64,000 bases of DNA, taken from IMG/VR virus record IMGVR_UViG_3300001460_000004, positions 124,001 to 188,000 of that record; one strand, 5' to 3'. The position numbers were made by a program, and so were the translations under genes. Under the pieces are notes generated by a model. The model saw nothing but the letters and a program-made list of their open reading frames with translations, did not search any database and was not told where the DNA came from. This document shows, in pieces, positions 1 to 64,000 of this stretch. The first letter of the stretch is position 1; every line of letters starts with the position of its first letter.

Positions 1-133
1 CACAATGTTCTTCCCAAACACGGTTCATTGCTTCCATACCTTCGAGTGCATCTCCCCGTCCAAAGTTTGTAATTGTTTTCCATGCATTGTCAAAACTTGG
101 TGTGTCTTCATAAAAATTTGGAATTCTAAACAT
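1..133 (-). CDS. Small hypothetical early protein, runs off the left edge (MFRIPNFYEDTPSFDNAWKTITNFGRGDALEGMEAMNRVWEEHC...)
   Basis: Hand-translated minus-strand frame from ATG at 133, GGAG SD upstream, and a sigma70 promoter at 164-192; not in the ORF track because it has no stop within the window. Confidence 0.7.
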   Translation of the reverse strand, partial: MFRIPNFYEDTPSFDNAWKTITNFGRGDALEGMEAMNRVWEEHC

Positions 134-163
134 ATGTTTCTCCGTTTTCTAACTTATATACAC

Positions 164-192
164 AGTATACGATTAAAACTTACAAAAGTCAA
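164..192 (-). promoter_or_regulatory. sigma70-type early promoter
   Basis: TTGACT-N17-TATACT on the minus strand. Confidence 0.7.
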
Positions 193-210
193 GAAAAACG
201 TTCCTTTTGA

Positions 211-298
211 AATCAATGACTTACATTACAAATTGGCTAAGTTATTGAAATATAACAAAAAATAAATGAAAAATAATTTATTTGATAAGTCTTTGATA
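211..298. promoter_or_regulatory. Cluster of IHF-consensus sites between divergent early genes
   Basis: AATCAATGACTTA (211-223) and minus-strand TATCAAAGACTTA (286-298) match WATCAANNNNTTR exactly; 238-250 (minus strand) has one mismatch. Confidence 0.55.
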
Positions 299-349
299 TA
301 TAAAGAAACTTAAAGGTTGATTTATTTTTTATTGTATGTTACTATATAA

Positions 350-1567
350 TTGAAGTTAAATTTTGTGAGGTGCTACATGGCTGTAAAGAAAAAAGTAGTT
401 AATCGTCGAGGTAAGCGAGTTAATCCTGATCCTGTATTTGAAGGATGCGAGAGTTGGAGTGGACAAAAGTTCCTTCGAGAACAGCATAAAGCCACTGACT
501 ACTATCGTACTGAGTACAAAGCATCTGATTTATTGCCTGATTATTTTAAATGGATGTCTAACAATGGCTACAGCAAAACTGATATCAGCCATTGCAGAAA
601 ACACGGCAGTTTTTTGAATGTTGCAGCTATATATGCCCGGTGCATTAATACTGGCATGGTAAATTCCCACCAAGGTGCAATTGAACATTGGGAAACACTA
701 CCTGGAACAACAGGCAATTTAAGACCAACTAGTGAGTTTCTGCATAGTAAAGCCAAAGAGTGTTTGCGTATAGACAACACAAGTCTTATGCCAGATTCAA
801 CTGCAACAACTGATACAAAAGAAACAACTAAGAAAACAATACAAGACCATCTTAAAGAAAAAGCTGGTGAGATGATGGGCGATCTTGAACAGATGTTTGA
901 TGATTATATTGATGAAGGTATGCCTAAAGCGTTTAAGCAAAAACCTTTTACTGTTCTTAATGAAAGTAACTTAGGCCCGCAGTTTATCAATAAAGCTATT
1001 GGTTACTGGGAAGGTCTTAAAGATGAAATGTTAGAGCTACAAGCAGGCGAATGCGAACAACTAAACGAGGGTTATGCACATTGGAATAAAATACAAGTTC
1101 GTAATGTAATAAAGTTTATTGAAGTTATTATTGCTGATTGTAACGGATACTTACAACTTAAAAAGTCTAATAAAAAGCCAAGAACTCGTAAACCTGTAAG
1201 TCCAGAAAAACTTACCCGCAAATTTAAATATCTTAAAGAGGATACAACTTTAAATATTAAGAGTGAAAAAGTAACTGAATTAGCTGAAGCCGGAGAGGCT
1301 TGGTTTTACGATACAAAAAAGAGAAAGCTAATACATGTAGTAGCAGATCAATATAGTAAAACGTTTACAGTTAAAGGTAGTACACTAATTGGCATTGATG
1401 CAAGTAAAACAGTACAAAAAACACTACGTAAACCTGTAGAACAACTTAAAGAGTTTATAAAAGCAAGTGTACCTAACAAACGAAAGTTTTACGATAGTGT
1501 TAAAGCTGTTGAAATCAAGTATACAGGGCGTGGCAGTGATAACTTATTGTTGCTTTCTATAAGGTAA
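350..1567 (+). CDS. Hypothetical phage protein (true start probably ATG at 377, MAVKKK)
   Basis: 405-aa ORF; GAGG SD precedes the internal ATG; no recognisable motif. Confidence 0.75.
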   Translation: MKLNFVRCYMAVKKKVVNRRGKRVNPDPVFEGCESWSGQKFLREQHKATDYYRTEYKASDLLPDYFKWMSNNGYSKTDISHCRKHGSFLNVAAIYARCINTGMVNSHQGAIEHWETLPGTTGNLRPTSEFLHSKAKECLRIDNTSLMPDSTATTDTKETTKKTIQDHLKEKAGEMMGDLEQMFDDYIDEGMPKAFKQKPFTVLNESNLGPQFINKAIGYWEGLKDEMLELQAGECEQLNEGYAHWNKIQVRNVIKFIEVIIADCNGYLQLKKSNKKPRTRKPVSPEKLTRKFKYLKEDTTLNIKSEKVTELAEAGEAWFYDTKKRKLIHVVADQYSKTFTVKGSTLIGIDASKTVQKTLRKPVEQLKEFIKASVPNKRKFYDSVKAVEIKYTGRGSDNLLLLSIR

Positions 1568-1598
1568 ATACATTGGCTAAAGGAGCCAATGAAGTATG
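1565..1598 (+). promoter_or_regulatory. Late promoter TAAATA plus hairpin covering the neck-gene RBS
   Basis: TAAATA 1565-1570; CATTGGCT (1571-1578) pairs with AGCCAATG (1584-1591); the AAGGAG SD lies across the loop and 3' arm. Confidence 0.6.
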
Positions 1599-2357
1599 TC
1601 CAATGAAACCTTAGATAAATTAAAAAGTGATTTGATCACCTATGTCAAAAATGAAATGGGTGATGGAATCATTGACTTGGAATTGGATCCAGCACACTAT
1701 GAAACTGCATATCAAAAAACACTTGGTGTGTATAGACAACGGGCACAAAATGCATACGAAGAAAGCTATAGTTTTATGGAGTTGCAAGACAACATAAATG
1801 TTTATACATTACCCCAAGAAGTCAATAGTGTAAGACAAATATTTCGTAGAACACTAGGGCAAAGGGGTAACCAAGGACAATCATTTGATCCGTTTGGCCA
1901 AGCAAGTGCAAATATTTACTTGCTTAATTTTAATAACGGCGTTGGCGGCCTTGCAACATATGATTTTTATCAACAGTATGTTGAGCTTGCTGCACGTATG
2001 TTTGGTGGATATATTAATTATAATTTTAATCCATCAACTAAAAAACTGCAATTGATTGCTGATCCAAAAGGTAGTGATGAGGTTGTATTGTTATGGACAT
2101 ATAACCAAAAACCAGAAATTACATTACTTACTGATAACTCAATTGTGCAATGGATAAGAGACTACATGACATTTGCATCCAAGCATATTATTGGCGAAGC
2201 TAGAGAAAAATATGCTAGTATTGCTGGCCCACAAGGGGGAAGTGTATTAAATGGTAGTGCAATGAAAGCCGAAGGCTCGGCTGGTATGGAACGTTGTATT
2301 CAAGAATTAAGAGATTATGTTGATGCAAGTGATCCTATAACATTTGTAATAGGATAA
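1596..2357 (+). CDS. Neck / head-tail connector protein (T4 gp13-like)
   Basis: N-terminal ...EMGDGIIDLELD... and C-terminal GEAREKYASIAGPQGGSVLNG pattern resemble gp13-type neck proteins; late promoter upstream. Confidence 0.7.
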   Translation: MSNETLDKLKSDLITYVKNEMGDGIIDLELDPAHYETAYQKTLGVYRQRAQNAYEESYSFMELQDNINVYTLPQEVNSVRQIFRRTLGQRGNQGQSFDPFGQASANIYLLNFNNGVGGLATYDFYQQYVELAARMFGGYINYNFNPSTKKLQLIADPKGSDEVVLLWTYNQKPEITLLTDNSIVQWIRDYMTFASKHIIGEAREKYASIAGPQGGSVLNGSAMKAEGSAGMERCIQELRDYVDASDPITFVIG

Positions 2358-2361
2358 TAGT

Positions 2362-2664
2362 ATGCGAGCAATTGATTTTATATCTGAAGATTATATTATA
2401 TCAGAACATAGTATGGTTTGGAAACGAGCCAGCAATGGAACTGTAAAACTTAAATGGAAATGTGGATTTGGTCCTCGTCGAGATCGAGTAGTAAGCGATG
2501 TTAAACAATGCAGTGCAGCACCAAACTTAAAAAAATCACAAGCAATGAAAAAGACTCGGGCTAGAACTAAAGTTAAACAAGCAAGAAAAGCCAAAAAAAC
2601 TAAAAAAGTAAACCCTGCAACCAGATTAGCAACTAGATTAAATAAACTTAGCCGCAGACGATAG
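2362..2664 (+). CDS. Basic small protein with capsid-targeting-like N-terminus (MRAIDFISE)
   Basis: 100-aa Lys/Arg-rich ORF directly after the neck gene. Confidence 0.65.
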   Translation: MRAIDFISEDYIISEHSMVWKRASNGTVKLKWKCGFGPRRDRVVSDVKQCSAAPNLKKSQAMKKTRARTKVKQARKAKKTKKVNPATRLATRLNKLSRRR

Positions 2665-2670
2665 AAACTC

Positions 2671-4122
2671 ATGCAAATTGAATGTTTAGACAATCCTAAC
2701 AAGGACACAGTAGATGTTCTGTTGATTACAGTTCCGTGGACTGATAGTAGCATGCCATTGATGGCACCAGCAGTATTACTTCCTGTTATTGAAAGTACTG
2801 GTGCTACTGCTAAATGTGTTGACTTAAATATTGAAGTGTATAACATGGTAAAAGACCATGAACATAAAGATGCACTTGTTCGTTTTTTCTTTGACGAAGT
2901 AATTGATCCTGATATTGAAGAATGGGTGTTAGACATGCTTACTAGCATTGCTACACAAATCATGTCATATCAACCCAAGTATGTAGGATTAAGTTTGTTT
3001 AGTTATGTGTGTCAACACACTGCAAAATGGCTTAGTTATGTTATTAAAAAAATAGATCCTAATGTTAAAATTGTAATTGGTGGAGCAGGGTGTTTAACAA
3101 CTTTTACCGGCCCAAGTGAGTTTGCACAAGACTGCATACAACAAGGAATAGTTGATTACCATCTAAGAGGTGACGGCGAACAAGCATTTTATGAACTATT
3201 AACTGGTAATGCAGATTATCCTGGAATTAATAGTTTAGAATGGAAAGAACTTGATAGAGAAGCTCTTGCTAAACTTCCTATACCAGATTATAGACACTAT
3301 AATTTTGATCTCTATCAACAAAGAAGTTTGCCATTAGTTGGTAGTAGGGGATGTGTAAGACAGTGTAAATTTTGTGATTACATTGCTAATTGGAAGAAGT
3401 TTCAATGGCGTAATGCCGATGACATTTTTAACGAAATGTATTATCAATATAAAAAATACAAAATTAGAGATTTTAAATTTCAAGATAGTTTAACCAATGG
3501 AAACATGAAAGAGTTTTTGAGACTTACTGAGCTGTTAGCAGAACACAATCAAACAAATCCAGATGAAAAGTTTACCTGGAGTGGATATTTTATTTTTAGA
3601 AATCCAACAACAAACAGTGATTACGAATGGGAAATGATTAAAGCAAGTGGTGCTAAAGTATTAGTTGTTGGTATTGAAAATTTAAACGAACATATACGTT
3701 ATCATATAGGTAAAAAATTCAGTAATGAAGCCATTGATTATCATTTAGAGCAAGCCTATAAACATAATATTACAATACAAGTATTAAACATAGTTGGATA
3801 TATTAATGAAACTCAAGCCGATATTGACTTTGCAAAGAAATGGTTAGATGAACACACAAAATACAAAGACATGATGTATTTGCAATGGGGAGGAACACTG
3901 GGTATATTTCCTAATACCTGGCTTGAGCGTAATATTAATGATTTAGGTATAATACAAACAGACAAACATCCACAAAGTTGGGTTAATGAAAGTATTGGAA
4001 GCACACCTAGTGTAAGAGCAAACTGGGTCAAGGATCTCAATCAGTATAGTAGTAATTTAGGCTATACCGTAGCAGACAACATTGACAATCACTTTTTATT
4101 GGAAATTTTAATGAATGCTTAA
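2671..4122 (+). CDS. Cobalamin-binding radical SAM protein (class B methyltransferase-like)
   Basis: B12-binding-like segment (VGLSLF...IVIGGAG...RGDGE) followed by SRGCVRQCKFC (CxxxCxxC) and a VGIE motif. Confidence 0.85.
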   Translation: MQIECLDNPNKDTVDVLLITVPWTDSSMPLMAPAVLLPVIESTGATAKCVDLNIEVYNMVKDHEHKDALVRFFFDEVIDPDIEEWVLDMLTSIATQIMSYQPKYVGLSLFSYVCQHTAKWLSYVIKKIDPNVKIVIGGAGCLTTFTGPSEFAQDCIQQGIVDYHLRGDGEQAFYELLTGNADYPGINSLEWKELDREALAKLPIPDYRHYNFDLYQQRSLPLVGSRGCVRQCKFCDYIANWKKFQWRNADDIFNEMYYQYKKYKIRDFKFQDSLTNGNMKEFLRLTELLAEHNQTNPDEKFTWSGYFIFRNPTTNSDYEWEMIKASGAKVLVVGIENLNEHIRYHIGKKFSNEAIDYHLEQAYKHNITIQVLNIVGYINETQADIDFAKKWLDEHTKYKDMMYLQWGGTLGIFPNTWLERNINDLGIIQTDKHPQSWVNESIGSTPSVRANWVKDLNQYSSNLGYTVADNIDNHFLLEILMNA

Positions 4123-4549
4123 CTTACAAACAGCACTAATTGAACTTGAATTTGAATTTGGTCGAGCTAATGATCGTTTTATAAACATAGTTATTAGTGA
4201 TGCTAAAAGTAAATTTAATGTTTTTCCTTATGAGGATAACGGATGGTTTGGCCATGTTGCTTTGCCAGTGCAGTTACCAACTAAGATTTTTATAGAGTGT
4301 AGTGGCAAAACTGATCAAGATGTAATAGTAGACAAAAATAATAATATAATACAAGACACATATGTAAAAATTAAAAACATAAAAATAGATGGATTTTTCT
4401 TATCTAAAAATTATATTGACCAAAAAATTATACAGCATACGTCAACTGGTGAAGAAATTATCAGTAGTTATATTGGACACAACTGCTCAATTGTTTTAGA
4501 CTTTTCAAAAAATAATGCAATTTATCAAGTTTTATACGCTAATCAGTAG
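4115..4549 (+). CDS. Hypothetical protein coupled to the B12 radical SAM gene
   Basis: 144-aa ORF overlapping the upstream stop. Confidence 0.65.
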   Translation: MLNLQTALIELEFEFGRANDRFINIVISDAKSKFNVFPYEDNGWFGHVALPVQLPTKIFIECSGKTDQDVIVDKNNNIIQDTYVKIKNIKIDGFFLSKNYIDQKIIQHTSTGEEIISSYIGHNCSIVLDFSKNNAIYQVLYANQ

Positions 4550-4578
4550 TTGACTTTATAGTGCATTAGTGCTATAAT
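4550..4578 (+). promoter_or_regulatory. sigma70-type promoter for exonuclease/dNMP kinase
   Basis: TTGACT-N17-TATAAT. Confidence 0.75.
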
Positions 4579-4608
4579 ATAAATTACTATAGAGTTTAGG
4601 AGAAAAAC

Positions 4609-5136
4609 GTGGATATTATGATTGATTTAGAGACAGCAGGAGTAGGCCCTGATGCTTGCATATTAACAATTGCTGCTCAAGTGTTTGATCCACTTAAAGT
4701 AACAAACTTTTCTGACCTACCATATGGTTACTGGCGTGTAGATATAGACAGCCAACCTGACCGACAAGTTGACCAATCCACGATTGAATGGTGGGCAACA
4801 CAGCCTAAGCATATACAAGACGAAGCATTTAGTGAAGGCGATCGTGTTAGTTTGTCGCAGGCATTAACTGAATTAGGAAAAATGATCTGGCATAGTACTC
4901 GCTTTTGGGCACAAGGTCCAACGTTTGATGCTACTATATTAGAACATGCATATAAAAGTAATGGGCAAAGTTTACCTTGGAAATTTTGGAGTGTTCGCGA
5001 CAGTCGAACTTTATTCAGTTTAGTTCCTAATTTGCCAAGTCATCCAGCCTCACACAATGCTTTAGAAGATTGTCGAAGGCAAGTTAACATGTTACATGAT
5101 GCTTTTAAAATTTTAAATATTAGAGAGATAAAATGA
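4609..5136 (+). CDS. DEDD 3'-5' exonuclease (DexA / Rv2179c-like)
   Basis: MIDLET (Exo I), GPTFD (Exo II), HNALED (Exo III). Confidence 0.85.
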   Translation: MDIMIDLETAGVGPDACILTIAAQVFDPLKVTNFSDLPYGYWRVDIDSQPDRQVDQSTIEWWATQPKHIQDEAFSEGDRVSLSQALTELGKMIWHSTRFWAQGPTFDATILEHAYKSNGQSLPWKFWSVRDSRTLFSLVPNLPSHPASHNALEDCRRQVNMLHDAFKILNIREIK

Positions 5137-5759
5137 TAATTGGTATTTGCGGATTAATAGGAAGTGGCAAAGGTACAGTTGCAGACATTCTTATTGATTA
5201 TCATGATTTTAAAAAAGTTAGCTTTGCTGATAAACTCAAAGATGGTGTGTCGGCAGTATTTGGGTGGGATCGATCGTTGTTAGAAGGCGATACTGATCGC
5301 AGCCGAATTTGGCGTGAGAAGGAAGATGCTTTTTGGAGCAATGAACTTGATCGAAGTATAACACCTAGACTTGTATTACAATTATTTGGCACTGATTGTA
5401 TGCGTAATGGGTTTGACCCTGACATATGGATGTCATTGGTCAAAAAAGAATTGTTGGATAACCCTAAGCAGAACTATGTTATTCCAGATGTGCGTTTCCA
5501 AAATGAAATGCAGATGATTAAATCAGTTGGAGGTAAGATAATACAAGCACGACGAGGTGCTTTACCCGATTGGTTTTTGAGTTTTAGGGATTATGGATTT
5601 CTTCCTGATCCCGAAATACACGAAAGCGAGTATATGTGGATTGGTCCAGATTGCGATTTTGATACAATTATATATAATGATGGCGGGCTAAGTCAACTTG
5701 AGCAAACAGTTAAAGATCAGGTAATACACCACCTCTCCCCCATGGTAGATTCAGTTTAG
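5133..5759 (+). CDS. Deoxynucleoside monophosphate kinase (T4 gp1-like)
   Basis: GLIGSGKGT P-loop, SFADKLK, TPRLVLQLFGT, DVRFQNE, HESE. Confidence 0.9.
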   Translation: MIIGICGLIGSGKGTVADILIDYHDFKKVSFADKLKDGVSAVFGWDRSLLEGDTDRSRIWREKEDAFWSNELDRSITPRLVLQLFGTDCMRNGFDPDIWMSLVKKELLDNPKQNYVIPDVRFQNEMQMIKSVGGKIIQARRGALPDWFLSFRDYGFLPDPEIHESEYMWIGPDCDFDTIIYNDGGLSQLEQTVKDQVIHHLSPMVDSV

Positions 5760-6054
5760 CAATTTCAATTGTACAATTTAAACAAACAGTTTTTAAATTT
5801 AATAGATCACAATTGTTTAAATTTCCATCAACATGATAAACTATCAGTTGTGCTTTATACTTACAACTAAAACCACAACGATCACAAGTTTTCTTTTGTT
5901 GGTATCCTGCTAATTTCCAATTTGGAATTTGTGGTTTTAGTTTTTTGTCTTTACGTATACAACTATTGCACCTAGTTCGATAGTAGGTTTTTCCGTTAAT
6001 TTTGTTATTAATTGCTGCAACTTTTCGATTACATATTTGACAAAAGGGTCTCAT
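5710..6054 (-). CDS. Zn-binding HNH-like protein (start revised to 6054, MRPFCQIC)
   Basis: Multiple CxxC pairs; VYHVDGNLNNCDLLNLKTVCLNC HNH-like core; TAAATA-N5-ATG supports the 6054 start. Confidence 0.7.
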   Translation of the reverse strand: MRPFCQICNRKVAAINNKINGKTYYRTRCNSCIRKDKKLKPQIPNWKLAGYQQKKTCDRCGFSCKYKAQLIVYHVDGNLNNCDLLNLKTVCLNCTIEIAKLNLPWGRGGVLPDL

Positions 6055-6162
6055 ACGGGTATTTATCAAGCAGACCTTAATTAAGGTACCTATTAAAGCT
6101 AGTTTCTATATATATTGCATAAATATTCTATAGCAATATAACTTAGAAGGAGCGTCCTCAAT

Positions 6163-9100
6163 ATGGCACTAGTATCACCAGGCGTAGAAGTTACTACAGT
6201 TGACGAATCGAATTATTTACCAGCAGCAACGAGTTCGGTTCCGTATATTCTTGTAGCAACAGCCGCAAACAAAGCTTCAGGTACAGATAGTACTGTGATA
6301 GCACCAGGAACCACATCAGCAAATGCTAATAAAGTTTACTTAGTCACAAGTCAAAGAGATTTGGCAGCGACTTTTGGTAATCCAACTTTTTACAACACTG
6401 CGAGTGGAACACCCTTAAACGGGTATGAATTAAATGAATACGGACTGTTAGCTGGATTTAGTTCGTTAGGTGTTAGTAATCGAGCTTATGTACAGCGAGC
6501 CAATATTGACTTAGCTCAATTAACTGCTACAACTGTACGCCCAGTAGGTGCTCCTGCAAATGGAACTTACTGGCTTGATACCGGAGCATCGCTTTGGGGT
6601 CTTAAGCAGTGGAATGCAGCTACATCAACTTTTACAGATAAAACACCAATTGTAATTACTAGTGCAACACAACTTAGTGGCGGCGTACCAGCTTCAAGTA
6701 TTGGAGCACAAGGCGATTATGCAGTTGTTGCAACAAATGCAAAGAATCCAATTTACTACAAAAACACATCAAATGCATGGGTGTTAGTAGGAAGTGACGC
6801 ATGGAAAAATAGTTGGCCAACATTAGTTGCTAGCAATGCTGTCACTGGTACACTTACAGCCGCAGACGTTATTATTATTAACGGAACTTCAGTAGCAGTG
6901 CCGGCTGCCGCAAATAATACATTAACTGGTCTAAAAGATGCAATTAATAGTGCTGCAATTACAGGTGTAACAGCAACCATAGACACAAGTAACAAACTTA
7001 CATTCTTTGTAGACAGTGATGCACAATCTGATGGTAGTAGTGCAGACGGTGGTATCATTAATATTGGTACTGGAAGTACAGCTGGATTGCTAACAACACT
7101 AGGATTAGAAGCAGGCGAAACACATAATTCCCCAGCTTTGCAGCAAAGTTACAACTACACAATTCCACGTTGGAGAACTACTGATAGTTCGCCTCGTCCT
7201 TCTGGATCAATTTGGAATATGTTGTCAGCAGTAAACAATGGCGCAGATCTCAGTGTTAAAAAATATAATTCAACTACAGCAGCTTTTACAGCACAAGATG
7301 TACCTTTGTATGCAAACGATCAATCTGCACTTAAAGCTCTTGATGCTACCAATGGTGGATCAGCTATTACAGTAGGATCGCTTTATGGACAGTACAATGT
7401 AGATCCTGAAGCAAATGCTATTTCACTTTACAACAATACCGCTACATTTAAAGTTTATGAAAGATATGCAACTGGTGCGTTAAACGTAACAGGTGATAAT
7501 ACAGCATCAGTTTTTGTAGCCGCAGAAGAATTTACAATTCAAGCAAGTGCTAAAAATAGCGACACATTATCAAGTGCGGTAACTGCCGTCCTTGGAGGAA
7601 CAACATCTGCAGACTTTGTTGCCGCAGTAAGTGCCGCAGGCGTAGCAAACGTAAGTGCAAGTGTAAGTGCCACTGGTGCAATTGTTATGACACATGATGA
7701 AGGTGGAGTTATTGTTCTTAAAGACACAACTGGTACTCCAGTTGCTGATGCAGGTTTTGCAACAACAATCACAACTGGTCAAGTTAAAGCAGGTACAGGC
7801 ACAGATACTGGTGCTCTTATCCTGAGTAACTGGATTGCACTAACTTATACAGCAAGTGCAAATGCCCCAAGTTTAGATCCAACAACTGGCACTAACTGGT
7901 ACTATAGCCCAGTTGATGAAGTAGACATTATGATTCAAAGTGGTGGAGCTTGGAAAGGTTATCAAACTGTATCACTAGACACACGTGGTATGAACCTTAC
8001 TAATACTAGTCCAAATGGACCAATTGTAAGTGCCAATGCACCGTCACAACAAAGTGATAAAACTGACCTAGTGTATGGTGATATTTGGATCGACACAAGT
8101 AACTTAGAAGAATATCCAGTAATTAAACGGTATTCTTCAGTTAACAATGTTGACACATGGGTAACAATATCAAATATAGATCAAACAACCGAAAATGGTA
8201 TACTATTTGCAGACGCACGTTGGGCTGGTAACGGTAATGTTGATCCAATTACAGATGACATTCCAACAGTCAAAAGTCTATTAACAAACAGCTATACTGA
8301 TGTAGATGCTCCAAACCCAGCACTATATCCTGAAGGTATGCTATTGTTCAATACACGTCGAAGTGGCTACAATGTTAAAACATACCAAACTAACTACTTT
8401 ATTCCAACTAGCTATACTTTTGCAACTTACGCAAGCACAACTGCTTATGTATCCGGCGATCGTGTAACCTATAACGGTGGAATTTATGTAGCAATTGCAA
8501 GTACAACTGGTAACGTACCAACTGATACTTCTTATTGGGCACTATTACAGCAAGCAGCTTGGGTAACAACTGCTGGTAATAAATCAGATGGATCTCCCTA
8601 CATGGGACGGTTAGCAGTTCGACAATTGGTTGTAGCAGCAATGAAATCAGCAATTGACACAAGTGATACATTGCGTGAAGAGCAGCTGGATTTTAATTTG
8701 TATGCAACACCAAACTATCCAGAACTAATTTCTAATATGGTTGCACTTAATAACGAGCGTGACAATACAGGATTTGTTATTGGCGATACACCAATGCGTA
8801 TGGCGCCTACTAGTGCTGATATACTTGCATGGTCAGGTAATACTACTGCTTGGAATACAGGCGACGGGCTTACAACAGCAAGTGAATTTATGGGTGTTTT
8901 CTATCCTTCCGGTCAAACAAACAACGTTGACGGAAAGATAGTTGTAGTACCTCCAAGTCATATGATGTTGCGTACTGTTATACGTAGTGACGATATTAGC
9001 TTTCCTTGGTTGGCACCAGCTGGATCCCGTCGAGGGCTAATTGATAATGCACTTGCAATTGGTTACATTAATGCTTCAACAGGAGAGTTTACTAAATTCT

Positions 9101-9564
9101 CAAATGGACAAGGCATTAGAGATACTTTGTATGAAAACAAAATTAACCCAATCACGTTTATTCCGGGTGCTGGATTGCAGAACTACGGTAACAAAACTGA
9201 AGCTGCAGCATCTAGTGCAATGGATAGAATCAACGTTGCACGACTTGTTGCATATATACGTGGAAGACTTGACTCGATTGCAAGTACATTCTTGTTTGAA
9301 CCAAATGATCAAATTACAAGAAATGAAATTTCAAATGCAATAAGTGGGTTGTTGAATGATCTAGTCGCTAAACGAGGAATTTATGATTACCTAGTTGTAT
9401 GTGACTTGTCAAACAATACACCGGCAAGAATTGATCGAAATGAGCTTTATGTAGATATTGCGATTGAACCGACTAAAGCAGTTGAATTTATCTACATTCC
9501 GGTTAGAATTAAAAACACAGGCGAATTAGCAGCAGGTAATGTTGCAACTTCGCAGACAGTTTAA
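6163..9564 (+). CDS. Contractile tail sheath protein (T4 gp18-like) with large insertions
   Basis: MALVSPGVEVTTVDES start; C-terminal WLAPAG..RG, LYENKINPI, RINVARL, FEPND, VCDLSNNTP, IEPTKAVEFI. Confidence 0.95.
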   Translation: MALVSPGVEVTTVDESNYLPAATSSVPYILVATAANKASGTDSTVIAPGTTSANANKVYLVTSQRDLAATFGNPTFYNTASGTPLNGYELNEYGLLAGFSSLGVSNRAYVQRANIDLAQLTATTVRPVGAPANGTYWLDTGASLWGLKQWNAATSTFTDKTPIVITSATQLSGGVPASSIGAQGDYAVVATNAKNPIYYKNTSNAWVLVGSDAWKNSWPTLVASNAVTGTLTAADVIIINGTSVAVPAAANNTLTGLKDAINSAAITGVTATIDTSNKLTFFVDSDAQSDGSSADGGIINIGTGSTAGLLTTLGLEAGETHNSPALQQSYNYTIPRWRTTDSSPRPSGSIWNMLSAVNNGADLSVKKYNSTTAAFTAQDVPLYANDQSALKALDATNGGSAITVGSLYGQYNVDPEANAISLYNNTATFKVYERYATGALNVTGDNTASVFVAAEEFTIQASAKNSDTLSSAVTAVLGGTTSADFVAAVSAAGVANVSASVSATGAIVMTHDEGGVIVLKDTTGTPVADAGFATTITTGQVKAGTGTDTGALILSNWIALTYTASANAPSLDPTTGTNWYYSPVDEVDIMIQSGGAWKGYQTVSLDTRGMNLTNTSPNGPIVSANAPSQQSDKTDLVYGDIWIDTSNLEEYPVIKRYSSVNNVDTWVTISNIDQTTENGILFADARWAGNGNVDPITDDIPTVKSLLTNSYTDVDAPNPALYPEGMLLFNTRRSGYNVKTYQTNYFIPTSYTFATYASTTAYVSGDRVTYNGGIYVAIASTTGNVPTDTSYWALLQQAAWVTTAGNKSDGSPYMGRLAVRQLVVAAMKSAIDTSDTLREEQLDFNLYATPNYPELISNMVALNNERDNTGFVIGDTPMRMAPTSADILAWSGNTTAWNTGDGLTTASEFMGVFYPSGQTNNVDGKIVVVPPSHMMLRTVIRSDDISFPWLAPAGSRRGLIDNALAIGYINASTGEFTKFSNGQGIRDTLYENKINPITFIPGAGLQNYGNKTEAAASSAMDRINVARLVAYIRGRLDSIASTFLFEPNDQITRNEISNAISGLLNDLVAKRGIYDYLVVCDLSNNTPARIDRNELYVDIAIEPTKAVEFIYIPVRIKNTGELAAGNVATSQTV

Positions 9565-9606
9565 CTGGATAAATAGTATTAATAATACGATAGGAGATAA
9601 AAAAAT

Positions 9607-10257
9607 ATGTCAAGTGCATCATTAAACAAGATGACGGTTCCTCTAGCAAACGATCAATCGTCACCTACTCAAGGGCTGTTGATGCCAAAGCTCAAATATC
9701 GCTTCCGGGTGATATTTGAAAACTTTGGTGTTAGCACACCTAGAACACAATTAACAAAACAAGTAATAGACTTTACTAGACCATCAGTAACGTTTGACGA
9801 AATACCAATTGAAATTTACAACAGTAGATTATATGTTGCTGGTAAGCACACATGGGAAATGCTGTCTGTTAACTTACGTGACGATGCTTCTGGTAGCGTT
9901 TCGAGACTAATGGGCGAGCAGTTGCAGAAACAATTAGATTTTGTTGAGCAAGCAAGTGCCGCATCGGGTATTGACTATAAATTCACTACTAAATGTGAAA
10001 TCCTCGATGGTGGTAATGGGCGAAGTGCACCAAACGTTCTCGAAACATGGGAAATGTATGGTTGTTACTTAAATCAAGTTAACTACAATGATTTAAACTA
10101 TGGATCAAGCGAAGCAGTCACAATTACTGCTCAGATACGATTTGACAATGCAGTACAAACACCTCTTGGTGATGGCGTTGGCGCTCCGGTAGTAAGAGGC
10201 ATTGATGATAACGCAACTGGTCCTGGAACAAGCTCGCTACTACAGTCATTATTTTAA
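9607..10257 (+). CDS. Tail tube protein (T4 gp19-like)
   Basis: Follows the sheath; PKLKYRFRV, AGKHTWE, LNYGSSE..ITAQIRFD pattern. Confidence 0.85.
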   Translation: MSSASLNKMTVPLANDQSSPTQGLLMPKLKYRFRVIFENFGVSTPRTQLTKQVIDFTRPSVTFDEIPIEIYNSRLYVAGKHTWEMLSVNLRDDASGSVSRLMGEQLQKQLDFVEQASAASGIDYKFTTKCEILDGGNGRSAPNVLETWEMYGCYLNQVNYNDLNYGSSEAVTITAQIRFDNAVQTPLGDGVGAPVVRGIDDNATGPGTSSLLQSLF

Positions 10258-10276
10258 TACGAGGCTTTAACTCAGC

Positions 10277-11380
10277 ATGTCTTTTGGAAATAGCTCAATC
10301 ACATCACTTTTTGGAAATCCTATCGTACGTGATTATAGACATGCTGAGAAGCTCTTTAGGTCAAATAACTATGCAAATAGTCCTCGCCTTAAATTTCTTT
10401 TCCATGTATATTTTAATCTTAACACTGGACAGATTCCGCAATTAAGGAATCTGTTCCAGAATACTGAAAGTAGTACTATAGGGTTGTTAGTTAAAAGTAT
10501 TGACTTGCCTAAATATTCAATTGAGACTGATGTAAAAATACAGTATAACAGAAAACGTATTATACAAAAAAGACTTAATTACGATCCTATACAAGCTGTG
10601 TTTCATGATGATCAAAACGATTTGATTAGAGAAATGTGGTATCAATATTATACATACTATTATAAGGATGCACAGAATCCTTATAATGGCCAGCCTGCAA
10701 ACAACGGAAGTATTGGTGCATATAATTTGAATAGCGAAGGATTTAGTTACAGCGACAGAGATATCTATGCACCTTTTAGAAGCGTTAATGATTGGGGGTA
10801 TACCGGTGAAAGTTATACTGACAGTACATCTAGTCAAGGCGGAAAACCTAGTTTCTTTACTGACATCAGAATATACGGAATAAATCAACACAAGTTTGCA
10901 GAATATATTTTAATTAACCCACTTATTAGCGAGTGGAGCCATGATACATTTGATTATGCACAAGGCGATGGTGTAATGGAAAACATAGTAACGTTACAAT
11001 ACGAAACTGTAAAGTATCGCAAAGGATGGATTGGTGATCAAAGACCCGATACAAATGTTACTGGGTTTGCATCACCAACACAATATGATGTAGAACCAAG
11101 CCCAAATGTTGTAAATGCAGGGCTTGCTAGTGTTATATCAAGTGGCGACCGTATTGATACAGGCGCAGGTATGATACAAGATTTACAAACAAGCGGCCTT
11201 ATGGGATCAGTTGGTGGAGTTCAATCAGCTGGGACTTTTTATAGTAGTCAAGCCGATCTTCCAGTAACTGGTGCAGCTAATGCTATAACAGTTAACGAAT
11301 TAAGTGATGTAGTTAATCAGGCACTAGGCGGTTCTCCAATATTTCCAGTAGCCAATAATGGAGGATCTAATGCCCAGTAA
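10277..11380 (+). CDS. Tail tube-like baseplate/tube initiator protein (gp48/gp54-like)
   Basis: Tube-fold-like motifs (VKSIDLPK, QYNRKR, YDPIQAVFHDD, HDTFDY...TLQYE); synteny with sheath and tube. Confidence 0.6.
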   Translation: MSFGNSSITSLFGNPIVRDYRHAEKLFRSNNYANSPRLKFLFHVYFNLNTGQIPQLRNLFQNTESSTIGLLVKSIDLPKYSIETDVKIQYNRKRIIQKRLNYDPIQAVFHDDQNDLIREMWYQYYTYYYKDAQNPYNGQPANNGSIGAYNLNSEGFSYSDRDIYAPFRSVNDWGYTGESYTDSTSSQGGKPSFFTDIRIYGINQHKFAEYILINPLISEWSHDTFDYAQGDGVMENIVTLQYETVKYRKGWIGDQRPDTNVTGFASPTQYDVEPSPNVVNAGLASVISSGDRIDTGAGMIQDLQTSGLMGSVGGVQSAGTFYSSQADLPVTGAANAITVNELSDVVNQALGGSPIFPVANNGGSNAQ

Positions 11381-11747
11381 TGTATTAAATTCAGCATCTA
11401 ACCCACAATTAGACAATACTGTAAGAATATTTGATAATTTTTACAAGTATGAACAGCAAGTAAATCCAGAAGAATATGATGTTGTTTTTGGTTACTTTAA
11501 AGACGTAATGACAACTGACCAAGCTGCTAATAATTTCACAACAGCATTGTTTCGAGTTGCATCAACAAGCAATCAAAATGTATTAACACTGCTAGATGAA
11601 ATAAAAACAATAGGCACCCAAAACACTCTTACTTTAAGTGCTGCTGTGGCTTATTATCTTAATGCTTCTCGCAGTAAATCTTCGTTATTGGGAGTTAATA
11701 GTCCACTTGCAACTAACAAGTTTGTGGCCCGTAATCTATTTGCATAA
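11370..11747 (+). CDS. Hypothetical, probably virion/baseplate protein (start probably 11370, MPSNV)
   Basis: ORF in the tail operon; GGAGG SD before the 11370 ATG. Confidence 0.6.
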   Translation: MPSNVLNSASNPQLDNTVRIFDNFYKYEQQVNPEEYDVVFGYFKDVMTTDQAANNFTTALFRVASTSNQNVLTLLDEIKTIGTQNTLTLSAAVAYYLNASRSKSSLLGVNSPLATNKFVARNLFA

Positions 11748-11750
11748 CTT

Positions 11751-12206
11751 ATGGCTAATAAATTCATACAAGGTGCCTACAAGCCTCTTAATCCTCAAAA
11801 GTATGTAGGAAAAGGAACCCCTAGATATCGTAGTGGCTGGGAATGGGCGTTCTTTCAATTTTGTGATACTAATGTTAGTGTTTTGGAATGGGCTAGTGAA
11901 GCTATTGCTATAAAATACAAACATCCTTTTACAGGAAAAATAACAAATTATATCCCAGATGTGTTTGTACGTTATCGCACTAAAAATAATAAAATTTGTA
12001 CAGAATTAGTTGAAATTAAACCCAAAAAACAAAGTGTACTTGAAGGTAAAATGAATGAAAAACAAAAAATAACTGTTGTTATTAATATGGCTAAGTGGGA
12101 AGCAGCAAGAGCCTGGTGTAAAAATGCAGGGATTGTTTTTAGAGTTATAACTGAAGAGCAGATGTTTCATAACGGAAATCCTAAAGCCAAGGCAAAAAGA
12201 CGTTAA
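11751..12206 (+). CDS. Head completion nuclease (T4 gp4-like, TnsA-type PD-(D/E)xK)
   Basis: PLNPQKYVG, YRSGWE, WASE, YIPD...VEIKP, KWEAARAWC...FRVITE. Confidence 0.9.
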   Translation: MANKFIQGAYKPLNPQKYVGKGTPRYRSGWEWAFFQFCDTNVSVLEWASEAIAIKYKHPFTGKITNYIPDVFVRYRTKNNKICTELVEIKPKKQSVLEGKMNEKQKITVVINMAKWEAARAWCKNAGIVFRVITEEQMFHNGNPKAKAKRR

Positions 12207-12766
12207 TGCGGTGTGCATTTGTACATATTCCTAAAACTGGTGGCGGAAGTGTAGTTGAATGGGCAAAACGAAATAATGTCTGGGACCAATTTATTTTTTA
12301 TGGACACAAAGATATTGATTATATTAAAAATTTAGACGATACCTTTGATGCTAGTTTTTGCATTGTAAGAAATACATACAGTCGTTTGGTAAGTGCCTAT
12401 GTGTTCAGTGAGGCAAAGTTTCGCAAAAATATAACCAAAGGTTATCAACTTGAATGGATGACTAATTTATTATTAGCATGGGAAAAAGGTATTGTACCTT
12501 GGCTTGAACTAATGCACGAAACACAACATGTAACATGTAGAGATCAACTTGATTTTAGTCAAGGAGTAGATTTTATTATACAGACATCAGATTTGTATAA
12601 ATCTACAAAGTTACACGAAATGTTTAATATAACTGATCCTATTAGAAAAGAACGCAGAGTACAAATGTTTAACCCTAGCCTGTATTATACTACAGACTTT
12701 ATTAATTGTGTCAATAGACTATATAAAGACGAGATAGCATACTTTAACTACCAACCGGATATATGA
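12206..12766 (+). CDS. Sulfotransferase family 2-like protein
   Basis: FVHIPKTGGGS (5'-PSB loop), VRNTYSRLVSAY (3'-PB). Confidence 0.8.
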   Translation: MRCAFVHIPKTGGGSVVEWAKRNNVWDQFIFYGHKDIDYIKNLDDTFDASFCIVRNTYSRLVSAYVFSEAKFRKNITKGYQLEWMTNLLLAWEKGIVPWLELMHETQHVTCRDQLDFSQGVDFIIQTSDLYKSTKLHEMFNITDPIRKERRVQMFNPSLYYTTDFINCVNRLYKDEIAYFNYQPDI

Positions 12767-12794
12767 TAAATAATAGCATATATTTGGATGAACA

Positions 12795-13280
12795 ATGACC
12801 AAACAACTTGAAGAATTATTTGATGTAGAATCAACACCAAAGGGCTGGGAAACAACCGTGCCAGATATTCCTGTTGAAGATACACAAACTTCATTATCAG
12901 AAACATATCAGGCCATTGATAAGATAGAAGCAGCATTGCCTACAGTCAGGGGACTAGAAGCATCTGATGCTGAAATGGATGACCTTGCAGTAAAAGCTAG
13001 AGAAAGTTTTGAAGACCTAATGAACTTAGGAATGAATGTTGATAGTCGCTATGCTAGTGACATATTAAGCGTTGCAAGCCAGATGCTTGGACATGCAATT
13101 ACTGCCAAAACAGCCAAAGCAAATAAAAAGCTAAAGATGATTGATCTACAATTAAAGAAAGCCCGGCTGGATCAAACAAGTGGTGATCCAAATATGCAAG
13201 AAGGATCGGGTACTCTAGTTGATCGTAACGAGTTGCTGCAATCACTGCGACAAGCTAAATCAAGCGATAGCGATAAATAA
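12795..13280 (+). CDS. Probable terminase small subunit-like helical protein
   Basis: Helical/coiled-coil ORF ending ...DRNELLQSL, late promoter upstream; size and style resemble gp16. Confidence 0.45.
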   Translation: MTKQLEELFDVESTPKGWETTVPDIPVEDTQTSLSETYQAIDKIEAALPTVRGLEASDAEMDDLAVKARESFEDLMNLGMNVDSRYASDILSVASQMLGHAITAKTAKANKKLKMIDLQLKKARLDQTSGDPNMQEGSGTLVDRNELLQSLRQAKSSDSDK

Positions 13281-13296
13281 AATATAGGATACTAAC

Positions 13297-13899
13297 ATGA
13301 AAAATTTGTCACAATATCTCACTGAGACTGCACAAACTTACGATTATAGAATTAAAATCGTAGGTGAATTACCAAATGGCTTTATGAAAAGTTTTAAAAA
13401 ATGCTTAGACAAATATAACCCGTCAAGCATTAGTGACATCAAAAAGACTCCAGTAGTAAGTGCCCCTCTTGACTTTCCCAATTTTAATAACGAATTAGTT
13501 AACATTATGGATGTAGTGTTTAACTACCCGGCTGCTGAAGATGAAATCCGTCAACTAGCAAAATTGTCAGGATTAAATCCAGATAAAATTATTATTAATA
13601 CTGCAAAATATGCAGCTAGTATGGATGCAGAAGTTGCAGGAATTCAAGACCAAAACACAGACTTGCTTAATTCAGCATATCCAGATGATAATGCAGAACA
13701 AAAGAAAGCAAGTAAAGATTATGGTGATGGTAATCAGCAAGTAGTAAAAAATAATGCAGACGAAGCAACTTGGACTGTAGCAGGTGGTAAAACACCTCCA
13801 GCTGAATATACTAGCAGCCTTCCAATGGGTGATAAAAGTCCACTAACTGACATCAAACGCCCACCACTACCAGCAACTGGTAATCACCCAAAAGGATAA
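13297..13899 (+). CDS. Putative internal head/prohead protein (MKNLSQYLTE N-terminus)
   Basis: Capsid-targeting-like N-terminus, TAAATA upstream. Confidence 0.55.
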   Translation: MKNLSQYLTETAQTYDYRIKIVGELPNGFMKSFKKCLDKYNPSSISDIKKTPVVSAPLDFPNFNNELVNIMDVVFNYPAAEDEIRQLAKLSGLNPDKIIINTAKYAASMDAEVAGIQDQNTDLLNSAYPDDNAEQKKASKDYGDGNQQVVKNNADEATWTVAGGKTPPAEYTSSLPMGDKSPLTDIKRPPLPATGNHPKG

Positions 13900-13903
13900 T
13901 ATT

Positions 13904-15538
13904 ATGAACAATATGTACAAAATTTTAGAATCGTTTAATTCAGTAACAAACGAAGATATTGCTGCAAAAGATGCTGCAGTAATGAACAAACAAAAAAACT
14001 ACAAACCTTTTGGTAAATCTGATCCTGACTATGAAACTGGTGTTGCTCGTGATCCTAAAAAAGATAAAATGTTTGACGAAGATATTGATGCAGAAGATGC
14101 TGCAGTAATGAACAAACAAAAAAACTACAAGCCTTTTGGTAAATCTGATCCTGATTATGAAACTGGTGTTGCCCGTAATTCTAAAAAAGATAAAATGTTT
14201 GACGAAGGCTATGGTTCCATGGTATCTCCAGCCGCTAAAAAAGCCATTGATGCTCGAGTAGCCGCTAATACAGCAGCACTTAAAGCAAAAGGCAAAAAGG
14301 CTGACGAATCTTACTCTCCTGGTGATGAAAACGAAGAAGATATGGTAAGCAATTGCTGTAGTGCCCCTATTTCAGATGTTAGGGATGGGCACGGCAGATG
14401 CTCAGATTGTAAAGAAATGGCAAGTGCAGTTAAATTAGATGAAGACGTGAATGAATCAAAATTTGTTTTTTTCAGTGCAGATGAAGGTGGAATTAATGTA
14501 TCAATTGATAAGGAAACAGCTGGCTGGGCATATAGTAGTGATGAGCTATGCGAATTGTTAAACAAATATAATATTAGCAGTGCTGATAGATTGGCGCACA
14601 GCAGCTCTATAGACTTTGCTAGTGAAGAAGGCTTTGATACAGACGGTGATGCACATGATATGATTCAAGATGCGTTTGTTAAGTGCGGTATTACTGAAGA
14701 TACTGCATTAATGAATGAAGCAGATGTTGAAGAAAATGCATTTAATCAAGCGGCGGCCGCGGCGGCAAGAGCCAATAAGTCAGAGTTTGAGTTTGGTGGT
14801 AAGACACATAAAACTACAATGAAAAAAGACACAGCACATAAGCTAGATGATGATGTACAAATTGACGAAGGTACAGAAATGGGCAGCATAGGCGGAATTG
14901 ATATTAAACAGTTTGGCATGGGCAAAGGTAAACTTGGCCTGCAACTTACTGGGCCTGATGGTGCTGTACAACTATCTAAAAAAGATTGTGCATCACTTGC
15001 AAAAAGAATTACTAAATGGTGCGATAGCGATGGTGCACGACCCGGCGAATACGACGAAGCAATAGAAGAAACTACTACCGCAGGTAGTGTTGCAGTATCC
15101 GAAGAACCAAAAAAGCCAGATATGAGTGCAAGTGTTTATGAGTCTGCTTATATTGATACACTTAACGAAAGTGTCAACATTACAACTAATATGAGTAGTG
15201 ACGGAGCTGACAGTATGACAGTAAGTGCTACTGACGAAGATGCAACAGCATTGGCTATGTTACTACGCAATGCTGGCATGGCAGGATCCTCATCTGGTTA
15301 TCAAGAAGTTGATGTTGATGTTGCTGAAGACTACAGCAACAGCCCTGAAGAGCAGTATCAAACTACTGAGTATCAGCAAAATAATATTGCAGGCGGCTTA
15401 AATGGACCAAAAACACAAGTTAATCCTAACAATCGCGGAGATAATCCTTTAGCAATGAAAGGTTTAGGAAACGGCGGATCAGGCCAAATTAATATTGATG
15501 AAACAAAACTATGGTCATTATATAAGGAAATGAACTAA
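13904..15538 (+). CDS. Acidic modular putative head polyprotein with internal duplication
   Basis: 544 aa, many hydrophobic-x-E sites, 42-aa tandem repeat. Confidence 0.65.
   Translation: MNNMYKILESFNSVTNEDIAAKDAAVMNKQKNYKPFGKSDPDYETGVARDPKKDKMFDEDIDAEDAAVMNKQKNYKPFGKSDPDYETGVARNSKKDKMFDEGYGSMVSPAAKKAIDARVAANTAALKAKGKKADESYSPGDENEEDMVSNCCSAPISDVRDGHGRCSDCKEMASAVKLDEDVNESKFVFFSADEGGINVSIDKETAGWAYSSDELCELLNKYNISSADRLAHSSSIDFASEEGFDTDGDAHDMIQDAFVKCGITEDTALMNEADVEENAFNQAAAAAARANKSEFEFGGKTHKTTMKKDTAHKLDDDVQIDEGTEMGSIGGIDIKQFGMGKGKLGLQLTGPDGAVQLSKKDCASLAKRITKWCDSDGARPGEYDEAIEETTTAGSVAVSEEPKKPDMSASVYESAYIDTLNESVNITTNMSSDGADSMTVSATDEDATALAMLLRNAGMAGSSSGYQEVDVDVAEDYSNSPEEQYQTTEYQQNNIAGGLNGPKTQVNPNNRGDNPLAMKGLGNGGSGQINIDETKLWSLYKEMN
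13952..14206 (+). repeat. 126-bp in-frame tandem duplication (2 copies)
   Basis: EDIAAKDAAVMNKQKNYKPFGKSDPDYETGVARDPKKDKMFD repeated nearly identically; units start at 13952 and 14078. Confidence 0.95.
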
Positions 15539-16839
15539 TGAAATCACTGGGAGCATATCTATTAGAAACAGAAAAATTACAAAACTATGCAATGCCCGGT
15601 GACGGATTTGGTTTAGAAATTAATAATTCATTAAGTTTAGACACGCATATAATTGAAGTATTTGAAGATGGAATACTCATTAACACTGACGACACAGCAT
15701 ATAATTTGTTAGCGGAAAATGGGTGTACATTTGAAGACCAAAGTCCCATGGAACTAAATGCTAGCATTGAAAATGATCACGTTGGCGAAGGCTACAAAGT
15801 TATGCCTCCAATGGACGACAAGTATCAACCACGTAATGGACTCGAAGGACCTTTTACTACGCTAAGTGGAAAAGTAGTATACTATGATCCACGAGAAGGT
15901 AGTTACTACGATCCAGACACAGACATTTATATGTCATACGATGAATTTCAAAACTATGATAAAGACTACACTGACATGCGAAGCGATGAAGACATGGGCA
16001 GTGATGCCGACGAAGCACGTTTAAAAGTAGCAAGTACATTAGATGCACAAGAAGGCCCAGTTGATGAAGCTGGCTGTTCAAATAGTAGGCTGAGAGAACT
16101 TGCTGGACTTCCTGAAACAACAATAAAAGATAGAGACGCATACGATGCTAGTGAACCAGGTGATAAGAAAAAAATTACACTTCCAAAAGCACCTTGGGAA
16201 AAAGACAAAGAAGTAAATGAAGCTGGTACTGTAAGAACAATGCCACTTGATAGTATTGATTGGCCAGATTCAAACATGCTACAAACTGCCACTGATGCTA
16301 TTAGATATGACTACACTTCAAATGATGCATTTAGTCACTTGTACAGTATGCATGGTGATGACCACGGAAAATGGTTAAGAGCAAACGAAGATGATATACT
16401 TGCAATGTTCTCACAGTATAGTATGGACGAAAGTATCGATGAAGAATCTGATGCAGAGATGGACGATCATGCAGAACGTGCAGGTAAAGAAGTTGCACAT
16501 GATGCACATTATGATGGTCGTAAGCACTCGGGTAGAGATGGCAAAGATGTCACTAAAGACTTAGAATATGATGATTACAAAGATCACCATATGGATGAAG
16601 CAGAATATCAAGGACGCAAAGTTAAATTAAACAAACCAATGCGTGGAGATGTTAAAAAATCAAAAGTATATGTCAAGGATCCTAAAACAGGAAACACTAA
16701 AAAAGTTAACTTTGGTGACCCAGATATGAAGATAAAAAAGTCAAACCCTAAAAGACGTAAAAGTTTTAGAGCCAGGCATAATTGTGAAAACCCAGGTCCA
16801 AAGACTAAAGCACGTTATTGGTCATGCAGAGCTTGGTAA
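15538..16839 (+). CDS. Acidic modular putative head protein with basic C-terminal module
   Basis: MKSLGAYLLE start, RLRELAGL motif, basic terminal module (...KKVNFGDP...RKSFRARHNC...ARYWSCRAW). Confidence 0.7.
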   Translation: MKSLGAYLLETEKLQNYAMPGDGFGLEINNSLSLDTHIIEVFEDGILINTDDTAYNLLAENGCTFEDQSPMELNASIENDHVGEGYKVMPPMDDKYQPRNGLEGPFTTLSGKVVYYDPREGSYYDPDTDIYMSYDEFQNYDKDYTDMRSDEDMGSDADEARLKVASTLDAQEGPVDEAGCSNSRLRELAGLPETTIKDRDAYDASEPGDKKKITLPKAPWEKDKEVNEAGTVRTMPLDSIDWPDSNMLQTATDAIRYDYTSNDAFSHLYSMHGDDHGKWLRANEDDILAMFSQYSMDESIDEESDAEMDDHAERAGKEVAHDAHYDGRKHSGRDGKDVTKDLEYDDYKDHHMDEAEYQGRKVKLNKPMRGDVKKSKVYVKDPKTGNTKKVNFGDPDMKIKKSNPKRRKSFRARHNCENPGPKTKARYWSCRAW

Positions 16840-16858
16840 AAGAAAAGGAAAATAAATT

Positions 16859-17137
16859 ATGGTAGCAGTATATTCAGGTGCAATTTCAGCACAAACATGG
16901 ACAACTGATAAAGCAACTATAGCAACTGGTACAACCGCTGTTACAGCACAAGTTGGGCTAGCTGGTAATCCCACTGGCAATGCATCAGTTACGTTGTATA
17001 CTAATCCTATCAATTGTCCAGCAAATTCAAATACACAAATATATGTAGGTGTAGGTAATCAGCTTACTATAGTTGGTACTAATAGCACAGCAATGGAATT
17101 AGGCACACGAACATCGGCGAACGCAGGAGTTTTCTAA
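16859..17137 (+). CDS. Small Thr/Ala/Gly-rich structural-type protein
   Basis: 92-aa ORF with virion-protein-like composition. Confidence 0.6.
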   Translation: MVAVYSGAISAQTWTTDKATIATGTTAVTAQVGLAGNPTGNASVTLYTNPINCPANSNTQIYVGVGNQLTIVGTNSTAMELGTRTSANAGVF

Positions 17138-17515
17138 ATGAAAGCCAAAGACGTCATTGGTGAAAGTGTAGCACGTAATAATGCTAGAACACCAGGCGAA
17201 TTAAAACCCAGTTATGACTATGCAAACCCAGGTGCATTAACAGGCAAAGGCATGGACCGTTATTATGATTTGTATCGGGCAAGCATGATGATGGGAAGAT
17301 TGCCTAGCGATTTAGACAATATTGATGAAGCAAGCTGGTTAAACAATACTGGATACTTTGGTTATACAAACGAAGTTGATAAAGCAAAGATTGAAGCTGC
17401 ATTTAAGGCACTAGGACTACCAGTTATAGAATTAATTGAACAAGGCAGTGAGGAAATGCCTGAGGTAAACACTAAATCTCCAGTTATAGGATTTAAAGGA
17501 TATCCAGGAACATGA
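17138..17515 (+). CDS. Hypothetical, paralogue of the next gene
   Basis: Shares Y.L.R..M, I..ASW and PEVNT.SPV.GFKGY with 17512-17877. Confidence 0.7.
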   Translation: MKAKDVIGESVARNNARTPGELKPSYDYANPGALTGKGMDRYYDLYRASMMMGRLPSDLDNIDEASWLNNTGYFGYTNEVDKAKIEAAFKALGLPVIELIEQGSEEMPEVNTKSPVIGFKGYPGT

Positions 17516-17877
17516 GAGCAATAGAGTTCATACAAGAAAACAAAGACGGTAAACTTAATAAAATTTCGTCTAATGCAATGACTCAAACTGATAAATTTAA
17601 AGATGATGGTAGTGATAGAGCGTATACATTAAATCGTATTATGATGGCTACCGCAGTAGCCGACGGATCTAACACAAAACCAGTTGATATAAATCAAGCA
17701 AGTTGGCAAGAAGATTATAACACAGCACATCCGTATACTGAACAAGAAATGAATATGATGCAAAGTGCATACAACACGGTTGACAGCAAAGTTAAAAAAG
17801 TTGTGAAACGCAAAGAATCTAAAGAACACCCTGAAGTAAACACTATTAGTCCAGTTACTGGATTTAAAGGTTATTAA
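17512..17877 (+). CDS. Hypothetical, paralogue of the previous gene (MRAIEFIQE N-terminus)
   Basis: Shared C-terminal PEVNTISPVTGFKGY. Confidence 0.7.
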   Translation: MRAIEFIQENKDGKLNKISSNAMTQTDKFKDDGSDRAYTLNRIMMATAVADGSNTKPVDINQASWQEDYNTAHPYTEQEMNMMQSAYNTVDSKVKKVVKRKESKEHPEVNTISPVTGFKGY

Positions 17878-17878
17878 T

Positions 17879-18346
17879 ATGTATCAATATAAATGTAAAA
17901 TACTACGAGTAGTTGATGGTGATACAGTTGATATTGATATTGACTTAGGATTTGGTGTATGGTTACATCGCGAACGTGTAAGAGTACATGGCATTGATGC
18001 ACCAGAAAGTAGAACACGAGATTTAACTGAAAAGTTATTTGGTATTGCAGCTAAAGAGCGTGTAAGGGAACTATTACCAGTTGGCAGTACTAGCACACTA
18101 GTATGTCAAGAATATGATAGCACAGGTAAATTCGGTCGTATACTTGGGGACTTCACAGTATACAATAATGTTGGAGATAGATGGGGATCAATGGCAAGTA
18201 TTCTTATTAATGAAGGATATGTTGCTCCTTATGCCGGCGGCAATAAAGAAGAAATAGAAAAAATCCATTTAACTAATAGACAGAAACTTCTGAACGAAGG
18301 TCGAGTAAGTGATGAAGAATATAAAAAAACATTGACTGAAGACTAA
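17879..18346 (+). CDS. Thermonuclease / SNase-like nuclease
   Basis: VVDGDTVD, RVRVHGIDAPE, GKFGRILG. Confidence 0.9.
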   Translation: MYQYKCKILRVVDGDTVDIDIDLGFGVWLHRERVRVHGIDAPESRTRDLTEKLFGIAAKERVRELLPVGSTSTLVCQEYDSTGKFGRILGDFTVYNNVGDRWGSMASILINEGYVAPYAGGNKEEIEKIHLTNRQKLLNEGRVSDEEYKKTLTED

Positions 18347-18367
18347 AAACATGTTAAGCTATATATA

Positions 18368-18589
18368 ATGGATATTGAAGACCTCAAAAGATTAAGTGGG
18401 CAAATAAACCCAGCTAACACAGCCAGGATGACTCCCTATGAAGCAACCGAGGGTAGTAATATAAGCATTACTGGCAACGAAAAAGGTGAACTAATGAAAA
18501 AAGATGGAATTGAACCTGGTACTCCAGAATGGTTTCAGCTATGGTTTAGTTTACCATATATGACAGGCGAACCACCTGTTGGAAAGTAA
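18368..18589 (+). CDS. Small hypothetical protein
   Basis: 73-aa ORF (LKRLSG; IEPGTPEWFQLWF). Confidence 0.65.
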   Translation: MDIEDLKRLSGQINPANTARMTPYEATEGSNISITGNEKGELMKKDGIEPGTPEWFQLWFSLPYMTGEPPVGK

Positions 18590-18600
18590 GTGAGAAAATT

Positions 18601-18852
18601 ATGGAATCAGTATTAGAAAAGCCCACTGTTCCAATTGATATTTTTGAATATAAAAATAATTGGAAACCTGGATTTACTGTTAAGCTGCACAGCGACTGGA
18701 CTGACAAGGGAAAAACTTGGTGCAGACGTAAACTAGAACGACATGAGTGGAGTATGACCTCGTGGACTAATGCATACGAGCATACTTTTCATTTTGAAAA
18801 AGAAGAAAACGCCCAGCAATTTGCACAAGCGTTTTCCGACAATATAAGTTAA
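18601..18852 (+). CDS. Small hypothetical protein
   Basis: 83-aa ORF, Trp-rich. Confidence 0.65.
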   Translation: MESVLEKPTVPIDIFEYKNNWKPGFTVKLHSDWTDKGKTWCRRKLERHEWSMTSWTNAYEHTFHFEKEENAQQFAQAFSDNIS

Positions 18853-18858
18853 ATTAAC

Positions 18859-19026
18859 CTATAATTTCTTTATTTCCATCATACATTTCTTCGATTGCTC
18901 TTGGTATCCCAATCTTGCGAGCTCCACCGCTGCTCTCGAGTAACCAATAATCTGCAACTGTCGATCGAGTGAAGACCACAAGCCAGACAATGGTGAAAAG
19001 ACATAGTTGCTTACTAATGATGTCAT
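18859..19026 (-). CDS. Small 55-aa protein missed by the ORF track (MTSLVSNYVFSPLSGLWSSLDRQLQIIGYSRAAVELARLGYQEQSKKCMMEIKKL)
   Basis: Hand-translated; start overlaps the DUF1127 stop (TAATG coupling) and the ORF fills the gap exactly. Confidence 0.7.
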   Translation of the reverse strand: MTSLVSNYVFSPLSGLWSSLDRQLQIIGYSRAAVELARLGYQEQSKKCMMEIKKL

Positions 19027-19286
19027 TAGACCCAACCTTTCAAATTGACATTTTCTTGATCAATCATAGGTTTTATTTTCCTAGGAAACGAACTATGTGC
19101 AACATACAAAATCTCACCACGTGACATGCCAATGTCGTTTAATTCGTAATCTGTAAGTTTTGACAATTCAGTAATTGTCACCCGAATACCTTGACGCCTT
19201 TTCATTTCAGCATGTAATTTTCTAAACCAGTTGGCAATAATTGTTAAACCAACCCAGCTAAATGTGTTTGCTACTAATACAGTCAT
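19026..19286 (-). CDS. DUF1127 (YjiS-like) small protein
   Basis: RR...TITELSKLTDYELNDIGMSRGEI is the DUF1127 signature. Confidence 0.85.
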   Translation of the reverse strand: MTVLVANTFSWVGLTIIANWFRKLHAEMKRRQGIRVTITELSKLTDYELNDIGMSRGEILYVAHSSFPRKIKPMIDQENVNLKGWV

Positions 19287-19442
19287 TTTTGTTCCTTCTA
19301 TATGTATATGTGTGTAATATGCAATAATATCATTCTTTATTGCATATTAACTATATTTAACACTAAAACCACCGTTTAACAACTGCAAAATAGGCATTTC
19401 GCCTCTGCGTATTTTGCATACCTAAAAAATTGCATTTTCTGG

Positions 19443-19473
19443 TTGACAATGCATTACTAGTATGTTATAAATA
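19443..19473 (+). promoter_or_regulatory. Composite promoter (sigma70 -35 plus T4-late TATAAATA)
   Basis: TTGACA-N17-TATAAATA. Confidence 0.55.
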
Positions 19474-19502
19474 CACATCGACGCAGAAAAAGAGGTTCCA
19501 GA

Positions 19503-20030
19503 ATGAGAACAATAACAACTGTAATATGTGTAGTGATTACTATTTTTGGTAGTACATCATATATTGGAGCATCTCCAAAAACACAAGAAGCATTAAAAAC
19601 TAGTCTTAATCCTCTAACTTTTGATGAACAAACTTTCCCTCAAGTCCACTGTATGGCATTGAATATTTACTATGAAGCTCGAAGCAGTAATTTAGCTGAT
19701 AGAGTTGCTACAGCCGATGTAGTTATAAATCGAGTACTAGATTCGCGATACCCTGATACTATTTGTGAAGTAGTCAAGGATGGATATGTACTAGGAAAAC
19801 GTAACTGTCAATTTAGTTGGTACTGTGATGGTAAATCAGATGACCCGCAAGACGAAGATCGATGGGTTGAGGCACAAACCTTAGCCTGGGCTGTAGTTAG
19901 GTGGGGACAATACCGAGGCATTACTGAAGGTGCTACCCATTACCATGCTACATATGTAAACCCAAGGTGGGCAAAAAGTTTGCAATTAGTTGGACGCATA
20001 GGAGCACACGTTTACTATCGTTGGCAGTAA
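19503..20030 (+). CDS. SleB-like cell wall hydrolase (Hydrolase_2)
   Basis: CMALNIYYEAR, VINRV, YPDTICEVV, CQFSWYCDG, GATHYHA, IGAHVYY; N-terminal hydrophobic anchor. Confidence 0.9.
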   Translation: MRTITTVICVVITIFGSTSYIGASPKTQEALKTSLNPLTFDEQTFPQVHCMALNIYYEARSSNLADRVATADVVINRVLDSRYPDTICEVVKDGYVLGKRNCQFSWYCDGKSDDPQDEDRWVEAQTLAWAVVRWGQYRGITEGATHYHATYVNPRWAKSLQLVGRIGAHVYYRWQ

Positions 20031-20050
20031 TAAAGTAGATAAGTACATGT

Positions 20051-21613
20051 ATGAACAGTACAGATCTCAGTTTAATAAAAACAGCCCATAAAAAAACATC
20101 ATTTACACAAGAAGAAATTGATGATTTCCGAGCTAGTGCTGATCCAGTAACTGGCCCGGATTTTTTCTTGAGTAACTTTTTCTATATACAGCATCCCGTT
20201 CAGGGTAGAATAAAATATCAACCTTTTGACTATCAAAGAAGGTTGACAAATGTTTATCATAATTATAGATTTAGCATTAGTTTAATGCCAAGGCAAACTG
20301 GTAAAAGTACAACAGCTGCCGGATATTTGTTATGGTATGCTATGTTTATTCCTGATAGTACTATTCTTGTTGCTGCACACAAGTTTTTAGGCGCACAAGA
20401 AATTATGCAACGTGTGAGATATGCATACGAAAGTTGTCCTGATCATATACGTGCAGGGGTGGTAAGCTACAACAAAGGTAGTATTGAATTTGACAACGGC
20501 AGTCGTATTGTAAGCCAAACTACTACTGAGAATACCGGACGTGGTATGAGTATATCTTTAATGTATGCAGACGAGTTTGCATTTGTGCGTCCAACTATTG
20601 CTAAAGAGTTTTGGACTAGTATTAGTCCCACTCTAGCAACAGGTGGTAAAGCAATTATTACTAGTACGCCTAACAGTGATGAAGATCAATTTGCATTTTT
20701 ATGGAAAGGTGCAAACAAGTGTTTAGATGAACACGGCAATGCAACAGAAGTTGGACAAAACGGTTTTAAAGCATTTAGGAGTTTTTGGGATGAACATCCA
20801 GATCGTGATGACAAATGGGCACAAGAACAACGTGCTGCATTAGGAACTGATCGTTTTCGTCGAGAAATGGACTGTGAATTTATTATTAATGATGAAACAT
20901 TAATTGCTCCAACTACCCTAATTGATTTAGAAAGCGAAGACCCACTGTATAAAACTGGCGAAGTACGTTGGTATCGCAGACCAGAACCAAATAAAATTTA
21001 TGTTATCGGACTTGACCCTAGTCTAGGAACTGGTGGTGATCCTGCTGCTATACAAGTGTATGAAGCTAACAGTACTGTGCAAGTAGCTGAATGGTGCCAT
21101 AACAGAACTGATATACCTACCCAAATTCGGATACTTTCTGATATTATAACAGCAATAAATGTAATAGTTAAAAATCCTCAAAGTATATACTATAGCGTTG
21201 AAAACAACAGTATAGGAGAAGCCGCATTGATTAGTATTAATGAATACGGTGAAGAGAATATCCAAGGTTACTTTTTAAGCGAATCTGGATCTAAAAATGC
21301 AAGTCGTTTTAGAAAAGGATTTAACACTACTCATAAAGTAAAGTTAGCAGCTTGTAGTAAGTTTAAAAACTTAGTTGAAAGTAAAAAGATGCGTATCAAC
21401 AGTGCTGGACTTATAAGCGAACTTAAAAACTTTGTAGCATTAGGAACAAGTTATTCAGCAAAAACTGGAGAACATGATGATCTAGTTATGTCTACATTAT
21501 TAGTTGTTCGGATGTTACAAATATTACAAACTTATCACGTAGAATTAGACACACAAATGAGAGATCACAATGACCCATCGCAAGAACCTTTACCCTTTAT
21601 CATGTCAATGTAA
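20051..21613 (+). CDS. terL: Terminase large subunit (T4 gp17-like)
   Basis: PRQTGKST Walker A, YADEFAF Walker B, TSTPN, GLDPS, VENN, HDDLVM nuclease motifs. Confidence 0.95.
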   Translation: MNSTDLSLIKTAHKKTSFTQEEIDDFRASADPVTGPDFFLSNFFYIQHPVQGRIKYQPFDYQRRLTNVYHNYRFSISLMPRQTGKSTTAAGYLLWYAMFIPDSTILVAAHKFLGAQEIMQRVRYAYESCPDHIRAGVVSYNKGSIEFDNGSRIVSQTTTENTGRGMSISLMYADEFAFVRPTIAKEFWTSISPTLATGGKAIITSTPNSDEDQFAFLWKGANKCLDEHGNATEVGQNGFKAFRSFWDEHPDRDDKWAQEQRAALGTDRFRREMDCEFIINDETLIAPTTLIDLESEDPLYKTGEVRWYRRPEPNKIYVIGLDPSLGTGGDPAAIQVYEANSTVQVAEWCHNRTDIPTQIRILSDIITAINVIVKNPQSIYYSVENNSIGEAALISINEYGEENIQGYFLSESGSKNASRFRKGFNTTHKVKLAACSKFKNLVESKKMRINSAGLISELKNFVALGTSYSAKTGEHDDLVMSTLLVVRMLQILQTYHVELDTQMRDHNDPSQEPLPFIMSM

Positions 21614-21624
21614 TAAATAACATT

Positions 21625-22971
21625 ATGGATAACTCAAGTAACAATATGTTGTTTAACCTTTTGGTAACAAAAGGATTTGAACCAGAACTATTAGATATTA
21701 GTGGTAAACCTATCACTAATCCTACTGAAGCAGAAATGTTTAGCTTTGAATATCGCGGTGACGAAAAAAATTACGGCACAGTTGTTATTTTGCTAGGCAA
21801 AGAAGGAGACTTGCAGGTTTTCTTTGGAGACAATCTTGGCAAAACAATGGAACTTGGAGACAAGGACGAATGGTATGATTTTCTTGCACAGATTAAAAAA
21901 TTTGCCACTCGTAATTTGTTAAACTTTAAAGTTAACAACATTAACAAACTAAAGTATACCATGCAAGGAATAGCAGCAATTAATGAGGGTCTGTTTGAAG
22001 GTCAGTACTATGGCAAAAAAGATGTTAGCTACAATGGCCCTAAGGATGGTGCTAGATTAATGATCAAACACAAAAATCCAATTGGGGAAAATGGCAAACG
22101 ATATACTCAAGTTGATAAGTTATACGTAGAAAATTCAGAAGGCGAAAGATTTAAGCTACCTTTTAAAAATATTTTAGGTGGAAAAATAATGACTCGTCAT
22201 GTTAAAAATGGCGGAACTCCTTACGATGCATTAGGTACTCATATTAATGATATGATGGAAGAAATGAATGTGTTAGGAAAATTTATTAATGCTACACGTA
22301 ATAAAACATACGAAGATGCAGGAAATGCTATGGTGGAAACTGCTATCCAGCATTATAAAAAACTAAAGAGTAAAGCTAAAAAAATGGTCAGTGACAGAGG
22401 ATATGCCAGAGCCAAACATGACTTTGATCCCGGTAAAATACATGAGAGTGAAATTGCAACAGAGGTATTAAAGAGATATTTTGTTGAACAATCAATTGAT
22501 CAACGCATTGAAGAAGCACTACCGATGCTTGCACGTTTGGGCATAGCCTCAGCGGCAAATAACGTAGGAGAAGAAAAAATGAAAGAAGTAAATGAATTTA
22601 GTGAATGGGTTGAAGATGTAACCGAAGGGACTTGGGCTGTTCCAGAAACACGTGAAGAAATAAAAGCACTTGAACAACTACTAGCGGAACCATTAATTTT
22701 AGGACCAGATGCAACCAACGCAACCAACGCAATTTACGGATACATTGGTGATGATGAATTGTTTGATACACTATACGAGTTATCACTTGATAATCCTGAT
22801 GCAGATGCAAGACCTGCTATTATAGCTCGTTTAGAAAATATGGGAATTGACATTAACATAGATGATCGTCCAGTAACACCAAATGAAGATTTAGACACTG
22901 ATGGTGTTATGATGACTACCCCAAGTAATATGAGCAGCGAGTCTCTTAAACGTTTAGCTGGAATGCTATAA
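21625..22971 (+). CDS. Hypothetical late protein, probably virion/prohead-associated
   Basis: 448 aa; leaderless late promoter; ends LKRLAGML. Confidence 0.7.
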   Translation: MDNSSNNMLFNLLVTKGFEPELLDISGKPITNPTEAEMFSFEYRGDEKNYGTVVILLGKEGDLQVFFGDNLGKTMELGDKDEWYDFLAQIKKFATRNLLNFKVNNINKLKYTMQGIAAINEGLFEGQYYGKKDVSYNGPKDGARLMIKHKNPIGENGKRYTQVDKLYVENSEGERFKLPFKNILGGKIMTRHVKNGGTPYDALGTHINDMMEEMNVLGKFINATRNKTYEDAGNAMVETAIQHYKKLKSKAKKMVSDRGYARAKHDFDPGKIHESEIATEVLKRYFVEQSIDQRIEEALPMLARLGIASAANNVGEEKMKEVNEFSEWVEDVTEGTWAVPETREEIKALEQLLAEPLILGPDATNATNAIYGYIGDDELFDTLYELSLDNPDADARPAIIARLENMGIDINIDDRPVTPNEDLDTDGVMMTTPSNMSSESLKRLAGML

Positions 22972-23004
22972 AAACTCAAACGGTAAAACTTTTTAATAAA
23001 TAAC

Positions 23005-23033
23005 TTGACATTACACTGTGACCAATGTATATT
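23005..23033 (+). promoter_or_regulatory. sigma70-type promoter for the SSB gene (TAAATA just upstream)
   Basis: TTGACA-N17-TATATT. Confidence 0.65.
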
Positions 23034-23040
23034 AGTAATA

Positions 23041-23127
23041 TATACACAGTGAGTGTATAGGCAATCAAAGATACGTAGTTGCGTATCATAGGCAAATGAA
23101 AGAGTAGTAGTAGCTACTCGTAGGCAA
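23041..23127 (+). promoter_or_regulatory. Three tandem hairpin+TAGGCAA units in the SSB leader
   Basis: Stems TATACAC/GTGTATA, GATACG/CGTATC, GAGTAG/CTACTC; loops begin AGT; TAGGCAA at 23058, 23089, 23121. Confidence 0.75.
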
Positions 23128-23141
23128 AAAGGATAAACATT

Positions 23142-24116
23142 ATGGCTTCATTAGCAGAAATTCGTGCAAGACTTGCACAAGCAGAAAACAAGCAATCAGG
23201 TGGACGAGCTCCAGATTCTGATAGCGTAGTATACCCCCACTGGAACATGGATGAAGGAAAGTCAGCGTTAATGCGTTTCTTACCTGATGGCGATAGTAAT
23301 AACACGTTCTTTTGGGTAGAGCGGGCAATGATCAAACTTCCATTTAATGGCGTCAAGGGAAGCATGGACAATAAAATGACTATGGTTCATGTGCCTTGTG
23401 TTGAGATGTGGGGAGACAACTGTCCAATTCTTGCAGAAGTACGTGGTTGGTTTAAAGATCCAAGTCTTGAAGATATGGGTCGTAAGTATTGGAAAAAGCG
23501 TTCATATATTATGCAAGGCTTTGTACGTGAAAACCCAATTAGTGATGATCGTGCTCCAGAAAATCCCATTAGACGTTTCATTATGGGACCGCAAATCTTT
23601 ACTGTTATTAAGAGTGCGTTAATGGATCCTGAGCTTGAGGAAATTCCAACTGATACTATGCGTGGGTTAGACTTTCGTATTAGTAAAACCTCTAAAGGTG
23701 GTTATGCAGATTATAGCACCAGTAAATGGGCTCGTAAAGAAACTCCTTTAACAGCGGATGAACAAGCCGCAGTAGACACACATGGTTTGTTTACGTTAAA
23801 TGACTTTCTTCCAAAACGTCCTGACGATGCAGCTCTTCAAGTAATGAAAGAGATGTTTGAAGCAAGCGTAGATGGACAAAGCTATGATTTAGATCGTTGG
23901 GGATCGTACTTCCGTCCAGTGGGAATGGGTCCTGTGGCTAACACAGCACCTGCACCAACACCAGTAGCTGCACCAGTAGCTGCACCAGTAGCTGCACCAG
24001 TAACTGAAGCACCAGAAGTTAACCCAGTTACAACTCCTCCTCCAGAGGCACCTAAGAGCGATAAAGCAGAGGACATTCTTGCAATGATCCGTGCTAAACA
24101 ATCAGCAACACAGTAG
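23142..24116 (+). CDS. Single-stranded DNA-binding protein (T4 gp32-like)
   Basis: MRFLPD, C..MWG..CPI, YWKKRSY, GLDFRISKT..GGYADYSTS; Pro/Ala linker near the C-terminus. Confidence 0.9.
   Translation: MASLAEIRARLAQAENKQSGGRAPDSDSVVYPHWNMDEGKSALMRFLPDGDSNNTFFWVERAMIKLPFNGVKGSMDNKMTMVHVPCVEMWGDNCPILAEVRGWFKDPSLEDMGRKYWKKRSYIMQGFVRENPISDDRAPENPIRRFIMGPQIFTVIKSALMDPELEEIPTDTMRGLDFRISKTSKGGYADYSTSKWARKETPLTADEQAAVDTHGLFTLNDFLPKRPDDAALQVMKEMFEASVDGQSYDLDRWGSYFRPVGMGPVANTAPAPTPVAAPVAAPVAAPVTEAPEVNPVTTPPPEAPKSDKAEDILAMIRAKQSATQ
23959..24006 (+). repeat. 12-bp tandem repeat x4 (CACCAGTAGCTG) encoding a PVAA linker
   Basis: Three exact copies and one near copy. Confidence 0.9.
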
Positions 24117-24119
24117 CAC

Positions 24120-24770
24120 ATGCTAACTGAACTGGATTGGCTCTTATATCCAGAAGACTGTGAGGTGCTAATAACGCCTCACAGTCTATCACCATATCTA
24201 ATTGAAAAGAATGGCAGTACTGCACTTCGTTGGTATAGTGAACAAAACAACTGGAAAATTGCTAAAAATCATCAAATATATGATTTAGAAAACATAGATG
24301 TTTTTATACGCCCGCCAAAAGTTAGATATTTAAGTGGACTGTATACCTGGTTGCAATGGCTTAAACGTGATCATAATTTAGACTTAGCAACTGCTGAATG
24401 GTTTGCTAAAGAGTTTAGTTTTTTAAACAGGCACTATCTACCACAGTTCCATTGGTTACTTAACTTGGCACGTTATGTAAACCCTACATGTACTATAAAC
24501 TTTCATAAATTTGAAACGTTTTCTCAACACTTCCCTAATAATCATAACCCACATGGGTTTAAGTATGAAGCTGATTGGGGTCGTAACGTATTACAGCAAC
24601 AAAAAAAACTGGATTTTTGGTTTTATCTTGATGATATATTACGTGAACTTGATGGCAAAAGTTTTAATTGGTATGAATTTAGAAATTATTTTAAATCAAA
24701 CTACAGTGATACATATCACGTGTTAACAAGGACTAGTAGCTCAATTAGTAATGTATTGTCCACGACTTGA
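24120..24770 (+). CDS. Sulfotransferase-like protein
   Basis: IEKNGSTALR and FIRPPKVRYLSG resemble 5'-PSB and 3'-PB motifs; HYLPQ. Confidence 0.55.
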   Translation: MLTELDWLLYPEDCEVLITPHSLSPYLIEKNGSTALRWYSEQNNWKIAKNHQIYDLENIDVFIRPPKVRYLSGLYTWLQWLKRDHNLDLATAEWFAKEFSFLNRHYLPQFHWLLNLARYVNPTCTINFHKFETFSQHFPNNHNPHGFKYEADWGRNVLQQQKKLDFWFYLDDILRELDGKSFNWYEFRNYFKSNYSDTYHVLTRTSSSISNVLSTT

Positions 24771-25737
24771 TCATTTTGCAAGACTAAACAGCAATGGCAC
24801 TATTGGAAAATGTGGTCATATGACAATCCAACATGGATTTAAAAATGTTGAACAAATGCAAAATAGCAAATGGTTGGCTAGAGTAAGAGAAGATTTTTTA
24901 AATCAAACTTGGCCAAAAGAATGTATACGCTGTAGAGATACTGAAGCAGTAACACAACGTAGTATTAGACTTTCTAGTATTGAAAGAGATCGATTATTAT
25001 CAAAATTTGATTCTAACTATTTAATTGTTGGTGGTGTACTTGACAACATATGTAATAGTGCATGTCAAAGCTGTAGCAGTGATCTAAGCACAAAAATTGG
25101 TGCATTGGATGGCAGTAGGATTAAAGTTAATAATGAACATTTACTGGATGCACTACCTTGGGAAAACATCATTGAGTTAGATATAAATGGTGGCGAACCT
25201 ACAGCAAGTCCACGCTATCAAACGTTGCTTGAAAATCCACCGCCAAATGTAAAAATCATTAGGATTAATACTAATTGTAGTAGGCCAATGCGAGCCATTG
25301 AAAAATTACTACAACGACGAATTAAAGTAATTGTAACAGCAAGTTTAGATGGTATAGGCGCAATACACGATTATGTGCGTTGGCCAATTAAATGGAACAA
25401 CTATATAAAAGTTATTAACATATATAAACAATTACGTGATCAATATAGTAATTTAGAACTACAAGCATGGACTACAGTTAGCTCGTTAAACGCAATGGAT
25501 TTACCAAACATAATTAAATATTGTAATACAAACAACATTAATCATGACTGGAGTTTTTTAACATTCCCTTCTGCATTAGATGCTCGATATTATAATAGAC
25601 TAACAGCTAATGTGTCATTAGACACAGTTGCAACATTACAAGACAATACTACACAACTTGATGAGTTTATTACTAAACAAGATAAACTACGAAACATAGC
25701 AATGGAGGACTATTATGAAGATTGCTATCACCGGTGA
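24751..25737 (+). CDS. Radical SAM protein with N-terminal twitch/SPASM-like Cys cluster
   Basis: CNSACQSC, GGEP, SLDG..DYVRWP; N-terminal CP...GKC...ECIRC. Confidence 0.85.
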   Translation: MYCPRLDHFARLNSNGTIGKCGHMTIQHGFKNVEQMQNSKWLARVREDFLNQTWPKECIRCRDTEAVTQRSIRLSSIERDRLLSKFDSNYLIVGGVLDNICNSACQSCSSDLSTKIGALDGSRIKVNNEHLLDALPWENIIELDINGGEPTASPRYQTLLENPPPNVKIIRINTNCSRPMRAIEKLLQRRIKVIVTASLDGIGAIHDYVRWPIKWNNYIKVINIYKQLRDQYSNLELQAWTTVSSLNAMDLPNIIKYCNTNNINHDWSFLTFPSALDARYYNRLTANVSLDTVATLQDNTTQLDEFITKQDKLRNIAMEDYYEDCYHR

Positions 25738-26284
25738 TACTGCTGGGATTGGACTAGCATTAAGTGAAGAATTATCATATCGTGGACATGACATTGTTGG
25801 ATTAAGCAAGCGTAATGGTTATAACATTCGTATTACACCTAAAATAGTTGATTTGATTAAACAGTGTGATATGTTTGTTAACAATGCCCAAGTTGATTTT
25901 GCACAAACACAGTTACTATACGGAGTTTGGAAATGTTGGCAAGAATGCCCTGGTAATATAATTTGGAATATTAGTACAATGCTAACACAATGTCCAAGTA
26001 CTACTGATATAACAGATCTTGATCCAGTTGATATGAATATGTATCGCAATCAAAAACTTGCACTTGAGGATGCACACAACCAATTAAAATTTTTTGGGCA
26101 TGGGCCAAAGATGTGTTTGATTAAACCTGGTAATATACAGACACACTCAGGAAAAACAAATGCATGTAACACCACAGTGTGGGCAAAAACTGTTGTTGAC
26201 ACATATGTAACAGCACATGCACAAGGTATGCATCTTGAAGAAATAAGTATTGGATGGTTAAGCAATAAGGATAACCAAATTTAA
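25715..26284 (+). CDS. Short-chain dehydrogenase/reductase
   Basis: ITGDTAGIG, FVNNA, NIS, YRNQK (YxxxK), IKPG. Confidence 0.85.
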   Translation: MKIAITGDTAGIGLALSEELSYRGHDIVGLSKRNGYNIRITPKIVDLIKQCDMFVNNAQVDFAQTQLLYGVWKCWQECPGNIIWNISTMLTQCPSTTDITDLDPVDMNMYRNQKLALEDAHNQLKFFGHGPKMCLIKPGNIQTHSGKTNACNTTVWAKTVVDTYVTAHAQGMHLEEISIGWLSNKDNQI

Positions 26285-27429
26285 TGGATCCAAAAACTGC
26301 ACTTAAAAATGGTACATTCTGTCCATGTCCGTGGACTGGGTTTATTATGCAAGCTGATGGTAGTATTAAAAACTGTGTTGCATCCCAAGATGAAATTGGC
26401 AACATAAACAAAAATACAATACAAGAAGTGTTGGCTAGTGATCATAACCGAGAAATTAAGACAGCAATGTTAAATGGTATAAAGCACAGTAGTTGTGAAA
26501 CATGCCACATAAAAGAACAAAACAATCCATTGCGTACTAATATTATAAGCAATAGAATATATTATCTTAAAGAATTAGCTAGAGTTCCGTATGATCTTTA
26601 TACTGACGACGATGCGTTTGATCTAAACACAGTTGATCTTAGATGGAGAAACACTTGTAATTTTGCGTGTGTGTATTGTGATCCAATCAGCAGTAGTAAA
26701 TGGGCACAAGAACTCAATCAAAAGATACATATGCAAAATAGCAGTAGGCAAGATTTACTTGACTATGTGTTAGAAAATGCACACAAGTTAAAGAATATTT
26801 ACTTTGCTGGTGGCGAACCTTTAATGATCAAAGAAAATAAACAAGTACTCAAAAAACTTAAACAAGTAAACCCATTGCTAAACATTAGAGTGAACACAAA
26901 TCTAAGTAAAACCAATACTGGTATATTTGAACAGTTGTGTGAATTTAAAAATGTACATTGGATTATAAGTGTTGACTCAATGAGTACTGAATTTGAATAT
27001 ATACGCCATGGTGGTAATTGGGAACAATTTAAACAAAACTTCAAAATTATTACACAATTAGATCACAAAATTAGTTTTAACATGCTTTGGTTGATACTAA
27101 ATGCTCATAGTTTGTTTGATACTATTGATTGGTTAACTGACCAAGGCATGCACAACAATAGTATAGTACTTGGTCCTATTACTGGACCAAGTTATCTAGA
27201 CGTGAGAAATTTGCCAATTGAATTGCAACATTCTTTAGAAGATCGTATTATACAACGGCAAGACACCAACAGCACCTGGTTACTGGAACATGGATATCAA
27301 GTGCTTTTAGATCATTTAAGAAAACCATTTAATGGTAATTTAGAAAATAGTCAACACCGTCTAAGTGAGATGGACAAGCGTCGAAATATTAATCATAGGG
27401 ATATTTTTCCATGGCTATACAAACTGTAA
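26284..27429 (+). CDS. Radical SAM protein with N-terminal twitch/SPASM-like Cys cluster
   Basis: FCPCPW...KNC...CETC; CNFACVYC; AGGEP; SVD..FEYIR. Confidence 0.9.
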   Translation: MDPKTALKNGTFCPCPWTGFIMQADGSIKNCVASQDEIGNINKNTIQEVLASDHNREIKTAMLNGIKHSSCETCHIKEQNNPLRTNIISNRIYYLKELARVPYDLYTDDDAFDLNTVDLRWRNTCNFACVYCDPISSSKWAQELNQKIHMQNSSRQDLLDYVLENAHKLKNIYFAGGEPLMIKENKQVLKKLKQVNPLLNIRVNTNLSKTNTGIFEQLCEFKNVHWIISVDSMSTEFEYIRHGGNWEQFKQNFKIITQLDHKISFNMLWLILNAHSLFDTIDWLTDQGMHNNSIVLGPITGPSYLDVRNLPIELQHSLEDRIIQRQDTNSTWLLEHGYQVLLDHLRKPFNGNLENSQHRLSEMDKRRNINHRDIFPWLYKL

Positions 27430-28286
27430 TTGTTTATCCACCTGGTGGGTTTGGTAGTATGCTTGAAGCAGTATTGCGTAGATATAGTGTGCAATATCAA
27501 AGTTTAAATGAAATTGCACCAGCAGACGACGGTTCATTTCATAATTATTCTCGTGGAGAACATGTGTTTATGGTCAATGACAGTACTAACCAAGTCCAAG
27601 ATCATGTGTATAGTGTAATCTATCCAGGATACAACAAAGATATACCTGTAGCATTTGACATATTAGAGAGCCACAAGACACAAAAAGTTTTTGTAAAGAT
27701 TGGCAATAGCTTTGAAATGATACAGTGTTGGTGTTTGTTTGATCACAAAGATGATCTATTAGATCCTAACAATTTGCTTTATAAAGCAATAAACAATGCA
27801 GAAAACTTATCAAGTTGGGGATGTAGTGATTATAGTGAACTAGAAACTTGGCAAAAACGTGAACATTTAAGTTATGTATTAGATGGCATATTTGAAAAAA
27901 CTTTACTTGCAAGTACTCAAGCTCCTGACAATTGGTTTGTTATTAACTTTTCACAGTTATTGTTATCACCTAGGTATGTAATACGCAGTTTGTTTGATCA
28001 TTACAATCTTGACATGAAAGATGAAGATGACTTCACATCGATGATAAACAACTGGAAGGATGTACAAAGCCCAATTTGTGCAAGAGCTGTGCTAATTACG
28101 GATATAATACATGCAACTTTGGGATTTACTGTACCAGTTGATGTCCCTGAACTTAGCATAATGGAACAAGCAATAATACAACAACAATTAAGACAACATG
28201 GATATGAGATAAAATGTCAAGATTTAAATCATTTTCCAAGAACAACAAGTATATTAAAAGATATAATTTATAGACTTGACAAATAG
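27411..28286 (+). CDS. Hypothetical protein, P-loop/sulfotransferase-like family (paralogue of 38581 and 47907)
   Basis: N-terminal YPPGGFGSML motif shared with FMPGAMGHFL and FPGGAHGNYV. Confidence 0.6.
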   Translation: MAIQTVIVYPPGGFGSMLEAVLRRYSVQYQSLNEIAPADDGSFHNYSRGEHVFMVNDSTNQVQDHVYSVIYPGYNKDIPVAFDILESHKTQKVFVKIGNSFEMIQCWCLFDHKDDLLDPNNLLYKAINNAENLSSWGCSDYSELETWQKREHLSYVLDGIFEKTLLASTQAPDNWFVINFSQLLLSPRYVIRSLFDHYNLDMKDEDDFTSMINNWKDVQSPICARAVLITDIIHATLGFTVPVDVPELSIMEQAIIQQQLRQHGYEIKCQDLNHFPRTTSILKDIIYRLDK

Positions 28287-28304
28287 ACAAAAATAAGTTA
28301 TTAT
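28276..28304 (+). promoter_or_regulatory. sigma70-type promoter for uvsX, -35 inside the upstream gene end
   Basis: TTGACA-N17-TATTAT. Confidence 0.55.
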
Positions 28305-28336
28305 AATAGTTAACATATCATAGTAGAGGAAACAAC

Positions 28337-29455
28337 ATGGCAGGTAAACCATTTGACGTAAGTAAATTCCGTAAGGACATTACTAAAAGCATTGACGGAC
28401 TAAGCATTGGCTTTCATGATCCAACTGACTGGATTAGCACAGGCAACTATGCACTAAACTATCTTATTAGTGGCGACTTTAACAGAGGTGTTCCTCTAGG
28501 AAAGGTAACAGTATTTGCAGGTGAAAGCGGTGCTGGTAAATCATATATTTGTAGTGGTAATATTGTTAAGTATGCACAAGAACAAGGCATTTTTGTTGTG
28601 CTAATTGATAGTGAGAACGCACTTGACGAAGCATGGTTACATGCATTGGGAGTCAGCACTGAGGAGGATAAATTACTAAAACTTTCAATGTCAATGATTG
28701 ATGATGTTGCAAAAACTATTAGTACCTTTATGAGTGATTACAAAGCATTACCCGACGGAGAACGCCCTAAAGTGTTGTTTGTTATTGACAGTTTAGGTAT
28801 GTTGTTAACTCCCACAGATGTTGATCAGTTTAACAAAGGTGACATGAAAGGTGATTTAGGTCGTAAACCCAAAGCACTTACTGCACTTGTGCGTAACACA
28901 GTTAACATGATTGGCAGTTACAATGTTGGGCTGGTATGTACTAACCACACATATGCTTCGCAAGATATGTTTGATCCAGACGATAAGATCTCAGGTGGTC
29001 AAGGCTTTGTGTACGCAAGTAGTATTGTTGTTGCGATGAAAAAGATGAAATTAAAAGAAGATGAAGCTGGCAACAAAATTAGTGATGTGCGTGGCATACG
29101 TGCAGGATGTAAAGTTATGAAAACACGTTATGCCAAACCTTTTGAAAGTCTACAAGTAAAGATCCCATATGAAACAGGTATGAACCCCTATAGTGGTCTT
29201 GTTGACATGGCTGAGAAAAGAGGATTGTTAACTAAAGTTGGTAATCGACTACAGTTTAAATCAAACAACGGTGAGGAAGTCTTGCAATTTCGTAAAGCAT
29301 GGGAAAGCAATGCTGATGGGTGTTTAGATAAATTAATGGCACAAGTAAGTTATCTTGATGAAATGGCTGATACTGATAAATTAATTCTTGACAGCGACGA
29401 TGATACATACATGGATGAACTACAACAACAGGAGGCACTGAATGGCGAAGAATGA
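28337..29455 (+). CDS. uvsX: RecA-like recombinase
   Basis: GESGAGKS Walker A, IDSE, VIDSLG, NHTY, SGGQG, KTRYAKP. Confidence 0.92.
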   Translation: MAGKPFDVSKFRKDITKSIDGLSIGFHDPTDWISTGNYALNYLISGDFNRGVPLGKVTVFAGESGAGKSYICSGNIVKYAQEQGIFVVLIDSENALDEAWLHALGVSTEEDKLLKLSMSMIDDVAKTISTFMSDYKALPDGERPKVLFVIDSLGMLLTPTDVDQFNKGDMKGDLGRKPKALTALVRNTVNMIGSYNVGLVCTNHTYASQDMFDPDDKISGGQGFVYASSIVVAMKKMKLKEDEAGNKISDVRGIRAGCKVMKTRYAKPFESLQVKIPYETGMNPYSGLVDMAEKRGLLTKVGNRLQFKSNNGEEVLQFRKAWESNADGCLDKLMAQVSYLDEMADTDKLILDSDDDTYMDELQQQEALNGEE

Positions 29456-29723
29456 TAGTAAATCATTAGAATTGGTTTACAAAGTATGGCAAGATTTAAG
29501 AGAACATTTTGAAACTAATGATAGATCGGAATCTATTGAAACTGTTGTATCTGTGTTGTCTGATAGTGGACATTCCAGTCAAGACATTCATGACGTGTTT
29601 CAAAATGATCCTGAATTTGATAGAATTGTTAGCTTATTTTTTGAAGAAGATGTTAACGACGAGGAAGACGATCCTGATAACTTAGATGACTATTTCTTTA
29701 ATCCAGAAGAAGATGATTATTAA
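29442..29723 (+). CDS. Small acidic hypothetical protein
   Basis: 93-aa ORF between uvsX and uvsY. Confidence 0.65.
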   Translation: MAKNDSKSLELVYKVWQDLREHFETNDRSESIETVVSVLSDSGHSSQDIHDVFQNDPEFDRIVSLFFEEDVNDEEDDPDNLDDYFFNPEEDDY

Positions 29724-30175
29724 TGTGGTATAGGCGAGTAACTGCTAGTTTAGGAGAAATTCCAAACTTTATTGAATTCTATAACAAAGAATTAATAGAA
29801 GCTAAAAAAGAATGTACTGTTTCTGGGCTAGTAGAACTTGCTATAAAAGAATTACCAGGCGTTACTGAACACAGATTTAATCAACTTCAAGAGATTGAAG
29901 CAATATTAAATTATTTAAATATACAAGCTAGAAAAATTAGACGCAAGCATTTTCAAAAATATCTTGAAGGATATGCAAAAGCACTTTCTAGTAGAGATGC
30001 TGAAAAGTATGTAGATGGTGAGGATGAAGTTATTGATTTTGAAACGTTGATCAATGAAGTTGCATTACTTCGGAATACATACTTGGGTATACTTAAAGGA
30101 TTAGAAACAAAACAATGGCAAATGGGACACATTGTAAGATTGCGTACTGCTGGCATGGAAGATATTAGAGTTTGA
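29723..30175 (+). CDS. uvsY: Recombination mediator (UvsY-like)
   Basis: 150-aa helical protein near uvsX; KYVDGEDEV...LKGLETKQWQMGHIV pattern. Confidence 0.7.
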   Translation: MWYRRVTASLGEIPNFIEFYNKELIEAKKECTVSGLVELAIKELPGVTEHRFNQLQEIEAILNYLNIQARKIRRKHFQKYLEGYAKALSSRDAEKYVDGEDEVIDFETLINEVALLRNTYLGILKGLETKQWQMGHIVRLRTAGMEDIRV

Positions 30176-30760
30176 TATTTTCACAAGCACATCAGAATGC
30201 AATTGAAAAAGGCAAAGAGTTTCATTTAGAAAACCCTACATGGTCTGGAACTGACAGTAAGCACTATCTTAAATACACTAAAAAGTTAGCAAAATATTAC
30301 AATATTAAAAACATACTTGATTACGGGTGTGGTAAGGGATTACAGTACGAAAAAGGTTACATGGATAAAATTGGTATTGAAGATGCTTATTTGTACGATC
30401 CTTGTGTTTCTAAATATAATAAATTTCCTCCCAAGGGTGCCAAGTTTGATGCTATATTGTGTATGCAAGTTATAAAACATATCCCAGATGAAGACTTACC
30501 TGCACTTAAACAATTCTTTGAACAAACTGCAACTAAATTTGTATTAATTGCCGATGTTGATCCCAGTGTTCCATCAAAAAAGAAAAAACAACTTATACAG
30601 GATTGGCGCAATCGAGATAACGCTTTTTACAAAAGTATGTTTGCTGACACCTGGTCCAGCTCGGCTAAATTATATTTTGCTTGGCACCAACCCATGGATA
30701 CAAAAGCAAGAGAAGATAACTTAAAAATACAGGAGATTAGAGTTTGACATTTTCATCAGC
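30164..30760 (+). repeat. Direct repeat at both junctions of the methyltransferase gene 30172-30747
   Basis: ATTAGAGTTTGA(T/C)ATTTTCAnnAGC at 30164-30188 and 30736-30760. Confidence 0.75.
30172..30747 (+). CDS. Class I SAM-dependent methyltransferase
   Basis: ILDYGCGKG, LYDP, FDAILCMQVIKHIP. Confidence 0.85.
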   Translation: MIFSQAHQNAIEKGKEFHLENPTWSGTDSKHYLKYTKKLAKYYNIKNILDYGCGKGLQYEKGYMDKIGIEDAYLYDPCVSKYNKFPPKGAKFDAILCMQVIKHIPDEDLPALKQFFEQTATKFVLIADVDPSVPSKKKKQLIQDWRNRDNAFYKSMFADTWSSSAKLYFAWHQPMDTKAREDNLKIQEIRV

Positions 30761-31490
30761 GGACTTGAGTCATCAGCATTCATTGCAAACCTTAGAAGAA
30801 CTATACCAGTTTGATGATTTTATGATGAGTGTGCGAACATTAGCTGATATGGGTTGCGGAAAAGGCAATGACATTGAATGGTGGGCAACTCGTACTACTC
30901 GGGATGAGCATAAAAAGCTATTAAATATCAAATGTACTGGAGTTGACACTACAGAAAAGTTACTGGTTGCTAATGAATATCCAAACATAAGTTATCAACG
31001 GCAGGACTTTGAAGATCCGTTTAAAAGAAAATTTGATGTAATATGGTGCCACGATGCTTTTCAGTACGCAATAAATCCACTTATTACTTTAAAAAATTGG
31101 AATAAAGCACTCACATCAGACGGGATGCTGGTAATTATTTTACCGCAACAAACTGTTATGGAGTTTAGAAGGCAAGCCTTTGATCAACCGCACGGCGTGT
31201 ATTATAACTGGACACTTATAAGTCTTATACATGCACTTGCTGTTAATGGATTTGATTGCGCCGGCGGATTTTTTAAAAAAGAAAGAGATGATCCTTGGTT
31301 ACATGCTATTGTGTACAAAAGCGAAGTAAAGCCAATGGATCCCCGTACTACTACTTGGTATGATTTAGCCGAAGCAGGGCTTTTACCAAGCACATTGTGT
31401 TCTGGTGTAGAAAAATATGCTAAAGCTAGACAACGTGATTTAATATTACCTTGGTTAGGTGGCTCTTTAATTTCATATAGTGATTACTGA
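30744..31490 (+). CDS. Class I SAM-dependent methyltransferase
   Basis: LADMGCGKG, FDVIWCHDAFQY. Confidence 0.85.
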   Translation: MTFSSADLSHQHSLQTLEELYQFDDFMMSVRTLADMGCGKGNDIEWWATRTTRDEHKKLLNIKCTGVDTTEKLLVANEYPNISYQRQDFEDPFKRKFDVIWCHDAFQYAINPLITLKNWNKALTSDGMLVIILPQQTVMEFRRQAFDQPHGVYYNWTLISLIHALAVNGFDCAGGFFKKERDDPWLHAIVYKSEVKPMDPRTTTWYDLAEAGLLPSTLCSGVEKYAKARQRDLILPWLGGSLISYSDY

Positions 31491-32336
31491 TTTTAATCTA
31501 GAAAGTGGTAATCCGTTAGCAATTTCTTCCACTGTAAATTCACTCCAGGCAATATCGTTGAGCCATTGTTGCCTGTCTGGCAGTAGAGGATTTTCTATAT
31601 CGTATAAAAAATCTATATCGTTAGCCACATCGTAAGCAAGACTATGGGTACTAACAAAAGCAGGAACACCATTGACACAAGAGTGCGTCCCCGGATTTGA
31701 GCTGTAACTGACAGTAGCCCACACATTATTGAAATCCATATCAAAGTCATCATAGGTGCCGTTAACATGTTGTGGTTCCTGTCTGTGTACATTTTTAAGT
31801 CCACGTTCTATATGTTCTAATCTACAACGTGGGTGTGGTCGAAATACAATTGGACGCTGTGTGTATTTACGTATTTCGTCGTATGTTTCTAAGAACCAAT
31901 TGCTCATACGTGGCATATTTTGCCACTGTAAACTCTTATCGTGTTGTCCGCATACTAAAATAAAATCCCCGTTGGATCTCCAAGGTTTACAAACCAGTCC
32001 CAAGCTAACAGCCCTAGACCTATCATTGTCTTGCTCACCAAAGTAAGCATCTCTGTTAATTCCATTTAGTCCTACTTTCCATGTTGTTCCGCGTTTGATA
32101 CTACCAACTTCGAGGACAATAACTGGTTTCCGAAGTTTTTGACAATGGGCCCAAATATCTTTGTTACGAGCCATTCTACCGTGAAACAAAACGCTCCAAA
32201 TAACATGAACATCGGAATCGTTAATATTATCACTGTTACCAATGTGGTGCCCATTAGCAATACAACTATGCTCAAAAGCATCAAAAATAGATTTTGCATT
32301 TAGTGCTCCATACTTTCTCCAGAGCTTGAATTTCAT
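31473..32336 (-). CDS. KpsS/KpsC-like capsular polysaccharide (GT-B) protein
   Basis: LVCGQHDKS, FRPHP, SSNPG..S..NGVPAF, RQQWL. Confidence 0.6.
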   Translation of the reverse strand: MKFKLWRKYGALNAKSIFDAFEHSCIANGHHIGNSDNINDSDVHVIWSVLFHGRMARNKDIWAHCQKLRKPVIVLEVGSIKRGTTWKVGLNGINRDAYFGEQDNDRSRAVSLGLVCKPWRSNGDFILVCGQHDKSLQWQNMPRMSNWFLETYDEIRKYTQRPIVFRPHPRCRLEHIERGLKNVHRQEPQHVNGTYDDFDMDFNNVWATVSYSSNPGTHSCVNGVPAFVSTHSLAYDVANDIDFLYDIENPLLPDRQQWLNDIAWSEFTVEEIANGLPLSRLKSVITI

Positions 32337-33205
32337 TATGAATTCCAGTACGCCTCTGGTCGATTGACCATTATATCTTTAGCCAAACTTTTACCTGTAT
32401 CCTTACGGGCACCTTTCATATGATCAAGCCATTTGCCAAGTGCACCATTAATTAAGGGATGCCCTCCCCCGCCTGATTTTGCTTCTTTTAAATACATCTC
32501 AGCACTGTAATCGTGTGCAGTTGGAAAGTCTGCTTTCATTTTATTAAGTATATGACCAAATACATAACTGTCATGCCATTCTTCTAATGTGAAAATACCA
32601 TGTTCAGCATCTTCATACATACGTTCAAACTCTTTAAGGAACTCGTGGCACACTGGATGATTTAGATTTAATCCATAAAATCCACACTCAGGCCAAGTCT
32701 GTGATCCTTTTCCTCTACCTACATATGTAATCCAGGCATTGTCTGGTAATTGTTCTGCAAACTGTTCATAACTCCATTCACTGTGTACAAATGTATCTGC
32801 ATCCATCCATATACACCAGTCTTTAGAGCGTGTACAAGCGTCATACACAGCATATGTCTTGTTAGCAAAGCGTATAGCATCCCATTTAAATGTTTTTTGC
32901 CAATCTTTACGACTGCGTTGCGGTTCATTACTAATATCACCGTTTGCTTTAGGTATATTACACCAACGTTCTTTAAATGCATTTAATTTTGGTAATGCTT
33001 GTTTTGCATTAATTATTTCTATTTGGCCAGGATTAGGGTTGTCAGGCATACAATCTTCTACATATACTAATAGTTTAATACGTTTGTCTACTTGTTGTAC
33101 AAAACTATTTAAAAAACGCTGTCCGTACTTTCTCATTCCATCTGGATGAAATGTTGTTAATACTGTTATATTTTTCTTCATATATATTTCCTCATGTGAC
33201 GCCAT
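32336..33205 (-). CDS. GT-A glycosyltransferase-like protein (start probably 33181)
   Basis: RFANK, WMDADT (DxD), ECGF, WHDSYVF, HMKG. Confidence 0.7.
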   Translation of the reverse strand: MASHEEIYMKKNITVLTTFHPDGMRKYGQRFLNSFVQQVDKRIKLLVYVEDCMPDNPNPGQIEIINAKQALPKLNAFKERWCNIPKANGDISNEPQRSRKDWQKTFKWDAIRFANKTYAVYDACTRSKDWCIWMDADTFVHSEWSYEQFAEQLPDNAWITYVGRGKGSQTWPECGFYGLNLNHPVCHEFLKEFERMYEDAEHGIFTLEEWHDSYVFGHILNKMKADFPTAHDYSAEMYLKEAKSGGGGHPLINGALGKWLDHMKGARKDTGKSLAKDIMVNRPEAYWNS

Positions 33206-34092
33206 GCCTCGCCGCTGCGTAGTTCTTCAAAGCTCCAGTGAAACATACTAATACGTTCTAACCATGCTTGTCTGTCAAACTCAATTGGATTTTCAATTCT
33301 ACTAAAATCGTTATGTGCAACTTCTTTGCACTGGCTTTTAATTGGGTCAGTTACAAATGCATGAAAACCTTGTATGATAGGACCAACTATACTGCTACTG
33401 TTATGATTAACAACAGCCCATGCTTTGTGTAAGTCTTGTTCAAGTGGAGTATCAAACGGGCTTATAGTAGTGTTATGCAAATTGTTTACTCGGCAGTTTT
33501 TTCCAGTCAGATACTCTTTGGCCCTTTTATCCCCTGGATGAGCTCGTATTACGATAAGACGGTCTGTGTGAACTCTAATTTTTCTTACAGTTTCAATTAT
33601 CCAATCTTGTATATTAATTCCATCCATGCTCCAACCACCATTGCGTTGACAGCAGAGTATTATATATTTTCCTCTAGTTTTATAAGGTAGTAATTCAATT
33701 TGGGTTTCGCGTTGTATTTTCTTCCATCGATGTCGGTGCGGATTATCATCAAAGTATATTCCAGTAGTTGGAAAAATACCATCAATGCTGTATCGTAAAT
33801 ACCCCCATGGATTTGCTGAATTTGAATACAGGAATAAGTTTGCATCGGCACATAAAGTTCTTGCATTGCACTCAATTACTCGTCGGCGCAAATCTAAGTG
33901 AGGAGTATGAGTTTGCTCATACACCCAACCTTGTATCATATTTAAGTCACTTGGGATAACATCAAATCCATCATGAATAATTCCTTGATCGCCACATGCA
34001 CAGACTCCTGTGATAAAATCTTGAAGGAGTTGTATTTTTTGAGGTTTATTATTTCTACCTGGAACTGATTTTAAATAGCTAACTACTTTCAT
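33178..34092 (-). CDS. KpsS/KpsC-like capsular polysaccharide (GT-B) protein
   Basis: LCCQR, IRAHP, VNHNSS, RQAWL; paralogous to 31473-32336. Confidence 0.6.
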   Translation of the reverse strand: MKVVSYLKSVPGRNNKPQKIQLLQDFITGVCACGDQGIIHDGFDVIPSDLNMIQGWVYEQTHTPHLDLRRRVIECNARTLCADANLFLYSNSANPWGYLRYSIDGIFPTTGIYFDDNPHRHRWKKIQRETQIELLPYKTRGKYIILCCQRNGGWSMDGINIQDWIIETVRKIRVHTDRLIVIRAHPGDKRAKEYLTGKNCRVNNLHNTTISPFDTPLEQDLHKAWAVVNHNSSSIVGPIIQGFHAFVTDPIKSQCKEVAHNDFSRIENPIEFDRQAWLERISMFHWSFEELRSGEAWRHMRKYI

Positions 34093-35803
34093 TTAGCATT
34101 TCCCATGCAAATCCTGACAACATTTCTTGAGGTGTAAATTGACAATAACTCAAATGTGCTGCAAATTCAATAACATCTTGTTTTTGTGGAATATATAAAT
34201 CATTTAAATCAGATATTTTTGTGTTACACAATGCACTGGCAGAATTAGCAGCAAGAGCAATAGCTGGTACTCCATGTAACATTGCTTCTGTTGCAGCAAT
34301 ACTATTATATGTTATTAACACATATGCTTTATCTAATGCATCCCATATAGTGTCAGAACTAATACGCTCGGTTCTAGTAGGTTTATCTCTCATATTAATA
34401 GGACGATCGGTGAATTTTCTAATTTCCTTTACAGTATTATACATCCACTTGTCGGGATCCTCCCCGTAAAATTTCATTACTTTCCCACTGGGTGGACAAA
34501 TTAATATTTCATCACCTCGTTTTTTCTTTTCAGGAAAGTGATATCCTATCTTGTTTAACCTATCGTGCGGCCGCTTTCTTATTTCACTTAAATTTTGCAT
34601 ACCGTTTTTAGTAATACGGTGATACGTTTTATGTTTAAAATTACCAAGATACCCAGTATCTAAATAATAAAAAGTTCTTCCATTTGCTATACAGTCTTTG
34701 ATTGCTTCCTGGCACTTTCCACTGAGACCTCGGATCAATAACGGAGTAGTTGATTTCTTTTCTCGATTGTAACTTGATATTCTGCCATTAGAGCCTTTAA
34801 CAAAATTAACACATATAGGATCGTATTTTAATCCTCTTTCCTCATAAGGTGCATCGCTTTCAATTGAAACACATCTTATTGTTTTACTATCTGGGTGTCG
34901 CATTTGATCTAGCTCCTTGTTATCAAAATATCTATCTTTTGGGTCTATGAGTCTTTCAAAACTTTTTTTTAAATATGCTCGGGCTTCAAGACTAAAAGGT
35001 AAATGATCGATTGGCTCTTCTTTACCTTCCCAGTACGGTGCTTTTAATTTTTCTTGAGTGTCAAATAATTGTTGGTGCAAACACCTTCTCTCAACTTTAT
35101 AGTATTCATTGGCATATTCACAATCTTCATGTTCTTTAAACCATGGGCCGCCTTCTGTGTAATGCAACGCTTTGGGTGTGCCGTGAACACCTTCATGGTA
35201 CCAACCTACTAACCAATTCCATTCGTGTGAAAACTCTCCTAAGTATCTATCAGTAATCCAGCTAAATCGATGCAAATACTTCCCAGTCTGTTGATTTACT
35301 ACTTTTGCTGTAACAAACTTGTTCTTTACATGTCCACAATTGATTAGCATACAACTGCTCCAATTTTTACGTGGATACAAGTGTTGGGCTTGTCCGTCCA
35401 TTTTAGTAGACTCAGTTGGAGTGTAGTCATGATGGGCACACATTATTGCATATTTGTCATCACGCTCATTAAATAATTTCCTAACATCATCCAAGAAAAC
35501 AAAGTCGCAATCAACAAACAATGCCCAACCTTTAAAATTACACAACTCGGGTATTAAAAATCGGGTAAACGTAAATTCAGTACTGCTAAGTGTATCAATT
35601 TCTCGGGTATACAATCCTGCCCCACGTAGATTTTTCTGTTTAAGGGGTACAATTTTAACTGGACCAGTAGCATGATCAAGTATACTTTGCTTGCATACTC
35701 GATAGGCAATATCTTCGCGGCTATCCCAACCTACAAATACATGCAGGGTTTCTAATTCTTCGTTTATGTTATCACCATCCAAAGATATAATCCTTCCTAA
35801 CAT
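34079..35803 (-). CDS. Fusion: GT8-like GT-A glycosyltransferase + KpsS-like domain
   Basis: FVGWDSRE, STEFTFTRF, FVDCDF, YPRKNWSS, HYTEGGPW; C-terminal LDTGY...NSIAATEAMLHGVP. Confidence 0.75.
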   Translation of the reverse strand: MLGRIISLDGDNINEELETLHVFVGWDSREDIAYRVCKQSILDHATGPVKIVPLKQKNLRGAGLYTREIDTLSSTEFTFTRFLIPELCNFKGWALFVDCDFVFLDDVRKLFNERDDKYAIMCAHHDYTPTESTKMDGQAQHLYPRKNWSSCMLINCGHVKNKFVTAKVVNQQTGKYLHRFSWITDRYLGEFSHEWNWLVGWYHEGVHGTPKALHYTEGGPWFKEHEDCEYANEYYKVERRCLHQQLFDTQEKLKAPYWEGKEEPIDHLPFSLEARAYLKKSFERLIDPKDRYFDNKELDQMRHPDSKTIRCVSIESDAPYEERGLKYDPICVNFVKGSNGRISSYNREKKSTTPLLIRGLSGKCQEAIKDCIANGRTFYYLDTGYLGNFKHKTYHRITKNGMQNLSEIRKRPHDRLNKIGYHFPEKKKRGDEILICPPSGKVMKFYGEDPDKWMYNTVKEIRKFTDRPINMRDKPTRTERISSDTIWDALDKAYVLITYNSIAATEAMLHGVPAIALAANSASALCNTKISDLNDLYIPQKQDVIEFAAHLSYCQFTPQEMLSGFAWEMLNESS

Positions 35804-36392
35804 TAGTAATTTCTTTTGCTCCGTGCATTTTTAAATATTTTCCTGCACATTCTTCAGTATCAGGATGCTGTTCGCATACTATAACAGGTTTGTACTTTAG
35901 TATAGTATTCATTGCACCTTGCAATACTTGTAACTCGTGCCTTTCACAATCAATTTTTAATAAACCAAACTTTGGTAAATTTAAATCATCCATTCTTTTG
36001 ATTGATATATCACCTTCACCAACTTCACTAACAAAACTATTACCAGTATTGTTGCTATCGTACTCCATTATTACTTGACTGTTTGTATTACCTAATGCAC
36101 ATTCATTAACTTGCACTGGTAATCCTTGCACATTTAAATGTAAGCATTCATAAACTTGTTGCATTGGTTCATATGCAATGACTTGATCAAATTTTTCAAC
36201 TAAATGCACAGCCCATAAACCAACGTTTGCGCCAACATCAACTGCAAGAGAAAAATCGGTTACATACTTGTATGCTTCGTCTCTAACATCATCTTGATAT
36301 TGCGGCGGCCCGCCATTTCTTACACGTTTTTTAATTAAACGTTCAAAATGATTATCACTATCTGGCATCCAGTAATTAAAAACTTGTTTCAC
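35772..36392 (-). CDS. FkbM-family methyltransferase
   Basis: VDVGANVG, YEP, LKIDCE..ELQVLQGA. Confidence 0.88.
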   Translation of the reverse strand: MKQVFNYWMPDSDNHFERLIKKRVRNGGPPQYQDDVRDEAYKYVTDFSLAVDVGANVGLWAVHLVEKFDQVIAYEPMQQVYECLHLNVQGLPVQVNECALGNTNSQVIMEYDSNNTGNSFVSEVGEGDISIKRMDDLNLPKFGLLKIDCERHELQVLQGAMNTILKYKPVIVCEQHPDTEECAGKYLKMHGAKEITNVRKDYIFGW

Positions 36393-37048
36393 TTTACACC
36401 TATGATTTTATTTTTACCGCCAGCGTAAGCAATTGATTGATACCCCAAAGGGCTTAATATTTCTAAGACTGTATCTTTTGAATGTCCATATCTAGCTTCA
36501 TGCCCTTTGCATTCATATAAAATTACAGGACGATGTGTTGTTATTAATTTAATACCACCTTTGATAATCAAAGGTTCATAACCTTCTGCGTCTATTTTAA
36601 TAAAGTCAACATCGGTTAGTTCAAGTGAATCAAGTGGTTTTACTGGAATATCTCCATCACTGCCTGGGGTAACATGTGTACTAAATGTTGACTTTTTTGC
36701 ATTGTAATTTAAACTTACATTTTGTTCTATTTCTCCTATGCCATGGGCATAAGTTTTGACATTGTCTAAGTTAAACTTTGCCATGTTCATTTCTAAACAC
36801 TTGTAAACCTTGGGTTCAATTTCAAATGCATGCACTTGCTGAAAGCGACGGCTCATGTGCTGACACATTAGTCCATAGTTTGCACCAATGTCAATTCCTG
36901 TACGATAGTTCTCACAAAGATCCATGGCTGTTTCAATTTGTTGTCTCTGGTAAGATTCCAACAACGGGCTACTAGTTCTTTTTAATGCCCGTATGAGTGT
37001 TTTGTCATCTTTAATAATTGTCCAACCTTGTATTACATCATGTTCCAC
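36389..37048 (-). CDS. FkbM-family methyltransferase
   Basis: IDIGANYG, FIKIDAEGYE. Confidence 0.88.
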   Translation of the reverse strand: MEHDVIQGWTIIKDDKTLIRALKRTSSPLLESYQRQQIETAMDLCENYRTGIDIGANYGLMCQHMSRRFQQVHAFEIEPKVYKCLEMNMAKFNLDNVKTYAHGIGEIEQNVSLNYNAKKSTFSTHVTPGSDGDIPVKPLDSLELTDVDFIKIDAEGYEPLIIKGGIKLITTHRPVILYECKGHEARYGHSKDTVLEILSPLGYQSIAYAGGKNKIIGVK

Positions 37049-37806
37049 TATGTACGCCTCTCAATGTCGTCTTCTTGTAATGTAGTGCCCATCCAAACTT
37101 CTATCACTTTGGCAGGCACATCTCCTATATTAGTGGCTTTATGCCACGTCATGGTGGGGATATCAATACTCTCACTTGGACCATATGTTTTTGATAGTTT
37201 ATCACCATTGGGGTATTCTAGTTCCATTTTAACTAGTCCATCAACTACACACCAATGCTCACTACGAACAAAATGACGCTGATCACTTAGTGATTTGTTG
37301 ACATCAAAGCATAGTTCTTTAACTTGCCATGTGTCTTGCTTGTCAAGTATAGTATAGTTTCCCCAGAGTCTTTGTGTTTTTGGTTTTTCCCAATTTTTTA
37401 ATATCCAGCTGCTGCTATTCTTCTTATCTTCGCCACCTACACCAAATGCAAATTCAACATCATCAAAAACCATTTCCGGAATGTTTTCTGCACTGCGATC
37501 GCCACCGTTTGCAAAGATAACATGTGAATCTGGATACATCATTTTTACATTTTTGATTGCTTCAATTGCAGTATCATCGTCGTCTGTAAAACACAAACAA
37601 TGATCTACAATACCTAACTCTTGAATTATGTTGACTCGTTCTGGTCCAGGCATAAAGGCCCTACCTTTTTTACGTGTAAGCCAGGCATCGCTGTTTACAC
37701 CAACAACCAACTTATTTCCTAATTTTTTTGCTGCCTTAAAATAGGCAATGTGTCCGCTATGGAGTGGATCAAATCCACCAGTGACTAGTACTATTTTTTC
37801 TTGCAT
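37048..37806 (-). CDS. Cytidylyltransferase-like (RfaE/TagD-type) domain fused to a mannose-6-P isomerase-type cupin
   Basis: GGFDPLHSGH (HxGH), NSDAWL.RKKG, ANGGDR, NSSS; C-terminal RLWG, SDQRH..RSEHW, EDDIER. Confidence 0.88.
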   Translation of the reverse strand: MQEKIVLVTGGFDPLHSGHIAYFKAAKKLGNKLVVGVNSDAWLTRKKGRAFMPGPERVNIIQELGIVDHCLCFTDDDDTAIEAIKNVKMMYPDSHVIFANGGDRSAENIPEMVFDDVEFAFGVGGEDKKNSSSWILKNWEKPKTQRLWGNYTILDKQDTWQVKELCFDVNKSLSDQRHFVRSEHWCVVDGLVKMELEYPNGDKLSKTYGPSESIDIPTMTWHKATNIGDVPAKVIEVWMGTTLQEDDIERRT

Positions 37807-37864
37807 AAAGTTATTTAGTGACGTTTAAATGCAGTAAATATGTTTTTAGAAGGCAAAAATTTAT

Positions 37865-38584
37865 ATGGATAATACAGTAAATTGTGCATGTTTGATACAT
37901 GGCGATGTGTATGAATGGCAGTATGTAGAAAAGTTATACAGTATGTTGAAAAGAAACATCAGCTATCCAGTAAGATTGCATGTGTTTACTGAGCCTGAAA
38001 GACCAGTGCCAGCTGAATTTGTTAAACATGACTTAACTATATGGGATGGAGTTAGCGGTCCTAAAAAAAGCTGGTGGTACAAAGTCCAAATGTTTGATAG
38101 AAAACATTTTGCAGGAAAACTTTTGTATTTTGATTTAGATGTTGTTATTACTGGAAACTTAGACTGGATACTAGCATGCAATCCTCAATATCTTTGGGCT
38201 ATACGAGATTTCAAACATTTATGGAGACCACAATGGAATGGTATAAACAGTAGTATGATGTACTGGGATACAATGCAATATCATCGAGTATGGAAAAACT
38301 TTAGCAAAGGTGATATAAAAGAAATTATGCGTAGGTTTCCTGGTGATCAAGATTATATTAGTAATACTGTTGACTTTAAACAATTTAGATTTTTTGATCC
38401 TCAAAAGATAGTAAGCTGGCGCTGGCAAGCAAAAGATGGAGGAATGAGTTTTGAGGGTAGCAGACATTATGCTCGTCCTGANGCAGGCACAGTTTTACCT
38501 CAAGGGTGTAATGTAATGATATTTCACGGATCGCCTAAACCACATCAAGTAAACGATCCTATAATAAATGGTTATTGGGTATGA
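37865..38584 (+). CDS. GT-A glycosyltransferase-like protein (ambiguous base N at 38482)
   Basis: WWYK, YFDLDVVI, NSSMM, GDQDYI, FHGSPKP. Confidence 0.8.
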   Translation: MDNTVNCACLIHGDVYEWQYVEKLYSMLKRNISYPVRLHVFTEPERPVPAEFVKHDLTIWDGVSGPKKSWWYKVQMFDRKHFAGKLLYFDLDVVITGNLDWILACNPQYLWAIRDFKHLWRPQWNGINSSMMYWDTMQYHRVWKNFSKGDIKEIMRRFPGDQDYISNTVDFKQFRFFDPQKIVSWRWQAKDGGMSFEGSRHYARPXAGTVLPQGCNVMIFHGSPKPHQVNDPIINGYWV

Positions 38585-39366
38585 TTATAATAAACTTTAT
38601 GCCAGGAGCAATGGGACATTTTCTATTAGGGCAAATTTATAGATGCTTTCCCAGTTACTATGAAGATAAAGTAGTGCAAATGAACCAACGATATTCATAC
38701 ATGCAACAAAAATCTACCAATCATCATGCAGAGCCTGATTTACGTTTACCGCGTCACGACATAATTGAACCACATCATTTGAGTTGGTTATTTGATAATC
38801 ATGGATCGTTACATAAAACTGTTTTGTTACACAATTATAATATATTACCCAAACGTGAGTTACGCTACAACAGTATAATTAATATAACTTGTAATGGATT
38901 AGCAACACAGCATACTTGTGCTTTTTTAAGCTGGATTAAGAACGGTAAATGGCATATAAAAAGTATCCAAGAGTCAGTTGCGTTAGGAAACAATCTTTAT
39001 CAAGAGACATGTGAGGAAATGCATCGATATACAAAAATGTACATGCCGTATCCAGAATCACATTGCAACATTGAATTTTGGGATATGAAAAATCCTGATA
39101 ACTTATTGGGTGTGTTAGGATCAGTTGCCCGGCATATAAATACTAATCGTATTACACCAATTAATAGAGTACAATATACACAGACTTATGCAAACACATT
39201 ACAACCAATACATAAACACGAAGAACTGTATCAAAACATGATGTGGGTATACAGTTGTTTACAACAGTATGCAAAAGATCCAGTTCCGCAGTATCAAGAT
39301 GCATTTAAAAATGATACAAAAAGGTTTAAATATACAGTTGAACAATTATTCAAGGTGTTTGAATAA
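38581..39366 (+). CDS. Hypothetical protein, P-loop/sulfotransferase-like family
   Basis: IINFMPGAMGHFL motif; start probably 38581. Confidence 0.55.
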   Translation: MIIINFMPGAMGHFLLGQIYRCFPSYYEDKVVQMNQRYSYMQQKSTNHHAEPDLRLPRHDIIEPHHLSWLFDNHGSLHKTVLLHNYNILPKRELRYNSIINITCNGLATQHTCAFLSWIKNGKWHIKSIQESVALGNNLYQETCEEMHRYTKMYMPYPESHCNIEFWDMKNPDNLLGVLGSVARHINTNRITPINRVQYTQTYANTLQPIHKHEELYQNMMWVYSCLQQYAKDPVPQYQDAFKNDTKRFKYTVEQLFKVFE

Positions 39367-39413
39367 AACATCATAAATAGTAGAGACAGAATTTCAATAG
39401 GAGCTTCATAGCA

Positions 39414-40223
39414 ATGGCAAAAACATTACGAATTATTGGTTTGGGATTTCACGCATCACAAGCAACAGTAACAATCAAACTTGACGGGGCAACAGTTTAT
39501 ACCGGAAATGTACCAACAGATACAGTGAATCCGTATACTGTAGATATGACAAATGCACAATTGTCAACAGCTTTTGCAACACCAGTACATACATGGGATG
39601 TTGCAGTTGATTCAGCTGGCACAAACAGTTTAGAAATTGAAGCAACACAAGGAGACTTTGTTTTCTTAAGAGCTGACAGTAATTATATGCCAATTAGCTA
39701 CATTGCATCTCCAAGTGATATGTTTAGTTCCGGTGAGTTTGGATATATTAACTGCTATTATACAACTACTTCAGATGGCGTTTATAGAGATCCCAACAGT
39801 AGTGTACAAATTGATAGCGTTGCTCTTACTCCTTCGCGTAGTGCCGGTCAACTTTTAGGACAATGGAACTGGGGAATTGAAAGTGGCCAAGTGTTTACTA
39901 GTACGTTAAATGTAAGTGCTGGGCTTGAAACACCTGATCCACTTGATGAAGCAACACTAATTAAATCAACTCTAAGTTACACCGGTGATGGTACAACAAA
40001 CTCTTTTGCAATCCCAACTGATGCAGGTGGTGCAGTACGTACAACAACAACTGGACTAGTCAATGGTGCTGATCAGCTTACAAACTGGGTAGTTGATCAA
40101 GCTAGTAATCCAAAAGTTGGCGCATTTAATGTAGTTCCAGCTAGTGGTACAGCTATTGTTATTAATCGTGTTGAGAGATTTGATGACAGCTTAACAAGCT
40201 ATGCTAATTTTGAACTAGTATAA
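39414..40223 (+). CDS. Putative virion structural/adhesin-like beta-rich protein
   Basis: Thr/Ser/Gly-rich, YTGDGTTNSF motif, TAAATA upstream, terminator downstream. Confidence 0.6.
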   Translation: MAKTLRIIGLGFHASQATVTIKLDGATVYTGNVPTDTVNPYTVDMTNAQLSTAFATPVHTWDVAVDSAGTNSLEIEATQGDFVFLRADSNYMPISYIASPSDMFSSGEFGYINCYYTTTSDGVYRDPNSSVQIDSVALTPSRSAGQLLGQWNWGIESGQVFTSTLNVSAGLETPDPLDEATLIKSTLSYTGDGTTNSFAIPTDAGGAVRTTTTGLVNGADQLTNWVVDQASNPKVGAFNVVPASGTAIVINRVERFDDSLTSYANFELV

Positions 40224-40234
40224 TATACCAAAAT

Positions 40235-40259
40235 AAAGGCACTTTTGGGTGCCTTTTTT
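40235..40259 (+). terminator. Intrinsic terminator
   Basis: AAAGGCAC-TTTTGG-GTGCCTTT followed by a T tract. Confidence 0.85.
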
Positions 40260-40285
40260 CTTGACTTTTTTTCCAATTCCTTATT

Positions 40286-40298
40286 AATCAACGACTTA
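40286..40298 (+). promoter_or_regulatory. IHF-consensus site upstream of early promoters
   Basis: AATCAACGACTTA matches WATCAANNNNTTR. Confidence 0.5.
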
Positions 40299-40379
40299 GT
40301 TGCCCAAGAAAAGGTTGCTCAAACGAGCATTGTGTCATATAATATATGTAACAGTTAAAAAACAAAAAAGAAAAAAAAG

Positions 40380-40565
40380 ATGACAGAAGAGCATAGTCCA
40401 AGGGTAGACGGATTCAATGAAGTTGTTGTATACTGTGATACTAATAGAACTTGGTGTATGGGCGAACAAATGGATCATCCTAAAGTATACTACACAATAC
40501 CAGATGGCGGAGAAGCTATATGTGGTTACTGTGATATAAAGTTTAGATTAAAAAAACCATTATAG
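40380..40565 (+). CDS. zf-CHCC zinc-finger protein (NDUFS6-like)
   Basis: C.G...DHPKVY......ICGYCD. Confidence 0.8.
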   Translation: MTEEHSPRVDGFNEVVVYCDTNRTWCMGEQMDHPKVYYTIPDGGEAICGYCDIKFRLKKPL

Positions 40566-40660
40566 CAATATAAAGGTTGACATAGTAATAAAACTGTGTT
40601 ACTGTATTAATATAAGTTGACAAAGAGCAACAAACAAATCGTGTTAATTAGGAGCAATAA

Positions 40661-41668
40661 ATGAATAAAGTTGAAATTAAAAACGGTACGTATCGCGGCG
40701 TTGAAGTTAACGGTGTGTTTTCATTAGTCAAACCTGTACAAACAGGAACAAAAGGAATGTTTCTCACCGTGCAAGGGCAAGGTCAATTTGAAGGTCGAGA
40801 TAAAATTCGAGTGTTAGTTGATAACAAAGACTCGTTTGAATACATTGGTGGTAACCCAGTAACTGATGTCAAACAAGATGTTGAGACAGATGAACAAATA
40901 ATCAAGCGTATTGAAGAGCGTTTTCAAATACTTGAAGATATGACCAAAGCTACAATTAACAGTGATGTACGTGCTATGATTGTCACAGGACCTCCAGGTG
41001 TTGGTAAAAGTTTTGGTGTTGAAACTGAACTTGAAAAAGCAAGTTTGTTTGAACAGATTGCAGGCAAAGGACTCAAGTACGAGGTTGTTAAGGGTGCAAT
41101 GACTCCAATTGGATTGTATGCAACACTTTACAAACATGCAGATAAAAATCATGTACTAGTGTTTGATGATTGTGATAGTATTTTGTTAGATGATTTGAGT
41201 TTAAACATTCTCAAAGCCGCACTTGACAGCGGTAAACGTAGACGTATTCATTGGAATGCAGACAGCAGTAAATTGCGTAATGAAGGTATTCCAAATAGTT
41301 TTGATTTTAAAGGCGGAGTAATTTTTATTACTAACTTAAACTTTGAAACACTAAAAAGCAAACGTCTTAAAGATCATTTGGATGCATTGCAATCACGTTG
41401 TCACTATTTGGATCTTACATTAAACACCATGCGTGATAAGATCTTGCGTATTAAACAGATCTTTAACAAAGGCGACTTGTTTGTTGACTATGATTTTGAT
41501 GCAGAAACAGGTGATGAAATTATTGCCTTTATGGGCGAAAATAAAGATCGTTTGCGTGAAGTTAGTTTGCGTATGGCACTTAAAATTGCAGACTTAACTA
41601 AAGTTAGCAAAACAAATTGGAGAAATTTAGCTAAGTCAACTTGCATGCGAAATGCATACGCAAAATAA
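40661..41668 (+). CDS. AAA+/P-loop ATPase of unknown function
   Basis: GPPGVGKS, LVFDDCD, FITN, ALQSR (arginine finger). Confidence 0.85.
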   Translation: MNKVEIKNGTYRGVEVNGVFSLVKPVQTGTKGMFLTVQGQGQFEGRDKIRVLVDNKDSFEYIGGNPVTDVKQDVETDEQIIKRIEERFQILEDMTKATINSDVRAMIVTGPPGVGKSFGVETELEKASLFEQIAGKGLKYEVVKGAMTPIGLYATLYKHADKNHVLVFDDCDSILLDDLSLNILKAALDSGKRRRIHWNADSSKLRNEGIPNSFDFKGGVIFITNLNFETLKSKRLKDHLDALQSRCHYLDLTLNTMRDKILRIKQIFNKGDLFVDYDFDAETGDEIIAFMGENKDRLREVSLRMALKIADLTKVSKTNWRNLAKSTCMRNAYAK

Positions 41669-41673
41669 GAACA

Positions 41674-41745
41674 ACCGGGATGATACTTACACGTTTCTAG
41701 CTCCTGAGTCATCCCGGTAACCTTGGAGTGAAATACTCCACAAGG
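41674..41745 (+). ncRNA. Candidate structured 3' UTR / small RNA (two hairpins, anti-SD loop)
   Basis: ACCGGGATGA/TCATCCCGGT stem enclosing CTAGCTCCT; second stem CCTTGGAGT..ACTCCACAAGG. Confidence 0.4.
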
Positions 41746-41777
41746 GGTACTAGTTTAATACTAGTACCTCTTTTTTT
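41744..41777 (+). terminator. Intrinsic terminator
   Basis: GGGGTACTAGT-TTAAT-ACTAGTACCTC followed by T7. Confidence 0.85.
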
Positions 41778-41791
41778 GATTAAATAATGAT

Positions 41792-42937
41792 ATGATCTTC
41801 TGTCATGCTCCCTGGACAAATATTGATATTAACCAACAAGGCACAATAGCACCTTGTTGTAAGTTTCGTCATGTTCATTACAATGAATCTGAATACAATA
41901 TTTTTGATCATTCTGTGGAACAGTATATTGAAAGCGATACATTAACTTCAGTTAAAGAAGATTTCAAACAAGGTAATTGGCCAATTGGGTGTATACGTTG
42001 TAAAACAGAAGAAGAAAACAGGATACCAAGCAAAAGGCAAATGGATTATAAACGTTGGCAATCGGTGTTAGACTCTCGTGACTTAATCAAAAAAGAATTT
42101 ATAACTAGTAGTATTGCATTTGGAAATACATGCAATCTTAAATGTATTACATGCAGCAGCTGGGCTAGTAGTCGGTGGCACAAAGAATATAAAGACTTAA
42201 CTGGTATGGATATTAAACCAGTACACTTTCGTAAAAATAAATTTGTAGAAGAGTTTGTTAAATGGGCACCTGATATGTTGCACATTGACATTCCAGGCGG
42301 TGAACCATTTTTAAGTGGTGTACCAGCACAACATCAATTATTAGACTACTATATTACAACAGGCAAAGCTCAACACATGACATTGCACTATACAACAAAT
42401 GTTACAATTTGGCCTAATGACGAATGGTGGACTAGATGGCAACATTTTAAAAACGTAGAAATACAATTGAGTTTGGATGGTATTGATCAACAGTTTGAAT
42501 ACATTAGACATCCGGCAAACTGGAATACAGTATTACAACACATCAAACAATACCAAACCAAACAGATAAAATACATTAACGTTGAGCTAAGTGTTGCCCA
42601 CACTGTAAGTGCATACAATGTTTATTACCTTGACAAGTTTTATGCATGGTGCGAAAGCGTTGGGTTACCAAAACCTTGGTGCGGCAGAGTACATGATCCA
42701 AATGAAATGCGTCCAACTGTTTGGCATGGTAAAGCCAAGCAAGCTATAATAAAAAGATTATATAAAAGTAAATTTATTGATGTAAGGAAATGGGCTCAAC
42801 TGATGTTAGAAAATGATGACAGTGAGCATTATGATGCATTTGTAAAACGTACGGCATGGCATGACCAATACCGCGGCACAAACTTTTCAAAAATTTTTCC
42901 TGAAATGTCTGAATATCTGTTGACACATGCGTCCTAA
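41792..42937 (+). CDS. Radical SAM protein with N-terminal twitch/SPASM-like Cys cluster
   Basis: FCHAPW...PCC...GCIRC; CNLKCITC; GGEP; SLDG..FEYIRHP. Confidence 0.9.
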   Translation: MIFCHAPWTNIDINQQGTIAPCCKFRHVHYNESEYNIFDHSVEQYIESDTLTSVKEDFKQGNWPIGCIRCKTEEENRIPSKRQMDYKRWQSVLDSRDLIKKEFITSSIAFGNTCNLKCITCSSWASSRWHKEYKDLTGMDIKPVHFRKNKFVEEFVKWAPDMLHIDIPGGEPFLSGVPAQHQLLDYYITTGKAQHMTLHYTTNVTIWPNDEWWTRWQHFKNVEIQLSLDGIDQQFEYIRHPANWNTVLQHIKQYQTKQIKYINVELSVAHTVSAYNVYYLDKFYAWCESVGLPKPWCGRVHDPNEMRPTVWHGKAKQAIIKRLYKSKFIDVRKWAQLMLENDDSEHYDAFVKRTAWHDQYRGTNFSKIFPEMSEYLLTHAS

Positions 42938-42948
42938 TAACGTATAAT
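42920..42948 (+). promoter_or_regulatory. Perfect-consensus sigma70 promoter, 6 nt before an ATG
   Basis: TTGACA-N17-TATAAT-N6-ATG. Confidence 0.8.
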
Positions 42949-42954
42949 AATTAT

Positions 42955-43737
42955 ATGTCAAAAAAAGTATTAGTAACTGGCTGTAGTATGACCCGAGGGC
43001 ATGGATTACGCAATGAACAAGACGATAAATGTCTATGGGTCAATGCATTGTTACCTAACTGTATAATTAACAATTATGCAGTTGATGGTGCAAACAACTA
43101 TAGTATTTTTATGCAAACTCTTGCACACTTACGACAAAACTATTATGATGTAGTATTAGTTGGCTGGAGTGCAATACCTCGTTGGTGTTTTAATGTTGGA
43201 CTTGAATTGTATCAAACACACACTGTACTTAGAGATGACGGACACAGTATAAACACAAACGACGGTGGACATTTTACTAGCAAATGGTTAGGCGAAACTG
43301 GTGACCGACTACGTAAAATACAAAACGATCACTGGGATCTATTAGACTTAGTTGCATTTGTGAATGTAATACGTGACATTCAAGTTACAATGAGAGGTGG
43401 TAAACTTGTATTTGTTAACACCCTTGGGCCATGGCCCAGTGAATACTTTGAAAGAAAAAACATTTCATTACCAGACGAACTAGACGAATTTGAAAAAGTC
43501 ATGTATAATATAAACAATAGAGATGATGAAGAAATATTAACCTTGTACAATAAAGTTCACGACGACTACAAATACAATGGCGGAATTCGTAGTGAATTGT
43601 GGTTGAACTTGTACAACAGTTTAGCATCTCTACAACAAGACACGGTAAGTGCAGAAGATTTACATCCTGGGTATGCTAGCCAAGCACATTATACTGATGC
43701 TTTTAAAAATAAAATTGATCGGATGATTGCAGAATGA
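42955..43737 (+). CDS. SGNH/GDSL-like protein
   Basis: TGCSMTRG (block I), NYAVDGANN (block II), DLHPG (block V). Confidence 0.65.
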   Translation: MSKKVLVTGCSMTRGHGLRNEQDDKCLWVNALLPNCIINNYAVDGANNYSIFMQTLAHLRQNYYDVVLVGWSAIPRWCFNVGLELYQTHTVLRDDGHSINTNDGGHFTSKWLGETGDRLRKIQNDHWDLLDLVAFVNVIRDIQVTMRGGKLVFVNTLGPWPSEYFERKNISLPDELDEFEKVMYNINNRDDEEILTLYNKVHDDYKYNGGIRSELWLNLYNSLASLQQDTVSAEDLHPGYASQAHYTDAFKNKIDRMIAE

Positions 43738-45200
43738 AACAAGCAACTCTCATAGTACGAGACGAAGTTAATATTAAATTTGAAGGCTTAGATTTAGATA
43801 CTCGCAAAAAACTGCATGCTAAATTTAAATTTCCTGTACCTTATGCAAGATATTTACCAGCAGTTAAACTTGGACGATGGGATGGCAAGATTGCATTTTT
43901 TCAAATGGGAGGTAGTAGCTATGTAAACTTATTGCCACAAATACTTCCGATGGTAGTTGACGAAGGATATGACATAGAATTAAGTGACCTGCGTGAATAT
44001 ACAACCACATTTGATTTTGACAAAGTAACGAGTAATTCATTTGCACATATCAAATGGCCAGAAAAACATCCAGCTGCTGGCGAAAGTATAACATTACGTG
44101 ATTATCAAGTTGAAATAGTTAATAAGTTTTTAGAAAACCCACAATGTTTACAGGAAATTGCAACCGGCGCAGGTAAAACTATTATGACTGCGGCACTGAG
44201 TCAACGCATTGAATCATATGGACGTAGTATTGTTATTGTTCCCAATAAAAGTTTAGTAACACAAACTGAAAAAGATTACATCAACATGGGATTGGATGTG
44301 GGTGTATTTTTTGGTGACAGAAAAGAATTTGGTAAAACACATACAATTTGTACTTGGCAAAGTTTGAATATACTGTTAAAGAATACAAAAAGTTTTGAAG
44401 CCGAAGTTACAATACAAGATTTTTTAGAAGATGTTGTTTGTGTTATAGTTGATGAAGTACATATGGCTAAAGCAGACGCACTAAAAACACTATTAACTGG
44501 TGTAATGAGTCAAATACCTATACGTTGGGGATTAACAGGAACAATACCCAAGGAAGCATTTGAATTTGAAGCATTACATGTAAGTATAGGCCCAGTTGAA
44601 AGTCAACTGAGTGCTAGTGAATTACAAGAGAGAGGTGTATTGGCAAATTGCCATGTGAATATTGTACAATTAATTGACCAGGTAGAATATAATAATTATC
44701 AAAGTGAATTAAAATACTTATTGGAAGAAACAGGTAGACTGGATACTATAAGCGAACTTGTTAGTCGAGTTAACTTAACTGGAAATACATTAGTATTAGT
44801 TGATAGAATTAGTGCAGGCACAGCATTACAACAAAGATTGCCTGACAGTGTTTTTATTAGTGGTGGTACTAAATCAGGTGAAAGGCAAGATGAGTATGAT
44901 GAAGTGGCTACTGCCCAAGGTAAAATTATTATTGCCACTTATGGGGTGGCTGCTGTGGGGATTAATATTCCCCGTATCTTTAATTTGGTTTTGTTGGAAC
45001 CTGGAAAAAGTTTTGTTCGAGTTATCCAAAGTATCGGGCGTGGGATAAGAAAAGCAGAGGACAAAGATCATGTGCAAATATGGGATATCACTAGTACATG
45101 TAAATACGCCAAACGACATTTAACAAAAAGAAAAACATTTTACAAAGAGGCAAATTATCCCTTTAGTATTGAAAAATTAGATTGGATGAAAATTAAATGA
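43734..45200 (+). CDS. uvsW: SF2 DNA helicase (UvsW-like)
   Basis: LRDYQ, ATGAGKT, DEVH, GLTGT, QSIGRGIR. Confidence 0.9.
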   Translation: MKQATLIVRDEVNIKFEGLDLDTRKKLHAKFKFPVPYARYLPAVKLGRWDGKIAFFQMGGSSYVNLLPQILPMVVDEGYDIELSDLREYTTTFDFDKVTSNSFAHIKWPEKHPAAGESITLRDYQVEIVNKFLENPQCLQEIATGAGKTIMTAALSQRIESYGRSIVIVPNKSLVTQTEKDYINMGLDVGVFFGDRKEFGKTHTICTWQSLNILLKNTKSFEAEVTIQDFLEDVVCVIVDEVHMAKADALKTLLTGVMSQIPIRWGLTGTIPKEAFEFEALHVSIGPVESQLSASELQERGVLANCHVNIVQLIDQVEYNNYQSELKYLLEETGRLDTISELVSRVNLTGNTLVLVDRISAGTALQQRLPDSVFISGGTKSGERQDEYDEVATAQGKIIIATYGVAAVGINIPRIFNLVLLEPGKSFVRVIQSIGRGIRKAEDKDHVQIWDITSTCKYAKRHLTKRKTFYKEANYPFSIEKLDWMKIK

Positions 45201-45213
45201 TAAGAGACTTAAA

Positions 45214-45717
45214 ATGAAAATACTACAACTTGATACAAATAGATCATACAACTTAGAAACACTGCCAGATGAAATTGGTGATTTACGTTTTGCAATATTT
45301 GACAATAGTGATCCTACTAATCCAGATTATTTCTTTATACCTTTAATTTACTTAGAGTCTTTTAGTAGCCCTGCATTGGTGTTACGCATTGGAGAACATA
45401 CAGTAAAAATGCCAATGGATTGGCAACTTTTAATTGGTGAACATGATACTGGAGATCTTGAAGTATTGCCATTGACCAGTTTAAACGATCGAGGATTTAG
45501 TGCATTTAAATTTAATCCATTAACTGATTTTCGACCCGAGTTTTACCCTGTAGAAGTAATTGATGTCTATCAAGATGTTACATGGTATGCGCCTAAACTT
45601 AAAAACGGACAATTACTTTGTGTGCCACTTAGTGACGACCCAAAGCCAGAATGTGTATACTTTGTTAAGGATGTAAACCGCAACAGTGAAATTGTTGATT
45701 ATAACAAGGCTTGGTAA
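45214..45717 (+). CDS. Hypothetical beta-rich protein
   Basis: 167-aa ORF in the replication operon. Confidence 0.7.
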   Translation: MKILQLDTNRSYNLETLPDEIGDLRFAIFDNSDPTNPDYFFIPLIYLESFSSPALVLRIGEHTVKMPMDWQLLIGEHDTGDLEVLPLTSLNDRGFSAFKFNPLTDFRPEFYPVEVIDVYQDVTWYAPKLKNGQLLCVPLSDDPKPECVYFVKDVNRNSEIVDYNKAW

Positions 45718-46041
45718 ATGGGAAAATATTTAATTGTCTTTGTGACACTGTTTGTTGGTGCTTGCAGTAATTTACCTCAACCGCCTATAAGTTTTAATAA
45801 AAAAACAGTTATTATACCAAGAATCACTCCAGTTAAATTAAGAGAGGTTGACTGGATGACAATAAGCATGTATAATATAGATGAAACAATTACAACCCTG
45901 CAATCTAAAGGACAGCCTGCTACAGTGTTTGGTCTCAGCGGTCAAGACTATGAGGACATAAGCGTAAACTTTGAAGCAATGCGGGACTATATAAAAGCAC
46001 AACAACGTATTATTGATGCATATGAGGAATATCTCAAGTGA
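45718..46041 (+). CDS. Lipoprotein, probable o-spanin
   Basis: Lipobox (VGAC), Pro-rich linker, C-terminal amphipathic helix. Confidence 0.6.
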   Translation: MGKYLIVFVTLFVGACSNLPQPPISFNKKTVIIPRITPVKLREVDWMTISMYNIDETITTLQSKGQPATVFGLSGQDYEDISVNFEAMRDYIKAQQRIIDAYEEYLK

Positions 46042-46493
46042 GTGAAAAACTAAACATAGCAAATGAAATGCGATGTGTGGATCAAAAAGATCGAGCCTTC
46101 TATGACAGTTTGACTGACGAAGAAAGAAAAAAGTTTTCAAACTTTCTTATGATACGGTGGAGTAGTTGTGTTAGCGGTGGTCGAGAAATGCAAGAGTACT
46201 ATGTACAAAGTTGCAATCATTTTTTAAACAAACATTTTTTTACTATTAACAAACATCCTAAACTACAATGGTTATGTGCTACAGCTATTAGTCCAGGAAT
46301 GGGAACGCATCGACACAATTGGATAAGCCCTAAAAAGAAAAATAAAGGAACTGATGCAAAGGTTCGCAAAATACTTTTACAAGAATTTCCTAATACAAAG
46401 TCTGATGACTTAGATGTACTATTAAAAATAAACAATTTAAAAGATGTACGAGCGTTTTTAAAAGAACGAGGGCATGATTCTAAAAGTCAGTAA
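46038..46493 (+). CDS. Possible clamp-loader small subunit (gp62-like)
   Basis: FLMIRWSS...N...HPKLQW...RHNWI pattern and size resemble gp62; weak. Confidence 0.45.
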   Translation: MSEKLNIANEMRCVDQKDRAFYDSLTDEERKKFSNFLMIRWSSCVSGGREMQEYYVQSCNHFLNKHFFTINKHPKLQWLCATAISPGMGTHRHNWISPKKKNKGTDAKVRKILLQEFPNTKSDDLDVLLKINNLKDVRAFLKERGHDSKSQ

Positions 46494-47220
46494 TATTGTA
46501 TTCAAACCCTTTATTACGTATGCGTTCTAATACAGTATCAAATACAGTACCATCATCCCCAATAGATATTAGTATTACATTAGGAGATTGGTAAGTTAAT
46601 CCGGTTAAACGCCCGTCCTTTAAGGCACAATTTATTAATTGATGATCATGTGGACCAAACCAAAATTGATTTTGTATTTCTTCTTCAGAATTGGCTATTA
46701 TCTCTAACCGTTTTCCACTAGTTGCATGTGGTAAAAGTGATCGGCAGTGCAAGTGTATCCGACTTTCAGTTCCATAATTTTGTGCAGTATGTGTTAAGCC
46801 AGTGTCCATTAAACTCCAAACACCGTTAACAGGCATATGGTGTATAGTTTGATTATCAAAGTCCATCATAACAGCTAGTGGATTTGTAGTAATAGCTAAG
46901 TGATACCGATCATCTTGATCACTGTGGGCACCGTAATACCTACGTGGATCTAGTTTTCTTAAATAGGCACCACCAACTGGTCCTAATAAATTTAATGCAT
47001 CTCCAACAGGAGTATTTTCAAATTCTGGTAACAACACATATGGATCGTTTACATTTAAATTGGCTCCTGGTTTGACAACTGCATCGCTACCATCTGGGGC
47101 AGTGTTTACTTTGTATGCCCATCCATTGTCTTTACCATTTGCCCATGGCATATTTAACACTTGCTCTATGAGCAAAGCTGTGTTAATATTAGCTAAGTGT
47201 GTTAGAGGTGTGAGTAGCAT
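46480..47220 (-). CDS. 2OG-Fe(II)/cupin oxygenase (Asp/Asn beta-hydroxylase-like); start revised to 47220
   Basis: HSD..RYHL...HTAQN...RIHL facial-triad pattern; TAAGTA-N5-ATG at 47220. Confidence 0.7.
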   Translation of the reverse strand: MLLTPLTHLANINTALLIEQVLNMPWANGKDNGWAYKVNTAPDGSDAVVKPGANLNVNDPYVLLPEFENTPVGDALNLLGPVGGAYLRKLDPRRYYGAHSDQDDRYHLAITTNPLAVMMDFDNQTIHHMPVNGVWSLMDTGLTHTAQNYGTESRIHLHCRSLLPHATSGKRLEIIANSEEEIQNQFWFGPHDHQLINCALKDGRLTGLTYQSPNVILISIGDDGTVFDTVLERIRNKGFEYNITDF

Positions 47221-47238
47221 GTTAGTACTTATTAAGAA

Positions 47239-47913
47239 ATGAAATACAAGTGTAAATATTGCAAAAAAGAATTTCAAAGGGAGAATACTCTTGCAGTGCA
47301 TGTGTGCGAAAAGAAACGTAGATATTTAAATCGTAACGAACCTGGGGTATTAATTGGCTACAAGGCATATCTACGTTTCTATGAAATAACACAGGGCAGT
47401 AAAAAAACAAAAACATATGAAGAATTTAGTAACACTGCATATTACAGAGCATTTGTAAAGTTTGGTTATTCTTGCAGAGACATTAGATGTGTTAACATTG
47501 TACAGTTTACAGAATGGCTAATCAAACATAATAAAAAATTAGACAATTGGTGCAGTGACCGATTGTATACTGAATTTCTTGAGGTGTACTTAACAGTAGA
47601 AAGTGTAAACGATGCACTCACTCGAGCAATTGAAGAAAGCATACGCTGGAATGAAAAAACTGGTAATCCAACACATGATTATTTGCGTTATGGAAATATA
47701 AATGAATTGTGTTATGCAGTTACAACAGGTAGAATAAGTGGATGGGTGTTGTATAACTGTAATAGCGGCCAGGAGTTGTTGACTAAGTTAAATAAAGAAC
47801 AAATTGAAATGCTTTGGCCATGGATTACTAGTGATATTTGGGCTAAAAAGTTTAAAGAGTATCCAGAAGATATGAAATATGCAAAACACATACTTAAAAC
47901 AGCAGGTTGGTAA
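47239..47913 (+). CDS. Hypothetical protein with N-terminal C2H2/C2HC-type zinc finger
   Basis: YKCKYCKKEFQRENTLAVHVC. Confidence 0.75.
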   Translation: MKYKCKYCKKEFQRENTLAVHVCEKKRRYLNRNEPGVLIGYKAYLRFYEITQGSKKTKTYEEFSNTAYYRAFVKFGYSCRDIRCVNIVQFTEWLIKHNKKLDNWCSDRLYTEFLEVYLTVESVNDALTRAIEESIRWNEKTGNPTHDYLRYGNINELCYAVTTGRISGWVLYNCNSGQELLTKLNKEQIEMLWPWITSDIWAKKFKEYPEDMKYAKHILKTAGW

Positions 47914-48899
47914 TGATACTAATTGATTTTCCAGGTGGTGCACACGGCAACTATGTTGAATACATTTGCAATAGATTTCTAGCCGGAGTAAAAACCAATC
48001 CTAGTCCTTTTAAAAGCAGTGGTGTGAGTCATGCCAAAGAATACTATAGTCCAATTAAATTTGAGGCTAAACATTATTTTCAATTTGAACCCAAAAGTGT
48101 GCTAGGTAGTACCCTAATTTCAATACAAGTAAAACAGCAACATTTGATGCAATTAATAGCGATCAATTTTTTACGTGCAGGCGAAGGAAATATTGATGTA
48201 AGAAAATTAGAAGATACACTGTATGATAGGTTAAAAGTTACCAACACTGGAATGATTGATAGCATACGCAAGAATTATATCAACCAAAGTATACTTGGAT
48301 ACAAAGATATCAAGGATCCTAAGTGGCCCAATTGTGATAGTATAGAAGAATATCATCAATTACCACAGTACATTAAAAAAGAATTAACTGAACTACACAA
48401 CTTTGAATTTTGGGAGTTTGATGAAAACAACCCTTATTGTCCACGATGGATAATGAGAGATTATTTTTATCAAGGATTTATGGCCGAAGAAAACAGCGGT
48501 TTTTGGCAGTTTTGTTTAACACAAGAACGTGTGCGTCAAACAGCCCAACAAAGTTTGAGCATTGATTTTATGGATTTGTATAATATAGATAGTTTCACAA
48601 ATATTGTACAGCAAATTGCTAACTTTACTGGGTATACATTTGAAGAGACACAAGAGTTTAGAAACATACATCAAACATTTTTAAATAACCAACCTTTTAA
48701 AAACAGCTACAATTTTTGTAGTATGTTAATTACCGATATTATTAATAACCAAATTGATAAATTACCAGAACTTGATGTCTTGCAAGAAGGTTATATCTGT
48801 GCTAAACTATGTAAACATTATGACACCACTGTAGATTTAAGCGATGCCAGAGACTGGTTTAAAACATCAATATTACTTAAAGGATTTGTAAATGATTAA
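47907..48899 (+). CDS. Hypothetical P-loop/sulfotransferase-like protein with an inserted DPxWP module
   Basis: DFPGGAHGNY; YKDIKDPKWPNC...LPQYIKKEL. Confidence 0.6.
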   Translation: MVMILIDFPGGAHGNYVEYICNRFLAGVKTNPSPFKSSGVSHAKEYYSPIKFEAKHYFQFEPKSVLGSTLISIQVKQQHLMQLIAINFLRAGEGNIDVRKLEDTLYDRLKVTNTGMIDSIRKNYINQSILGYKDIKDPKWPNCDSIEEYHQLPQYIKKELTELHNFEFWEFDENNPYCPRWIMRDYFYQGFMAEENSGFWQFCLTQERVRQTAQQSLSIDFMDLYNIDSFTNIVQQIANFTGYTFEETQEFRNIHQTFLNNQPFKNSYNFCSMLITDIINNQIDKLPELDVLQEGYICAKLCKHYDTTVDLSDARDWFKTSILLKGFVND

Positions 48900-49173
48900 G
48901 CCAGTGATACAGTTTTTTAAAGAAAGCTATAGGCTTTCACCGCTTGCATATTATTGCGAATTAGCAGAAACTATATTATTAGTTTCTGCAAGTGCAATTC
49001 TTACATTAACAGTACTGGATCCTGCAACAAAGATTTTTATTCCGTTGTACCTGGCAGGCAGTATACTTGGAGTAGTTAGCACAGTAATTCGCAAAGCAGG
49101 CTTTGCTATTGTATTGTGTGGGTGGTTTGTTGTAATGAATAGTATTGCAATGGTACAACTTTTTATACTATAG
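48892..49173 (+). CDS. Small membrane protein (about 3 TM segments)
   Basis: Strongly hydrophobic 93-aa ORF. Confidence 0.7.
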   Translation: MIKPVIQFFKESYRLSPLAYYCELAETILLVSASAILTLTVLDPATKIFIPLYLAGSILGVVSTVIRKAGFAIVLCGWFVVMNSIAMVQLFIL

Positions 49174-49180
49174 GTGAATA

Positions 49181-49744
49181 ATGGATATTGATATTGACTT
49201 TGCAGATCGTAAACATGTTTTAGATAGTCTAAAACATGTGCCAGCAAGAATGGACACTGTAAAAGGAGTGCGTAATCACAATAGTGGTGTGTACTTTACT
49301 GAAATTCCATATGATAGTAAACATCAATGTGCTAGTATTGATTATGAAACTGCCGAAGAACGTGGGTATTTTAAAATTGATTTTTTAAATATGCATGTAT
49401 ACAATTTAATTAAAGATACTAATCATTACACAGCAATGCAAAACGCACAAGTACCGTGGGAACGATTATGGGAAGATGTTGAATTTGCTCAACTGTTGGT
49501 TCATGTTGGTAATCATACCAACTTGTTGCAATCAATGCGTCCGGACAGTATAACTAGAATGGCTGCATTTATAAGTGTAATACGCCCTGGTAAAGCACAT
49601 TTACAAAATAAACCCTGGGATCAAGTCTTTGACAGTGTATTTGACGGTGACAACAGCAAAGGGTTTATCTTTAAAAAGAGTCATGCAATCAGTTATGCAG
49701 CTTTGGTAGCATTGCATATGAATTTAATCCACTTTGCGGACTAG
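49181..49744 (+). CDS. Miniature DnaE-like (family C DNA polymerase) catalytic core
   Basis: DIDID, HNSGVY, KIDFL, IRPG, FKKSHAISY in the same order as the DnaE palm/fingers motifs. Confidence 0.8.
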   Translation: MDIDIDFADRKHVLDSLKHVPARMDTVKGVRNHNSGVYFTEIPYDSKHQCASIDYETAEERGYFKIDFLNMHVYNLIKDTNHYTAMQNAQVPWERLWEDVEFAQLLVHVGNHTNLLQSMRPDSITRMAAFISVIRPGKAHLQNKPWDQVFDSVFDGDNSKGFIFKKSHAISYAALVALHMNLIHFAD

Positions 49745-50101
49745 CATAATACTACGGCGCCTACCTTTGTTACGTTGTATATTCTTTAAACTACACACAG
49801 GACCATGAATTATTTGTAGATGTTTGTTGCTAAAAGTTTTTAAACAAAACTTAAATGGTTCCCAATCCTTCTTTAAAAACAAGTTTATTGGTATACTTCG
49901 ATTGCTCTCCCACCACCATTGATGTGCTAATTCTAAGTATTCTTCCTTGAGTCCTCTTTCGATTACATCACCAAAGTCATATATGCTTGTTAGCGTATCG
50001 CCTCGATTTTGTATTACGCCTATGTGTTCATTTCCCACATAGTCGACAAGGCTCAAGAAGGGGTAATTTTGGTTTAGTTTGTTAAAGACATTGTTTACCA
50101 T
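49724..50101 (-). CDS. Hypothetical protein
   Basis: 125-aa ORF (YPFLS...WWWESNRSIPINLF). Confidence 0.7.
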   Translation of the reverse strand: MVNNVFNKLNQNYPFLSLVDYVGNEHIGVIQNRGDTLTSIYDFGDVIERGLKEEYLELAHQWWWESNRSIPINLFLKKDWEPFKFCLKTFSNKHLQIIHGPVCSLKNIQRNKGRRRSIMLVRKVD

Positions 50102-50123
50102 AAATATTATAAGGAGTTCCTAG

Positions 50124-50903
50124 ATGTATGCAGCTACAGTATATTTATACCAACAAATTCAGAAGGTCTTACTTGTGGACAACTCTGATGGAAGTTACTT
50201 TGACCGGAGGTGGAGTGAAGTGTATTCAAAAAAATTAAAATTAAATTTAGGAGTCGATAATGTTATTTTGTTTGCATTTGAAAATCAAGATCAAAAACCA
50301 GTAAACATTTCAGGCAGTACATTCACATTTCGTCTCATAAGCCAAAATGGTGAACAGTTACTATTAGCCAAAGAGTTAGTTAGTCTCAATAATGCCAAAG
50401 GACGTGCTAAAGTTACCATTACCAGTGCTGACATAAACACATTATTTGAGCAACCTGCTAGTTGGAGTATTGAGCAAGCAAGTGGTAATCTTGAAACCGC
50501 AGTATTAGTAGATGCATACAGTGGTGCTCGCGGAGACATTGAAGTTAATAACAGTGTGTATCCTGCATTTGTGCCCAGCAAAACATTAACTATTCCTGCA
50601 CAAGCGCCAGACAGTACAATTTATTATACTAGCACAGTAACAACAGAAGGTGTAGACCAAACAACATTTGTAGTAACTCCTAATGGATTCACAGGAGAGA
50701 TAAGAGTTAATGGTGCAGTTGATACTAGCGGTGATTGGTATGATATTACTTTTGTAGACTTTTCAACACAAGCAACTGTTGACGAAGTGCAACTTGTCAA
50801 TAGCAGTGATTTAATTGGACTCAACGTCCCAGGATATCATCCCTATTTGCGTTTAGAATTTGTTATAAGTGCAGGAAGCATTAGCAACATACTTTATCGA
50901 TAA
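50124..50903 (+). CDS. Putative structural beta-sandwich protein
   Basis: TAAATA and AGGAG upstream; NQDQKPVNISG..F.F Ig-like pattern. Confidence 0.6.
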   Translation: MYAATVYLYQQIQKVLLVDNSDGSYFDRRWSEVYSKKLKLNLGVDNVILFAFENQDQKPVNISGSTFTFRLISQNGEQLLLAKELVSLNNAKGRAKVTITSADINTLFEQPASWSIEQASGNLETAVLVDAYSGARGDIEVNNSVYPAFVPSKTLTIPAQAPDSTIYYTSTVTTEGVDQTTFVVTPNGFTGEIRVNGAVDTSGDWYDITFVDFSTQATVDEVQLVNSSDLIGLNVPGYHPYLRLEFVISAGSISNILYR

Positions 50904-51607
50904 TGAAAAAAATTGTAAGTTTTGGAGATAGCTATGTTTGGGGCGATGAATTAATTGATCCTAAATTAGCAACACAACCTGATGCACATCCAGTGTTGAT
51001 TGAAAATACCAAATACAGAGAACAAAACTGTTATACGGGTTTGTTGGCCAACAGCTATGGTATTCCATACGAAAACTTTGGAATACCAGGTGGAAGTTTA
51101 CAAAGCACAGTTTGGACATATCTTTGGTGGCTTGATAATGAAAAACTACCCATTGAAGATTGTTTAGTTCTAGTTGGACTTACTGAACCTGGTAGGCACA
51201 GTTTTTATAATCCAAAGCATCGTGTGTATCCAAATGATACAGATTGGAATCGTTTTGTACACAGTAGCTGGATACATAGTAACAATAGCAGTGACAATGA
51301 ACAGTGGCATGAACTTGTTAAGTTACACACAGTATTGACAGATTGTCAAGCGTTAAGAGATCTAACACTACATACCACTCAATTGTTTTTTGAAAACACA
51401 CAACATTCACATCCTGTGGTACAATTTTTTACATTGAATCACACAGCTACTAAACCATACTCCACATTGTGGAATTCTACACAAAGCCTACGTGACTTAA
51501 CCCTGTCACCAAAATTACAAAAACCAAATGGTCATCCCAACGAAATTGGACATAAAATTATAAAAGAAGTCTTGCAAGAATACATATACCGTGCTATACT
51601 AAGTTAA
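50903..51607 (+). CDS. SGNH/GDSL-like protein
   Basis: FGDSYVWG, NFGIPGGS, GHPNEIGH. Confidence 0.7.
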   Translation: MKKIVSFGDSYVWGDELIDPKLATQPDAHPVLIENTKYREQNCYTGLLANSYGIPYENFGIPGGSLQSTVWTYLWWLDNEKLPIEDCLVLVGLTEPGRHSFYNPKHRVYPNDTDWNRFVHSSWIHSNNSSDNEQWHELVKLHTVLTDCQALRDLTLHTTQLFFENTQHSHPVVQFFTLNHTATKPYSTLWNSTQSLRDLTLSPKLQKPNGHPNEIGHKIIKEVLQEYIYRAILS

Positions 51608-52560
51608 TGTTAAATGCAATTGAATTATTTCCAACTGGTAAACAAACCAGTAGTGGCTGGTACAGCTACAATGCTCCTTGTTGTGTACACAATGGAGAAA
51701 ATGCCGATCGACGCAAGCGTGGTGGACTAAAGCCACGTGACAATGGTTGGAGTTATCATTGTTTTAATTGTGGATATACTGCTAGTTTTACAATTGGTAG
51801 ACAAGTAAGTTTTAAAGCAAGACGCTTACTGTCCTGGTTTGGTGTTGATAGTTCTGATATTGATAGATTAAATTTAGAAAGTCTACGCCAACGCAGTTTA
51901 TTGGATGCAATTGATCAACAACCCAAACGTAAAATAACATTTGATTTTGCAGAAAAACAATTGCCAGATGGGTGCTCTAACCCAACAGAACAAACAAATG
52001 AATACATAATTAATCGTGGCATACATCAAGTGGGTTTTCCTTTTTTAAGTTATAAAAGAGGACCAAGACTTGGTATTGTAACTCCGTTTACGTACAACGA
52101 CACGATAGTAGGAAGTAGTATACGTTTCCTAGATGATCGTATACCTAAGTATATTAACGATAAACCACAAGGATATGTTTTTGGTATAGATTTGCAACGT
52201 AATAACTGGGAACATGTATTTGTAGTTGAAGGTGTATTTGATGCGTTGTCAATACAAGGTGTTGCTGTGTTACATGACGATGTAAATGATGCACAAGCTG
52301 AACTCATCAACAATTTAAGACGTAGTGTAACAGTAATACCTGACCAAGACAACGCAGGTGTAAAACTAATAGACCGTGCAGTTGAACTAGGTTGGGCTGT
52401 AAGTATACCAAAGTGGCCCAACAACGATATCAAAGACGTAAATGACGCAGTTGTAAAATATGGAATGACAGCAACAATGATTTTTATAATGCAAGCACGT
52501 AATACAAGTAAAATTAAAATTGAATTAGCAAAAAAAGCATTGGTTAGGAAGTTAAAATGA
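51607..52560 (+). CDS. DNA primase (zinc finger + TOPRIM; gp61-like)
   Basis: PCC...YHCFNC, PKY, VEGVFDA, PDQD, KDVND. Confidence 0.9.
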   Translation: MLNAIELFPTGKQTSSGWYSYNAPCCVHNGENADRRKRGGLKPRDNGWSYHCFNCGYTASFTIGRQVSFKARRLLSWFGVDSSDIDRLNLESLRQRSLLDAIDQQPKRKITFDFAEKQLPDGCSNPTEQTNEYIINRGIHQVGFPFLSYKRGPRLGIVTPFTYNDTIVGSSIRFLDDRIPKYINDKPQGYVFGIDLQRNNWEHVFVVEGVFDALSIQGVAVLHDDVNDAQAELINNLRRSVTVIPDQDNAGVKLIDRAVELGWAVSIPKWPNNDIKDVNDAVVKYGMTATMIFIMQARNTSKIKIELAKKALVRKLK

Positions 52561-52588
52561 TAAACAACTGTACGCAGGAGAACACTTA

Positions 52589-53977
52589 ATGCTTAAAGAA
52601 TACAATCTCGATGTACAGAAATTGTTTTTAGAAATGATGTTAGAAGATGCACAAAGTTATGTGCGTATTCAAAACATATTCAATCCAGAAAACTTTGATC
52701 GAAGCTTGATCGAAGTAGCTAAGTTCATTAAAGATCATTGTGATGATTACAAAACAATGCCAGAGATAGCTCAGATAAACTCCAGCACTGGCGTGACACT
52801 AAGTCCAGTACCTGATCTCAACAGTGGACACTTTGAATGGTTTATGACCGAGTTTGAAAACTTTACTAAAAGACAAGAACTTGAACGAGCAATACTAAAA
52901 GCTGCAGACTTATTAGAAAAAGGTACGTATGAGCCAGTTGAAAAACTTATCAAAGATGCAGTACAAATAAGTTTGACACGTGATTTAGGAATAAATTATT
53001 TTGATGATCCACGTGCCAGGCTAACTGCTTTAAAAAACAACAATGGTCAAAACAGCACAGGCTGGAAAGCACTTGATAAAATGTTGTATGGTGGGTTTAA
53101 CAGAGGCGAACTACAAATATTTGCAGGCGGATCGGGCTCGGGCAAGAGTTTGGTTATGCAAAATTTAGCAGTTAACTGGATACAAGCAGGACTCAATGGT
53201 GTGTACATTACACTAGAATTAAGTGAAGGCTTAACTGCAATGCGTGTTGATAGCATGTTAACGGGCACCAGTAGCAAAGACATTTTTCGAGAGTTAGATA
53301 ATGTTGAAATGAAAATTAAAATGGCTGGCAAAGCAAGTGGGCAACTACAAGTCAAGTACATGCCAGCACAAAGCAATGTAAATGACATTAGGGCGTATTT
53401 AAAAGAATTAGAAATACAAAGTGGTTACAAAACAGACTTTTTGTTAGTTGACTATCTAGACTTATTGATGCCGGTTAGTGCAAAAGTTAGCCCAAATGAT
53501 CAATTTATTAAAGACAAGTATGTAAGCGAAGAACTACGCAATTTAGCAAAAGAGTTAAATGTATTGTTTGTAACAGCATCGCAATTAAATCGTAGTGCAG
53601 TTGAAGAAATTGAATTCGACCACAGTCATATTGCTGGTGGTATTAGTAAAATTAATACAGCAGATAATGTGTTTGGTATATTTACTAGCAGGGCAATGCG
53701 TGAACGTGGGCGATATCAGATACAAGCAATGAAAACACGTAGTAGTAGTGGAGTTGGACAAAAAATTGATTTAGATTTTGATATAGCTAGTTTAAGAATT
53801 ATGGATTGCGATGAAGATGCACAGCAAAGCAGTAGCGGGCATGGTAACATATACGAAAGCATTAAAGCAACAACAAATGTTAACGACACAAGTAGTCCAG
53901 TTACCGAAACTCGAAAAGTTGAAGCAGATGTGCAAAGTAGTAAACTTAAAGGCTTGCTAGCATCAATGAAATCATGA
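52589..53977 (+). CDS. Replicative DnaB-like helicase (gp41-like)
   Basis: GGSGSGKS, TLEL, VDYLDL, TASQLNR, TADNV, KTR. Confidence 0.92.
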   Translation: MLKEYNLDVQKLFLEMMLEDAQSYVRIQNIFNPENFDRSLIEVAKFIKDHCDDYKTMPEIAQINSSTGVTLSPVPDLNSGHFEWFMTEFENFTKRQELERAILKAADLLEKGTYEPVEKLIKDAVQISLTRDLGINYFDDPRARLTALKNNNGQNSTGWKALDKMLYGGFNRGELQIFAGGSGSGKSLVMQNLAVNWIQAGLNGVYITLELSEGLTAMRVDSMLTGTSSKDIFRELDNVEMKIKMAGKASGQLQVKYMPAQSNVNDIRAYLKELEIQSGYKTDFLLVDYLDLLMPVSAKVSPNDQFIKDKYVSEELRNLAKELNVLFVTASQLNRSAVEEIEFDHSHIAGGISKINTADNVFGIFTSRAMRERGRYQIQAMKTRSSSGVGQKIDLDFDIASLRIMDCDEDAQQSSSGHGNIYESIKATTNVNDTSSPVTETRKVEADVQSSKLKGLLASMKS

Positions 53978-54831
53978 TATTACCTAAGTTAGTTATTCCC
54001 AGTAGAATTAATCAACATTGGATAGAGAGTGGAATGGACTCGTACGATCTCTGTGTTGACAAAAAACATTTTAAAAAATACCCACACACTGTAAAATATT
54101 ATTACAACAGCCGTGGTTTTCGTGACCGTGAATGGCCTAACTCAGTAGATGATTGCATATGGTGTGTTGGTGATAGTTTTACAGTAGGGTTAGGGGTACC
54201 ACATGAACACAGCTGGAGTTATATACTAGGGGAACGTTTGAATAAACGCACAATAAATGTTAGCATGGATGGTGCTAGCAACACATGGATACGCAGGCAA
54301 GCTGTACAAATACTAGAACTACAACCCAAGTTACTAATACTACAATGGAGTTACATCACTAGACGAGAAGCAACTATGGATCAATTGTGGCAAAAGTTCT
54401 ACGATAGTGTGAGAGATCCAAGTTGGCCAGAATGTAAAACCTATGCACAAATTTCAGAGTTACCCGAGTGGATAAGAACTGAACTTGAAACAGTGCATAA
54501 CTGTAGCAATGTTATGGAAAACATCGACGATACTAATAAGCGTCTACGTTATACTCATACCAGCGACGAACAAGACAAAGAACATTTATACGATCAAATT
54601 ACACAAGTTGAAAGTGCAGTAGATTCAACTTTATTAATACATAGTTTTGTGCCTCATTTTAGTCCAAATGGATATGCTGTTCCCATTCCTAAAAGTATAC
54701 AACCAAGACATATACCTGAAATAACTAAATTAGATCTTGCTCGGGACGGTCATCACTATGATCGGTTAACTGCTGAACATTTTGTTGATCAGTTGGAGAA
54801 TTTAATAACTGAGAACAGTGCCATTTCCTAA
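53974..54831 (+). CDS. SGNH-like protein with an inserted DPxWP module
   Basis: YNSRGFRD, VGDSFTVG, NVSMDGASN, RDGHH; FYDSVRDPSWPEC insertion. Confidence 0.7.
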   Translation: MILPKLVIPSRINQHWIESGMDSYDLCVDKKHFKKYPHTVKYYYNSRGFRDREWPNSVDDCIWCVGDSFTVGLGVPHEHSWSYILGERLNKRTINVSMDGASNTWIRRQAVQILELQPKLLILQWSYITRREATMDQLWQKFYDSVRDPSWPECKTYAQISELPEWIRTELETVHNCSNVMENIDDTNKRLRYTHTSDEQDKEHLYDQITQVESAVDSTLLIHSFVPHFSPNGYAVPIPKSIQPRHIPEITKLDLARDGHHYDRLTAEHFVDQLENLITENSAIS

Positions 54832-55936
54832 GTTCTTCGGATTCTTTTACAGCACTATCATCGCTGTTGTATGGCTTACCTATCCCGTTTTCTGCAACCC
54901 ATTCGTTATACCAACCAGCAACTTCATCAAAGTTTTTAATCATTAATTTTTTTTCAGCCATAGTTTGTAATTTTATAGGCATTCCGGTTACTAATGCACC
55001 ACGATCGGTTAGCTCTTTGATTGCTAGAAAACTTTTGGTGTATGCTTTGCTATTGTTTAACAAGTACTGTTGATCAGTATTGCTTAAACTTTGAATAATA
55101 CCATTACGAGTGCTAGTATCATCTGGCACACTTAATTGAAAGTTTGGTTTGTTACTTTTATCTTCTAACAGCAATGTTGGTTCTACTTGTTTACTAAGTC
55201 CACTTATATCTCCCAGCAAGTAATGACATCGATTCCAGTCTTCAAATTCAATGCCAAATATATCATTCCAGTTACGTTTTTCTTGATGATTAAAGCAAGG
55301 TAATTCTAAACAAAATTCTTCAGCTCGAGGCATGTCTTGCTCGTAAACAAAGTAACTACCAACAGTAAAATATTGATCTACCCACTCTAAGTATTTTGCA
55401 TAGTCTTGAAGATATTTTATTAAACTCATGCGAGGAACTTTAATTTTTATACTGTAAAGGTCTTCGTAGTAATCTGCTTTATCTAATGGGTTGTAAACAT
55501 TAAGTTTGTCACTGCGGGTTACAATAACCCAACTTAGTGCATGTTCAAACAAATTTTCTCTTTGGGCACTAATAATATAAAAATGTTCATTTAGATATTT
55601 GTAAAATTCAACTTGTTGTGCAATTGGGTCATTGCGATTGCGAATATGATATTGTGCTAATCTGCTAGTTTTATAATGATCTACACTGCTTAGTAAATCT
55701 GTTATTTCGCTAAGTGTTTGATGATATCCTCTAGGTTGGTCAATTCTTTCTGGCTTTCCAAGAATTTCACTATTGTATTCTGGGCTAAAGTATCGTATAA
55801 TACCATTAGTAAGTTCGTGTAAGTTTATTACTGGACGATCGTATTTGTGTGCATTCATTAAAATAGTCAGTAATCTTTGCAAAAAAGTACTGCCAACTCG
55901 ATCTGGAGTTAATATTAATACATTGTTATGGTTCAT
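54725..55936 (-). CDS. Sulfotransferase-like (Stf0-like) protein
   Basis: LTPDRVGSTFL, LHE, RENLFEHALS, YE. Confidence 0.55.
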   Translation of the reverse strand: MNHNNVLILTPDRVGSTFLQRLLTILMNAHKYDRPVINLHELTNGIIRYFSPEYNSEILGKPERIDQPRGYHQTLSEITDLLSSVDHYKTSRLAQYHIRNRNDPIAQQVEFYKYLNEHFYIISAQRENLFEHALSWVIVTRSDKLNVYNPLDKADYYEDLYSIKIKVPRMSLIKYLQDYAKYLEWVDQYFTVGSYFVYEQDMPRAEEFCLELPCFNHQEKRNWNDIFGIEFEDWNRCHYLLGDISGLSKQVEPTLLLEDKSNKPNFQLSVPDDTSTRNGIIQSLSNTDQQYLLNNSKAYTKSFLAIKELTDRGALVTGMPIKLQTMAEKKLMIKNFDEVAGWYNEWVAENGIGKPYNSDDSAVKESEELRKWHCSQLLNSPTDQQNVQQLTDHSDDRPEQDLI

Positions 55937-55986
55937 GATAATATTTATAACTACCCTAACTGCCCCAGGCTATAAGTAACACTGCA

Positions 55987-57249
55987 ATGAGCAAACTATT
56001 CCCTGGAAAAGAAATATTCCCTGTTAACTCGCCAACTGCTTGTATGTTAAAATGGAGTTGGAGTACAATAAACCTGCAGGATGCATACACTAGTAGTTGT
56101 CACCGGGTAGAAGGTGAATATTTTGATATTGAACAATTTGATAATTTTCATAACTTACCTGAGAAAATCCTTGCAAGAGAAAAAATGCAACAAGGTATTT
56201 GGCCAGGCAAAGGATGCGAGTATTGCGAACGTGTTGAATGTGCCGGCGGCATCAGTGACAGGACAATGACACTAGAAAGGCAACACACCCGAGATAAAAT
56301 ACCACCTGAGTTGCATGACAACCCCAATGCCACACATGTAACACCTACAATACTCGAAGTGTACTTTAATAATACGTGTAATATGAGTTGTGTGTATTGT
56401 GCACCAAGTGTAAGTAGTCAAATAAATGCAGAAGTTACAAAGAATGGTGGTTTCAGTGTAGGTAACATGCATGTTGAACCTTTTGTTACTAACAACACAA
56501 GGCAAAAACTATTAGTAGAAAAACTTTGGAAGTATCTAAGTACTAACAATCGATATCAACACATACGGCACTTTAATATATTGGGTGGTGAACCATTATT
56601 ACAACAAGAGTTTGATCAGTGCATACAATTTTGGAATGACCATCCCAATCCTAGTTTAACTATTAATTTAGTGAGCAATTTAAACTTTGATCCTAAATTT
56701 TTTAAAAACAGAATAAACCAACTGCGCCAGTTAGTTGATGAATATAAAATATTTCAAGTTGAAATTACTGCAAGTTTAGATTGTTTAGGACCAGAGCAAG
56801 AATATGTTCGCCGTGGACTAAAACTACAAGACTATTGGGTACCAAACTTTGAATTTTTATTACAACAAGATTGGATCAAACCCAGTGTACACAGTTGTAT
56901 AAGTAGTCTCACAATTAAAACATTTGATCAATTAGTCAACAAACTTAACAGTTGGAACCACCAATACAATACTACAATAGATCATTCGTTTGATGTAGTA
57001 GTGGGGAAAAGTTGGCAAGAAATTGCTATGCATCCTATGTTTTTTGGACCTGGCGTATTTGACGAAGATTTTGATCGAATAATTCAAGCTATGCCACAAG
57101 GACACAGTCGACAACACATGCAAGGAATTGCTGATAGTATTCAAGCCGCCCAACGTGATGAAGTTAAAATAAACCAGTTAAAACAGTATTTACGGATACT
57201 AGACACTAGAAGAAATACAGATTATACAGAATTATTTCCTTGGCTTTAG
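55987..57249 (+). CDS. Radical SAM protein with N-terminal twitch/SPASM-like Cys cluster
   Basis: CMLKW...SCH...GCEYC; CNMSCVYC; GGEP; SLD..QEYVR. Confidence 0.9.
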   Translation: MSKLFPGKEIFPVNSPTACMLKWSWSTINLQDAYTSSCHRVEGEYFDIEQFDNFHNLPEKILAREKMQQGIWPGKGCEYCERVECAGGISDRTMTLERQHTRDKIPPELHDNPNATHVTPTILEVYFNNTCNMSCVYCAPSVSSQINAEVTKNGGFSVGNMHVEPFVTNNTRQKLLVEKLWKYLSTNNRYQHIRHFNILGGEPLLQQEFDQCIQFWNDHPNPSLTINLVSNLNFDPKFFKNRINQLRQLVDEYKIFQVEITASLDCLGPEQEYVRRGLKLQDYWVPNFEFLLQQDWIKPSVHSCISSLTIKTFDQLVNKLNSWNHQYNTTIDHSFDVVVGKSWQEIAMHPMFFGPGVFDEDFDRIIQAMPQGHSRQHMQGIADSIQAAQRDEVKINQLKQYLRILDTRRNTDYTELFPWL

Positions 57250-57293
57250 AAGTCATATTACAATAAATACATTTAGACAAAAGAGGTAGTGAC

Positions 57294-57551
57294 ATGCAGA
57301 GAAAGACTAAAAGCATACTTGAAGAATTAGATAGTATCTATAAAGATAAGTATGCCAATATTGACCGCCAACAAACTATTAACAATAGGGCAAATCATGT
57401 TATTGCTAGTGCAATTCGTCTTTTAGAAGATTTTGAAACTCATTATAATGATGAAGATGCTCAAAAATTGCAACGCAAATTGCTCAATGCTATTCGGACC
57501 AAAGAACAAACTAAATTTACAAACACAATGAGACGAGTAAATGTCAAGTAA
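57294..57551 (+). CDS. Small helical hypothetical late protein
   Basis: TAAATA and GAGG upstream. Confidence 0.7.
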   Translation: MQRKTKSILEELDSIYKDKYANIDRQQTINNRANHVIASAIRLLEDFETHYNDEDAQKLQRKLLNAIRTKEQTKFTNTMRRVNVK

Positions 57552-59454
57552 TATTCTTTTAACTGAAGGCGGTAATGTTTTTAAAGACCCTGAGGGCAAT
57601 ATTAAAACTCAGCGTATACAGCTTGCCGACATTGCCCCCACCATTAAATGGTTAGAAAACTTAACTGGATTACCATTAAGTGTTAACATGTTGGGAAGTA
57701 CCGGGCAAAAACCTTCTAGTGGTGATTTAGATTTAGCAGTTGATATTAACAAAGTCAGCAAAGAAGAACTTGACAAGACTCTTACAGATTGGCTTGTAAA
57801 GTCTGGCGTTGCTCCAGAAGATGTACATAAAAAACCCAATGGCTGGGTTATAAAGACTGGCATTAACGTACACTTCCTCACACCTATAGCCGGTAATCCT
57901 AAAAATGGTTATGTTCAAACTGATTTTATGTTTTTGCGTAAACCTGACTGGAGTAAGTTTATACTAACACAGGATCCCAACAGCGAATACAAAGGCGCAA
58001 GTCGTAATGTATTGTTAAACAGTATGGCTAAGAGCATGGGGTTGAAACTAAATCAAAATGATGGAATTATGTCACGTGAAGATAATAGACTTATTAGTGA
58101 TGATCCAGATGTTGTTGCAGAACTGTTACTAGGTAAGCCATACACTGCTCAAGACTTGATGAGTGTTGAAAAAATAATGAAAGCTCTCCAGAGTAATGGT
58201 AATCGAGACGCACTTATTGCTGATTGGCTAGCACATATGGAACGTCAAGGTACTCCATATCAAGGTGAAGTAAACGAAGATAACGAAGTAAGTTTAATGG
58301 CTAGGTTGCGTGATAGAATTATCAATCAAGGCATGAGTGTTATTACCGAAAACCCATATAATTTATATGTATTAAAAGAAGGAGCACGTATTGCACATCC
58401 TGAGGATCTAATATTTGACTTAGGTGCTGCAGGAGCAAACGATGCAATGCGGCAATTACAAGCTACTAGCGATAGTCCTACTAGTGCTACAGTTAAATGG
58501 GACGGAAAACCTGCAATTATTTTTGGTAGAGACGAAACTGGGCAGTTTATACTCACTGATAAGAGTGCATTTGTGGCAACTAAATATGATGGTATAGCAA
58601 AATCACCCAAACAGTTAGCACAAATAATGAATATGAGAAAAGGTGACAGGACTGATTTAAATAAAATGTATGCTAGTATATGGCCAAAAGTAGAAGCTAG
58701 TTTACCTCAAAACTTTAGAGGATTTGTAATGGCTGACTTGCTATACAGTAATACACCTCCTTTAAAAAATGGAAATTATATTTTTAAACCCAATACTGTA
58801 ACTTACAGTGTAAATGCAAATAGCGAATTGGGCAAACGTATTGCTGACAGTAGTGTAGGATTAGCAGTACACACTTACAAAAAAGGACCAGGTGACAGCG
58901 GAAGTCCTATACAAAGTTTAGATATAAATCCAGGTACAGGTGTTACCATATTTGGTAGCAAAGATGAAGGTATACAAAGTGCAAAATTAAATAGTGCATT
59001 ATACAAACAAACAGCCGGCATGATAAAACAACATACTTCTGGTATCAACACACTGTTTGCACCAGAGAATTTGAGAAGTAATAAAATAAGCAACTTACCC
59101 GAGCTTATGAAACAGTATGTTAATCACAGAGTACGCAGTGGGGGATTTAAAAACTTGCTCACAGATTTTGCCCCTTGGGTGCGAGCTAAAGCACCGACTA
59201 AAAGCGAACGTATACTTAAATGGGCAAATGAAAACGAAGCTGCATTCGTAGCCGTATTTGAGATATTTTTAAAGATAACCCAACTCAAAAATGATTTAGT
59301 TGCACAGTTTGATAAACAAACAAAAGACGTACAAGCAAGCTATGATACTGGTGATCGTGGCCATGAAGGGTATGTAGCAAACGATTTAAAATTTGTAGAT
59401 CGTTTTAAATTTAGTAGAGCAAACTTTGCACAAAATAATCCTGACTTAACATGA
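57541..59454 (+). CDS. Fusion of a Pol-beta-type nucleotidyltransferase and an ATP-dependent ligase-like domain
   Basis: LGS...GDLDL...QTDF; then KWDG, EGYV, LKFV (ligase motifs I, IV, V). Confidence 0.65.
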   Translation: MSSNILLTEGGNVFKDPEGNIKTQRIQLADIAPTIKWLENLTGLPLSVNMLGSTGQKPSSGDLDLAVDINKVSKEELDKTLTDWLVKSGVAPEDVHKKPNGWVIKTGINVHFLTPIAGNPKNGYVQTDFMFLRKPDWSKFILTQDPNSEYKGASRNVLLNSMAKSMGLKLNQNDGIMSREDNRLISDDPDVVAELLLGKPYTAQDLMSVEKIMKALQSNGNRDALIADWLAHMERQGTPYQGEVNEDNEVSLMARLRDRIINQGMSVITENPYNLYVLKEGARIAHPEDLIFDLGAAGANDAMRQLQATSDSPTSATVKWDGKPAIIFGRDETGQFILTDKSAFVATKYDGIAKSPKQLAQIMNMRKGDRTDLNKMYASIWPKVEASLPQNFRGFVMADLLYSNTPPLKNGNYIFKPNTVTYSVNANSELGKRIADSSVGLAVHTYKKGPGDSGSPIQSLDINPGTGVTIFGSKDEGIQSAKLNSALYKQTAGMIKQHTSGINTLFAPENLRSNKISNLPELMKQYVNHRVRSGGFKNLLTDFAPWVRAKAPTKSERILKWANENEAAFVAVFEIFLKITQLKNDLVAQFDKQTKDVQASYDTGDRGHEGYVANDLKFVDRFKFSRANFAQNNPDLT

Positions 59455-60065
59455 TACAATTAGACCGTAGCAGTCTTATTTTAACAACATATCGTACTGG
59501 AAGTACAGCCCTGTGTTCGCAACTGCAAGATAGTGGATACCACAATCACGACGAAGCATTTACGTGGGGTAAAAATGCATTTGATTTTACAGAAGCTGTT
59601 AGGAATATTGATTACAAATTTGTTGTTAAAGTTATGCCTGATCAACTCAACGATAGCATTATTGCATATCTTAATAGGTTAATTAAAACAAATCATGTAC
59701 AAGTAATTAGACTATATCGACGAGATATTGTTGCACAAATTGCTAGCATTTATATTGCAAAAAAAACAAAAAATTGGCATGTTACTGATAGAGAAGATAC
59801 AACTCAACAACAGATTGCAATTGATGATCGATTCTTAGCAGAAACAGTACACAACATGTTATCAATGTCATATAACTTAACACAATTGCCTATAGGTATT
59901 GATACACAATTAGTTTATGAAGATTTAGATTTATCTAACAGTCAGTACAAAGTAAATCCAAAACCCAATAACTACAATACAATATTAGATAAAATTCAAA
60001 CAATTATACATAATAATACAGATTTAACCAATCAATACAGTACATTTTACAGTTGGTATGAATAA
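59451..60065 (+). CDS. Stf0-like sulfotransferase
   Basis: TYRTGSTALC, RRDIVAQIAS, VYEDL. Confidence 0.75.
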   Translation: MIQLDRSSLILTTYRTGSTALCSQLQDSGYHNHDEAFTWGKNAFDFTEAVRNIDYKFVVKVMPDQLNDSIIAYLNRLIKTNHVQVIRLYRRDIVAQIASIYIAKKTKNWHVTDREDTTQQQIAIDDRFLAETVHNMLSMSYNLTQLPIGIDTQLVYEDLDLSNSQYKVNPKPNNYNTILDKIQTIIHNNTDLTNQYSTFYSWYE

Positions 60066-60134
60066 GTTTTGCTCAACTGGGCTAAATAAAAGTAGGACTT
60101 AAATTAAAGAGTCCACAAACTTAGGAGAAATACA

Positions 60135-60602
60135 ATGGCAGTTTTTAACCCGTTTAACGGTGATGCACAACCGGTAATGAACACAGACGTTCATAACGGA
60201 TCACAATCAGGTGCAATTTCATCAGCAGCATTGGTCCAAATGGACGGACCAAATCTAGACTTTTTTGGACTAACAGTTCAAAACAGTGGTAACACAGACC
60301 AAGACCTACGCAGTGAGCTAGGACTTTACAGTAGTGCAGTGTTTGATCCAGGCATTTTTGTACAAATTTTGCAAGCAATTCAAACTAAAGGCACAGTTGC
60401 TAAGTACCAAGTTGAAGCATCAGCTGGTGGAGAAGCATCTTTTGCTGTATATCCACAAGGCGCATGGACACAAGCTACACTACAAGCAGCTATCCAGGCA
60501 CTGGGTACAGTTACAGTAACTAAATCAGATGGCACAACACGTACAGTTGACGTATCTGGTTCAGACGTAACTGACACAGGATTTAAACTAGCAGCAGCAT
60601 AA
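60135..60602 (+). CDS. Stand-alone late structural protein (possible capsid decoration)
   Basis: Own TAAATA (60083), AGGAG SD and terminator; Ala/Gly/Thr-rich. Confidence 0.6.
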   Translation: MAVFNPFNGDAQPVMNTDVHNGSQSGAISSAALVQMDGPNLDFFGLTVQNSGNTDQDLRSELGLYSSAVFDPGIFVQILQAIQTKGTVAKYQVEASAGGEASFAVYPQGAWTQATLQAAIQALGTVTVTKSDGTTRTVDVSGSDVTDTGFKLAAA

Positions 60603-60623
60603 GCTAGTAATTAACTAAACTTT

Positions 60624-60654
60624 AAAGGCTCAGTTTTTACTGGGCCTTTTTTTT
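60624..60654 (+). terminator. Intrinsic terminator
   Basis: AAAGGCTCAGT-TTTT-ACTGGGCCTTT followed by a T tract. Confidence 0.85.
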
Positions 60655-60671
60655 GTGCGTTAAATACTGTT

Positions 60672-61082
60672 ATGCATACTATCACACTTTATACACGTTT
60701 TGACATCACGTATACTGGAATCAGACAACATCATAGTAAACTGATACCGACTACAGATCGCAGCGGTTATGAAATTTCTACACTGTTACAATTTAATGTT
60801 AGTCGTAGTCAACAAAGTAATTGGGAAACAATTAATCAACTTATAAGTTTACGTACATTACCGGATAACATCAAAGATCCAGTAGTGGACACAGTTGATG
60901 GTAAAAAAGTGTGGAGATTTAGCTTTGATGTATCAAATCTTGATGCAATTGGCTCAGAAGACACTCCACTTAGTATGTTAATTGGCGATTGTAAAGGTAC
61001 ACCATTTATAACGGGACTTACAGAAGAGACTTCTGATATTACTATCTCAGATAAAAACACTTGGTTTAAGATAAGTAATTGA
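60672..61082 (+). CDS. Hypothetical late protein
   Basis: TAAATA-N5-ATG. Confidence 0.7.
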   Translation: MHTITLYTRFDITYTGIRQHHSKLIPTTDRSGYEISTLLQFNVSRSQQSNWETINQLISLRTLPDNIKDPVVDTVDGKKVWRFSFDVSNLDAIGSEDTPLSMLIGDCKGTPFITGLTEETSDITISDKNTWFKISN

Positions 61083-61100
61083 ATACTATGGAGCTATAAA

Positions 61101-61370
61101 ATGGTACAAATACAATCAACTGATTTAGAAAAGAAAAACCTGGAGGCTCATGTTGATTTATGTGCCGAGAGATACAAGTACTTGGAACAAGCATTAGCTC
61201 AAACTAATGCAGACATGCAAGAATTAAAAGTTATGATGCAACAACTACATGAGTTGCAAATAGCTAGTAATTCAAAAAGCCTGGCTCGCATATGGCAAAT
61301 TGGTGGTGGAACTATTGGTACATTACTAATTATAGTTGGATATCTTTTAACAACATACGTATTGGTATAA
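61101..61370 (+). CDS. Coiled-coil + single TM protein (holin-like candidate)
   Basis: HVDLCAERY coiled coil and C-terminal hydrophobic helix. Confidence 0.55.
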   Translation: MVQIQSTDLEKKNLEAHVDLCAERYKYLEQALAQTNADMQELKVMMQQLHELQIASNSKSLARIWQIGGGTIGTLLIIVGYLLTTYVLV

Positions 61371-61375
61371 AACAC

Positions 61376-61810
61376 ATGAATAAACCTAAAGCGTTAGAAA
61401 CTTTTTTTAGCAAACATCTGGGCTCAGTGATGCATAAAATTATCCTTCCTTTGGATGATAATTGCTATCGTGTGTATAAAGAATATATTTTAACAAAAGC
61501 CGGAGCTTCAAAGGTCACTATACGCAAATCTGGGCATGATGTTCAAACATTTATTGATGCAAAAACTGCTATATCGTGGTGTGCATATGATAAGAAAAAT
61601 AATTTTGTAGATGCAAGAATGGTACTACGACTTGATAAAGATCGCCGACGTATACGAGATGATGTGTTTTTTAGTAACCAACAACTTAGAGTGTGCCCAA
61701 GCGAAGACCGCAAGTACACATTAGAACTAAAAACACAACATAAGCAACGTCTATTGGATGGTGTAGAAAACCAGATAAATAAATTCGTAGATAAAGCTAA
61801 ATACGTATAA
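61376..61810 (+). CDS. Hypothetical protein (start probably 61376, MNKPK)
   Basis: The internal ATG avoids a long overlap with the upstream gene. Confidence 0.6.
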   Translation: MNKPKALETFFSKHLGSVMHKIILPLDDNCYRVYKEYILTKAGASKVTIRKSGHDVQTFIDAKTAISWCAYDKKNNFVDARMVLRLDKDRRRIRDDVFFSNQQLRVCPSEDRKYTLELKTQHKQRLLDGVENQINKFVDKAKYV

Positions 61811-61830
61811 TATATACAAAGGAATCGATT

Positions 61831-62697
61831 ATGAAATTACACGAGTTAGATAACCCATCGCGTGTTGCAAACATTTCAAAAGTATTTGAATCACAGTATG
61901 GTGTGCCATTCAATGCAGAAAAACTTTCAACAAACAGCGCCAGGGCGTTACTTAAAAAAGTTCGTAAAACATTAGGTGAGCAACGTTCGCTAACTTCGTT
62001 TTACACTAGTCAAAACAATCCTAGTTATCTTAAACTAGTAATAATGGAACAAGCATTAGAACAGCACATTGACGAGGACGAAGGTCTTCCAATTGACATG
62101 AATGATCCAAAATTAAAACAAACCATGGACAAAGCCAAGCGTGGTTCCCAACTTAGTCCCGAAGAACAAAAAACTATGACAGCCGTTGCACTTGCACAAG
62201 GTGTTAAGAAAGAAAGTTCACATAGACAAAAACGCATGGTTAAAGAAGGTGAAATGCAAGAAGCCCAGGTGGTACTTGCAGCACAGGATTTTGTTGATCG
62301 TATCCAAGACATGATTGAAGATGTTAGCTCAATGCAATATAAAGATTTACCTGCATTAGTTGATACTATACGTGCTGATATTGGTGCTGATCAAGCTGCG
62401 GCATTTAACACTGCCTCCATTAACGGTCTTACAAGTTTGCTAGATTGTTTGCAAACCAGTAAAGTTGACCTTGAAGCTGCACAGTCTACTCTAACTGGTG
62501 ATGATGTTATTATCCCAGGTGCCGAAGATGTTGCACCAGATGTAGATGCTGAAGTAGATGCACTTGACATTGATGCAGAAGAAATTGATGTTGACGTTGA
62601 TACTGACGGAGATGTTGCAGATATGGATGACACCGAAACAGTTGATGTTGATATTGACATTGACGATGTACAAGACGTTGGTAGAGAACGGAGGTAA
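61831..62697 (+). CDS. Acidic prohead core/scaffold-like protein
   Basis: Helical core with xxE sites and a long Asp-rich tail; TAAATA upstream. Confidence 0.55.
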   Translation: MKLHELDNPSRVANISKVFESQYGVPFNAEKLSTNSARALLKKVRKTLGEQRSLTSFYTSQNNPSYLKLVIMEQALEQHIDEDEGLPIDMNDPKLKQTMDKAKRGSQLSPEEQKTMTAVALAQGVKKESSHRQKRMVKEGEMQEAQVVLAAQDFVDRIQDMIEDVSSMQYKDLPALVDTIRADIGADQAAAFNTASINGLTSLLDCLQTSKVDLEAAQSTLTGDDVIIPGAEDVAPDVDAEVDALDIDAEEIDVDVDTDGDVADMDDTETVDVDIDIDDVQDVGRERR

Positions 62698-62703
62698 ACT
62701 TCA

Positions 62704-63036
62704 GTGTTTGCTCGTGAGATACTTGAAACTACATCAACAGAAGTAGAACAGTTAGCAGCTATCACTCGATTCCTGATAGGTAGAGCTGACGATGAAATGG
62801 CTGAGAAAAAAATCTCAGTTGACGTATTGATTTCACTAGCAAATGATTTTGGACTTCCTATAAACAAAAGACAATTGCGTGACTTATCCCAAAAACCTCC
62901 AATGGATAGCTTTATTCAAAAAATCACCAATGATGAAATTTTCTTTACTGGAGCAACACAAGATATGGATGATAACATGGATATTGATAAAGCTAGAGAT
63001 ACTGTAAAGAAGATGGCCAAACGTGCAGCAAAGTAA
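62704..63036 (+). CDS. Hypothetical protein (MFAREILE N-terminus)
   Basis: 110-aa ORF, GGAGG SD. Confidence 0.65.
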   Translation: MFAREILETTSTEVEQLAAITRFLIGRADDEMAEKKISVDVLISLANDFGLPINKRQLRDLSQKPPMDSFIQKITNDEIFFTGATQDMDDNMDIDKARDTVKKMAKRAAK

Positions 63037-63047
63037 TATTTGCAAAA

Positions 63048-63665
63048 ATGTTTCAAAAATATCAGCTTACCCCAACTAACTTAGAACACGATTATCTTTG
63101 GTATAATAACAATTGCGGATGGGTAAGTGTTCCTAAAAATGCAAATATGATGATTCGTAATATTTGCGAACATTTCAACATGGATTATAAATTAAAATCT
63201 GTAGCAGAACGTCCTGTTGAAATGTTTTGTGTTGTACGCAATCCATGGCTGCGTTTTGTAAGTGGCATGGCGGAGTGCTTGTATCGACGGCACAACGGAA
63301 CTACTCGCACAAGTATGAATGAGTTGCTGTTAGCAATAGATCAATTTTACGAAGAGCCACATTTGTTTGATGAACATTTAGAACCGCAAATTGCATATGT
63401 ACACGGGTATACTTTTACTAAAATTGTAAAATTTGAAAACTTACTAAATGACTTATTAAAAGTTGAGTATTTAAACAAGGACAAATACTTAGTAGCAAGA
63501 TATACAAACCCTAGTTTAACACAAGTGAGTAAATACTTTAACAGTATACATCAAGTTGTCAAACAACATGAATTATTAATTAATAAAGTAATTGAAAAGT
63601 ATTATGCACGTGATTATGAAATATGGCTTTGCCCGCCAGAATACGAAAACAAACTTATAACTTAA
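63048..63665 (+). CDS. Sulfotransferase family 2-like protein
   Basis: VPKNAN, VRNPWLRFVSG, HLEPQ, KFENL, YARDYE. Confidence 0.75.
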   Translation: MFQKYQLTPTNLEHDYLWYNNNCGWVSVPKNANMMIRNICEHFNMDYKLKSVAERPVEMFCVVRNPWLRFVSGMAECLYRRHNGTTRTSMNELLLAIDQFYEEPHLFDEHLEPQIAYVHGYTFTKIVKFENLLNDLLKVEYLNKDKYLVARYTNPSLTQVSKYFNSIHQVVKQHELLINKVIEKYYARDYEIWLCPPEYENKLIT

Positions 63666-63675
63666 AGGAGCACAC

Positions 63676-64000
63676 ATGTTTAAATTTACTAAGCCAGCAT
63701 TATCGAGAATAGTTAATGCTATTGAAGGCACTGACTACAAAGGTATTTTTGTAGATATTAAAAAAAGTGGTTGCACTGGATATAGATATGTGTTACAATA
63801 TGTAGATACAGTTGATGCAGAATGGAGTAAAAGCACTTCGGATGGCATTGACATTTATTGTGATAAAACACAATATTTTATTAATACTACTATTGACTAT
63901 AAAAGTGATATCTTTAAGGAAGGTTTTGAATTTGTTAATCCTAATGAAAGTGCCCAATGTGGCTGTGGGGAGAGTGTAAACTTTGATATCCCATCGCTAC
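63676..64000 (+). CDS. A-type Fe-S carrier (IscA/SufA/HesB family), runs off the right edge
   Basis: Hand translation MFKFTKPA...KKSGCTGYRY...IDY...FEFVNPNESAQCGCGES; AAGGAG SD; absent from the ORF track. Confidence 0.9.
   Translation, partial: MFKFTKPALSRIVNAIEGTDYKGIFVDIKKSGCTGYRYVLQYVDTVDAEWSKSTSDGIDIYCDKTQYFINTTIDYKSDIFKEGFEFVNPNESAQCGCGESVNFDIPSL

What the first reader, a model, noticed from the sequence alone, without database searches (positions are those of the whole stretch)
23041..23141. Triple hairpin-TAGGCAA array in the SSB (gp32-like) leader
Seen: three units at 31-32 nt period. Each is a 6-7 bp stem of different sequence with a loop starting AGT (AGTGA, AGTT, AGTA), followed by invariant TAGGCAA (23058, 23089, 23121); the last unit abuts the SD. 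Different stems with constant loop and tail amount to internal covariation. Established: T4 gene 32 is translationally autoregulated through a leader pseudoknot plus unstructured repeats. Inference: a different, possibly undescribed cis-regulatory RNA (cooperative protein-binding array) or ssDNA hairpin signal.
Basis: partly seen in the sequence, partly recalled or inferred. Interest (0 to 1): 0.75.

Follow-up and report, generated by a model that had tools for sequence, protein, structure and literature searches.

The report
Repeated AGGCA leader of phage SSB
The messenger RNA leader of this marine giant phage's single-strand DNA-binding protein carries three hairpins, each followed by the same short motif; the motif is conserved in dozens of related phages, so it is most likely a protein-binding switch that limits how much of the protein is made.

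Summary
Three hairpins (7-bp stems, loops AGUGA, AGUU, AGUA) are each followed by TAGGCAA at 23058, 23089 and 23121. They lie between a near-consensus sigma70-type promoter and the Shine-Dalgarno site of a gp32-fold SSB gene (23142-24116). The cluster is unique in the 230-kb phage genome.

In uncultured aquatic relatives (IMG/VR), 66 of 71 distinct SSB leaders carry 2-4 sense-strand copies of A-[U/A/C]-AGGCA-[A/U]-[C]. That is 12 times the background density, with almost none antisense. The last copy sits next to the Shine-Dalgarno site or forms it. The rest of the leader has turned over.

Hairpins are not universal. The UAGUUG-loop hairpins seen here mark one subclade, and their stems covary. 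Metatranscriptome contigs cover the leader and the SSB gene but not the flanking genes. There is no Rfam match.

In one relative the same hairpin+AGGCA cassette also precedes a DnaE-type polymerase gene. In four others an AGGCA pair precedes a small gene of unknown function.

Best reading (inferred, not shown): an mRNA operator that holds a repressor over the ribosome-binding site, most likely the SSB itself. This works like T4 gene 32 autoregulation but is built differently. I rate it a new variant of a known kind.

The parts
22995..23001 (+). ATAAATA, resembling a T4-type late promoter
   Evidence: ATAAATA occurs 34 times in the 100 nt upstream of genes in this genome against 2.8 expected. 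Function here is inferred.
23005..23033 (+). Sigma70-type promoter: TTGACA, 17 nt, TATATT. Predicted start about 23040.
   Evidence: 11 of 12 consensus matches and the best site in 21000-25000. It is one of about 20 such intergenic promoters in the genome.
23018..23046 (+). Second, weaker promoter-like site: GTGACC, 17 nt, TATACA. It aligns with the relatives' SSB promoter, and its -10 lies in the 5' arm of hairpin 1.
   Evidence: Alignment with L040 and L051. RNA-library contigs begin at 23059, compatible with a start at about 23053. Not decisive.
23041..23059 (+). Hairpin 1: 7-bp stem TATACAC/GTGTATA, loop AGTGA
   Evidence: Relatives keep a hairpin here with different stems.
23058..23064 (+). 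TAGGCAA copy 1
23070..23087 (+). Hairpin 2: GATACGT/GCGTATC, loop AGTT closed by T.G
   Evidence: The same loop occurs on other stems in relatives, and these stems covary.
23089..23095 (+). TAGGCAA copy 2
23102..23119 (+). Hairpin 3: GAGTAGT/GCTACTC, loop AGTA
   Evidence: L017, L109 and L117 carry the compensatory variant GATGAGT/GCTCATC.
23121..23127 (+). TAGGCAA copy 3, one base before the SD
23129..23133 (+). Shine-Dalgarno AAGGA, 8 nt before the ATG at 23142
23142..24116 (+). SSB gene, 324 aa, gp32-type fold
   Evidence: phrog_1192, E 4e-57. Fold match to RB69 and T4 gp32 cores, prob 1.0.

Best explanation
The leader (about 23040-23141) is an mRNA-level translational operator of the SSB gene. 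The repeated single-stranded motif (U)AGGCA(A) is the recognition or nucleation site for an RNA-binding repressor, most likely the gp32-type SSB itself once ssDNA is saturated. In this subclade the hairpins keep the motifs single-stranded, fix their spacing and may add contacts through the conserved (U)AGU(U/A)(G) loops. Protein held at the copy next to the SD, and at neighbouring sites, blocks 30S binding. A hairpin close to the 5' end probably also stabilises the mRNA. Shown here: the anatomy, the conservation, the strand bias, the covariation and the transcription. Inferred: which protein binds, that the effect is repression, and cooperativity.
For: (1) The array is unique to the SSB leader in the genome. 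It lies between the promoter and the SD.

(2) AGGCA density across 74 related SSB leaders is 19.5 per kb in sense, against 0.45 per kb antisense and 1.6 per kb in flanking DNA. 66 of 71 distinct leaders have 2-4 copies. In 24 of them the last copy is the SD itself, at -12 to -14.

(3) In an alignment made without reference to the motif, the AGGCA(AC) blocks are the invariant columns and the surroundings vary.

(4) Every member of a 68-row SSB clade has the motif, while leader architecture differs among its subclades.

(5) The leader stays with the SSB gene although the upstream and downstream neighbours differ between loci.

(6) Hairpins sharing the UAGUUG loop occur on at least six different stems. 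A pattern that left 5 stem pairs free gave 39 hits with 5 of 5 pairs, against 0-3 pairs for the chance hits. All 5 free pairs show changes on both sides.

(7) Marine metatranscriptome contigs cover 23059-24100 and leave the flanking genes almost bare; the only exact-match contig there is one at depth 2, 22761-22911.

(8) Precedent: T4 and RB69 gp32 repress their own mRNAs through a 5' structure plus short repeats that reach the RBS, and the targets diverge between phages (PMC535899; PMC3014915).

(9) The protein has the gp32 fold.

(10) More distant relatives have other short direct repeats at the same place, for example four CACAATTTAG-like repeats in Atu_ph07.
Against: - There are no binding or expression data, and the host is uncultured.
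- gp32 binding is classically sequence-independent, so a 5-7-nt specific motif would be unusual for it.
- In relatives the same motif also sits in the leaders of other genes. These are a DnaE-type polymerase on the same contig as L122 and a small gene of unknown function in four genomes. That fits a separate regulator with a small regulon equally well.
- The genome held is only 66% complete, so a regulator gene could be missing from view.
- Each unit resembles an RBS without a start codon (AGG core followed by AAAGA or AAGGA). The array could therefore boost translation rather than repress it.
Confidence: 0.45

Rival explanations
1. The array is an operator for a different, dedicated RNA-binding regulator (RegA-like in logic) that controls a small replication regulon. 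The SSB mRNA is its main target, not its own repressor.
For: The same cassette precedes a DnaE-type Pol III alpha gene 30 kb from the SSB gene on one 316-kb contig. AGGCA pairs that end as the SD precede a conserved gene for a 111-124-aa protein of unknown function in four other large relatives. That size is like RegA (122 aa; PMC3014915), and its own leader carries the motif, as expected for an autoregulated repressor.
Against: No Translat_reg (PF01818), CsrA or CSD hit in the held part of the genome. The small protein has no homologue in this genome and no structural match to any RNA-binding fold. In two relatives its gene has no AGGCA leader. No other gene in this genome shows the motif above chance. 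The genome is 66% complete, so absence is weak evidence.
Confidence: 0.2
2. No repressor is involved. The leader is a constitutive expression module. A hairpin at or near the 5' end protects the mRNA from 5'-end-dependent decay, and the AGG-containing repeats act as extra ribosome landing (standby) sites for a very highly expressed gene.
For: Each unit looks like an RBS without a start codon: AGG core followed by AAAGA, AAAGA and AAGGA. In many relatives the last copy is the SD. SSB RNA stands out above its neighbours in metatranscriptomes. T4 gene 32 mRNA is exceptionally stable (PMC3014915). The cassette appears portable.
Against: Pairing with the anti-SD explains only AGG. It does not explain the invariant CA, the preferred A/C after it, or the complete absence of G before it in 171 copies. 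The real SD and AUG are already unpaired in the predicted fold, so a standby site is not needed. AGGCA is not preferred as an SD elsewhere in the genome.
Confidence: 0.2
3. The repeats are DNA-level sites: a transcription-factor operator downstream of the promoter, iterons, or an ssDNA signal.
For: Direct repeats close to a promoter. The spacing in this window (31 and 32 bp) is about three helical turns.
Against: In relatives the spacings run from 10 to 93 bp with no 10.5-bp phasing; 37 of 115 are in phase, about the chance level (my count). The motif has one orientation only, 173 sense against 4 antisense. It is often fused to the SD, which is an RNA signal. Hairpin stems covary, which points to a folded single strand.
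Confidence: 0.08

Closest known systems
T4/T2/RB69 gene 32 translational operator (autogenous repression by gp32)
   Same: It lies in the 5' leader of a gp32-fold SSB gene. A structured element near the 5' end is followed by short direct repeats that run into the RBS. The target sequence diverges between phage lineages (PMC535899, PMC3014915).
   Different: No pseudoknot is evident. The repeats are (U)AGGCA(A), not UUAAA/UAAA. In this window the region between 5' end and RBS is structured (three stable hairpins) rather than an unstructured A+U tract of more than 40 nt. Binding by the SSB is untested.
T4/RB69 gene 43 operator (DNA polymerase autoregulation)
   Same: A hairpin with a conserved loop on a variable stem lies a few tens of nt upstream of the AUG, together with sequence overlapping the RBS. 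In one relative the cassette does precede a polymerase gene (L199).
   Different: The loop sequence differs (AGUU or AGUA, not UAAC). The hairpins are repeated. The gene here is the SSB, and the polymerase in the relative is DnaE-type, not family B.
T4 RegA regulon
   Same: A short single-stranded motif at or next to the RBS, which in relatives occurs on more than one replication-related mRNA.
   Different: RegA sites are A+U-rich, single and overlap the AUG on about 30 mRNAs. No regA homologue was found, and in this genome the motif occurs at one gene only.
Candidate structured RNAs upstream of GP32 genes in IMG/VR (Fremin et al. 2023, PMC10690425)
   Same: The same data source (IMG/VR) and the same position (directly upstream of gp32-type genes). 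Twelve covariation-supported candidates are reported, some marine.
   Different: That survey scores structure, whereas the most conserved feature here is an unpaired repeat.
PeSL promoter-stem-loop cassettes of T4-type phages (from memory: Arbiol, Comeau and Krisch 2010)
   Same: An early promoter is joined to a stem-loop, and the cassette appears to have been copied in front of another gene (L122 and L199).
   Different: PeSLs are described as recombination and shuffling modules flanking variable genes. They have no repeated AGGCA motif or link to the SD. I did not check this against the paper.

Membership tests
T4-type gene 32 translational operator | Lies in the 5' leader of a gp32-type SSB gene and extends to the RBS | tested here: met
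T4-type gene 32 translational operator | 5' H-type pseudoknot that nucleates binding | tested here: not met
   The fold gives three simple hairpins. By inspection, none of the loops AGUGA, AGUU or AGUA has a downstream complement of 4 nt or more. Pseudoknot software was not run.
T4-type gene 32 translational operator | Unstructured A+U-rich tract of more than 40 nt with UUAAA/UAAA repeats covering the RBS | tested here: not met
   The window has structured spacers and UAGGCAA repeats. Some relatives do have fully unstructured 20-29-nt AU-rich spacers between AGGCA copies.
T4-type gene 32 translational operator | Autogenous repression by the SSB | not testable with these tools
   Needs binding and translation assays.
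T4 gene 43-type hairpin operator | Hairpin with a conserved loop on a variable stem upstream of the RBS | tested here: met
   The loop gUAGUUGc occurs on six or more stems, and all 5 free pairs covary. This is a resemblance in form only.
T4 gene 43-type hairpin operator | Bound by the polymerase encoded downstream | tested here: not met
   The downstream gene is the SSB. Only relative L199 has a polymerase there.
RegA regulon operator | A regA (PF01818) gene is present and many mRNAs carry the site at the AUG | tested here: not met
   No PF01818 hit (the genome is 66% complete). AGGCA is not enriched upstream of other genes.
CsrA/Rsm-binding leader | GGA motifs presented in hairpin loops, with a CsrA-family protein available | tested here: not met
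   The motif is AGGCA and lies outside the hairpins. The loops are AGUN. There is no phage CsrA. A host CsrA cannot be examined.
Any Rfam 15 family | Covariance-model match at or near the gathering score | tested here: not met
   The best hit is sau-66 at 21.8 bits against a gathering score of 80.
csRNAs upstream of GP32 (PMC10690425) | Match to one of the 12 published models | not testable with these tools
   No supplementary files are held.
DNA iterons / duplex operator | Helical phasing of the repeats and independence from transcript orientation | tested here: not met
   No 10.5-bp phasing. Sense to antisense ratio is 173 to 4.

The most novel reading that the evidence does not exclude
A gp32-type SSB, or a still unknown partner, reads a sequence-specific RNA code: unpaired (U)AGGCA(A/C) repeats, plus UAGUUG-loop hairpins in one subclade. 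This code forms a portable leader cassette in a large clade of uncultured aquatic jumbo phages. The cassette places the SSB, and in some phages a DnaE-type polymerase and a small gene of unknown function, under one post-transcriptional control. It would be a second, structurally unrelated solution to gene 32-type autoregulation.
Probability: 0.3. Interest if true: 0.7.

Novelty: new variant of a known kind. Interest (0 to 1): 0.55.

Why it matters
How gp32-type SSBs pick out their own mRNA is still unresolved. The T4 literature itself asks for study of autocontrol in diverse relatives (PMC3014915). This clade offers a simple, sequence-defined candidate operator with dozens of natural variants in copy number, spacing, presence of hairpins and fusion to the SD. 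That makes the question testable with purified protein and short RNAs. The clade is abundant in aquatic viromes (at least 600 IMG/VR hits) and its SSB transcripts are visible in marine metatranscriptomes, so the element probably governs a highly expressed gene in common uncultured marine phages. The motif is also a practical marker for annotating SSB gene starts and leader cassettes in such contigs.

Tried and rejected
- Megablast of 3 kb against GenBank phages found nothing. The nearest named relatives share only 45-56% protein identity, and their SSB leaders lack AGGCA.
- Rfam, permissive search: no credible hit.
- A regulon in the window's own genome: AGGCA clusters and AGGCA upstream of starts compared with permuted 5-mers both showed nothing beyond the SSB leader.
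- Long-range pairing of the motif with the SSB ORF: no conserved TGCCT. Only 29 of 81 ORFs have it anywhere, at scattered positions.
- The neighbouring 216-aa gene as regulator: it is absent next to most motif-bearing SSB genes.
- The small 115-aa protein of relatives as regulator: no Pfam or PHROG hit, no fold match, and not in this genome. It remains an open lead.
- RegA, CsrA and CSD searches of the genome were negative.
- Terminators: no plus-strand terminator-like site in the leader, and no hairpin is followed by a U-run. The minus-strand 'terminator-like' hits at 23087 and 23119 are the same hairpins read backwards, and no gene converges on them.
- The TAGGCAA preceded by an imperfect hairpin at 35703 lies antisense inside a 574-aa ORF and is taken as chance.
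- PDB sequence search of the SSB found nothing; the fold search was needed.
It was rerun without that row.
- Mapping the transcription start from contigs is inconclusive. Exact contigs begin at 23059 and 23107. One contig from a relative runs about 39 nt further upstream.

Full report
**What is there.** The window is bases 124001-188000 of a 230,036-bp, 36% G+C virus record that CheckV rates 66% complete. DNA runs that hold this sequence are marine and brine metagenomes. The finding lies in the 170-nt gap between a 448-aa virion-protein-like gene, which ends at 22971, and a 324-aa gene at 23142-24116. That gene is an SSB: phrog_1192 at E 4e-57. It has no Pfam or PDB sequence hit. Its AlphaFold model (pLDDT 70) matches the gp32 cores of RB69 and T4, with prob 1.0 and TM 0.67-0.69 normalised to the target. 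'gp32-like' is therefore correct at the level of fold.

**Layout of the gap.**
- ATAAATA at 22995-23001. This word is 12-fold enriched upstream of genes in this genome and resembles the T4 late promoter.
- A near-consensus sigma70-type promoter, TTGACA-17-TATATT, at 23005-23033.
- AAGGA at 23129-23133 and the ATG at 23142.
- Most other sigma70-type promoters listed lie only tens of nt from an ATG, so a leader of about 100 nt is long for this genome (my reading).

**Is it more than chance?** Yes.
- The 7-mer is not enriched overall, but this is the only place in the genome where copies cluster.
- No other copy follows a hairpin.
- Only these three of 79 AGT-loop hairpins genome-wide abut AGGCA.

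**Relatives.**
- Named phages share only 45-56% SSB identity: PA5oct, Phosso, Atu_ph07, RaK2, 121Q, XbC2 and a Vibrio jumbo phage.
- IMG/VR holds at least 600 closer relatives. I took the best 80, at 60-75% identity.
- Nearly every one of their SSB leaders carries the core AGGCA in the sense strand. Density is 19.5 per kb in the last 120 nt before the start, against 1.6 per kb in the flanks and 0.45 per kb antisense.
- 171 copies give the consensus A-[T>A,C; never G]-AGGCA-[A>T]-[C>A].
- 66 of 71 distinct leaders have 2-4 copies. The last copy lies at -12 to -37, and in 24 leaders it is the SD itself (gaaAGGCAAc).
- An alignment of 21 leaders of another architecture, made without reference to the motif, has the AGGCA(AC) blocks as its invariant columns.
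- On an SSB tree, every member of a 68-row clade has the motif. The cultured jumbo phages and most of a small sister clade lack it. The window falls in a well-supported 7-row subclade (98/88).
- The leader travels with the SSB gene while the flanking genes differ between loci.

**The hairpins.** They are real but lineage-specific.
- A pattern fixing only the loop-proximal GTAGTTGC and TAGGCA, with five stem pairs left free, returned 125 matches in IMG/VR. Of these, 39 have all five pairs complementary, one has four, and the rest have 0-3, as expected by chance.
- Stems include GATAC/GTATC, GAGTA/TACTC, GATGA/TCATC, GATGC/GCATC, GGTGT/ACACC and longer ones.
- All five free pairs show changes on both sides. 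That table was built from rows already chosen for pairing, so one search is the unbiased evidence.
- These loop-conserved hairpins occur only in the window's subclade.
- Elsewhere, 25 of 45 long spacers between AGGCA copies hold a different hairpin that ends 0-2 nt before the next motif. The other 20 are A+U-rich and predicted to be wholly unstructured. That second class resembles the unstructured part of the T4 operator.
- Hairpin 1 aligns with a hairpin in the relatives whose 5' arm contains the -10 of their SSB promoter. In several lineages this hairpin is followed by a T-run (my reading), so it may also terminate upstream transcription.
- In the window a second, stronger promoter lies 13 nt further upstream. 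Hairpin 1 may therefore be fully, partly or not transcribed, depending on the start used.

**RNA evidence.**
- In four marine metatranscriptome runs, contigs cover 23010-24100. They are essentially absent from the genes on both sides; the only exact-match contig there is one at depth 2 over 22761-22911.
- Exact-match contigs span 23059-23325 and 23107-23287. Contigs of L040-like relatives cover the hairpin 2 and hairpin 3 region.
- DNA contamination would not single out one gene, so the leader is transcribed with the SSB gene.
- The contigs do not fix the 5' end.

**Level of action.** Five observations argue for RNA and against duplex DNA:
- one orientation only;
- position downstream of the promoter;
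- frequent fusion with the SD;
- covarying stems;
- spacings of 10-93 nt with no helical phasing, 37 of 115 in phase.

No hairpin has a U-run after it, so none is an attenuator. No conserved complement of the motif exists in the SSB ORFs.

**Who reads it?** Within this genome the array is unique to the SSB gene and no regulon signal exists. Together with the gp32 precedent (PMC535899; PMC3014915), this favours autogenous control. Two observations in relatives complicate that view.
- On a 316-kb contig, an identical 40-nt hairpin+TAGGCA segment followed by CAGGCAA at -12 also precedes a DnaE-type Pol III alpha gene, 30 kb from the SSB gene.
- In four other large genomes, a promoter followed by two AGGCAA(C) copies, the second serving as the SD, precedes a conserved gene for a 111-124-aa protein of unknown function.
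- That protein has no family or fold match. It is absent from the held part of this genome. In two relatives its gene lacks the motif.

So the motif behaves as a portable operator. No RegA, CsrA or cold-shock-domain gene was found.

A non-repressive reading (stability plus ribosome recruitment) is not excluded. Pairing with the anti-SD would explain only AGG, however, not the invariant CA, the preferred following A/C, or the absence of a preceding G.

**Comparison with known systems.**
- It works like the T4 gene 32 operator in position and logic, but fails two of that family's structural criteria: the pseudoknot and the UUAAA tract.
- In form it resembles the gene 43 hairpin operator.
- It is not in Rfam.
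- A 2023 IMG/VR survey reports 12 candidate structured RNAs upstream of GP32 genes (PMC10690425). Its models were not available to me, so I cannot say whether this subclade's hairpins are among them. The unpaired AGGCA repeat is unlikely to have been scored by a structure-based screen.
- More distant relatives carry other short direct repeats at the same position. This suggests that lineage-specific repeats in the SSB leader are a general theme.

**Verdict.** I rate it a new variant of a known kind of control element. The mechanism is inferred at moderate confidence (0.45 for SSB autoregulation; about 0.65 for a protein-binding translational operator of some kind).

Noticed in passing
L199:2697-4391 (-) with its leader at about 4392-4470; L122 lies on the same contig, IMGVR_UViG_3300021197_001489: One related 316-kb phage carries an identical 40-nt hairpin+TAGGCA segment in front of both its SSB gene and a DnaE-type Pol III alpha gene (PF07733, PF17657). 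This looks like a copied regulatory cassette.
   Followed up: partly
L210:1525-1869, L211:1523-1867, L216:1524-1895, L208:1161-1493 (-): A conserved 111-124-aa protein of unknown function (no Pfam, PHROG or PDB fold match) has its own sigma70-type promoter. Its leader carries two AGGCAA(C) copies, the second serving as the SD. It is a candidate regulon member or regulator. It is absent from the held 66% of this genome.
   Followed up: partly
window 22995-23001 and genome-wide: The genome combines about 20 near-consensus sigma70-type intergenic promoters with a T4-late-like ATAAATA word that is 12-fold enriched upstream of genes. The SSB gene has both.
   Followed up: partly
window 24751-27429: Directly downstream of the SSB gene and a 216-aa ORF of unknown function lie two radical-SAM-type genes, one with a SPASM domain, with a short ORF carrying a Rossmann-like N-terminus between them. 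This is an unusual neighbourhood for a replication gene.
   Followed up: no
L085:330-400 (Atu_ph07), L083 (Vibrio phage 2.275.O), L081 (PA5oct): Distant relatives lack AGGCA but have other short direct repeats in the SSB leader: four CACAATT(T)A(G)-like repeats in Atu_ph07, ACGGTACA twice and CTACTTAAA twice in the Vibrio phage, and AGGATAA twice after a hairpin in PA5oct.
   Followed up: no
L233 and L230, around position 1500 (G005:195378, G004:189418): A conserved stretch that lies in no long ORF contains AGGCAATTGCTAACTTAAGGCAA in two related genomes. It could be a small RNA or another leader.
   Followed up: no
L027, L030, L055, L057, L065, L079 (SSB leaders): The sister clade without AGGCA repeats has a hairpin with different stems that presents AUAGG in its loop (in L027/L030, L065 and L079; unclear in L055/L057). 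This may be a variant way of displaying the same UAGG core.
   Followed up: no
window 23010-24100 against its flanks: In four marine metatranscriptome runs, contigs from this phage and its relatives pile up on the SSB gene, while the terminase-side and downstream genes are nearly bare. This suggests a very abundant or very stable SSB mRNA.
   Followed up: partly

What the first reader, a model, noticed from the sequence alone, without database searches (positions are those of the whole stretch)
24751..57249. Four paralogous radical SAM enzymes with reversed domain order
Seen: 24751, 26284, 41792 and 55987 share an N-terminal Cys cluster (CP/C..W...C...C..C), then CxxxCxxC, GGEP, S.D....Y.R and a C-terminal D..R tail (ending FP.L/M in three of four). 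Established: SPASM/twitch auxiliary-cluster domains normally lie C-terminal to the radical SAM barrel. Two copies flank an SDR and sit beside sulfotransferase-like genes. Inference: a phage-expanded family, perhaps sugar oxidation/epimerisation (BtrN-like) paired with the reductase.
Basis: partly seen in the sequence, partly recalled or inferred. Interest (0 to 1): 0.6.

Follow-up and report, generated by a model that had tools for sequence, protein, structure and literature searches.

The report
Phage-expanded N-terminal-twitch radical SAM enzymes
The four genes are real members of a catalogued but never characterised radical SAM family whose extra iron-sulfur domain sits in front of the catalytic barrel; this marine jumbo phage carries twelve of them, most likely to tailor sugars for a phage-made glycan.

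Summary
All four ORFs are intact and share four N-terminal Cys, CxxxCxxC, GGEP, S.D....Y.R and a D..R tail. The reversed domain order is real: the N-terminal domain's only significant match in the PDB is the C-terminal twitch domain of BtrN, with all four cluster ligands aligned. It is not new as an architecture. NCBIfam already curates it as NF033640 (N_Twi_rSAM); three copies pass its cut-off and one is divergent.

The scale is the news. The 230-kb marine T4-like jumbo-phage record holds 12 copies, its largest paralogue family, at 16-33% pairwise identity. Related phage records of 275-347 kb, two of them complete, hold 7-18. Bdellovibrionota chromosomes hold arrays of up to 11 radical SAM genes, and phage and bacterial copies interleave in the tree.

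The phage also encodes IscU, an A-type Fe-S carrier and an MTA/SAH nucleosidase homologue. Genes nearby or elsewhere in the record include NodU/CmcH carbamoyltransferase, amidinotransferase, DegT aminotransferase, a small SDR and FkbM methyltransferases, with leads to capsule-synthesis-like and glycosyltransferase-like genes.

Best reading, p about 0.5: a battery of twitch-type radical enzymes tailoring amino-sugars or glycans. No member has been characterised. Peptide and nucleic-acid substrates remain possible.

The parts
24751..25737 (+). N_Twi_rSAM paralogue 1 (328 aa). Divergent and on a long branch, with all Cys motifs intact and no FP tail.
   Evidence: NF033640 130.5 bits, below the cut-off of 170; end branch 1.75.
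26284..27429 (+). N_Twi_rSAM paralogue 2 (381 aa).
   Evidence: 255.6 bits; SPASM at residues 13-75, Radical_SAM at 123-284; clade with G000 82583 and copies of G001 and G002, support 99.
41792..42937 (+). N_Twi_rSAM paralogue 3 (381 aa). More than 900 homologues; the best 120 listed are about 51-63% identical. In relatives the gene lies directly upstream of the UvsW-like helicase.
   Evidence: 294.5 bits; AF2 pLDDT 88.6.
55987..57249 (+). N_Twi_rSAM paralogue 4 (420 aa).
   Evidence: 191.2 bits; clade with two G001 copies, support 100; 43% identity.
25715..26284 (+). Compact SDR-like oxidoreductase (189 aa) between paralogues 1 and 2. Its ends overlap or abut both.
   Evidence: adh_short E 0.006; FabG-like phrog E 5e-4; TGxxxGIG, NNAQ, YRNQK and PGNIQT motifs read in the sequence.
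24120..24770 (+). 216-aa ORF of no known family, overlapping the start of paralogue 1. Same tight gene string.
   Evidence: no hit.
27411..28286 (+). 291-aa ORF of no known family, overlapping the end of paralogue 2. Its N-terminal PPGGFGS loop may be nucleotide-binding.
   Evidence: no hit; motif by eye only.
42955..43737 (+). 260-aa ORF inserted between paralogue 3 and the UvsW-like helicase. The N-terminus looks SGNH-like by eye only; the ORF is absent at this place in relatives.
   Evidence: no hit; relatives have the rSAM overlapping the helicase gene.
53974..54831 (+). GDSL/SGNH-like acylhydrolase (285 aa) near paralogue 4.
   Evidence: Lipase_GDSL_2 E 1.6e-4, below the gathering score; GDS block read.
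54725..55936 (-). 403-aa ORF divergent from paralogue 4. The 'sulfotransferase-like' label is only a weak lead.
   Evidence: Sulfotransfer_1 E 0.036, residues 5-62; no PHROG.
31473..35803 (-). Three paralogous ORFs (287, 304 and 574 aa, with a 289-aa ORF between them). A protein-language lead points to the capsule-polysaccharide synthesis family (KpsC/KpsS type).
   Evidence: paralogue cluster; Atlas 0.97-0.98; PF05159 in 18% of one cluster. No Pfam hit.
35772..37806 (-). Two FkbM-type methyltransferases and a cytidylyltransferase fused to a mannose-6-phosphate-isomerase-type cupin.
   Evidence: Methyltransf_21 E 5e-11 and 4e-13; MannoseP_isomer E 2e-22; CTP_transf_like E 9e-12.
63676..63999 (+). 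A-type Fe-S cluster carrier. The ORF runs off the window end.
   Evidence: (PF01521, E 1.7e-11 at G000 187679-187969).
23142..24116 (+). gp32-like single-strand DNA-binding protein, first gene of the string that holds paralogues 1 and 2 (context).
   Evidence: phrog_1192, E 4e-57.
28337..29455 (+). UvsX/RecA-like recombinase just after that string (context).
   Evidence: RecA E 4e-14.
43734..45200 (+). UvsW-like ResIII/DEAD helicase, the conserved neighbour of paralogue 3 in related phages (context).

Best explanation
What they are. The four genes are members of the N-terminal-twitch radical SAM family (NCBIfam NF033640). Each protein should bind two [4Fe-4S] clusters. One sits on CxxxCxxC in a partial TIM barrel and cleaves SAM to the 5'-deoxyadenosyl radical. 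The other sits on four Cys of an N-terminal twitch domain homologous to that of BtrN and, by analogy, takes an electron from the substrate radical.

Setting. They are 4 of 12 old, divergent paralogues in a marine T4-like jumbo myovirus. Related phages carry 7-18. The phage also brings IscU, an A-type Fe-S carrier and an MTA/SAH nucleosidase homologue; that enzyme type also removes the inhibitory by-product 5'-deoxyadenosine (established knowledge).

Inferred function. Each paralogue performs a different radical tailoring step on amino-sugar or glycan precursors, such as carbinol oxidation to a ketone. Epimerisation would follow with the SDR, amination with the DegT aminotransferase, or deoxygenation. 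The products would be passed to carbamoyl-, amidino-, methyl- and glycosyl-transferases encoded in the same islands.

Shown: family membership, domain homology, Cys conservation, the expansion and the gene associations. Inferred: cluster binding, the chemistry, and the substrate class.
For: Identity.
- NF033640 is the best hit for all four, and over the cut-off for three.
- A profile of the N-terminal domain hits only BtrN's twitch domain in the PDB, at E 2.2e-4 with all four ligand Cys aligned.
- BtrN is also the top structural match of the domain model, though weakly: Foldseek E 0.28, VIA Z 3.3.
- The Cys and the GGE, S and R motifs are essentially invariant in 83 sequences.
- The AF2 model (pLDDT 88.6) has a radical SAM core with Z about 12 to viperin, anSME, BlsE and DesII.

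Expansion.
- 12 copies in the record, its largest paralogue family.
- 7-18 copies in five related phage records of 275-347 kb, two of them complete with terminal repeats.

Sugar and small-molecule context.
- The SDR lies between copies 1 and 2.
- The window holds FkbM methyltransferases, a cytidylyltransferase-cupin and a lead to capsule-synthesis-like genes.
- A five-rSAM array lies near a carbamoyltransferase, an amidinotransferase homologue (E 1e-9 to HsvA and AGAT), a DegT aminotransferase and a kinase.
- The core of that array is syntenic in two other phages.
- A NodU/CmcH carbamoyltransferase homologue lies within 6-8 kb of a family member in 22 of 80 viral loci. The same holds for 10 of 78 bacterial loci from several phyla.
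- Bdellovibrionota arrays sit beside GT2, PMT_2 and GT1/28 genes and a methyltransferase.

Support genes. MTA/SAH nucleosidase homologue, A-type carrier and IscU.

Literature. Marine T4-like genomes with 12 radical SAM genes plus Fe-S assembly genes (PMC5332604). Radical SAM cassettes in LPS-gene-rich islands of pelagimyophages (PMC7029224). An aminotransferase, amidinotransferase and rSAM cluster in a cyanomyovirus (PMC12801897).
Against: - Full-text searches found no paper on this family and none describing a characterised member.
- The immediate neighbours of the four window copies are replication genes or ORFs of no family.
- Orthologues of copy 3 are fixed next to the UvsW-like helicase with no sugar gene beside them.
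- One Bdellovibrionota array lies among housekeeping genes with no glycosyltransferase nearby.
- The glycosyltransferase-10, capsule-synthesis and sulfotransferase labels are only leads.
- Structural matches of the barrel do not separate sugar, peptide and nucleotide enzymes.
- No 2-deoxy-scyllo-inosose synthase family was found in the 230 kb held.
- No phage flavodoxin or ferredoxin was found in the 230 kb held.
Confidence: 0.5

Rival explanations
1. They are peptide or protein maturases, like most SPASM/twitch enzymes. They would cross-link, epimerise or oxidise residues in phage structural proteins, host proteins or unrecognised precursor peptides.
For: - The top Foldseek matches of the whole model are anSME, SkfB and CteB.
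- Secondary NCBIfam hits include PapB, the mycofactocin maturase, HxsB and SkfB.
- An Asp/Arg beta-hydroxylase-like gene lies in the window.
Against: - These matches cover only the common barrel, at Z 10-12, no better than viperin or DesII.
- The genes in the arrays overlap end to end, leaving no room for precursor ORFs.
- No RRE-type leader-binding domain is present; the N-terminus is the twitch domain.
- The recurrent partners are carbamoyltransferases and transferase-like genes, not proteases or transporters.
Confidence: 0.15
2. They modify nucleotides or DNA, either as hypermodification of phage DNA or by making altered nucleotides. They would be expressed with the replication genes among which they lie.
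For: - The copies sit between gp32 and UvsX, beside the UvsW-like helicase, near DnaB, and between the gp46- and gp47-like genes.
- Orthologues of copy 3 overlap the UvsW-like helicase gene in relatives.
- Weak similarity to viperin, MoaA and QueE.
- A sigma-70-like site lies upstream of gp32 (consensus only).
Against: - The viperin and pVip scores are 18-44 bits over part of the barrel, against 130-295 bits for NF033640.
- No thymidylate-synthase or hydroxymethylase family was found in the 230 kb held.
- Gaps between core genes are the usual insertion sites for accessory genes in T4-like phages (established knowledge; also PMC7029224).
- 7-12 copies also sit in Bdellovibrionota chromosomes.
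Confidence: 0.12
3. They tailor a lipid or another envelope small molecule rather than a sugar.
For: - An array in Bacteriovoracaceae lies beside PMT_2-like and GT2 membrane enzymes and an FAD oxidoreductase.
- The lipid-joining radical SAM enzyme GDGT-MAS is among the structural matches, at Z 10.2.
Against: - No acyl- or lipid-synthesis genes were seen beside the phage copies.
- The GDGT-MAS match is no better than dozens of others.
- The amino-, amidino- and carbamoyl-transferases point to polar substrates.
Confidence: 0.07

Closest known systems
NCBIfam NF033640 (N_Twi_rSAM, 'twitch domain-containing radical SAM protein')
   Same: Full-length matches covering about positions 1-398 of the model. 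The N-terminal four-Cys domain is followed by CxxxCxxC. Three of the four copies score over the curated cut-off.
   Different: Copy 1 scores below the cut-off (130.5 against 170 bits). The family name describes an architecture, not a function. No paper on it turned up in full-text searches.
BtrN (butirosin 2-deoxy-scyllo-inosamine dehydrogenase), the archetypal twitch enzyme, PDB 4M7S/4M7T
   Same: The twitch domain is homologous: E 2.2e-4, with the four cluster-ligand Cys aligned at almost the same spacing. BtrN is the top structural match of the domain model. A single, fully Cys-ligated auxiliary cluster is expected.
   Different: In BtrN the domain follows the barrel (residues 165-243 of 269); here it precedes it. 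The barrels are not specifically related. No 2-deoxy-scyllo-inosose synthase was found in the phage. The substrate is unknown.
SPASM enzymes (anSME, SkfB, CteB, SuiB, PqqE)
   Same: Same branch of the radical SAM superfamily. Pfam SPASM hits the N-terminal domain. anSME is the top Foldseek match of the whole model.
   Different: SPASM domains are C-terminal and bind two clusters with a seven-Cys motif. Here only four Cys are conserved in the domain, so one cluster is expected.
Radical SAM gene sets noted in marine T4-like phage genomes (PMC5332604, PMC7029224, PMC12801897)
   Same: Many radical SAM genes occur per genome together with phage Fe-S assembly genes. Cassettes lie in LPS-gene-rich variable islands. 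One cluster combines an rSAM with an amidinotransferase and a sugar aminotransferase.
   Different: The passages read do not name the subfamily, its reversed architecture or its link to Bdellovibrionota. Their genomes are 180-250 kb cyano- or pelagimyophage types. By its DnaB helicase this phage is nearest the PA5oct and Atu_ph07 jumbo phages, at 48% identity.
Radical SAM enzymes with other N-terminal auxiliary-cluster domains (MiaB/RimO, LipA); from general knowledge, not tested here
   Same: A second cluster is bound ahead of the barrel.
   Different: Those domains have different folds and Cys patterns, and their clusters donate sulfur. They are not twitch or SPASM homologues.

Membership tests
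NF033640 N_Twi_rSAM | Whole-protein score at or above the curated cut-off (170 bits) | tested here: met
   255.6, 294.5 and 191.2 bits for copies 2-4. Copy 1 gives 130.5 bits (not met), although NF033640 is still its best hit by 100 bits.
NF033640 N_Twi_rSAM | Twitch-type four-Cys domain at the N-terminus, ahead of CxxxCxxC | tested here: met
   Pfam SPASM hits residues 4-75. The profile hits BtrN's twitch domain at E 2.2e-4. The Cys are conserved in 81-83 of 83 sequences.
Radical SAM superfamily (PF04055) | CxxxCxxC cluster motif, GGE SAM-binding motif and a partial TIM barrel | tested here: met
   The motifs are present in 83 of 83 sequences. The model aligns over about 200 residues to solved radical SAM cores at Z about 12.
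Radical SAM superfamily (PF04055) | Reductive cleavage of SAM; two bound [4Fe-4S] clusters | not testable with these tools
   Needs anaerobic reconstitution, Fe/S counts, EPR and a 5'-deoxyadenosine assay.
SPASM (two auxiliary clusters) | Seven-Cys motif CX9-15GX4C ... CX2CX5CX3C ... C | tested here: not met
   Only C, C and CxxC are conserved, and no Cys follows the CxxC in the domain. This is a twitch domain, not a SPASM domain.
BtrN-type sugar/cyclitol dehydrogenase | Twitch domain C-terminal to the barrel; orthology to BtrN over the whole length | tested here: not met
   only the twitch domain matches, and it lies at the opposite end. No BtrN-specific family is among the NCBIfam hits listed (only the best 25 of 43 are shown for copy 2).
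BtrN-type sugar/cyclitol dehydrogenase | Oxidation of a secondary alcohol of an amino-sugar or cyclitol | not testable with these tools
   Suggested only by context (SDR, DegT, amidinotransferase).
Prokaryotic viperin (pVip) | Full-length match to the pVip models | tested here: not met
   18-44 bits, over only the first part of the barrel; viperin_w_prok at most 41.6 bits against a cut-off of 180.

The most novel reading that the evidence does not exclude
The 7-18 paralogues per genome would form an assembly line for a densely decorated sugar polymer or small molecule of unknown structure. They would work with the co-conserved carbamoyl-, amidino-, amino-, methyl- and glycosyl-transferase-like genes. 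N-terminal-twitch enzymes would then be a new functional class of carbohydrate radical enzymes. The toolkit would be shared by gene exchange between marine jumbo myoviruses and predatory Bdellovibrionota, and some of these phages might even infect Bdellovibrionota.
Probability: 0.25. Interest if true: 0.75.

Novelty: new member of a known kind. Interest (0 to 1): 0.5.

Why it matters
A family of about 8,000 sequence clusters has no characterised member found here. It takes up about 6% of some jumbo-phage genomes (rough estimate) and forms the longest radical SAM gene arrays seen in this work. Finding its chemistry would probably add new radical reactions. It would also explain why oxygen-sensitive Fe-S enzymes, together with their own assembly factors, are kept by phages found in marine, brine and seawater metagenomes. 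It could reveal a phage-made glycan or metabolite that affects host recognition or superinfection. As given, however, the finding (four paralogues with a reversed domain order) falls within an already curated family.

Tried and rejected
Searches that gave nothing.
- Megablast of 20 kb against cultured phages: no hit.
- tblastn with copy 3 against cultured phages: only three weak Vibrio-phage hits.
- Pfam and PHROGs gave nothing for ORFs 24120, 27411, 42955 and 54725(-), or for the array ORFs of 354, 378 and 307 aa.
- The 378-aa family has 2,493 homologues, all unnamed and without Pfam. Its profile hits nothing in the PDB, so 'glycosyltransferase 10' stays an Atlas lead at score 0.80.
- No flavodoxin, plant-type ferredoxin, thymidylate-synthase/hydroxymethylase or DHQ-synthase family in the 230 kb held. 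The record is only about 66% complete, so absence is not shown.
- The T4 late-promoter word TATAAATA occurs 4 times against 10 expected, and never upstream of an rSAM gene. Sigma-70-like sites are not above chance.
- No tRNA in the window.
- Literature searches for the family name, 'N-terminal SPASM', and Bdellovibrio with radical SAM found no paper on this family.

Rejected readings.
- Viperin-like or defence enzymes.
- Recent duplication: paralogue identities are only 16-33%.

Not done.

Compliance. Only genetic code 11 was used. 
Full report
1. The observation.
Each has an N-terminal Cys set (a first Cys usually followed by PW, a second Cys after a Gly, then CxxC), followed by CxxxCxxC, GGEP, S.D(G)....Y.R and a C-terminal D..R. 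The tail ends in FP.L/M in three of the four. This is not chance. All four have the same best NCBIfam hit, NF033640 'N_Twi_rSAM, twitch domain-containing radical SAM protein', at 130.5, 255.6, 294.5 and 191.2 bits against a cut-off of 170; the next family scores below 50 bits. Pfam places SPASM at the N-terminus and Radical_SAM after it.

2. Is the domain order really reversed?
Yes. A profile of the N-terminal 85-125 residues of the 12 paralogues and some orthologues (A2) was searched against all PDB sequences. Its only significant match is the C-terminal twitch domain of BtrN (4M7S residues 165-243 of 269, E 2.2e-4), with all four cluster-ligand Cys aligned at nearly the same spacing.

An AlphaFold model of the domain alone (pLDDT 82) has BtrN's twitch domain as top match in two independent structure searches, followed by the SPASM domain of SuiB. 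Both scores are weak: Foldseek E 0.28 with TM 0.55, and VIA Z 3.3 over 81 residues.

The whole-protein model (pLDDT 88.6) has an ordinary radical SAM core. It matches viperin, anSME, BlsE, CteB, DesII and MoaA about equally, at Z 11-12 over roughly residues 100-340. The barrel therefore says nothing about the substrate.

In 83 family members from four phage and four bacterial genomes, the four N-terminal Cys are present in 81, 82, 83 and 83 sequences, and CxxxCxxC, GGE, Ser227 and Arg239 in 82-83. No further Cys is conserved in the domain. It is a twitch domain (one extra cluster), not a SPASM domain (two).

The window is bases 124001-188000 of a 230,036-bp IMG/VR virus record that CheckV rates 66% complete. 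The record is a myovirus with T4-type genes:
- Gp23-family capsid protein;
- tail sheath, tail tube and large terminase;
- gp32-like SSB, UvsX-like and UvsW-like proteins, Toprim primase, DnaB-like helicase and gp46/47-like proteins.

Its helicase is nearest those of the jumbo phages PA5oct, Atu_ph07 and Phosso, at about 48% identity. Its DNA occurs in marine, brine and seawater metagenomes from several studies.

The whole record holds 12 full-length family members. Five lie in one array at 40-48 kb, two flank the gp47-like gene, one lies at 7.5 kb, and four are in the window. This is the largest paralogue family of the genome. Pairwise identities are only 16-33%, so the copies are old.

Five related phage records of 275-347 kb, two of them complete with terminal repeats, carry 7, 7, 14, 16 and 18 matches. 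A maximum-likelihood tree shows that the five-gene array has one-to-one orthologues in the same order in two of those phages. Window copies 2 and 4 also have orthologues there. Copy 3 has more than 900 homologues. The best 120 listed are about 51-63% identical, some on contigs of 225-352 kb. In two relatives the gene overlaps the start of the UvsW-like helicase gene; in this phage a 260-aa ORF has been inserted between them.

A profile search of 1.84 billion representatives finds 8,285 clusters at E up to 1e-30. These include proteins of about 800-1,200 aa with two or three full matches.

4. The bacterial side.
In one genome per species of GTDB, the best matches are overwhelmingly Bdellovibrionota: Bdellovibrionales, Bacteriovoracaceae, Halobacteriovorax and Oligoflexia. 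Four Bdellovibrionota genomes of 2.3-3.0 Mb (three filed as single chromosomes) hold 7-12 matches each. In an even sample of 41 genomes of that phylum, 11 carry the family, with 1-9 copies. None of the 14 control model genomes passes the cut-off.

The arrays are chromosomal. They are flanked by RNase PH, ribosomal protein L25, PRPP synthetase, EF-G and SAH hydrolase genes. One Bacteriovoracaceae locus has 11 radical SAM genes in a row beside three GT2 genes, a PMT_2-like gene and an FAD oxidoreductase.

In the tree, phage and bacterial copies interleave at no fewer than four strongly supported places. One phage copy is 61-62% identical to Bdellovibrionota copies, which is as close as phage-to-phage orthologues. 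Genes of this family have therefore moved between the two pools. The direction of transfer and the host relation are not shown.

5. What travels with the genes.
In the window:
- Copies 1 and 2 lie in a string of overlapping or abutting genes downstream of the gp32-like gene: a 216-aa ORF, copy 1, a 189-aa SDR, copy 2, then a 291-aa ORF, with the UvsX-like gene following.
- The SDR scores weakly by HMM (E 0.006) but shows the TGxxxGIG, NNAQ, YxxxK and PGxxxT motifs.
- Between 31.4 and 37.8 kb on the minus strand lie three paralogues with a strong Atlas lead to capsule-polysaccharide synthesis proteins, two FkbM methyltransferases and a cytidylyltransferase-cupin.
- A GDSL-like gene and a weakly sulfotransferase-like gene lie beside copy 4.

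Around the five-gene array lie several further genes:
- a NodU/CmcH carbamoyltransferase (E 1e-47) and a zeta/AAA_33-type P-loop kinase;
- an MTA/SAH nucleosidase homologue (E 6e-9);
- an amidinotransferase homologue (E 1e-9 to 1e-6 to HsvA, AGAT, StrB1 and SxtG; three paralogues in the genome);
- a DegT/DnrJ/EryC1 aminotransferase further off at 29.3 kb;
- a 378-aa family with four paralogues and a weak lead to glycosyltransferase family 10.

The core of the array is syntenic in two other phages at 37-68% identity. It runs: 354-aa ORF, four rSAM genes, the 378-aa gene, one rSAM gene, 307-aa ORF.

Within 6-8 kb of a family member, a carbamoyltransferase homologue is found in 22 of 80 viral loci. 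It is also found in 10 of 78 bacterial loci from Bdellovibrionota, Bacteroidota, Myxococcota and an actinobacterial MAG.

The phage also encodes IscU (E 3e-52) and an A-type Fe-S carrier, the latter at the end of the window.

6. How it most likely works.
Shown: family membership, homology of the N-terminal domain to a twitch domain, conservation of both Cys sets, the expansion and the gene associations.

From established knowledge of radical SAM and twitch enzymes (BtrN, anSME): the CxxxCxxC cluster cleaves SAM, the 5'-deoxyadenosyl radical abstracts a substrate hydrogen, and a fully Cys-ligated auxiliary cluster can accept the electron in an oxidation.

Inferred: each paralogue performs one such step on an amino-sugar or glycan precursor. 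The keto or radical products would be handled by the SDR, the aminotransferase, and the amidino-, carbamoyl-, methyl- and glycosyl-transferases. The phage would supply Fe-S assembly factors and a nucleosidase to keep many such enzymes active. I put this at about 0.5.

Rivals are peptide or protein maturation (0.15), nucleotide or DNA modification suggested by the position among replication genes (0.12), and lipid tailoring (0.07).

7. Comparison with what is known, and novelty.
The architecture is already curated as NF033640. Multi-copy radical SAM genes with Fe-S assembly genes in marine T4-like genomes have been noted in passing (PMC5332604). So have radical SAM cassettes in LPS-gene-rich islands of pelagimyophages (PMC7029224). 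A cluster of aminotransferase, amidinotransferase and rSAM has been described in a cyanomyovirus (PMC12801897).

I found no paper on this family or its function. The four genes are therefore new members of a known kind. Four points may be new:
- the phage expansions belong to this particular subfamily;
- their size in related jumbo-phage records (7-18 matches);
- the conserved array and its partners;
- the parallel, exchanging expansion in Bdellovibrionota.

8. Limits.
No experiment exists for any member. Several neighbour labels are leads only. The record is incomplete. Model coordinates could not be read, so the spatial relation of the two clusters is untested.

Noticed in passing
G000 87755-88783 (+) = L003:12755-13783, and G000 227714-228625 (+): The same phage also has two radical SAM genes of the usual order (Radical_SAM first, weak SPASM at the C-terminus). 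One lies directly after the gp46-like gene. Both domain orders therefore coexist in one genome.
   Followed up: partly
window 63676-63999 (+), and G000 222846-223214 (+): Phage-encoded A-type Fe-S carrier (PF01521, E 2e-11) and IscU (PF01592, E 3e-52). This matches the Fe-S assembly genes reported in marine T4-like environmental genomes.
   Followed up: partly
L002:5317-5883 (-) = G000 38317-38883: 188-aa MTA/SAH nucleosidase homologue that matches chain positions ~50-203 of the ~233-aa enzymes, so the usual N-terminal part appears to be missing. It lies between the carbamoyltransferase and the rSAM array, and could remove 5'-deoxyadenosine.
   Followed up: partly
L199 (Bacteriovoracaceae chromosome OZ242254.1, 1407729-1429120): Eleven Radical_SAM genes in a row, both N-twitch and other types, beside three GT2 genes, a PMT_2-like gene and an FAD oxidoreductase. 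This is the longest radical SAM array seen in this work.
   Followed up: partly
L088, L091, L097 (PBLX01 contigs of 'Legionellales MAG SP228', each about 42 kb): This MAG has 12 family matches on short contigs. One is 49% identical to window copy 3, and a carbamoyltransferase is 49% identical to the phage's. These contigs look like misbinned jumbo-phage DNA.
   Followed up: partly
L007 (Vibrio phage K566, OZ196521.1, 161-179 kb): A cultured 255-kb Vibrio phage has five family matches (two over the cut-off), annotated only as 'radical SAM domain-containing' or hypothetical. It is a possible experimental system. PA5oct and Atu_ph07 have none.
   Followed up: yes
proteins P0244-P0259 and others: Many of the best-scoring relatives are 750-1,400 aa long, with two or three full-length matches to the family profile. 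These are either tandem fusions of N-twitch rSAM modules or merged gene calls.
   Followed up: no
window 31473-35803 (-): Three paralogous ORFs with no Pfam hit but an Atlas lead of 0.97-0.98 to viral 'capsule polysaccharide biosynthesis' clusters. They lie upstream of two FkbM methyltransferases and a cytidylyltransferase-cupin, and look like a phage glycan island.
   Followed up: partly
window 42955-43737 (+) compared with L201, L202 and L203: In relatives the copy-3 orthologue overlaps the UvsW-like helicase gene. Here a 260-aa ORF of no family has been inserted between them.
   Followed up: partly
window 55942-55949 (-): A T4 late-promoter-like TATAAATA lies immediately upstream of the 403-aa minus-strand ORF that diverges from copy 4. 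The word is rarer in the window than chance expects (4 against 10), so this is a consensus match only.
   Followed up: no
G000 (13 N in the record); ORFs at 84798-85934 and 40125-41456: A few ambiguous bases give X residues in two of the paralogues outside the window. None falls in the four window genes.
   Followed up: no
window 57541-59454 (+): 637-aa protein with a full DUF6267 match (E 1e-43) directly after copy 4. Function unknown.
   Followed up: no

What the first reader, a model, noticed from the sequence alone, without database searches (positions are those of the whole stretch)
30164..30760. Methyltransferase gene bracketed by a duplicated gene junction
Seen: ATTAGAGTTTGA(T/C)ATTTTCAnnAGC occurs at both ends, so UvsY ends EDIRV*, the inserted gene ends QEIRV*, and both downstream genes start with an overlapping TTG (MIFS.A / MTFS.A). 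Inference: footprint of a cassette insertion (or duplication then replacement) that preserves translational coupling and allows precise excision; a possible mechanism for how accessory genes enter core operons.
Basis: partly seen in the sequence, partly recalled or inferred. Interest (0 to 1): 0.6.

Follow-up and report, generated by a model that had tools for sequence, protein, structure and literature searches.

The report
Gene inserted into a duplicated junction
In this marine jumbo phage a small methyltransferase gene sits inside what is a single overlapping stop/start junction between uvsY and the next gene in related phages, and that junction is now present on both sides of it; this is a clean example of a known way that phages gain genes, not a new mobile element.

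Summary
A 28-nt direct repeat (24/28 identical; core 19/20) lies at 30161-30188 and 30733-30760, in the same register at two successive TTGA stop/start overlaps (uvsY|MT1 and MT1|MT2).

The insertion reading is supported:
- More than 60 distinct relatives join uvsY directly to an MT2 homologue. These include the two nearest empty-site lineages, L308/L337 and L332.
- L332's single junction carries both halves of the repeat side by side.
- MT1 and MT2 are not tandem paralogues. MT1 belongs to a separate methyltransferase family that sits elsewhere in other phages.

It is not a fresh footprint:
- A second lineage (L246/L247/L164, about 66% nt identity) has the same uvsY-MT1-MT2 order, and the two uvsY-linked MT1 genes form a clade.
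- The two junction copies in this genome are far more alike (14/15 and 14/18) than either MT1 end is to its orthologue (10/15 and 7/18). This points to later homogenisation, or to a younger event in this lineage.

Not supported:
- No excision product appeared in four metagenomes.
- Seven other insertions at the same site lack such repeats.
- No other such junction pair exists in the 230-kb record.

The closest precedents are mycobacteriophage Island3 gene 68 and the PeSL cassettes of T4-type phages. I also found a strong RNA hairpin centred on the uvsY|MT1 overlap.

The parts
28276..28304 (+). Promoter-like site (TTGACA, 17 nt, TATTAT; 11 of 12) just upstream of uvsX. It is the likely start of the uvsX-g93-uvsY-MT1-MT2 transcription unit (inferred).
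   Evidence: The total number of promoter-like sites in the region is no higher than in shuffles, so this is a consensus match only. No terminator-like site lies inside the chain.
28337..29455 (+). uvsX (RecA-like recombinase, 372 aa). It overlaps the next gene by 14 nt.
   Evidence: PHROG 97, UvsX-like recombinase, E 6.6e-69. blastn matches uvsX/recA of Rak2-, GAP32- and PA5oct-type jumbo phages at 65-69%.
29442..29723 (+). g93, an acidic 93-aa protein of unknown function. It is a marker of the marine clade. Its stop overlaps the uvsY start (TAATG).
   Evidence: no family. It is 54-65% identical in L246, L308 and L332 and about 30% in freshwater relatives.
29723..30175 (+). uvsY (recombination mediator, 150 aa), ending ...GMEDIRV*.
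   Evidence: PHROG 231, UvsY-like, E 5.9e-14. More than 600 relatives in IMG/VR, the best 80 at 72-81% aa identity.
30161..30188 (+). Junction copy J1. It holds the last codons of uvsY, the TTGA stop/start overlap and the first six codons of MT1.
30138..30204 (+). Predicted RNA hairpin centred on J1. Its 5' arm is the last 11 uvsY codons and its 3' arm is MT1 codons 1-11. The apical loop is 30168-30172, so the MT1 TTG sits at the loop/stem edge.
   Evidence: -24.6 kcal/mol, z -5.0, 0 of 200 shuffles fold as well; z -4.3 in my own runs. It is in the top 0.75% of 81-mers in the window. It is absent at J2, at J1 of L246 and L164, at the junctions of 21 empty-site relatives and in the predicted empty site.
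30172..30747 (+). MT1, the inserted gene. It is a 191-aa class I SAM-dependent methyltransferase (Methyltransf_23) with motif I DYGCGKG. It starts TTG and ends ...QEIRV*.
   Evidence: Pfam PF13489, 39.9 bits against a cut-off of 27. Homologues and alignment. Tree.
30733..30760 (+). Junction copy J2. It holds the last codons of MT1 (a copy of the uvsY tail), the TTGA overlap and the first six codons of MT2. An AGGAG lies 8 nt upstream of the TTG.
30744..31490 (+). MT2, a 248-aa class I SAM-dependent methyltransferase (Methyltransf_11/_31/_12). It is the gene that follows uvsY directly in most relatives.
   Evidence: Pfam. 346 relatives in IMG/VR; the best 80, apart from the window's own strain, are 52-61% identical. 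Direct junctions.
31473..32336 (-). dn287, a convergent 287-aa gene of unknown function whose 3' end overlaps MT2's 3' end by 18 nt. It marks the right-hand conserved flank.
   Evidence: 70-80% identical in the marine clade and 43-50% in freshwater relatives. No Pfam or NCBIfam hit.

Best explanation
What it is. In this group of uvsX/uvsY-bearing jumbo phages, uvsY is normally followed at once by the methyltransferase gene MT2, with the stop and start codons overlapping. In this phage a methyltransferase gene of a different family, MT1, lies inside that junction. The junction sequence now stands on both sides of MT1. It comprises the last 3-4 uvsY codons, the TTGA overlap and the first 3-6 MT2 codons.

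How it works. MT1 starts on a copy of the MT2 start and stops on a copy of the uvsY stop. The chain of overlapping, presumably translationally coupled genes uvsX-g93-uvsY-MT1-MT2 is therefore unbroken.

How it arose (inferred). Recombination at short homologies, by unequal crossover or copy-choice, joined the junction to the ends of an MT1-family gene. That gene's native ends already resembled the junction: family N-termini read M-x-x-S-Q and the tails are hydrophobic. No dedicated mobility enzyme was involved.

When (inferred). The event is old. A second marine lineage has the same gene order, and the two uvsY-linked MT1 genes form a clade.

Why the copies are still nearly identical (inferred). 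In this genome the two copies are much more alike than either MT1 end is to its orthologue. They were therefore most likely homogenised later in this lineage, by gene conversion or by renewed recombination between the two junctions. The phage's own UvsX/UvsY system is the obvious agent.

Hairpin (inferred). The lineage-specific hairpin across uvsY|MT1 would hide the weak TTG start until a ribosome finishing uvsY melts it. That would make MT1 expression depend on uvsY translation.

Shown here: the repeat, the gene models, the empty sites, the separate ancestry of MT1, the second lineage and the greater similarity of paralogous than orthologous copies. Inferred: the recombination mechanism, the homogenisation and the coupling.
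For: - Repeat and register.
- Empty sites: 62 distinct direct uvsY|MT2 junctions among IMG/VR relatives, most with an ATGA overlap and reading ...MEDIQV* then M-T/I-F....
- Nearest empty sites in the marine clade, which is supported 100/100. L308/L337 has uvsX 90% and uvsY 82% identical, its uvsY ends MEDIRV*, and the lineage is seen in 24 contigs. L332's single junction has the same AGAGTTTGA, then two bases, then TTTTCATCA, and also uses a TTG start.
- MT1 is not a paralogue of MT2: only 9/31 identities around motif I.
- MT1 has its own family. Sixteen homologues at 36-51% identity have the same length and similar ends. The marine ones sit in unrelated sugar-modification contexts. In the one freshwater relative whose neighbourhood I examined (contig of L010/L191), and in L033, the MT1-like gene lies on the opposite strand about 3.5 kb downstream of uvsY.
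- Second lineage with uvsY-MT1-MT2-dn287: L246, L247 and L164.
- MT1 of the two lineages forms a clade, support 96/86. No third lineage was found.
- Paralogues more alike than orthologues. The window MT1 tail matches the window uvsY tail at 14/15, the L308 and L332 uvsY tails at 12/15 and the L246 MT1 tail at 10/15. The window MT1 head matches the window MT2 head at 14/18 and the L246 MT1 head at 7/18.
- No transposase, terminal inverted repeat or homing-endonuclease gene.
- Hairpin.
- Published precedents for recombination at short repeats that flank phage genes: PMC3029335 and PMC2839356.
Against: - The branching order inside the marine clade is unresolved. The best tree is (L246,(win,(L321,(L308,L332)))), but a window+L246 clade is not rejected (p-AU 0.24). 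I therefore cannot tell one gain, one gain plus one loss, or two gains apart.
- Homogenisation is inferred from one genome against one sister lineage. No conversion tract or intermediate was seen.
- Part of the head similarity (TCA CAA against TCA TCA) is native to both families and is not a product of duplication.
- The junction itself evolves slowly. By my count of the junction sequences printed, the window and L332 share about 23 of 29 bases there. Selection could therefore explain part of the similarity.
- The hairpin shows that the MT1 head may be under its own selection.
- Translational coupling was not tested.
- With a one-codon gap, the window and L246 MT1 heads are 11/15 identical. 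The head contrast is therefore weaker than the tail contrast.
Confidence: 0.6

Rival explanations
1. Recent or recurrent cassette movement. MT1, bounded by the junction repeat, is an active unit. It loops out by recombination between J1 and J2 and re-enters single junctions of co-infecting relatives, as PeSL mini-circles are proposed to do. On this view the window's near-perfect repeat is a young target duplication. The empty sites in L308 and L332 are either never-occupied sites or precise excisions.
For: - The copies are nearly identical, and the MT1 tail matches this lineage's own uvsY tail better than those of L308 or L332 (14 against 12 of 15).
- In the best tree the two MT1-bearing lineages are a basal grade rather than a clade. 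That would need a precise loss or a second gain.
- The empty sites are perfectly clean junctions.
- The mechanism has experimental precedent in T4-type phages (PMC2839356).
Against: - No 572-nt skip and no empty-site contig at strain level in four independent metagenomes. All contigs bridging J1 or J2 match exactly. These are contigs only, so rare forms would be missed.
- No close MT1 donor exists anywhere in the searched collections. The next relative is 51% identical.
- MT1 divergence between the two lineages (about 50%) is no smaller than that of the flanking MT2 (about 49%), as expected for vertical descent.
- The L246 lineage shows no head repeat and only a weak tail repeat.
Confidence: 0.22
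2. No duplication at all. The two junctions look alike because both must provide the same stop/start overlap and initiation context, and because the native ends of MT1 happen to resemble the uvsY tail and the MT2 head. That is convergence plus chance.
For: - MT1-family proteins natively begin M-x-x-S-Q, and some begin MFSQ. Many end in a short hydrophobic tail of similar length.
- The junction is conserved across lineages.
- In an all-against-all comparison of 34,453 start contexts, one unrelated pair scores as high (28/37).
Against: - The identity includes synonymous and otherwise free positions: 12 of 12 bases across ATT AGA GTT TGA, where relatives vary.
- The same coupling need is met in L246 with quite different sequences at its two junctions (TAATG against TTGA).
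- No other junction in the genome carries the motif.
- A tail identity of 14/15 is reached by about 3 in 100,000 tail pairs.
Confidence: 0.08
3. Tandem duplication of MT2 with its junction, after which the upstream copy diverged (or was replaced) to give MT1.
For: Both genes are class I SAM methyltransferases with a GCGKG motif I, and both begin M-x-F-S.
Against: - Only 29% identity over 31 residues, with nothing else alignable.
- MT1 groups with a separate family whose members lie elsewhere in other phages.
- A copy diverged that far could not keep 24/28 identity only at its very ends.
Confidence: 0.03

Closest known systems
Mycobacteriophage Island3 gene 68 insertion relative to Brujita (Pope et al. 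2011, PLoS One 6:e16329, PMC3029335; read)
   Same: A small gene is present in one phage and absent from its relative. Its C-terminal residues and their nucleotides repeat the C-terminus of the upstream gene. The authors concluded that recombination occurred between the short repeats, either as a deletion in one parent or as an insertion from an unknown partner. No mobility enzyme is involved.
   Different: There the repeat is about 50 bp and covers 18 C-terminal residues. Here it is 28 nt and spans an overlapping stop/start, so it copies both the upstream gene's tail and the downstream gene's head. Here the arrangement is also shared by a second, deeply diverged lineage, and the inserted gene has a recognisable family and an identifiable ancestry.
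PeSL (promoter-early stem-loop) cassettes of T4-type phages (Arbiol et al. 2010, PMC2839356; Comeau et al. 2014, PMC4122927)
   Same: Short repeats flank single accessory ORFs that are present or absent between related phages carrying T4-type recombination genes. The insertion or excision model uses homologous recombination between the flanking repeats, without an integrase. The repeat carries the expression signals that the inserted gene needs.
   Different: PeSLs are intergenic promoter/terminator modules present in many copies across the hyperplastic regions, and their mini-circles were shown by inverse PCR. Here the repeat is coding sequence at a translationally coupled junction. It contains no promoter or terminator and exists in only two copies in 230 kb. 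No excision product was seen.
Target-site duplications of IS elements and transposons
   Same: A direct repeat of target sequence lies on both sides of inserted DNA.
   Different: There is no transposase and there are no terminal inverted repeats. The 547 bp between the copies encode only the body of MT1. From general knowledge, 28 nt is far longer than usual target duplications.
Phage mosaicism by illegitimate or short-homology recombination at gene boundaries (reviewed in the introduction of PMC3029335)
   Same: The new joints lie exactly at gene ends, so all genes stay intact. The region downstream of uvsY is a replacement hot spot carrying varied cargo in relatives.
   Different: Most such joints leave no repeat. 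Here both joints keep a recognisable copy of the original junction.

Membership tests
Class I SAM-dependent methyltransferases (MT1: Pfam Methyltransf_23; MT2: Methyltransf_11/_31/_12) | Profile match above Pfam's gathering score, and a glycine-rich motif I | tested here: met
   MT1 scores 39.9 bits against a cut-off of 27. MT2 scores 41.5, 40.0 and 36.3 bits against cut-offs of 27, 21.2 and 30. DYGCGKG in MT1 is invariant across its family. The substrate is unknown: NCBIfam gives only sub-threshold hits.
UvsY recombination mediator | Profile match, and a position next to uvsX | tested here: met
   PHROG 231, E 5.9e-14, over residues 28-145. It lies 270 nt downstream of the uvsX stop. There is no Pfam hit.
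PeSL cassette (T4-type phages) | The repeat is an intergenic early promoter plus stem-loop/terminator module | tested here: not met
   There is no intergenic space: both junctions are 4-nt gene overlaps. No promoter-like or terminator-like site lies in either copy.
PeSL cassette (T4-type phages) | Many copies of the motif dispersed through the hyperplastic regions of the genome | tested here: not met
   Only the two copies in 230 kb, plus one 3-mismatch chance match.
PeSL cassette (T4-type phages) | The flanked ORF is present or absent between related phages | tested here: met
   The ORF is absent in L308/L337, L332 and 62 distinct freshwater junctions.
PeSL cassette (T4-type phages) | Circular excision products (mini-circles) | not testable with these tools
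   Only assembled contigs of public runs were available. They show no deletion joint. Circles would need inverse PCR or raw reads.
IS element or transposon with target-site duplication | A transposase gene and terminal inverted repeats inside the duplicated target | tested here: not met
   The insert encodes only MT1. No inverted repeat lies at its ends; the best pairs are internal 10-16-nt chance matches.
Tandem paralogues | Full-length homology between the two adjacent genes | tested here: not met
   BLASTP aligns 31 residues at 29% identity and nothing else. The two genes have separate families and trees.
Short-repeat-bounded gene insertion of the Island3 gene 68 type | The inserted gene's 3' end repeats the 3' end of the upstream gene at nucleotide level, and a relative lacks the gene | tested here: met
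   Tail identity is 14/15 nt, reading (D/E)-I-R-V-stop in both genes. Empty sites. This is a described pattern rather than a curated family.
Homing-endonuclease-driven insertion | An endonuclease gene in or beside the insert | tested here: not met
   No such domain in MT1, its neighbours or the alternative inserts of relatives.

The most novel reading that the evidence does not exclude
The duplicated stop/start junction is a live recombination site. It would act as a promoter-less, integrase-less 'coupling cassette' system in which the phage's own UvsX/UvsY machinery repeatedly loops single ORFs out of translationally coupled operons and puts them back. Concerted evolution of the two copies would be its signature. 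The empty sites in L308 and L332 would then be precise excisions, and the J1 hairpin would set the expression of whatever gene sits in the slot.
Probability: 0.15. Interest if true: 0.7.

Novelty: new variant of a known kind. Interest (0 to 1): 0.4.

Why it matters
The locus shows, with an unusually complete set of comparison genomes, how a phage can add a gene to the middle of a tightly coupled operon without breaking it. The newcomer borrows the start of the gene behind it and the stop of the gene in front of it.

The finding that the two borrowed copies are more alike than their orthologues suggests that such junction repeats stay recombinationally active long after the insertion. That bears on how accessory genes are kept or lost in jumbo phages.

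It is not a new class of mobile element, and it does not generalise within this genome or at this site in relatives.

Tried and rejected
1. Excision product. There was no joint between the repeats, and MT1 was in place with 0 differences.

2. The 17-nt core in IMG/VR. There were 54 hits. Only the window's own strain has it next to uvsY or MT2; the rest are chance matches.

3. Do other insertions at this site carry junction duplications? Seven relatives have 0.9-1.05 kb between uvsY and MT2, and none does. The cargo there and at sites lacking MT2 is varied: phosphoribosyltransferase, GT8, another Methyltransf_23 and unknowns.

4. Co-variation of the tails in the second lineage. I first read MEDVTL*/MELTL* as co-varying with MEDIRV*/QEIRV*. 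In register, the L246 MT1 tail matches its own uvsY tail at 9/15, the same as it matches the window's uvsY tail. The null gives p of about 0.01-0.04. I dropped this as not significant.

5. MT2 allele replacement. Percent identities suggested that the window's MT2 groups with freshwater alleles. However, a tree holding the window together with the marine MT2s is not rejected and is marginally better (p-AU 0.54). Dropped.

6. The uvsY-only tree (116 rows) gave no resolution for the window or L246, which are both long branches.

7. Conservation of the J1 hairpin. It is absent in the L246 and L164 J1 junctions, in 21 empty-site relatives and in the predicted empty site. It is therefore lineage-specific and has no covariation support.

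8. A third MT1-bearing lineage. I searched with an MT1 alignment in IMG/VR, MT1+P0002 in JGI metagenomes, g93 in IMG/VR and the protein collection, and P0002 in the protein collection. None was found. The exhaustive representative search was not run, because the word searches left nothing open that it was likely to change.

9. L082 carries 380 nt identical to the window and then unrelated sequence. The breakpoint lies inside MT1, not at the repeat, and the remainder is not in the 230-kb record. I treat it as a probable assembly chimera.

10. MT1 or MT2 paralogues elsewhere in the record: none.
Full report
**1. The observation.**

- uvsY is 29723-30175, identified by PHROG 231 at E 5.9e-14, and ends EDIRV*.
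- Its TGA overlaps a TTG at 30172 that opens a 191-aa ORF, MT1, which ends QEIRV*.
- MT1's TGA overlaps a TTG at 30744 that opens a 248-aa ORF, MT2.
- In both cases an in-frame TAG lies two codons upstream of the TTG, so TTG is the only possible start.

The repeat is real.
It never occurs in 100 shuffles.
- It extends to 28 nt, 30161-30188 and 30733-30760, with 24/28 identical.
- The 20-nt core has no other close copy in the 230-kb record.
- I compared all start contexts of 263 crude gene calls in register. This pair scores 27/37 and is the best of 400 neighbouring pairs (mean 13.1, sd 3.0, next best 22).
- The MT1 and uvsY tails agree at 14 of 15 bases, a level reached by about 3 in 100,000 tail pairs in this genome.

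**2. Setting.**

The window is part of a 230-kb viral record estimated to be 66% complete. Its uvsX matches, at 65-69% nt identity, the uvsX/recA genes of Rak2-, GAP32- and PA5oct-type jumbo phages.

uvsX, g93, uvsY, MT1 and MT2 form an unbroken chain of overlaps of 14, 1, 4 and 4 nt. A good promoter-like site lies at 28276-28304, and there is no terminator-like site inside the chain. MT2 converges on dn287, which lies on the other strand.

Both MT1 (Methyltransf_23) and MT2 (Methyltransf_11/_31/_12) pass Pfam's thresholds. Their substrates are unknown.

**3. Empty sites exist.**

IMG/VR holds more than 600 uvsY relatives and 346 MT2 relatives. Among the loci fetched there are 62 distinct sequences in which uvsY is joined directly to an MT2 homologue. 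Most use an ATGA overlap, and they read ...GMEDIQV* followed by M-T/I-F....

A search with dn287 and g93 found the window's own clade. It is marine and is separated from the freshwater relatives with 100/100 support. Two lineages within it are empty.
- L308/L337 has uvsX 90%, uvsY 82% and g93 64% identical. It was seen in 24 contigs from many samples. Its uvsY ends MEDIRV*, as in the window.
- L332 has a single junction that reads AGAGTTTGA, two bases, then TTTTCATCA, with a TTG start. That is the left half of J1 and the right half of J2 side by side.

The repeat is therefore one ancestral junction present twice.

**4. MT1 is foreign to the site and is not a copy of MT2.**

MT1 and MT2 share 9 of 31 residues around motif I and nothing else. 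MT1 has its own family.
- The marine homologues (46-50% identical) lie in unrelated contexts beside radical-SAM, sulfotransferase-like and UDP-glucose dehydrogenase genes.
- Freshwater relatives carry 33-41% homologues. In the two contigs whose neighbourhood I checked (L010/L191 and L033), the gene lies on the opposite strand about 3.5 kb downstream of uvsY.

No paralogue of either gene exists elsewhere in the record. The insert has no transposase, endonuclease or terminal inverted repeats.

**5. The arrangement is old.**

The closest MT1 homologue (P0002/P0022, about 51% identical) lies in L164, L246 and L247. These contigs come from other marine assemblies (L246 is a TARA scaffold) and have the order uvsX-g93-uvsY-MT1-MT2-dn287. 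They are about 66% identical to the window at nucleotide level.
- In an MT1 family tree the two uvsY-linked genes form a clade (96/86). It is sister to the marine homologues that are not linked to uvsY.
- Their divergence (about 50%) is like that of the flanking MT2 (about 49%). This gives no sign of recent transfer between the lineages.
- The order of branching inside the marine clade is unresolved. The best tree is (L246,(window,(L321,(L308,L332)))), but a window+L246 clade is not rejected (p-AU 0.24).

One gain, one gain plus one clean loss, and two gains therefore all remain possible. The MT1 clade favours a single origin.

**6. Yet the copies in this genome are young-looking.**

In register:

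| Window sequence | Compared with | Identity |
|---|---|---|
| MT1 tail | window uvsY tail | 14/15 |
| MT1 tail | L308 and L332 uvsY tails | 12/15 |
| MT1 tail | its orthologue, the L246 MT1 tail | 10/15 |
| MT1 head | window MT2 head | 14/18 |
| MT1 head | L246 MT1 head | 7/18 (11/15 with a one-codon gap) |

In L246 the two junctions differ in type (TAATG against TTGA). They share only a weak tail resemblance of 9-10/15, with p of about 0.01-0.04.

If the duplication dated from a single old insertion, and nothing had happened since, the copies within one genome should be no more alike than orthologues are. They are much more alike. Either the two copies were homogenised in the window's lineage, by gene conversion or renewed recombination between them, or the window's event is younger than the other lineage's.

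Part of the head match (TCA CAA against TCA TCA) is native to both families. It may have been the microhomology that guided the original joint.

**7. What was not found.**

- Contigs of four independent metagenomes carry this strain with MT1 in place and no 572-nt skip. Contigs drop rare variants, so this is weak evidence against excision.
- The core motif occurs next to uvsY or MT2 only in this strain.
- Seven relatives with other genes inserted between uvsY and MT2 have no junction duplication.
- The site is nevertheless a hot spot. Cargo there, or replacing MT2, includes a phosphoribosyltransferase, a GT8 glycosyltransferase, another Methyltransf_23 and unknowns.
- No third MT1-bearing lineage turned up.

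**8. A hairpin at J1.**

The 67 nt at 30138-30204 fold into a long hairpin of -24.6 kcal/mol, with z between -4.3 and -5.0. It lies in the top 0.75% of 81-mers in the window.
- The 5' arm is the end of uvsY and the 3' arm is the first 11 codons of MT1.
- The TTG start sits at the edge of the apical loop.
- The one difference in the repeat core (T in J1, C in J2) completes a base pair in this stem.
- The structure is absent at J2, where an AGGAG precedes the TTG. It is also absent in L246 and L164, in 21 empty-site relatives and in the predicted empty site.

I read it as a lineage-specific device that makes MT1 translation depend on ribosomes finishing uvsY. This is inference, and it has no covariation support.

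**9. Comparison with what is known.**

The closest described case is mycobacteriophage Island3 gene 68. It is absent from Brujita, and its C-terminal 18 residues and their nucleotides repeat the end of the upstream gene. The authors inferred recombination between repeats of about 50 bp, in either direction (PMC3029335).

The closest mechanism with experimental support is PeSL-mediated shuffling in T4-type phages. There, repeats flanking ORFans recombine to give mini-circles (PMC2839356; PMC4122927). This locus fails the defining PeSL features: it is not an intergenic promoter/terminator module and it is not present in many copies. It is also not a transposon-type duplication.

It therefore works like these systems, through recombination at short repeats at gene ends without a dedicated enzyme. 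It is a variant in which the repeat is an overlapping stop/start junction.

**10. Verdict.**

- The insertion reading is supported.
- The 'recent footprint', 'precise excision' and 'general mechanism' readings are not supported by present data.

Confidence that this is an insertion bounded by a duplicated junction is about 0.85. Confidence in the full account, meaning an old short-homology insertion with later homogenisation, is about 0.6.

Noticed in passing
window 30138-30204 (+): A strong predicted RNA hairpin (-24.6 kcal/mol, z about -4.3 to -5) is centred on the uvsY|MT1 stop/start overlap. It is specific to this lineage and absent at the MT1|MT2 junction. It may enforce translational coupling of MT1 to uvsY.
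   Followed up: yes
L082 (IMGVR_UViG_3300025137_007773), positions 1-380 against 381-4085: The first 380 nt are 100% identical to window 29853-30232. The contig then continues with unrelated sequence, beginning in the middle of an acidic ORF that has no start. The break is inside MT1, 44 nt past J1, and the remainder is not in the 230-kb record. This is probably an assembly chimera, but a real rearrangement is not excluded.
   Followed up: partly
relatives: L005 2758-4011, L001 2776-4011, L073 2683-4014; L018 1260-2187; L010 4393-5151; L031 4727-5359: Both sides of uvsY are hot spots in the wider phage group. A radical-SAM-like gene of about 415 aa sits between g93 and uvsY in some relatives. 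Downstream of uvsY, relatives carry a phosphoribosyltransferase, a GT8 glycosyltransferase, another Methyltransf_23 or unknown genes of about 340 aa, instead of or in front of MT2.
   Followed up: partly
window 31473-32336, 33178-34092 and about 34109-34648 (- strand): dn287 has two distant paralogues (30% and 24% identical) close by on the same strand, interleaved with a weakly GT2-like gene at 32336-33205. Related contigs carry a Glyco_transf_25 gene here. Together with the two methyltransferases this looks like a glycan- or small-molecule-modification cluster.
   Followed up: partly
window 26284-27429 (+): A twitch-domain radical SAM protein (NCBIfam N_Twi_rSAM, E 8e-76; Pfam Radical_SAM plus an N-terminal SPASM-like domain) lies two genes upstream of uvsX.
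   Followed up: no
window 13950-14201: A perfect-register tandem duplication of 126 nt (two copies, 94% identical), presumably a repeated 42-residue unit inside a gene.
   Followed up: no
window 23946-24005: A run of 12-nt units (GCACCAGTAGCT-like) that would encode an Ala/Pro/Val-rich linker.
   Followed up: no
runs X1-X24: The exact strain recurs in marine and brine metagenomes from at least three studies between 2017 and 2020 (word shares 0.95-1.0). Its nearest relatives come from marine assemblies such as TARA, whereas the large IMG/VR sister group appears to come from other, probably freshwater, samples. The freshwater habitat is my inference from sample identifiers and was not checked.
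   Followed up: no
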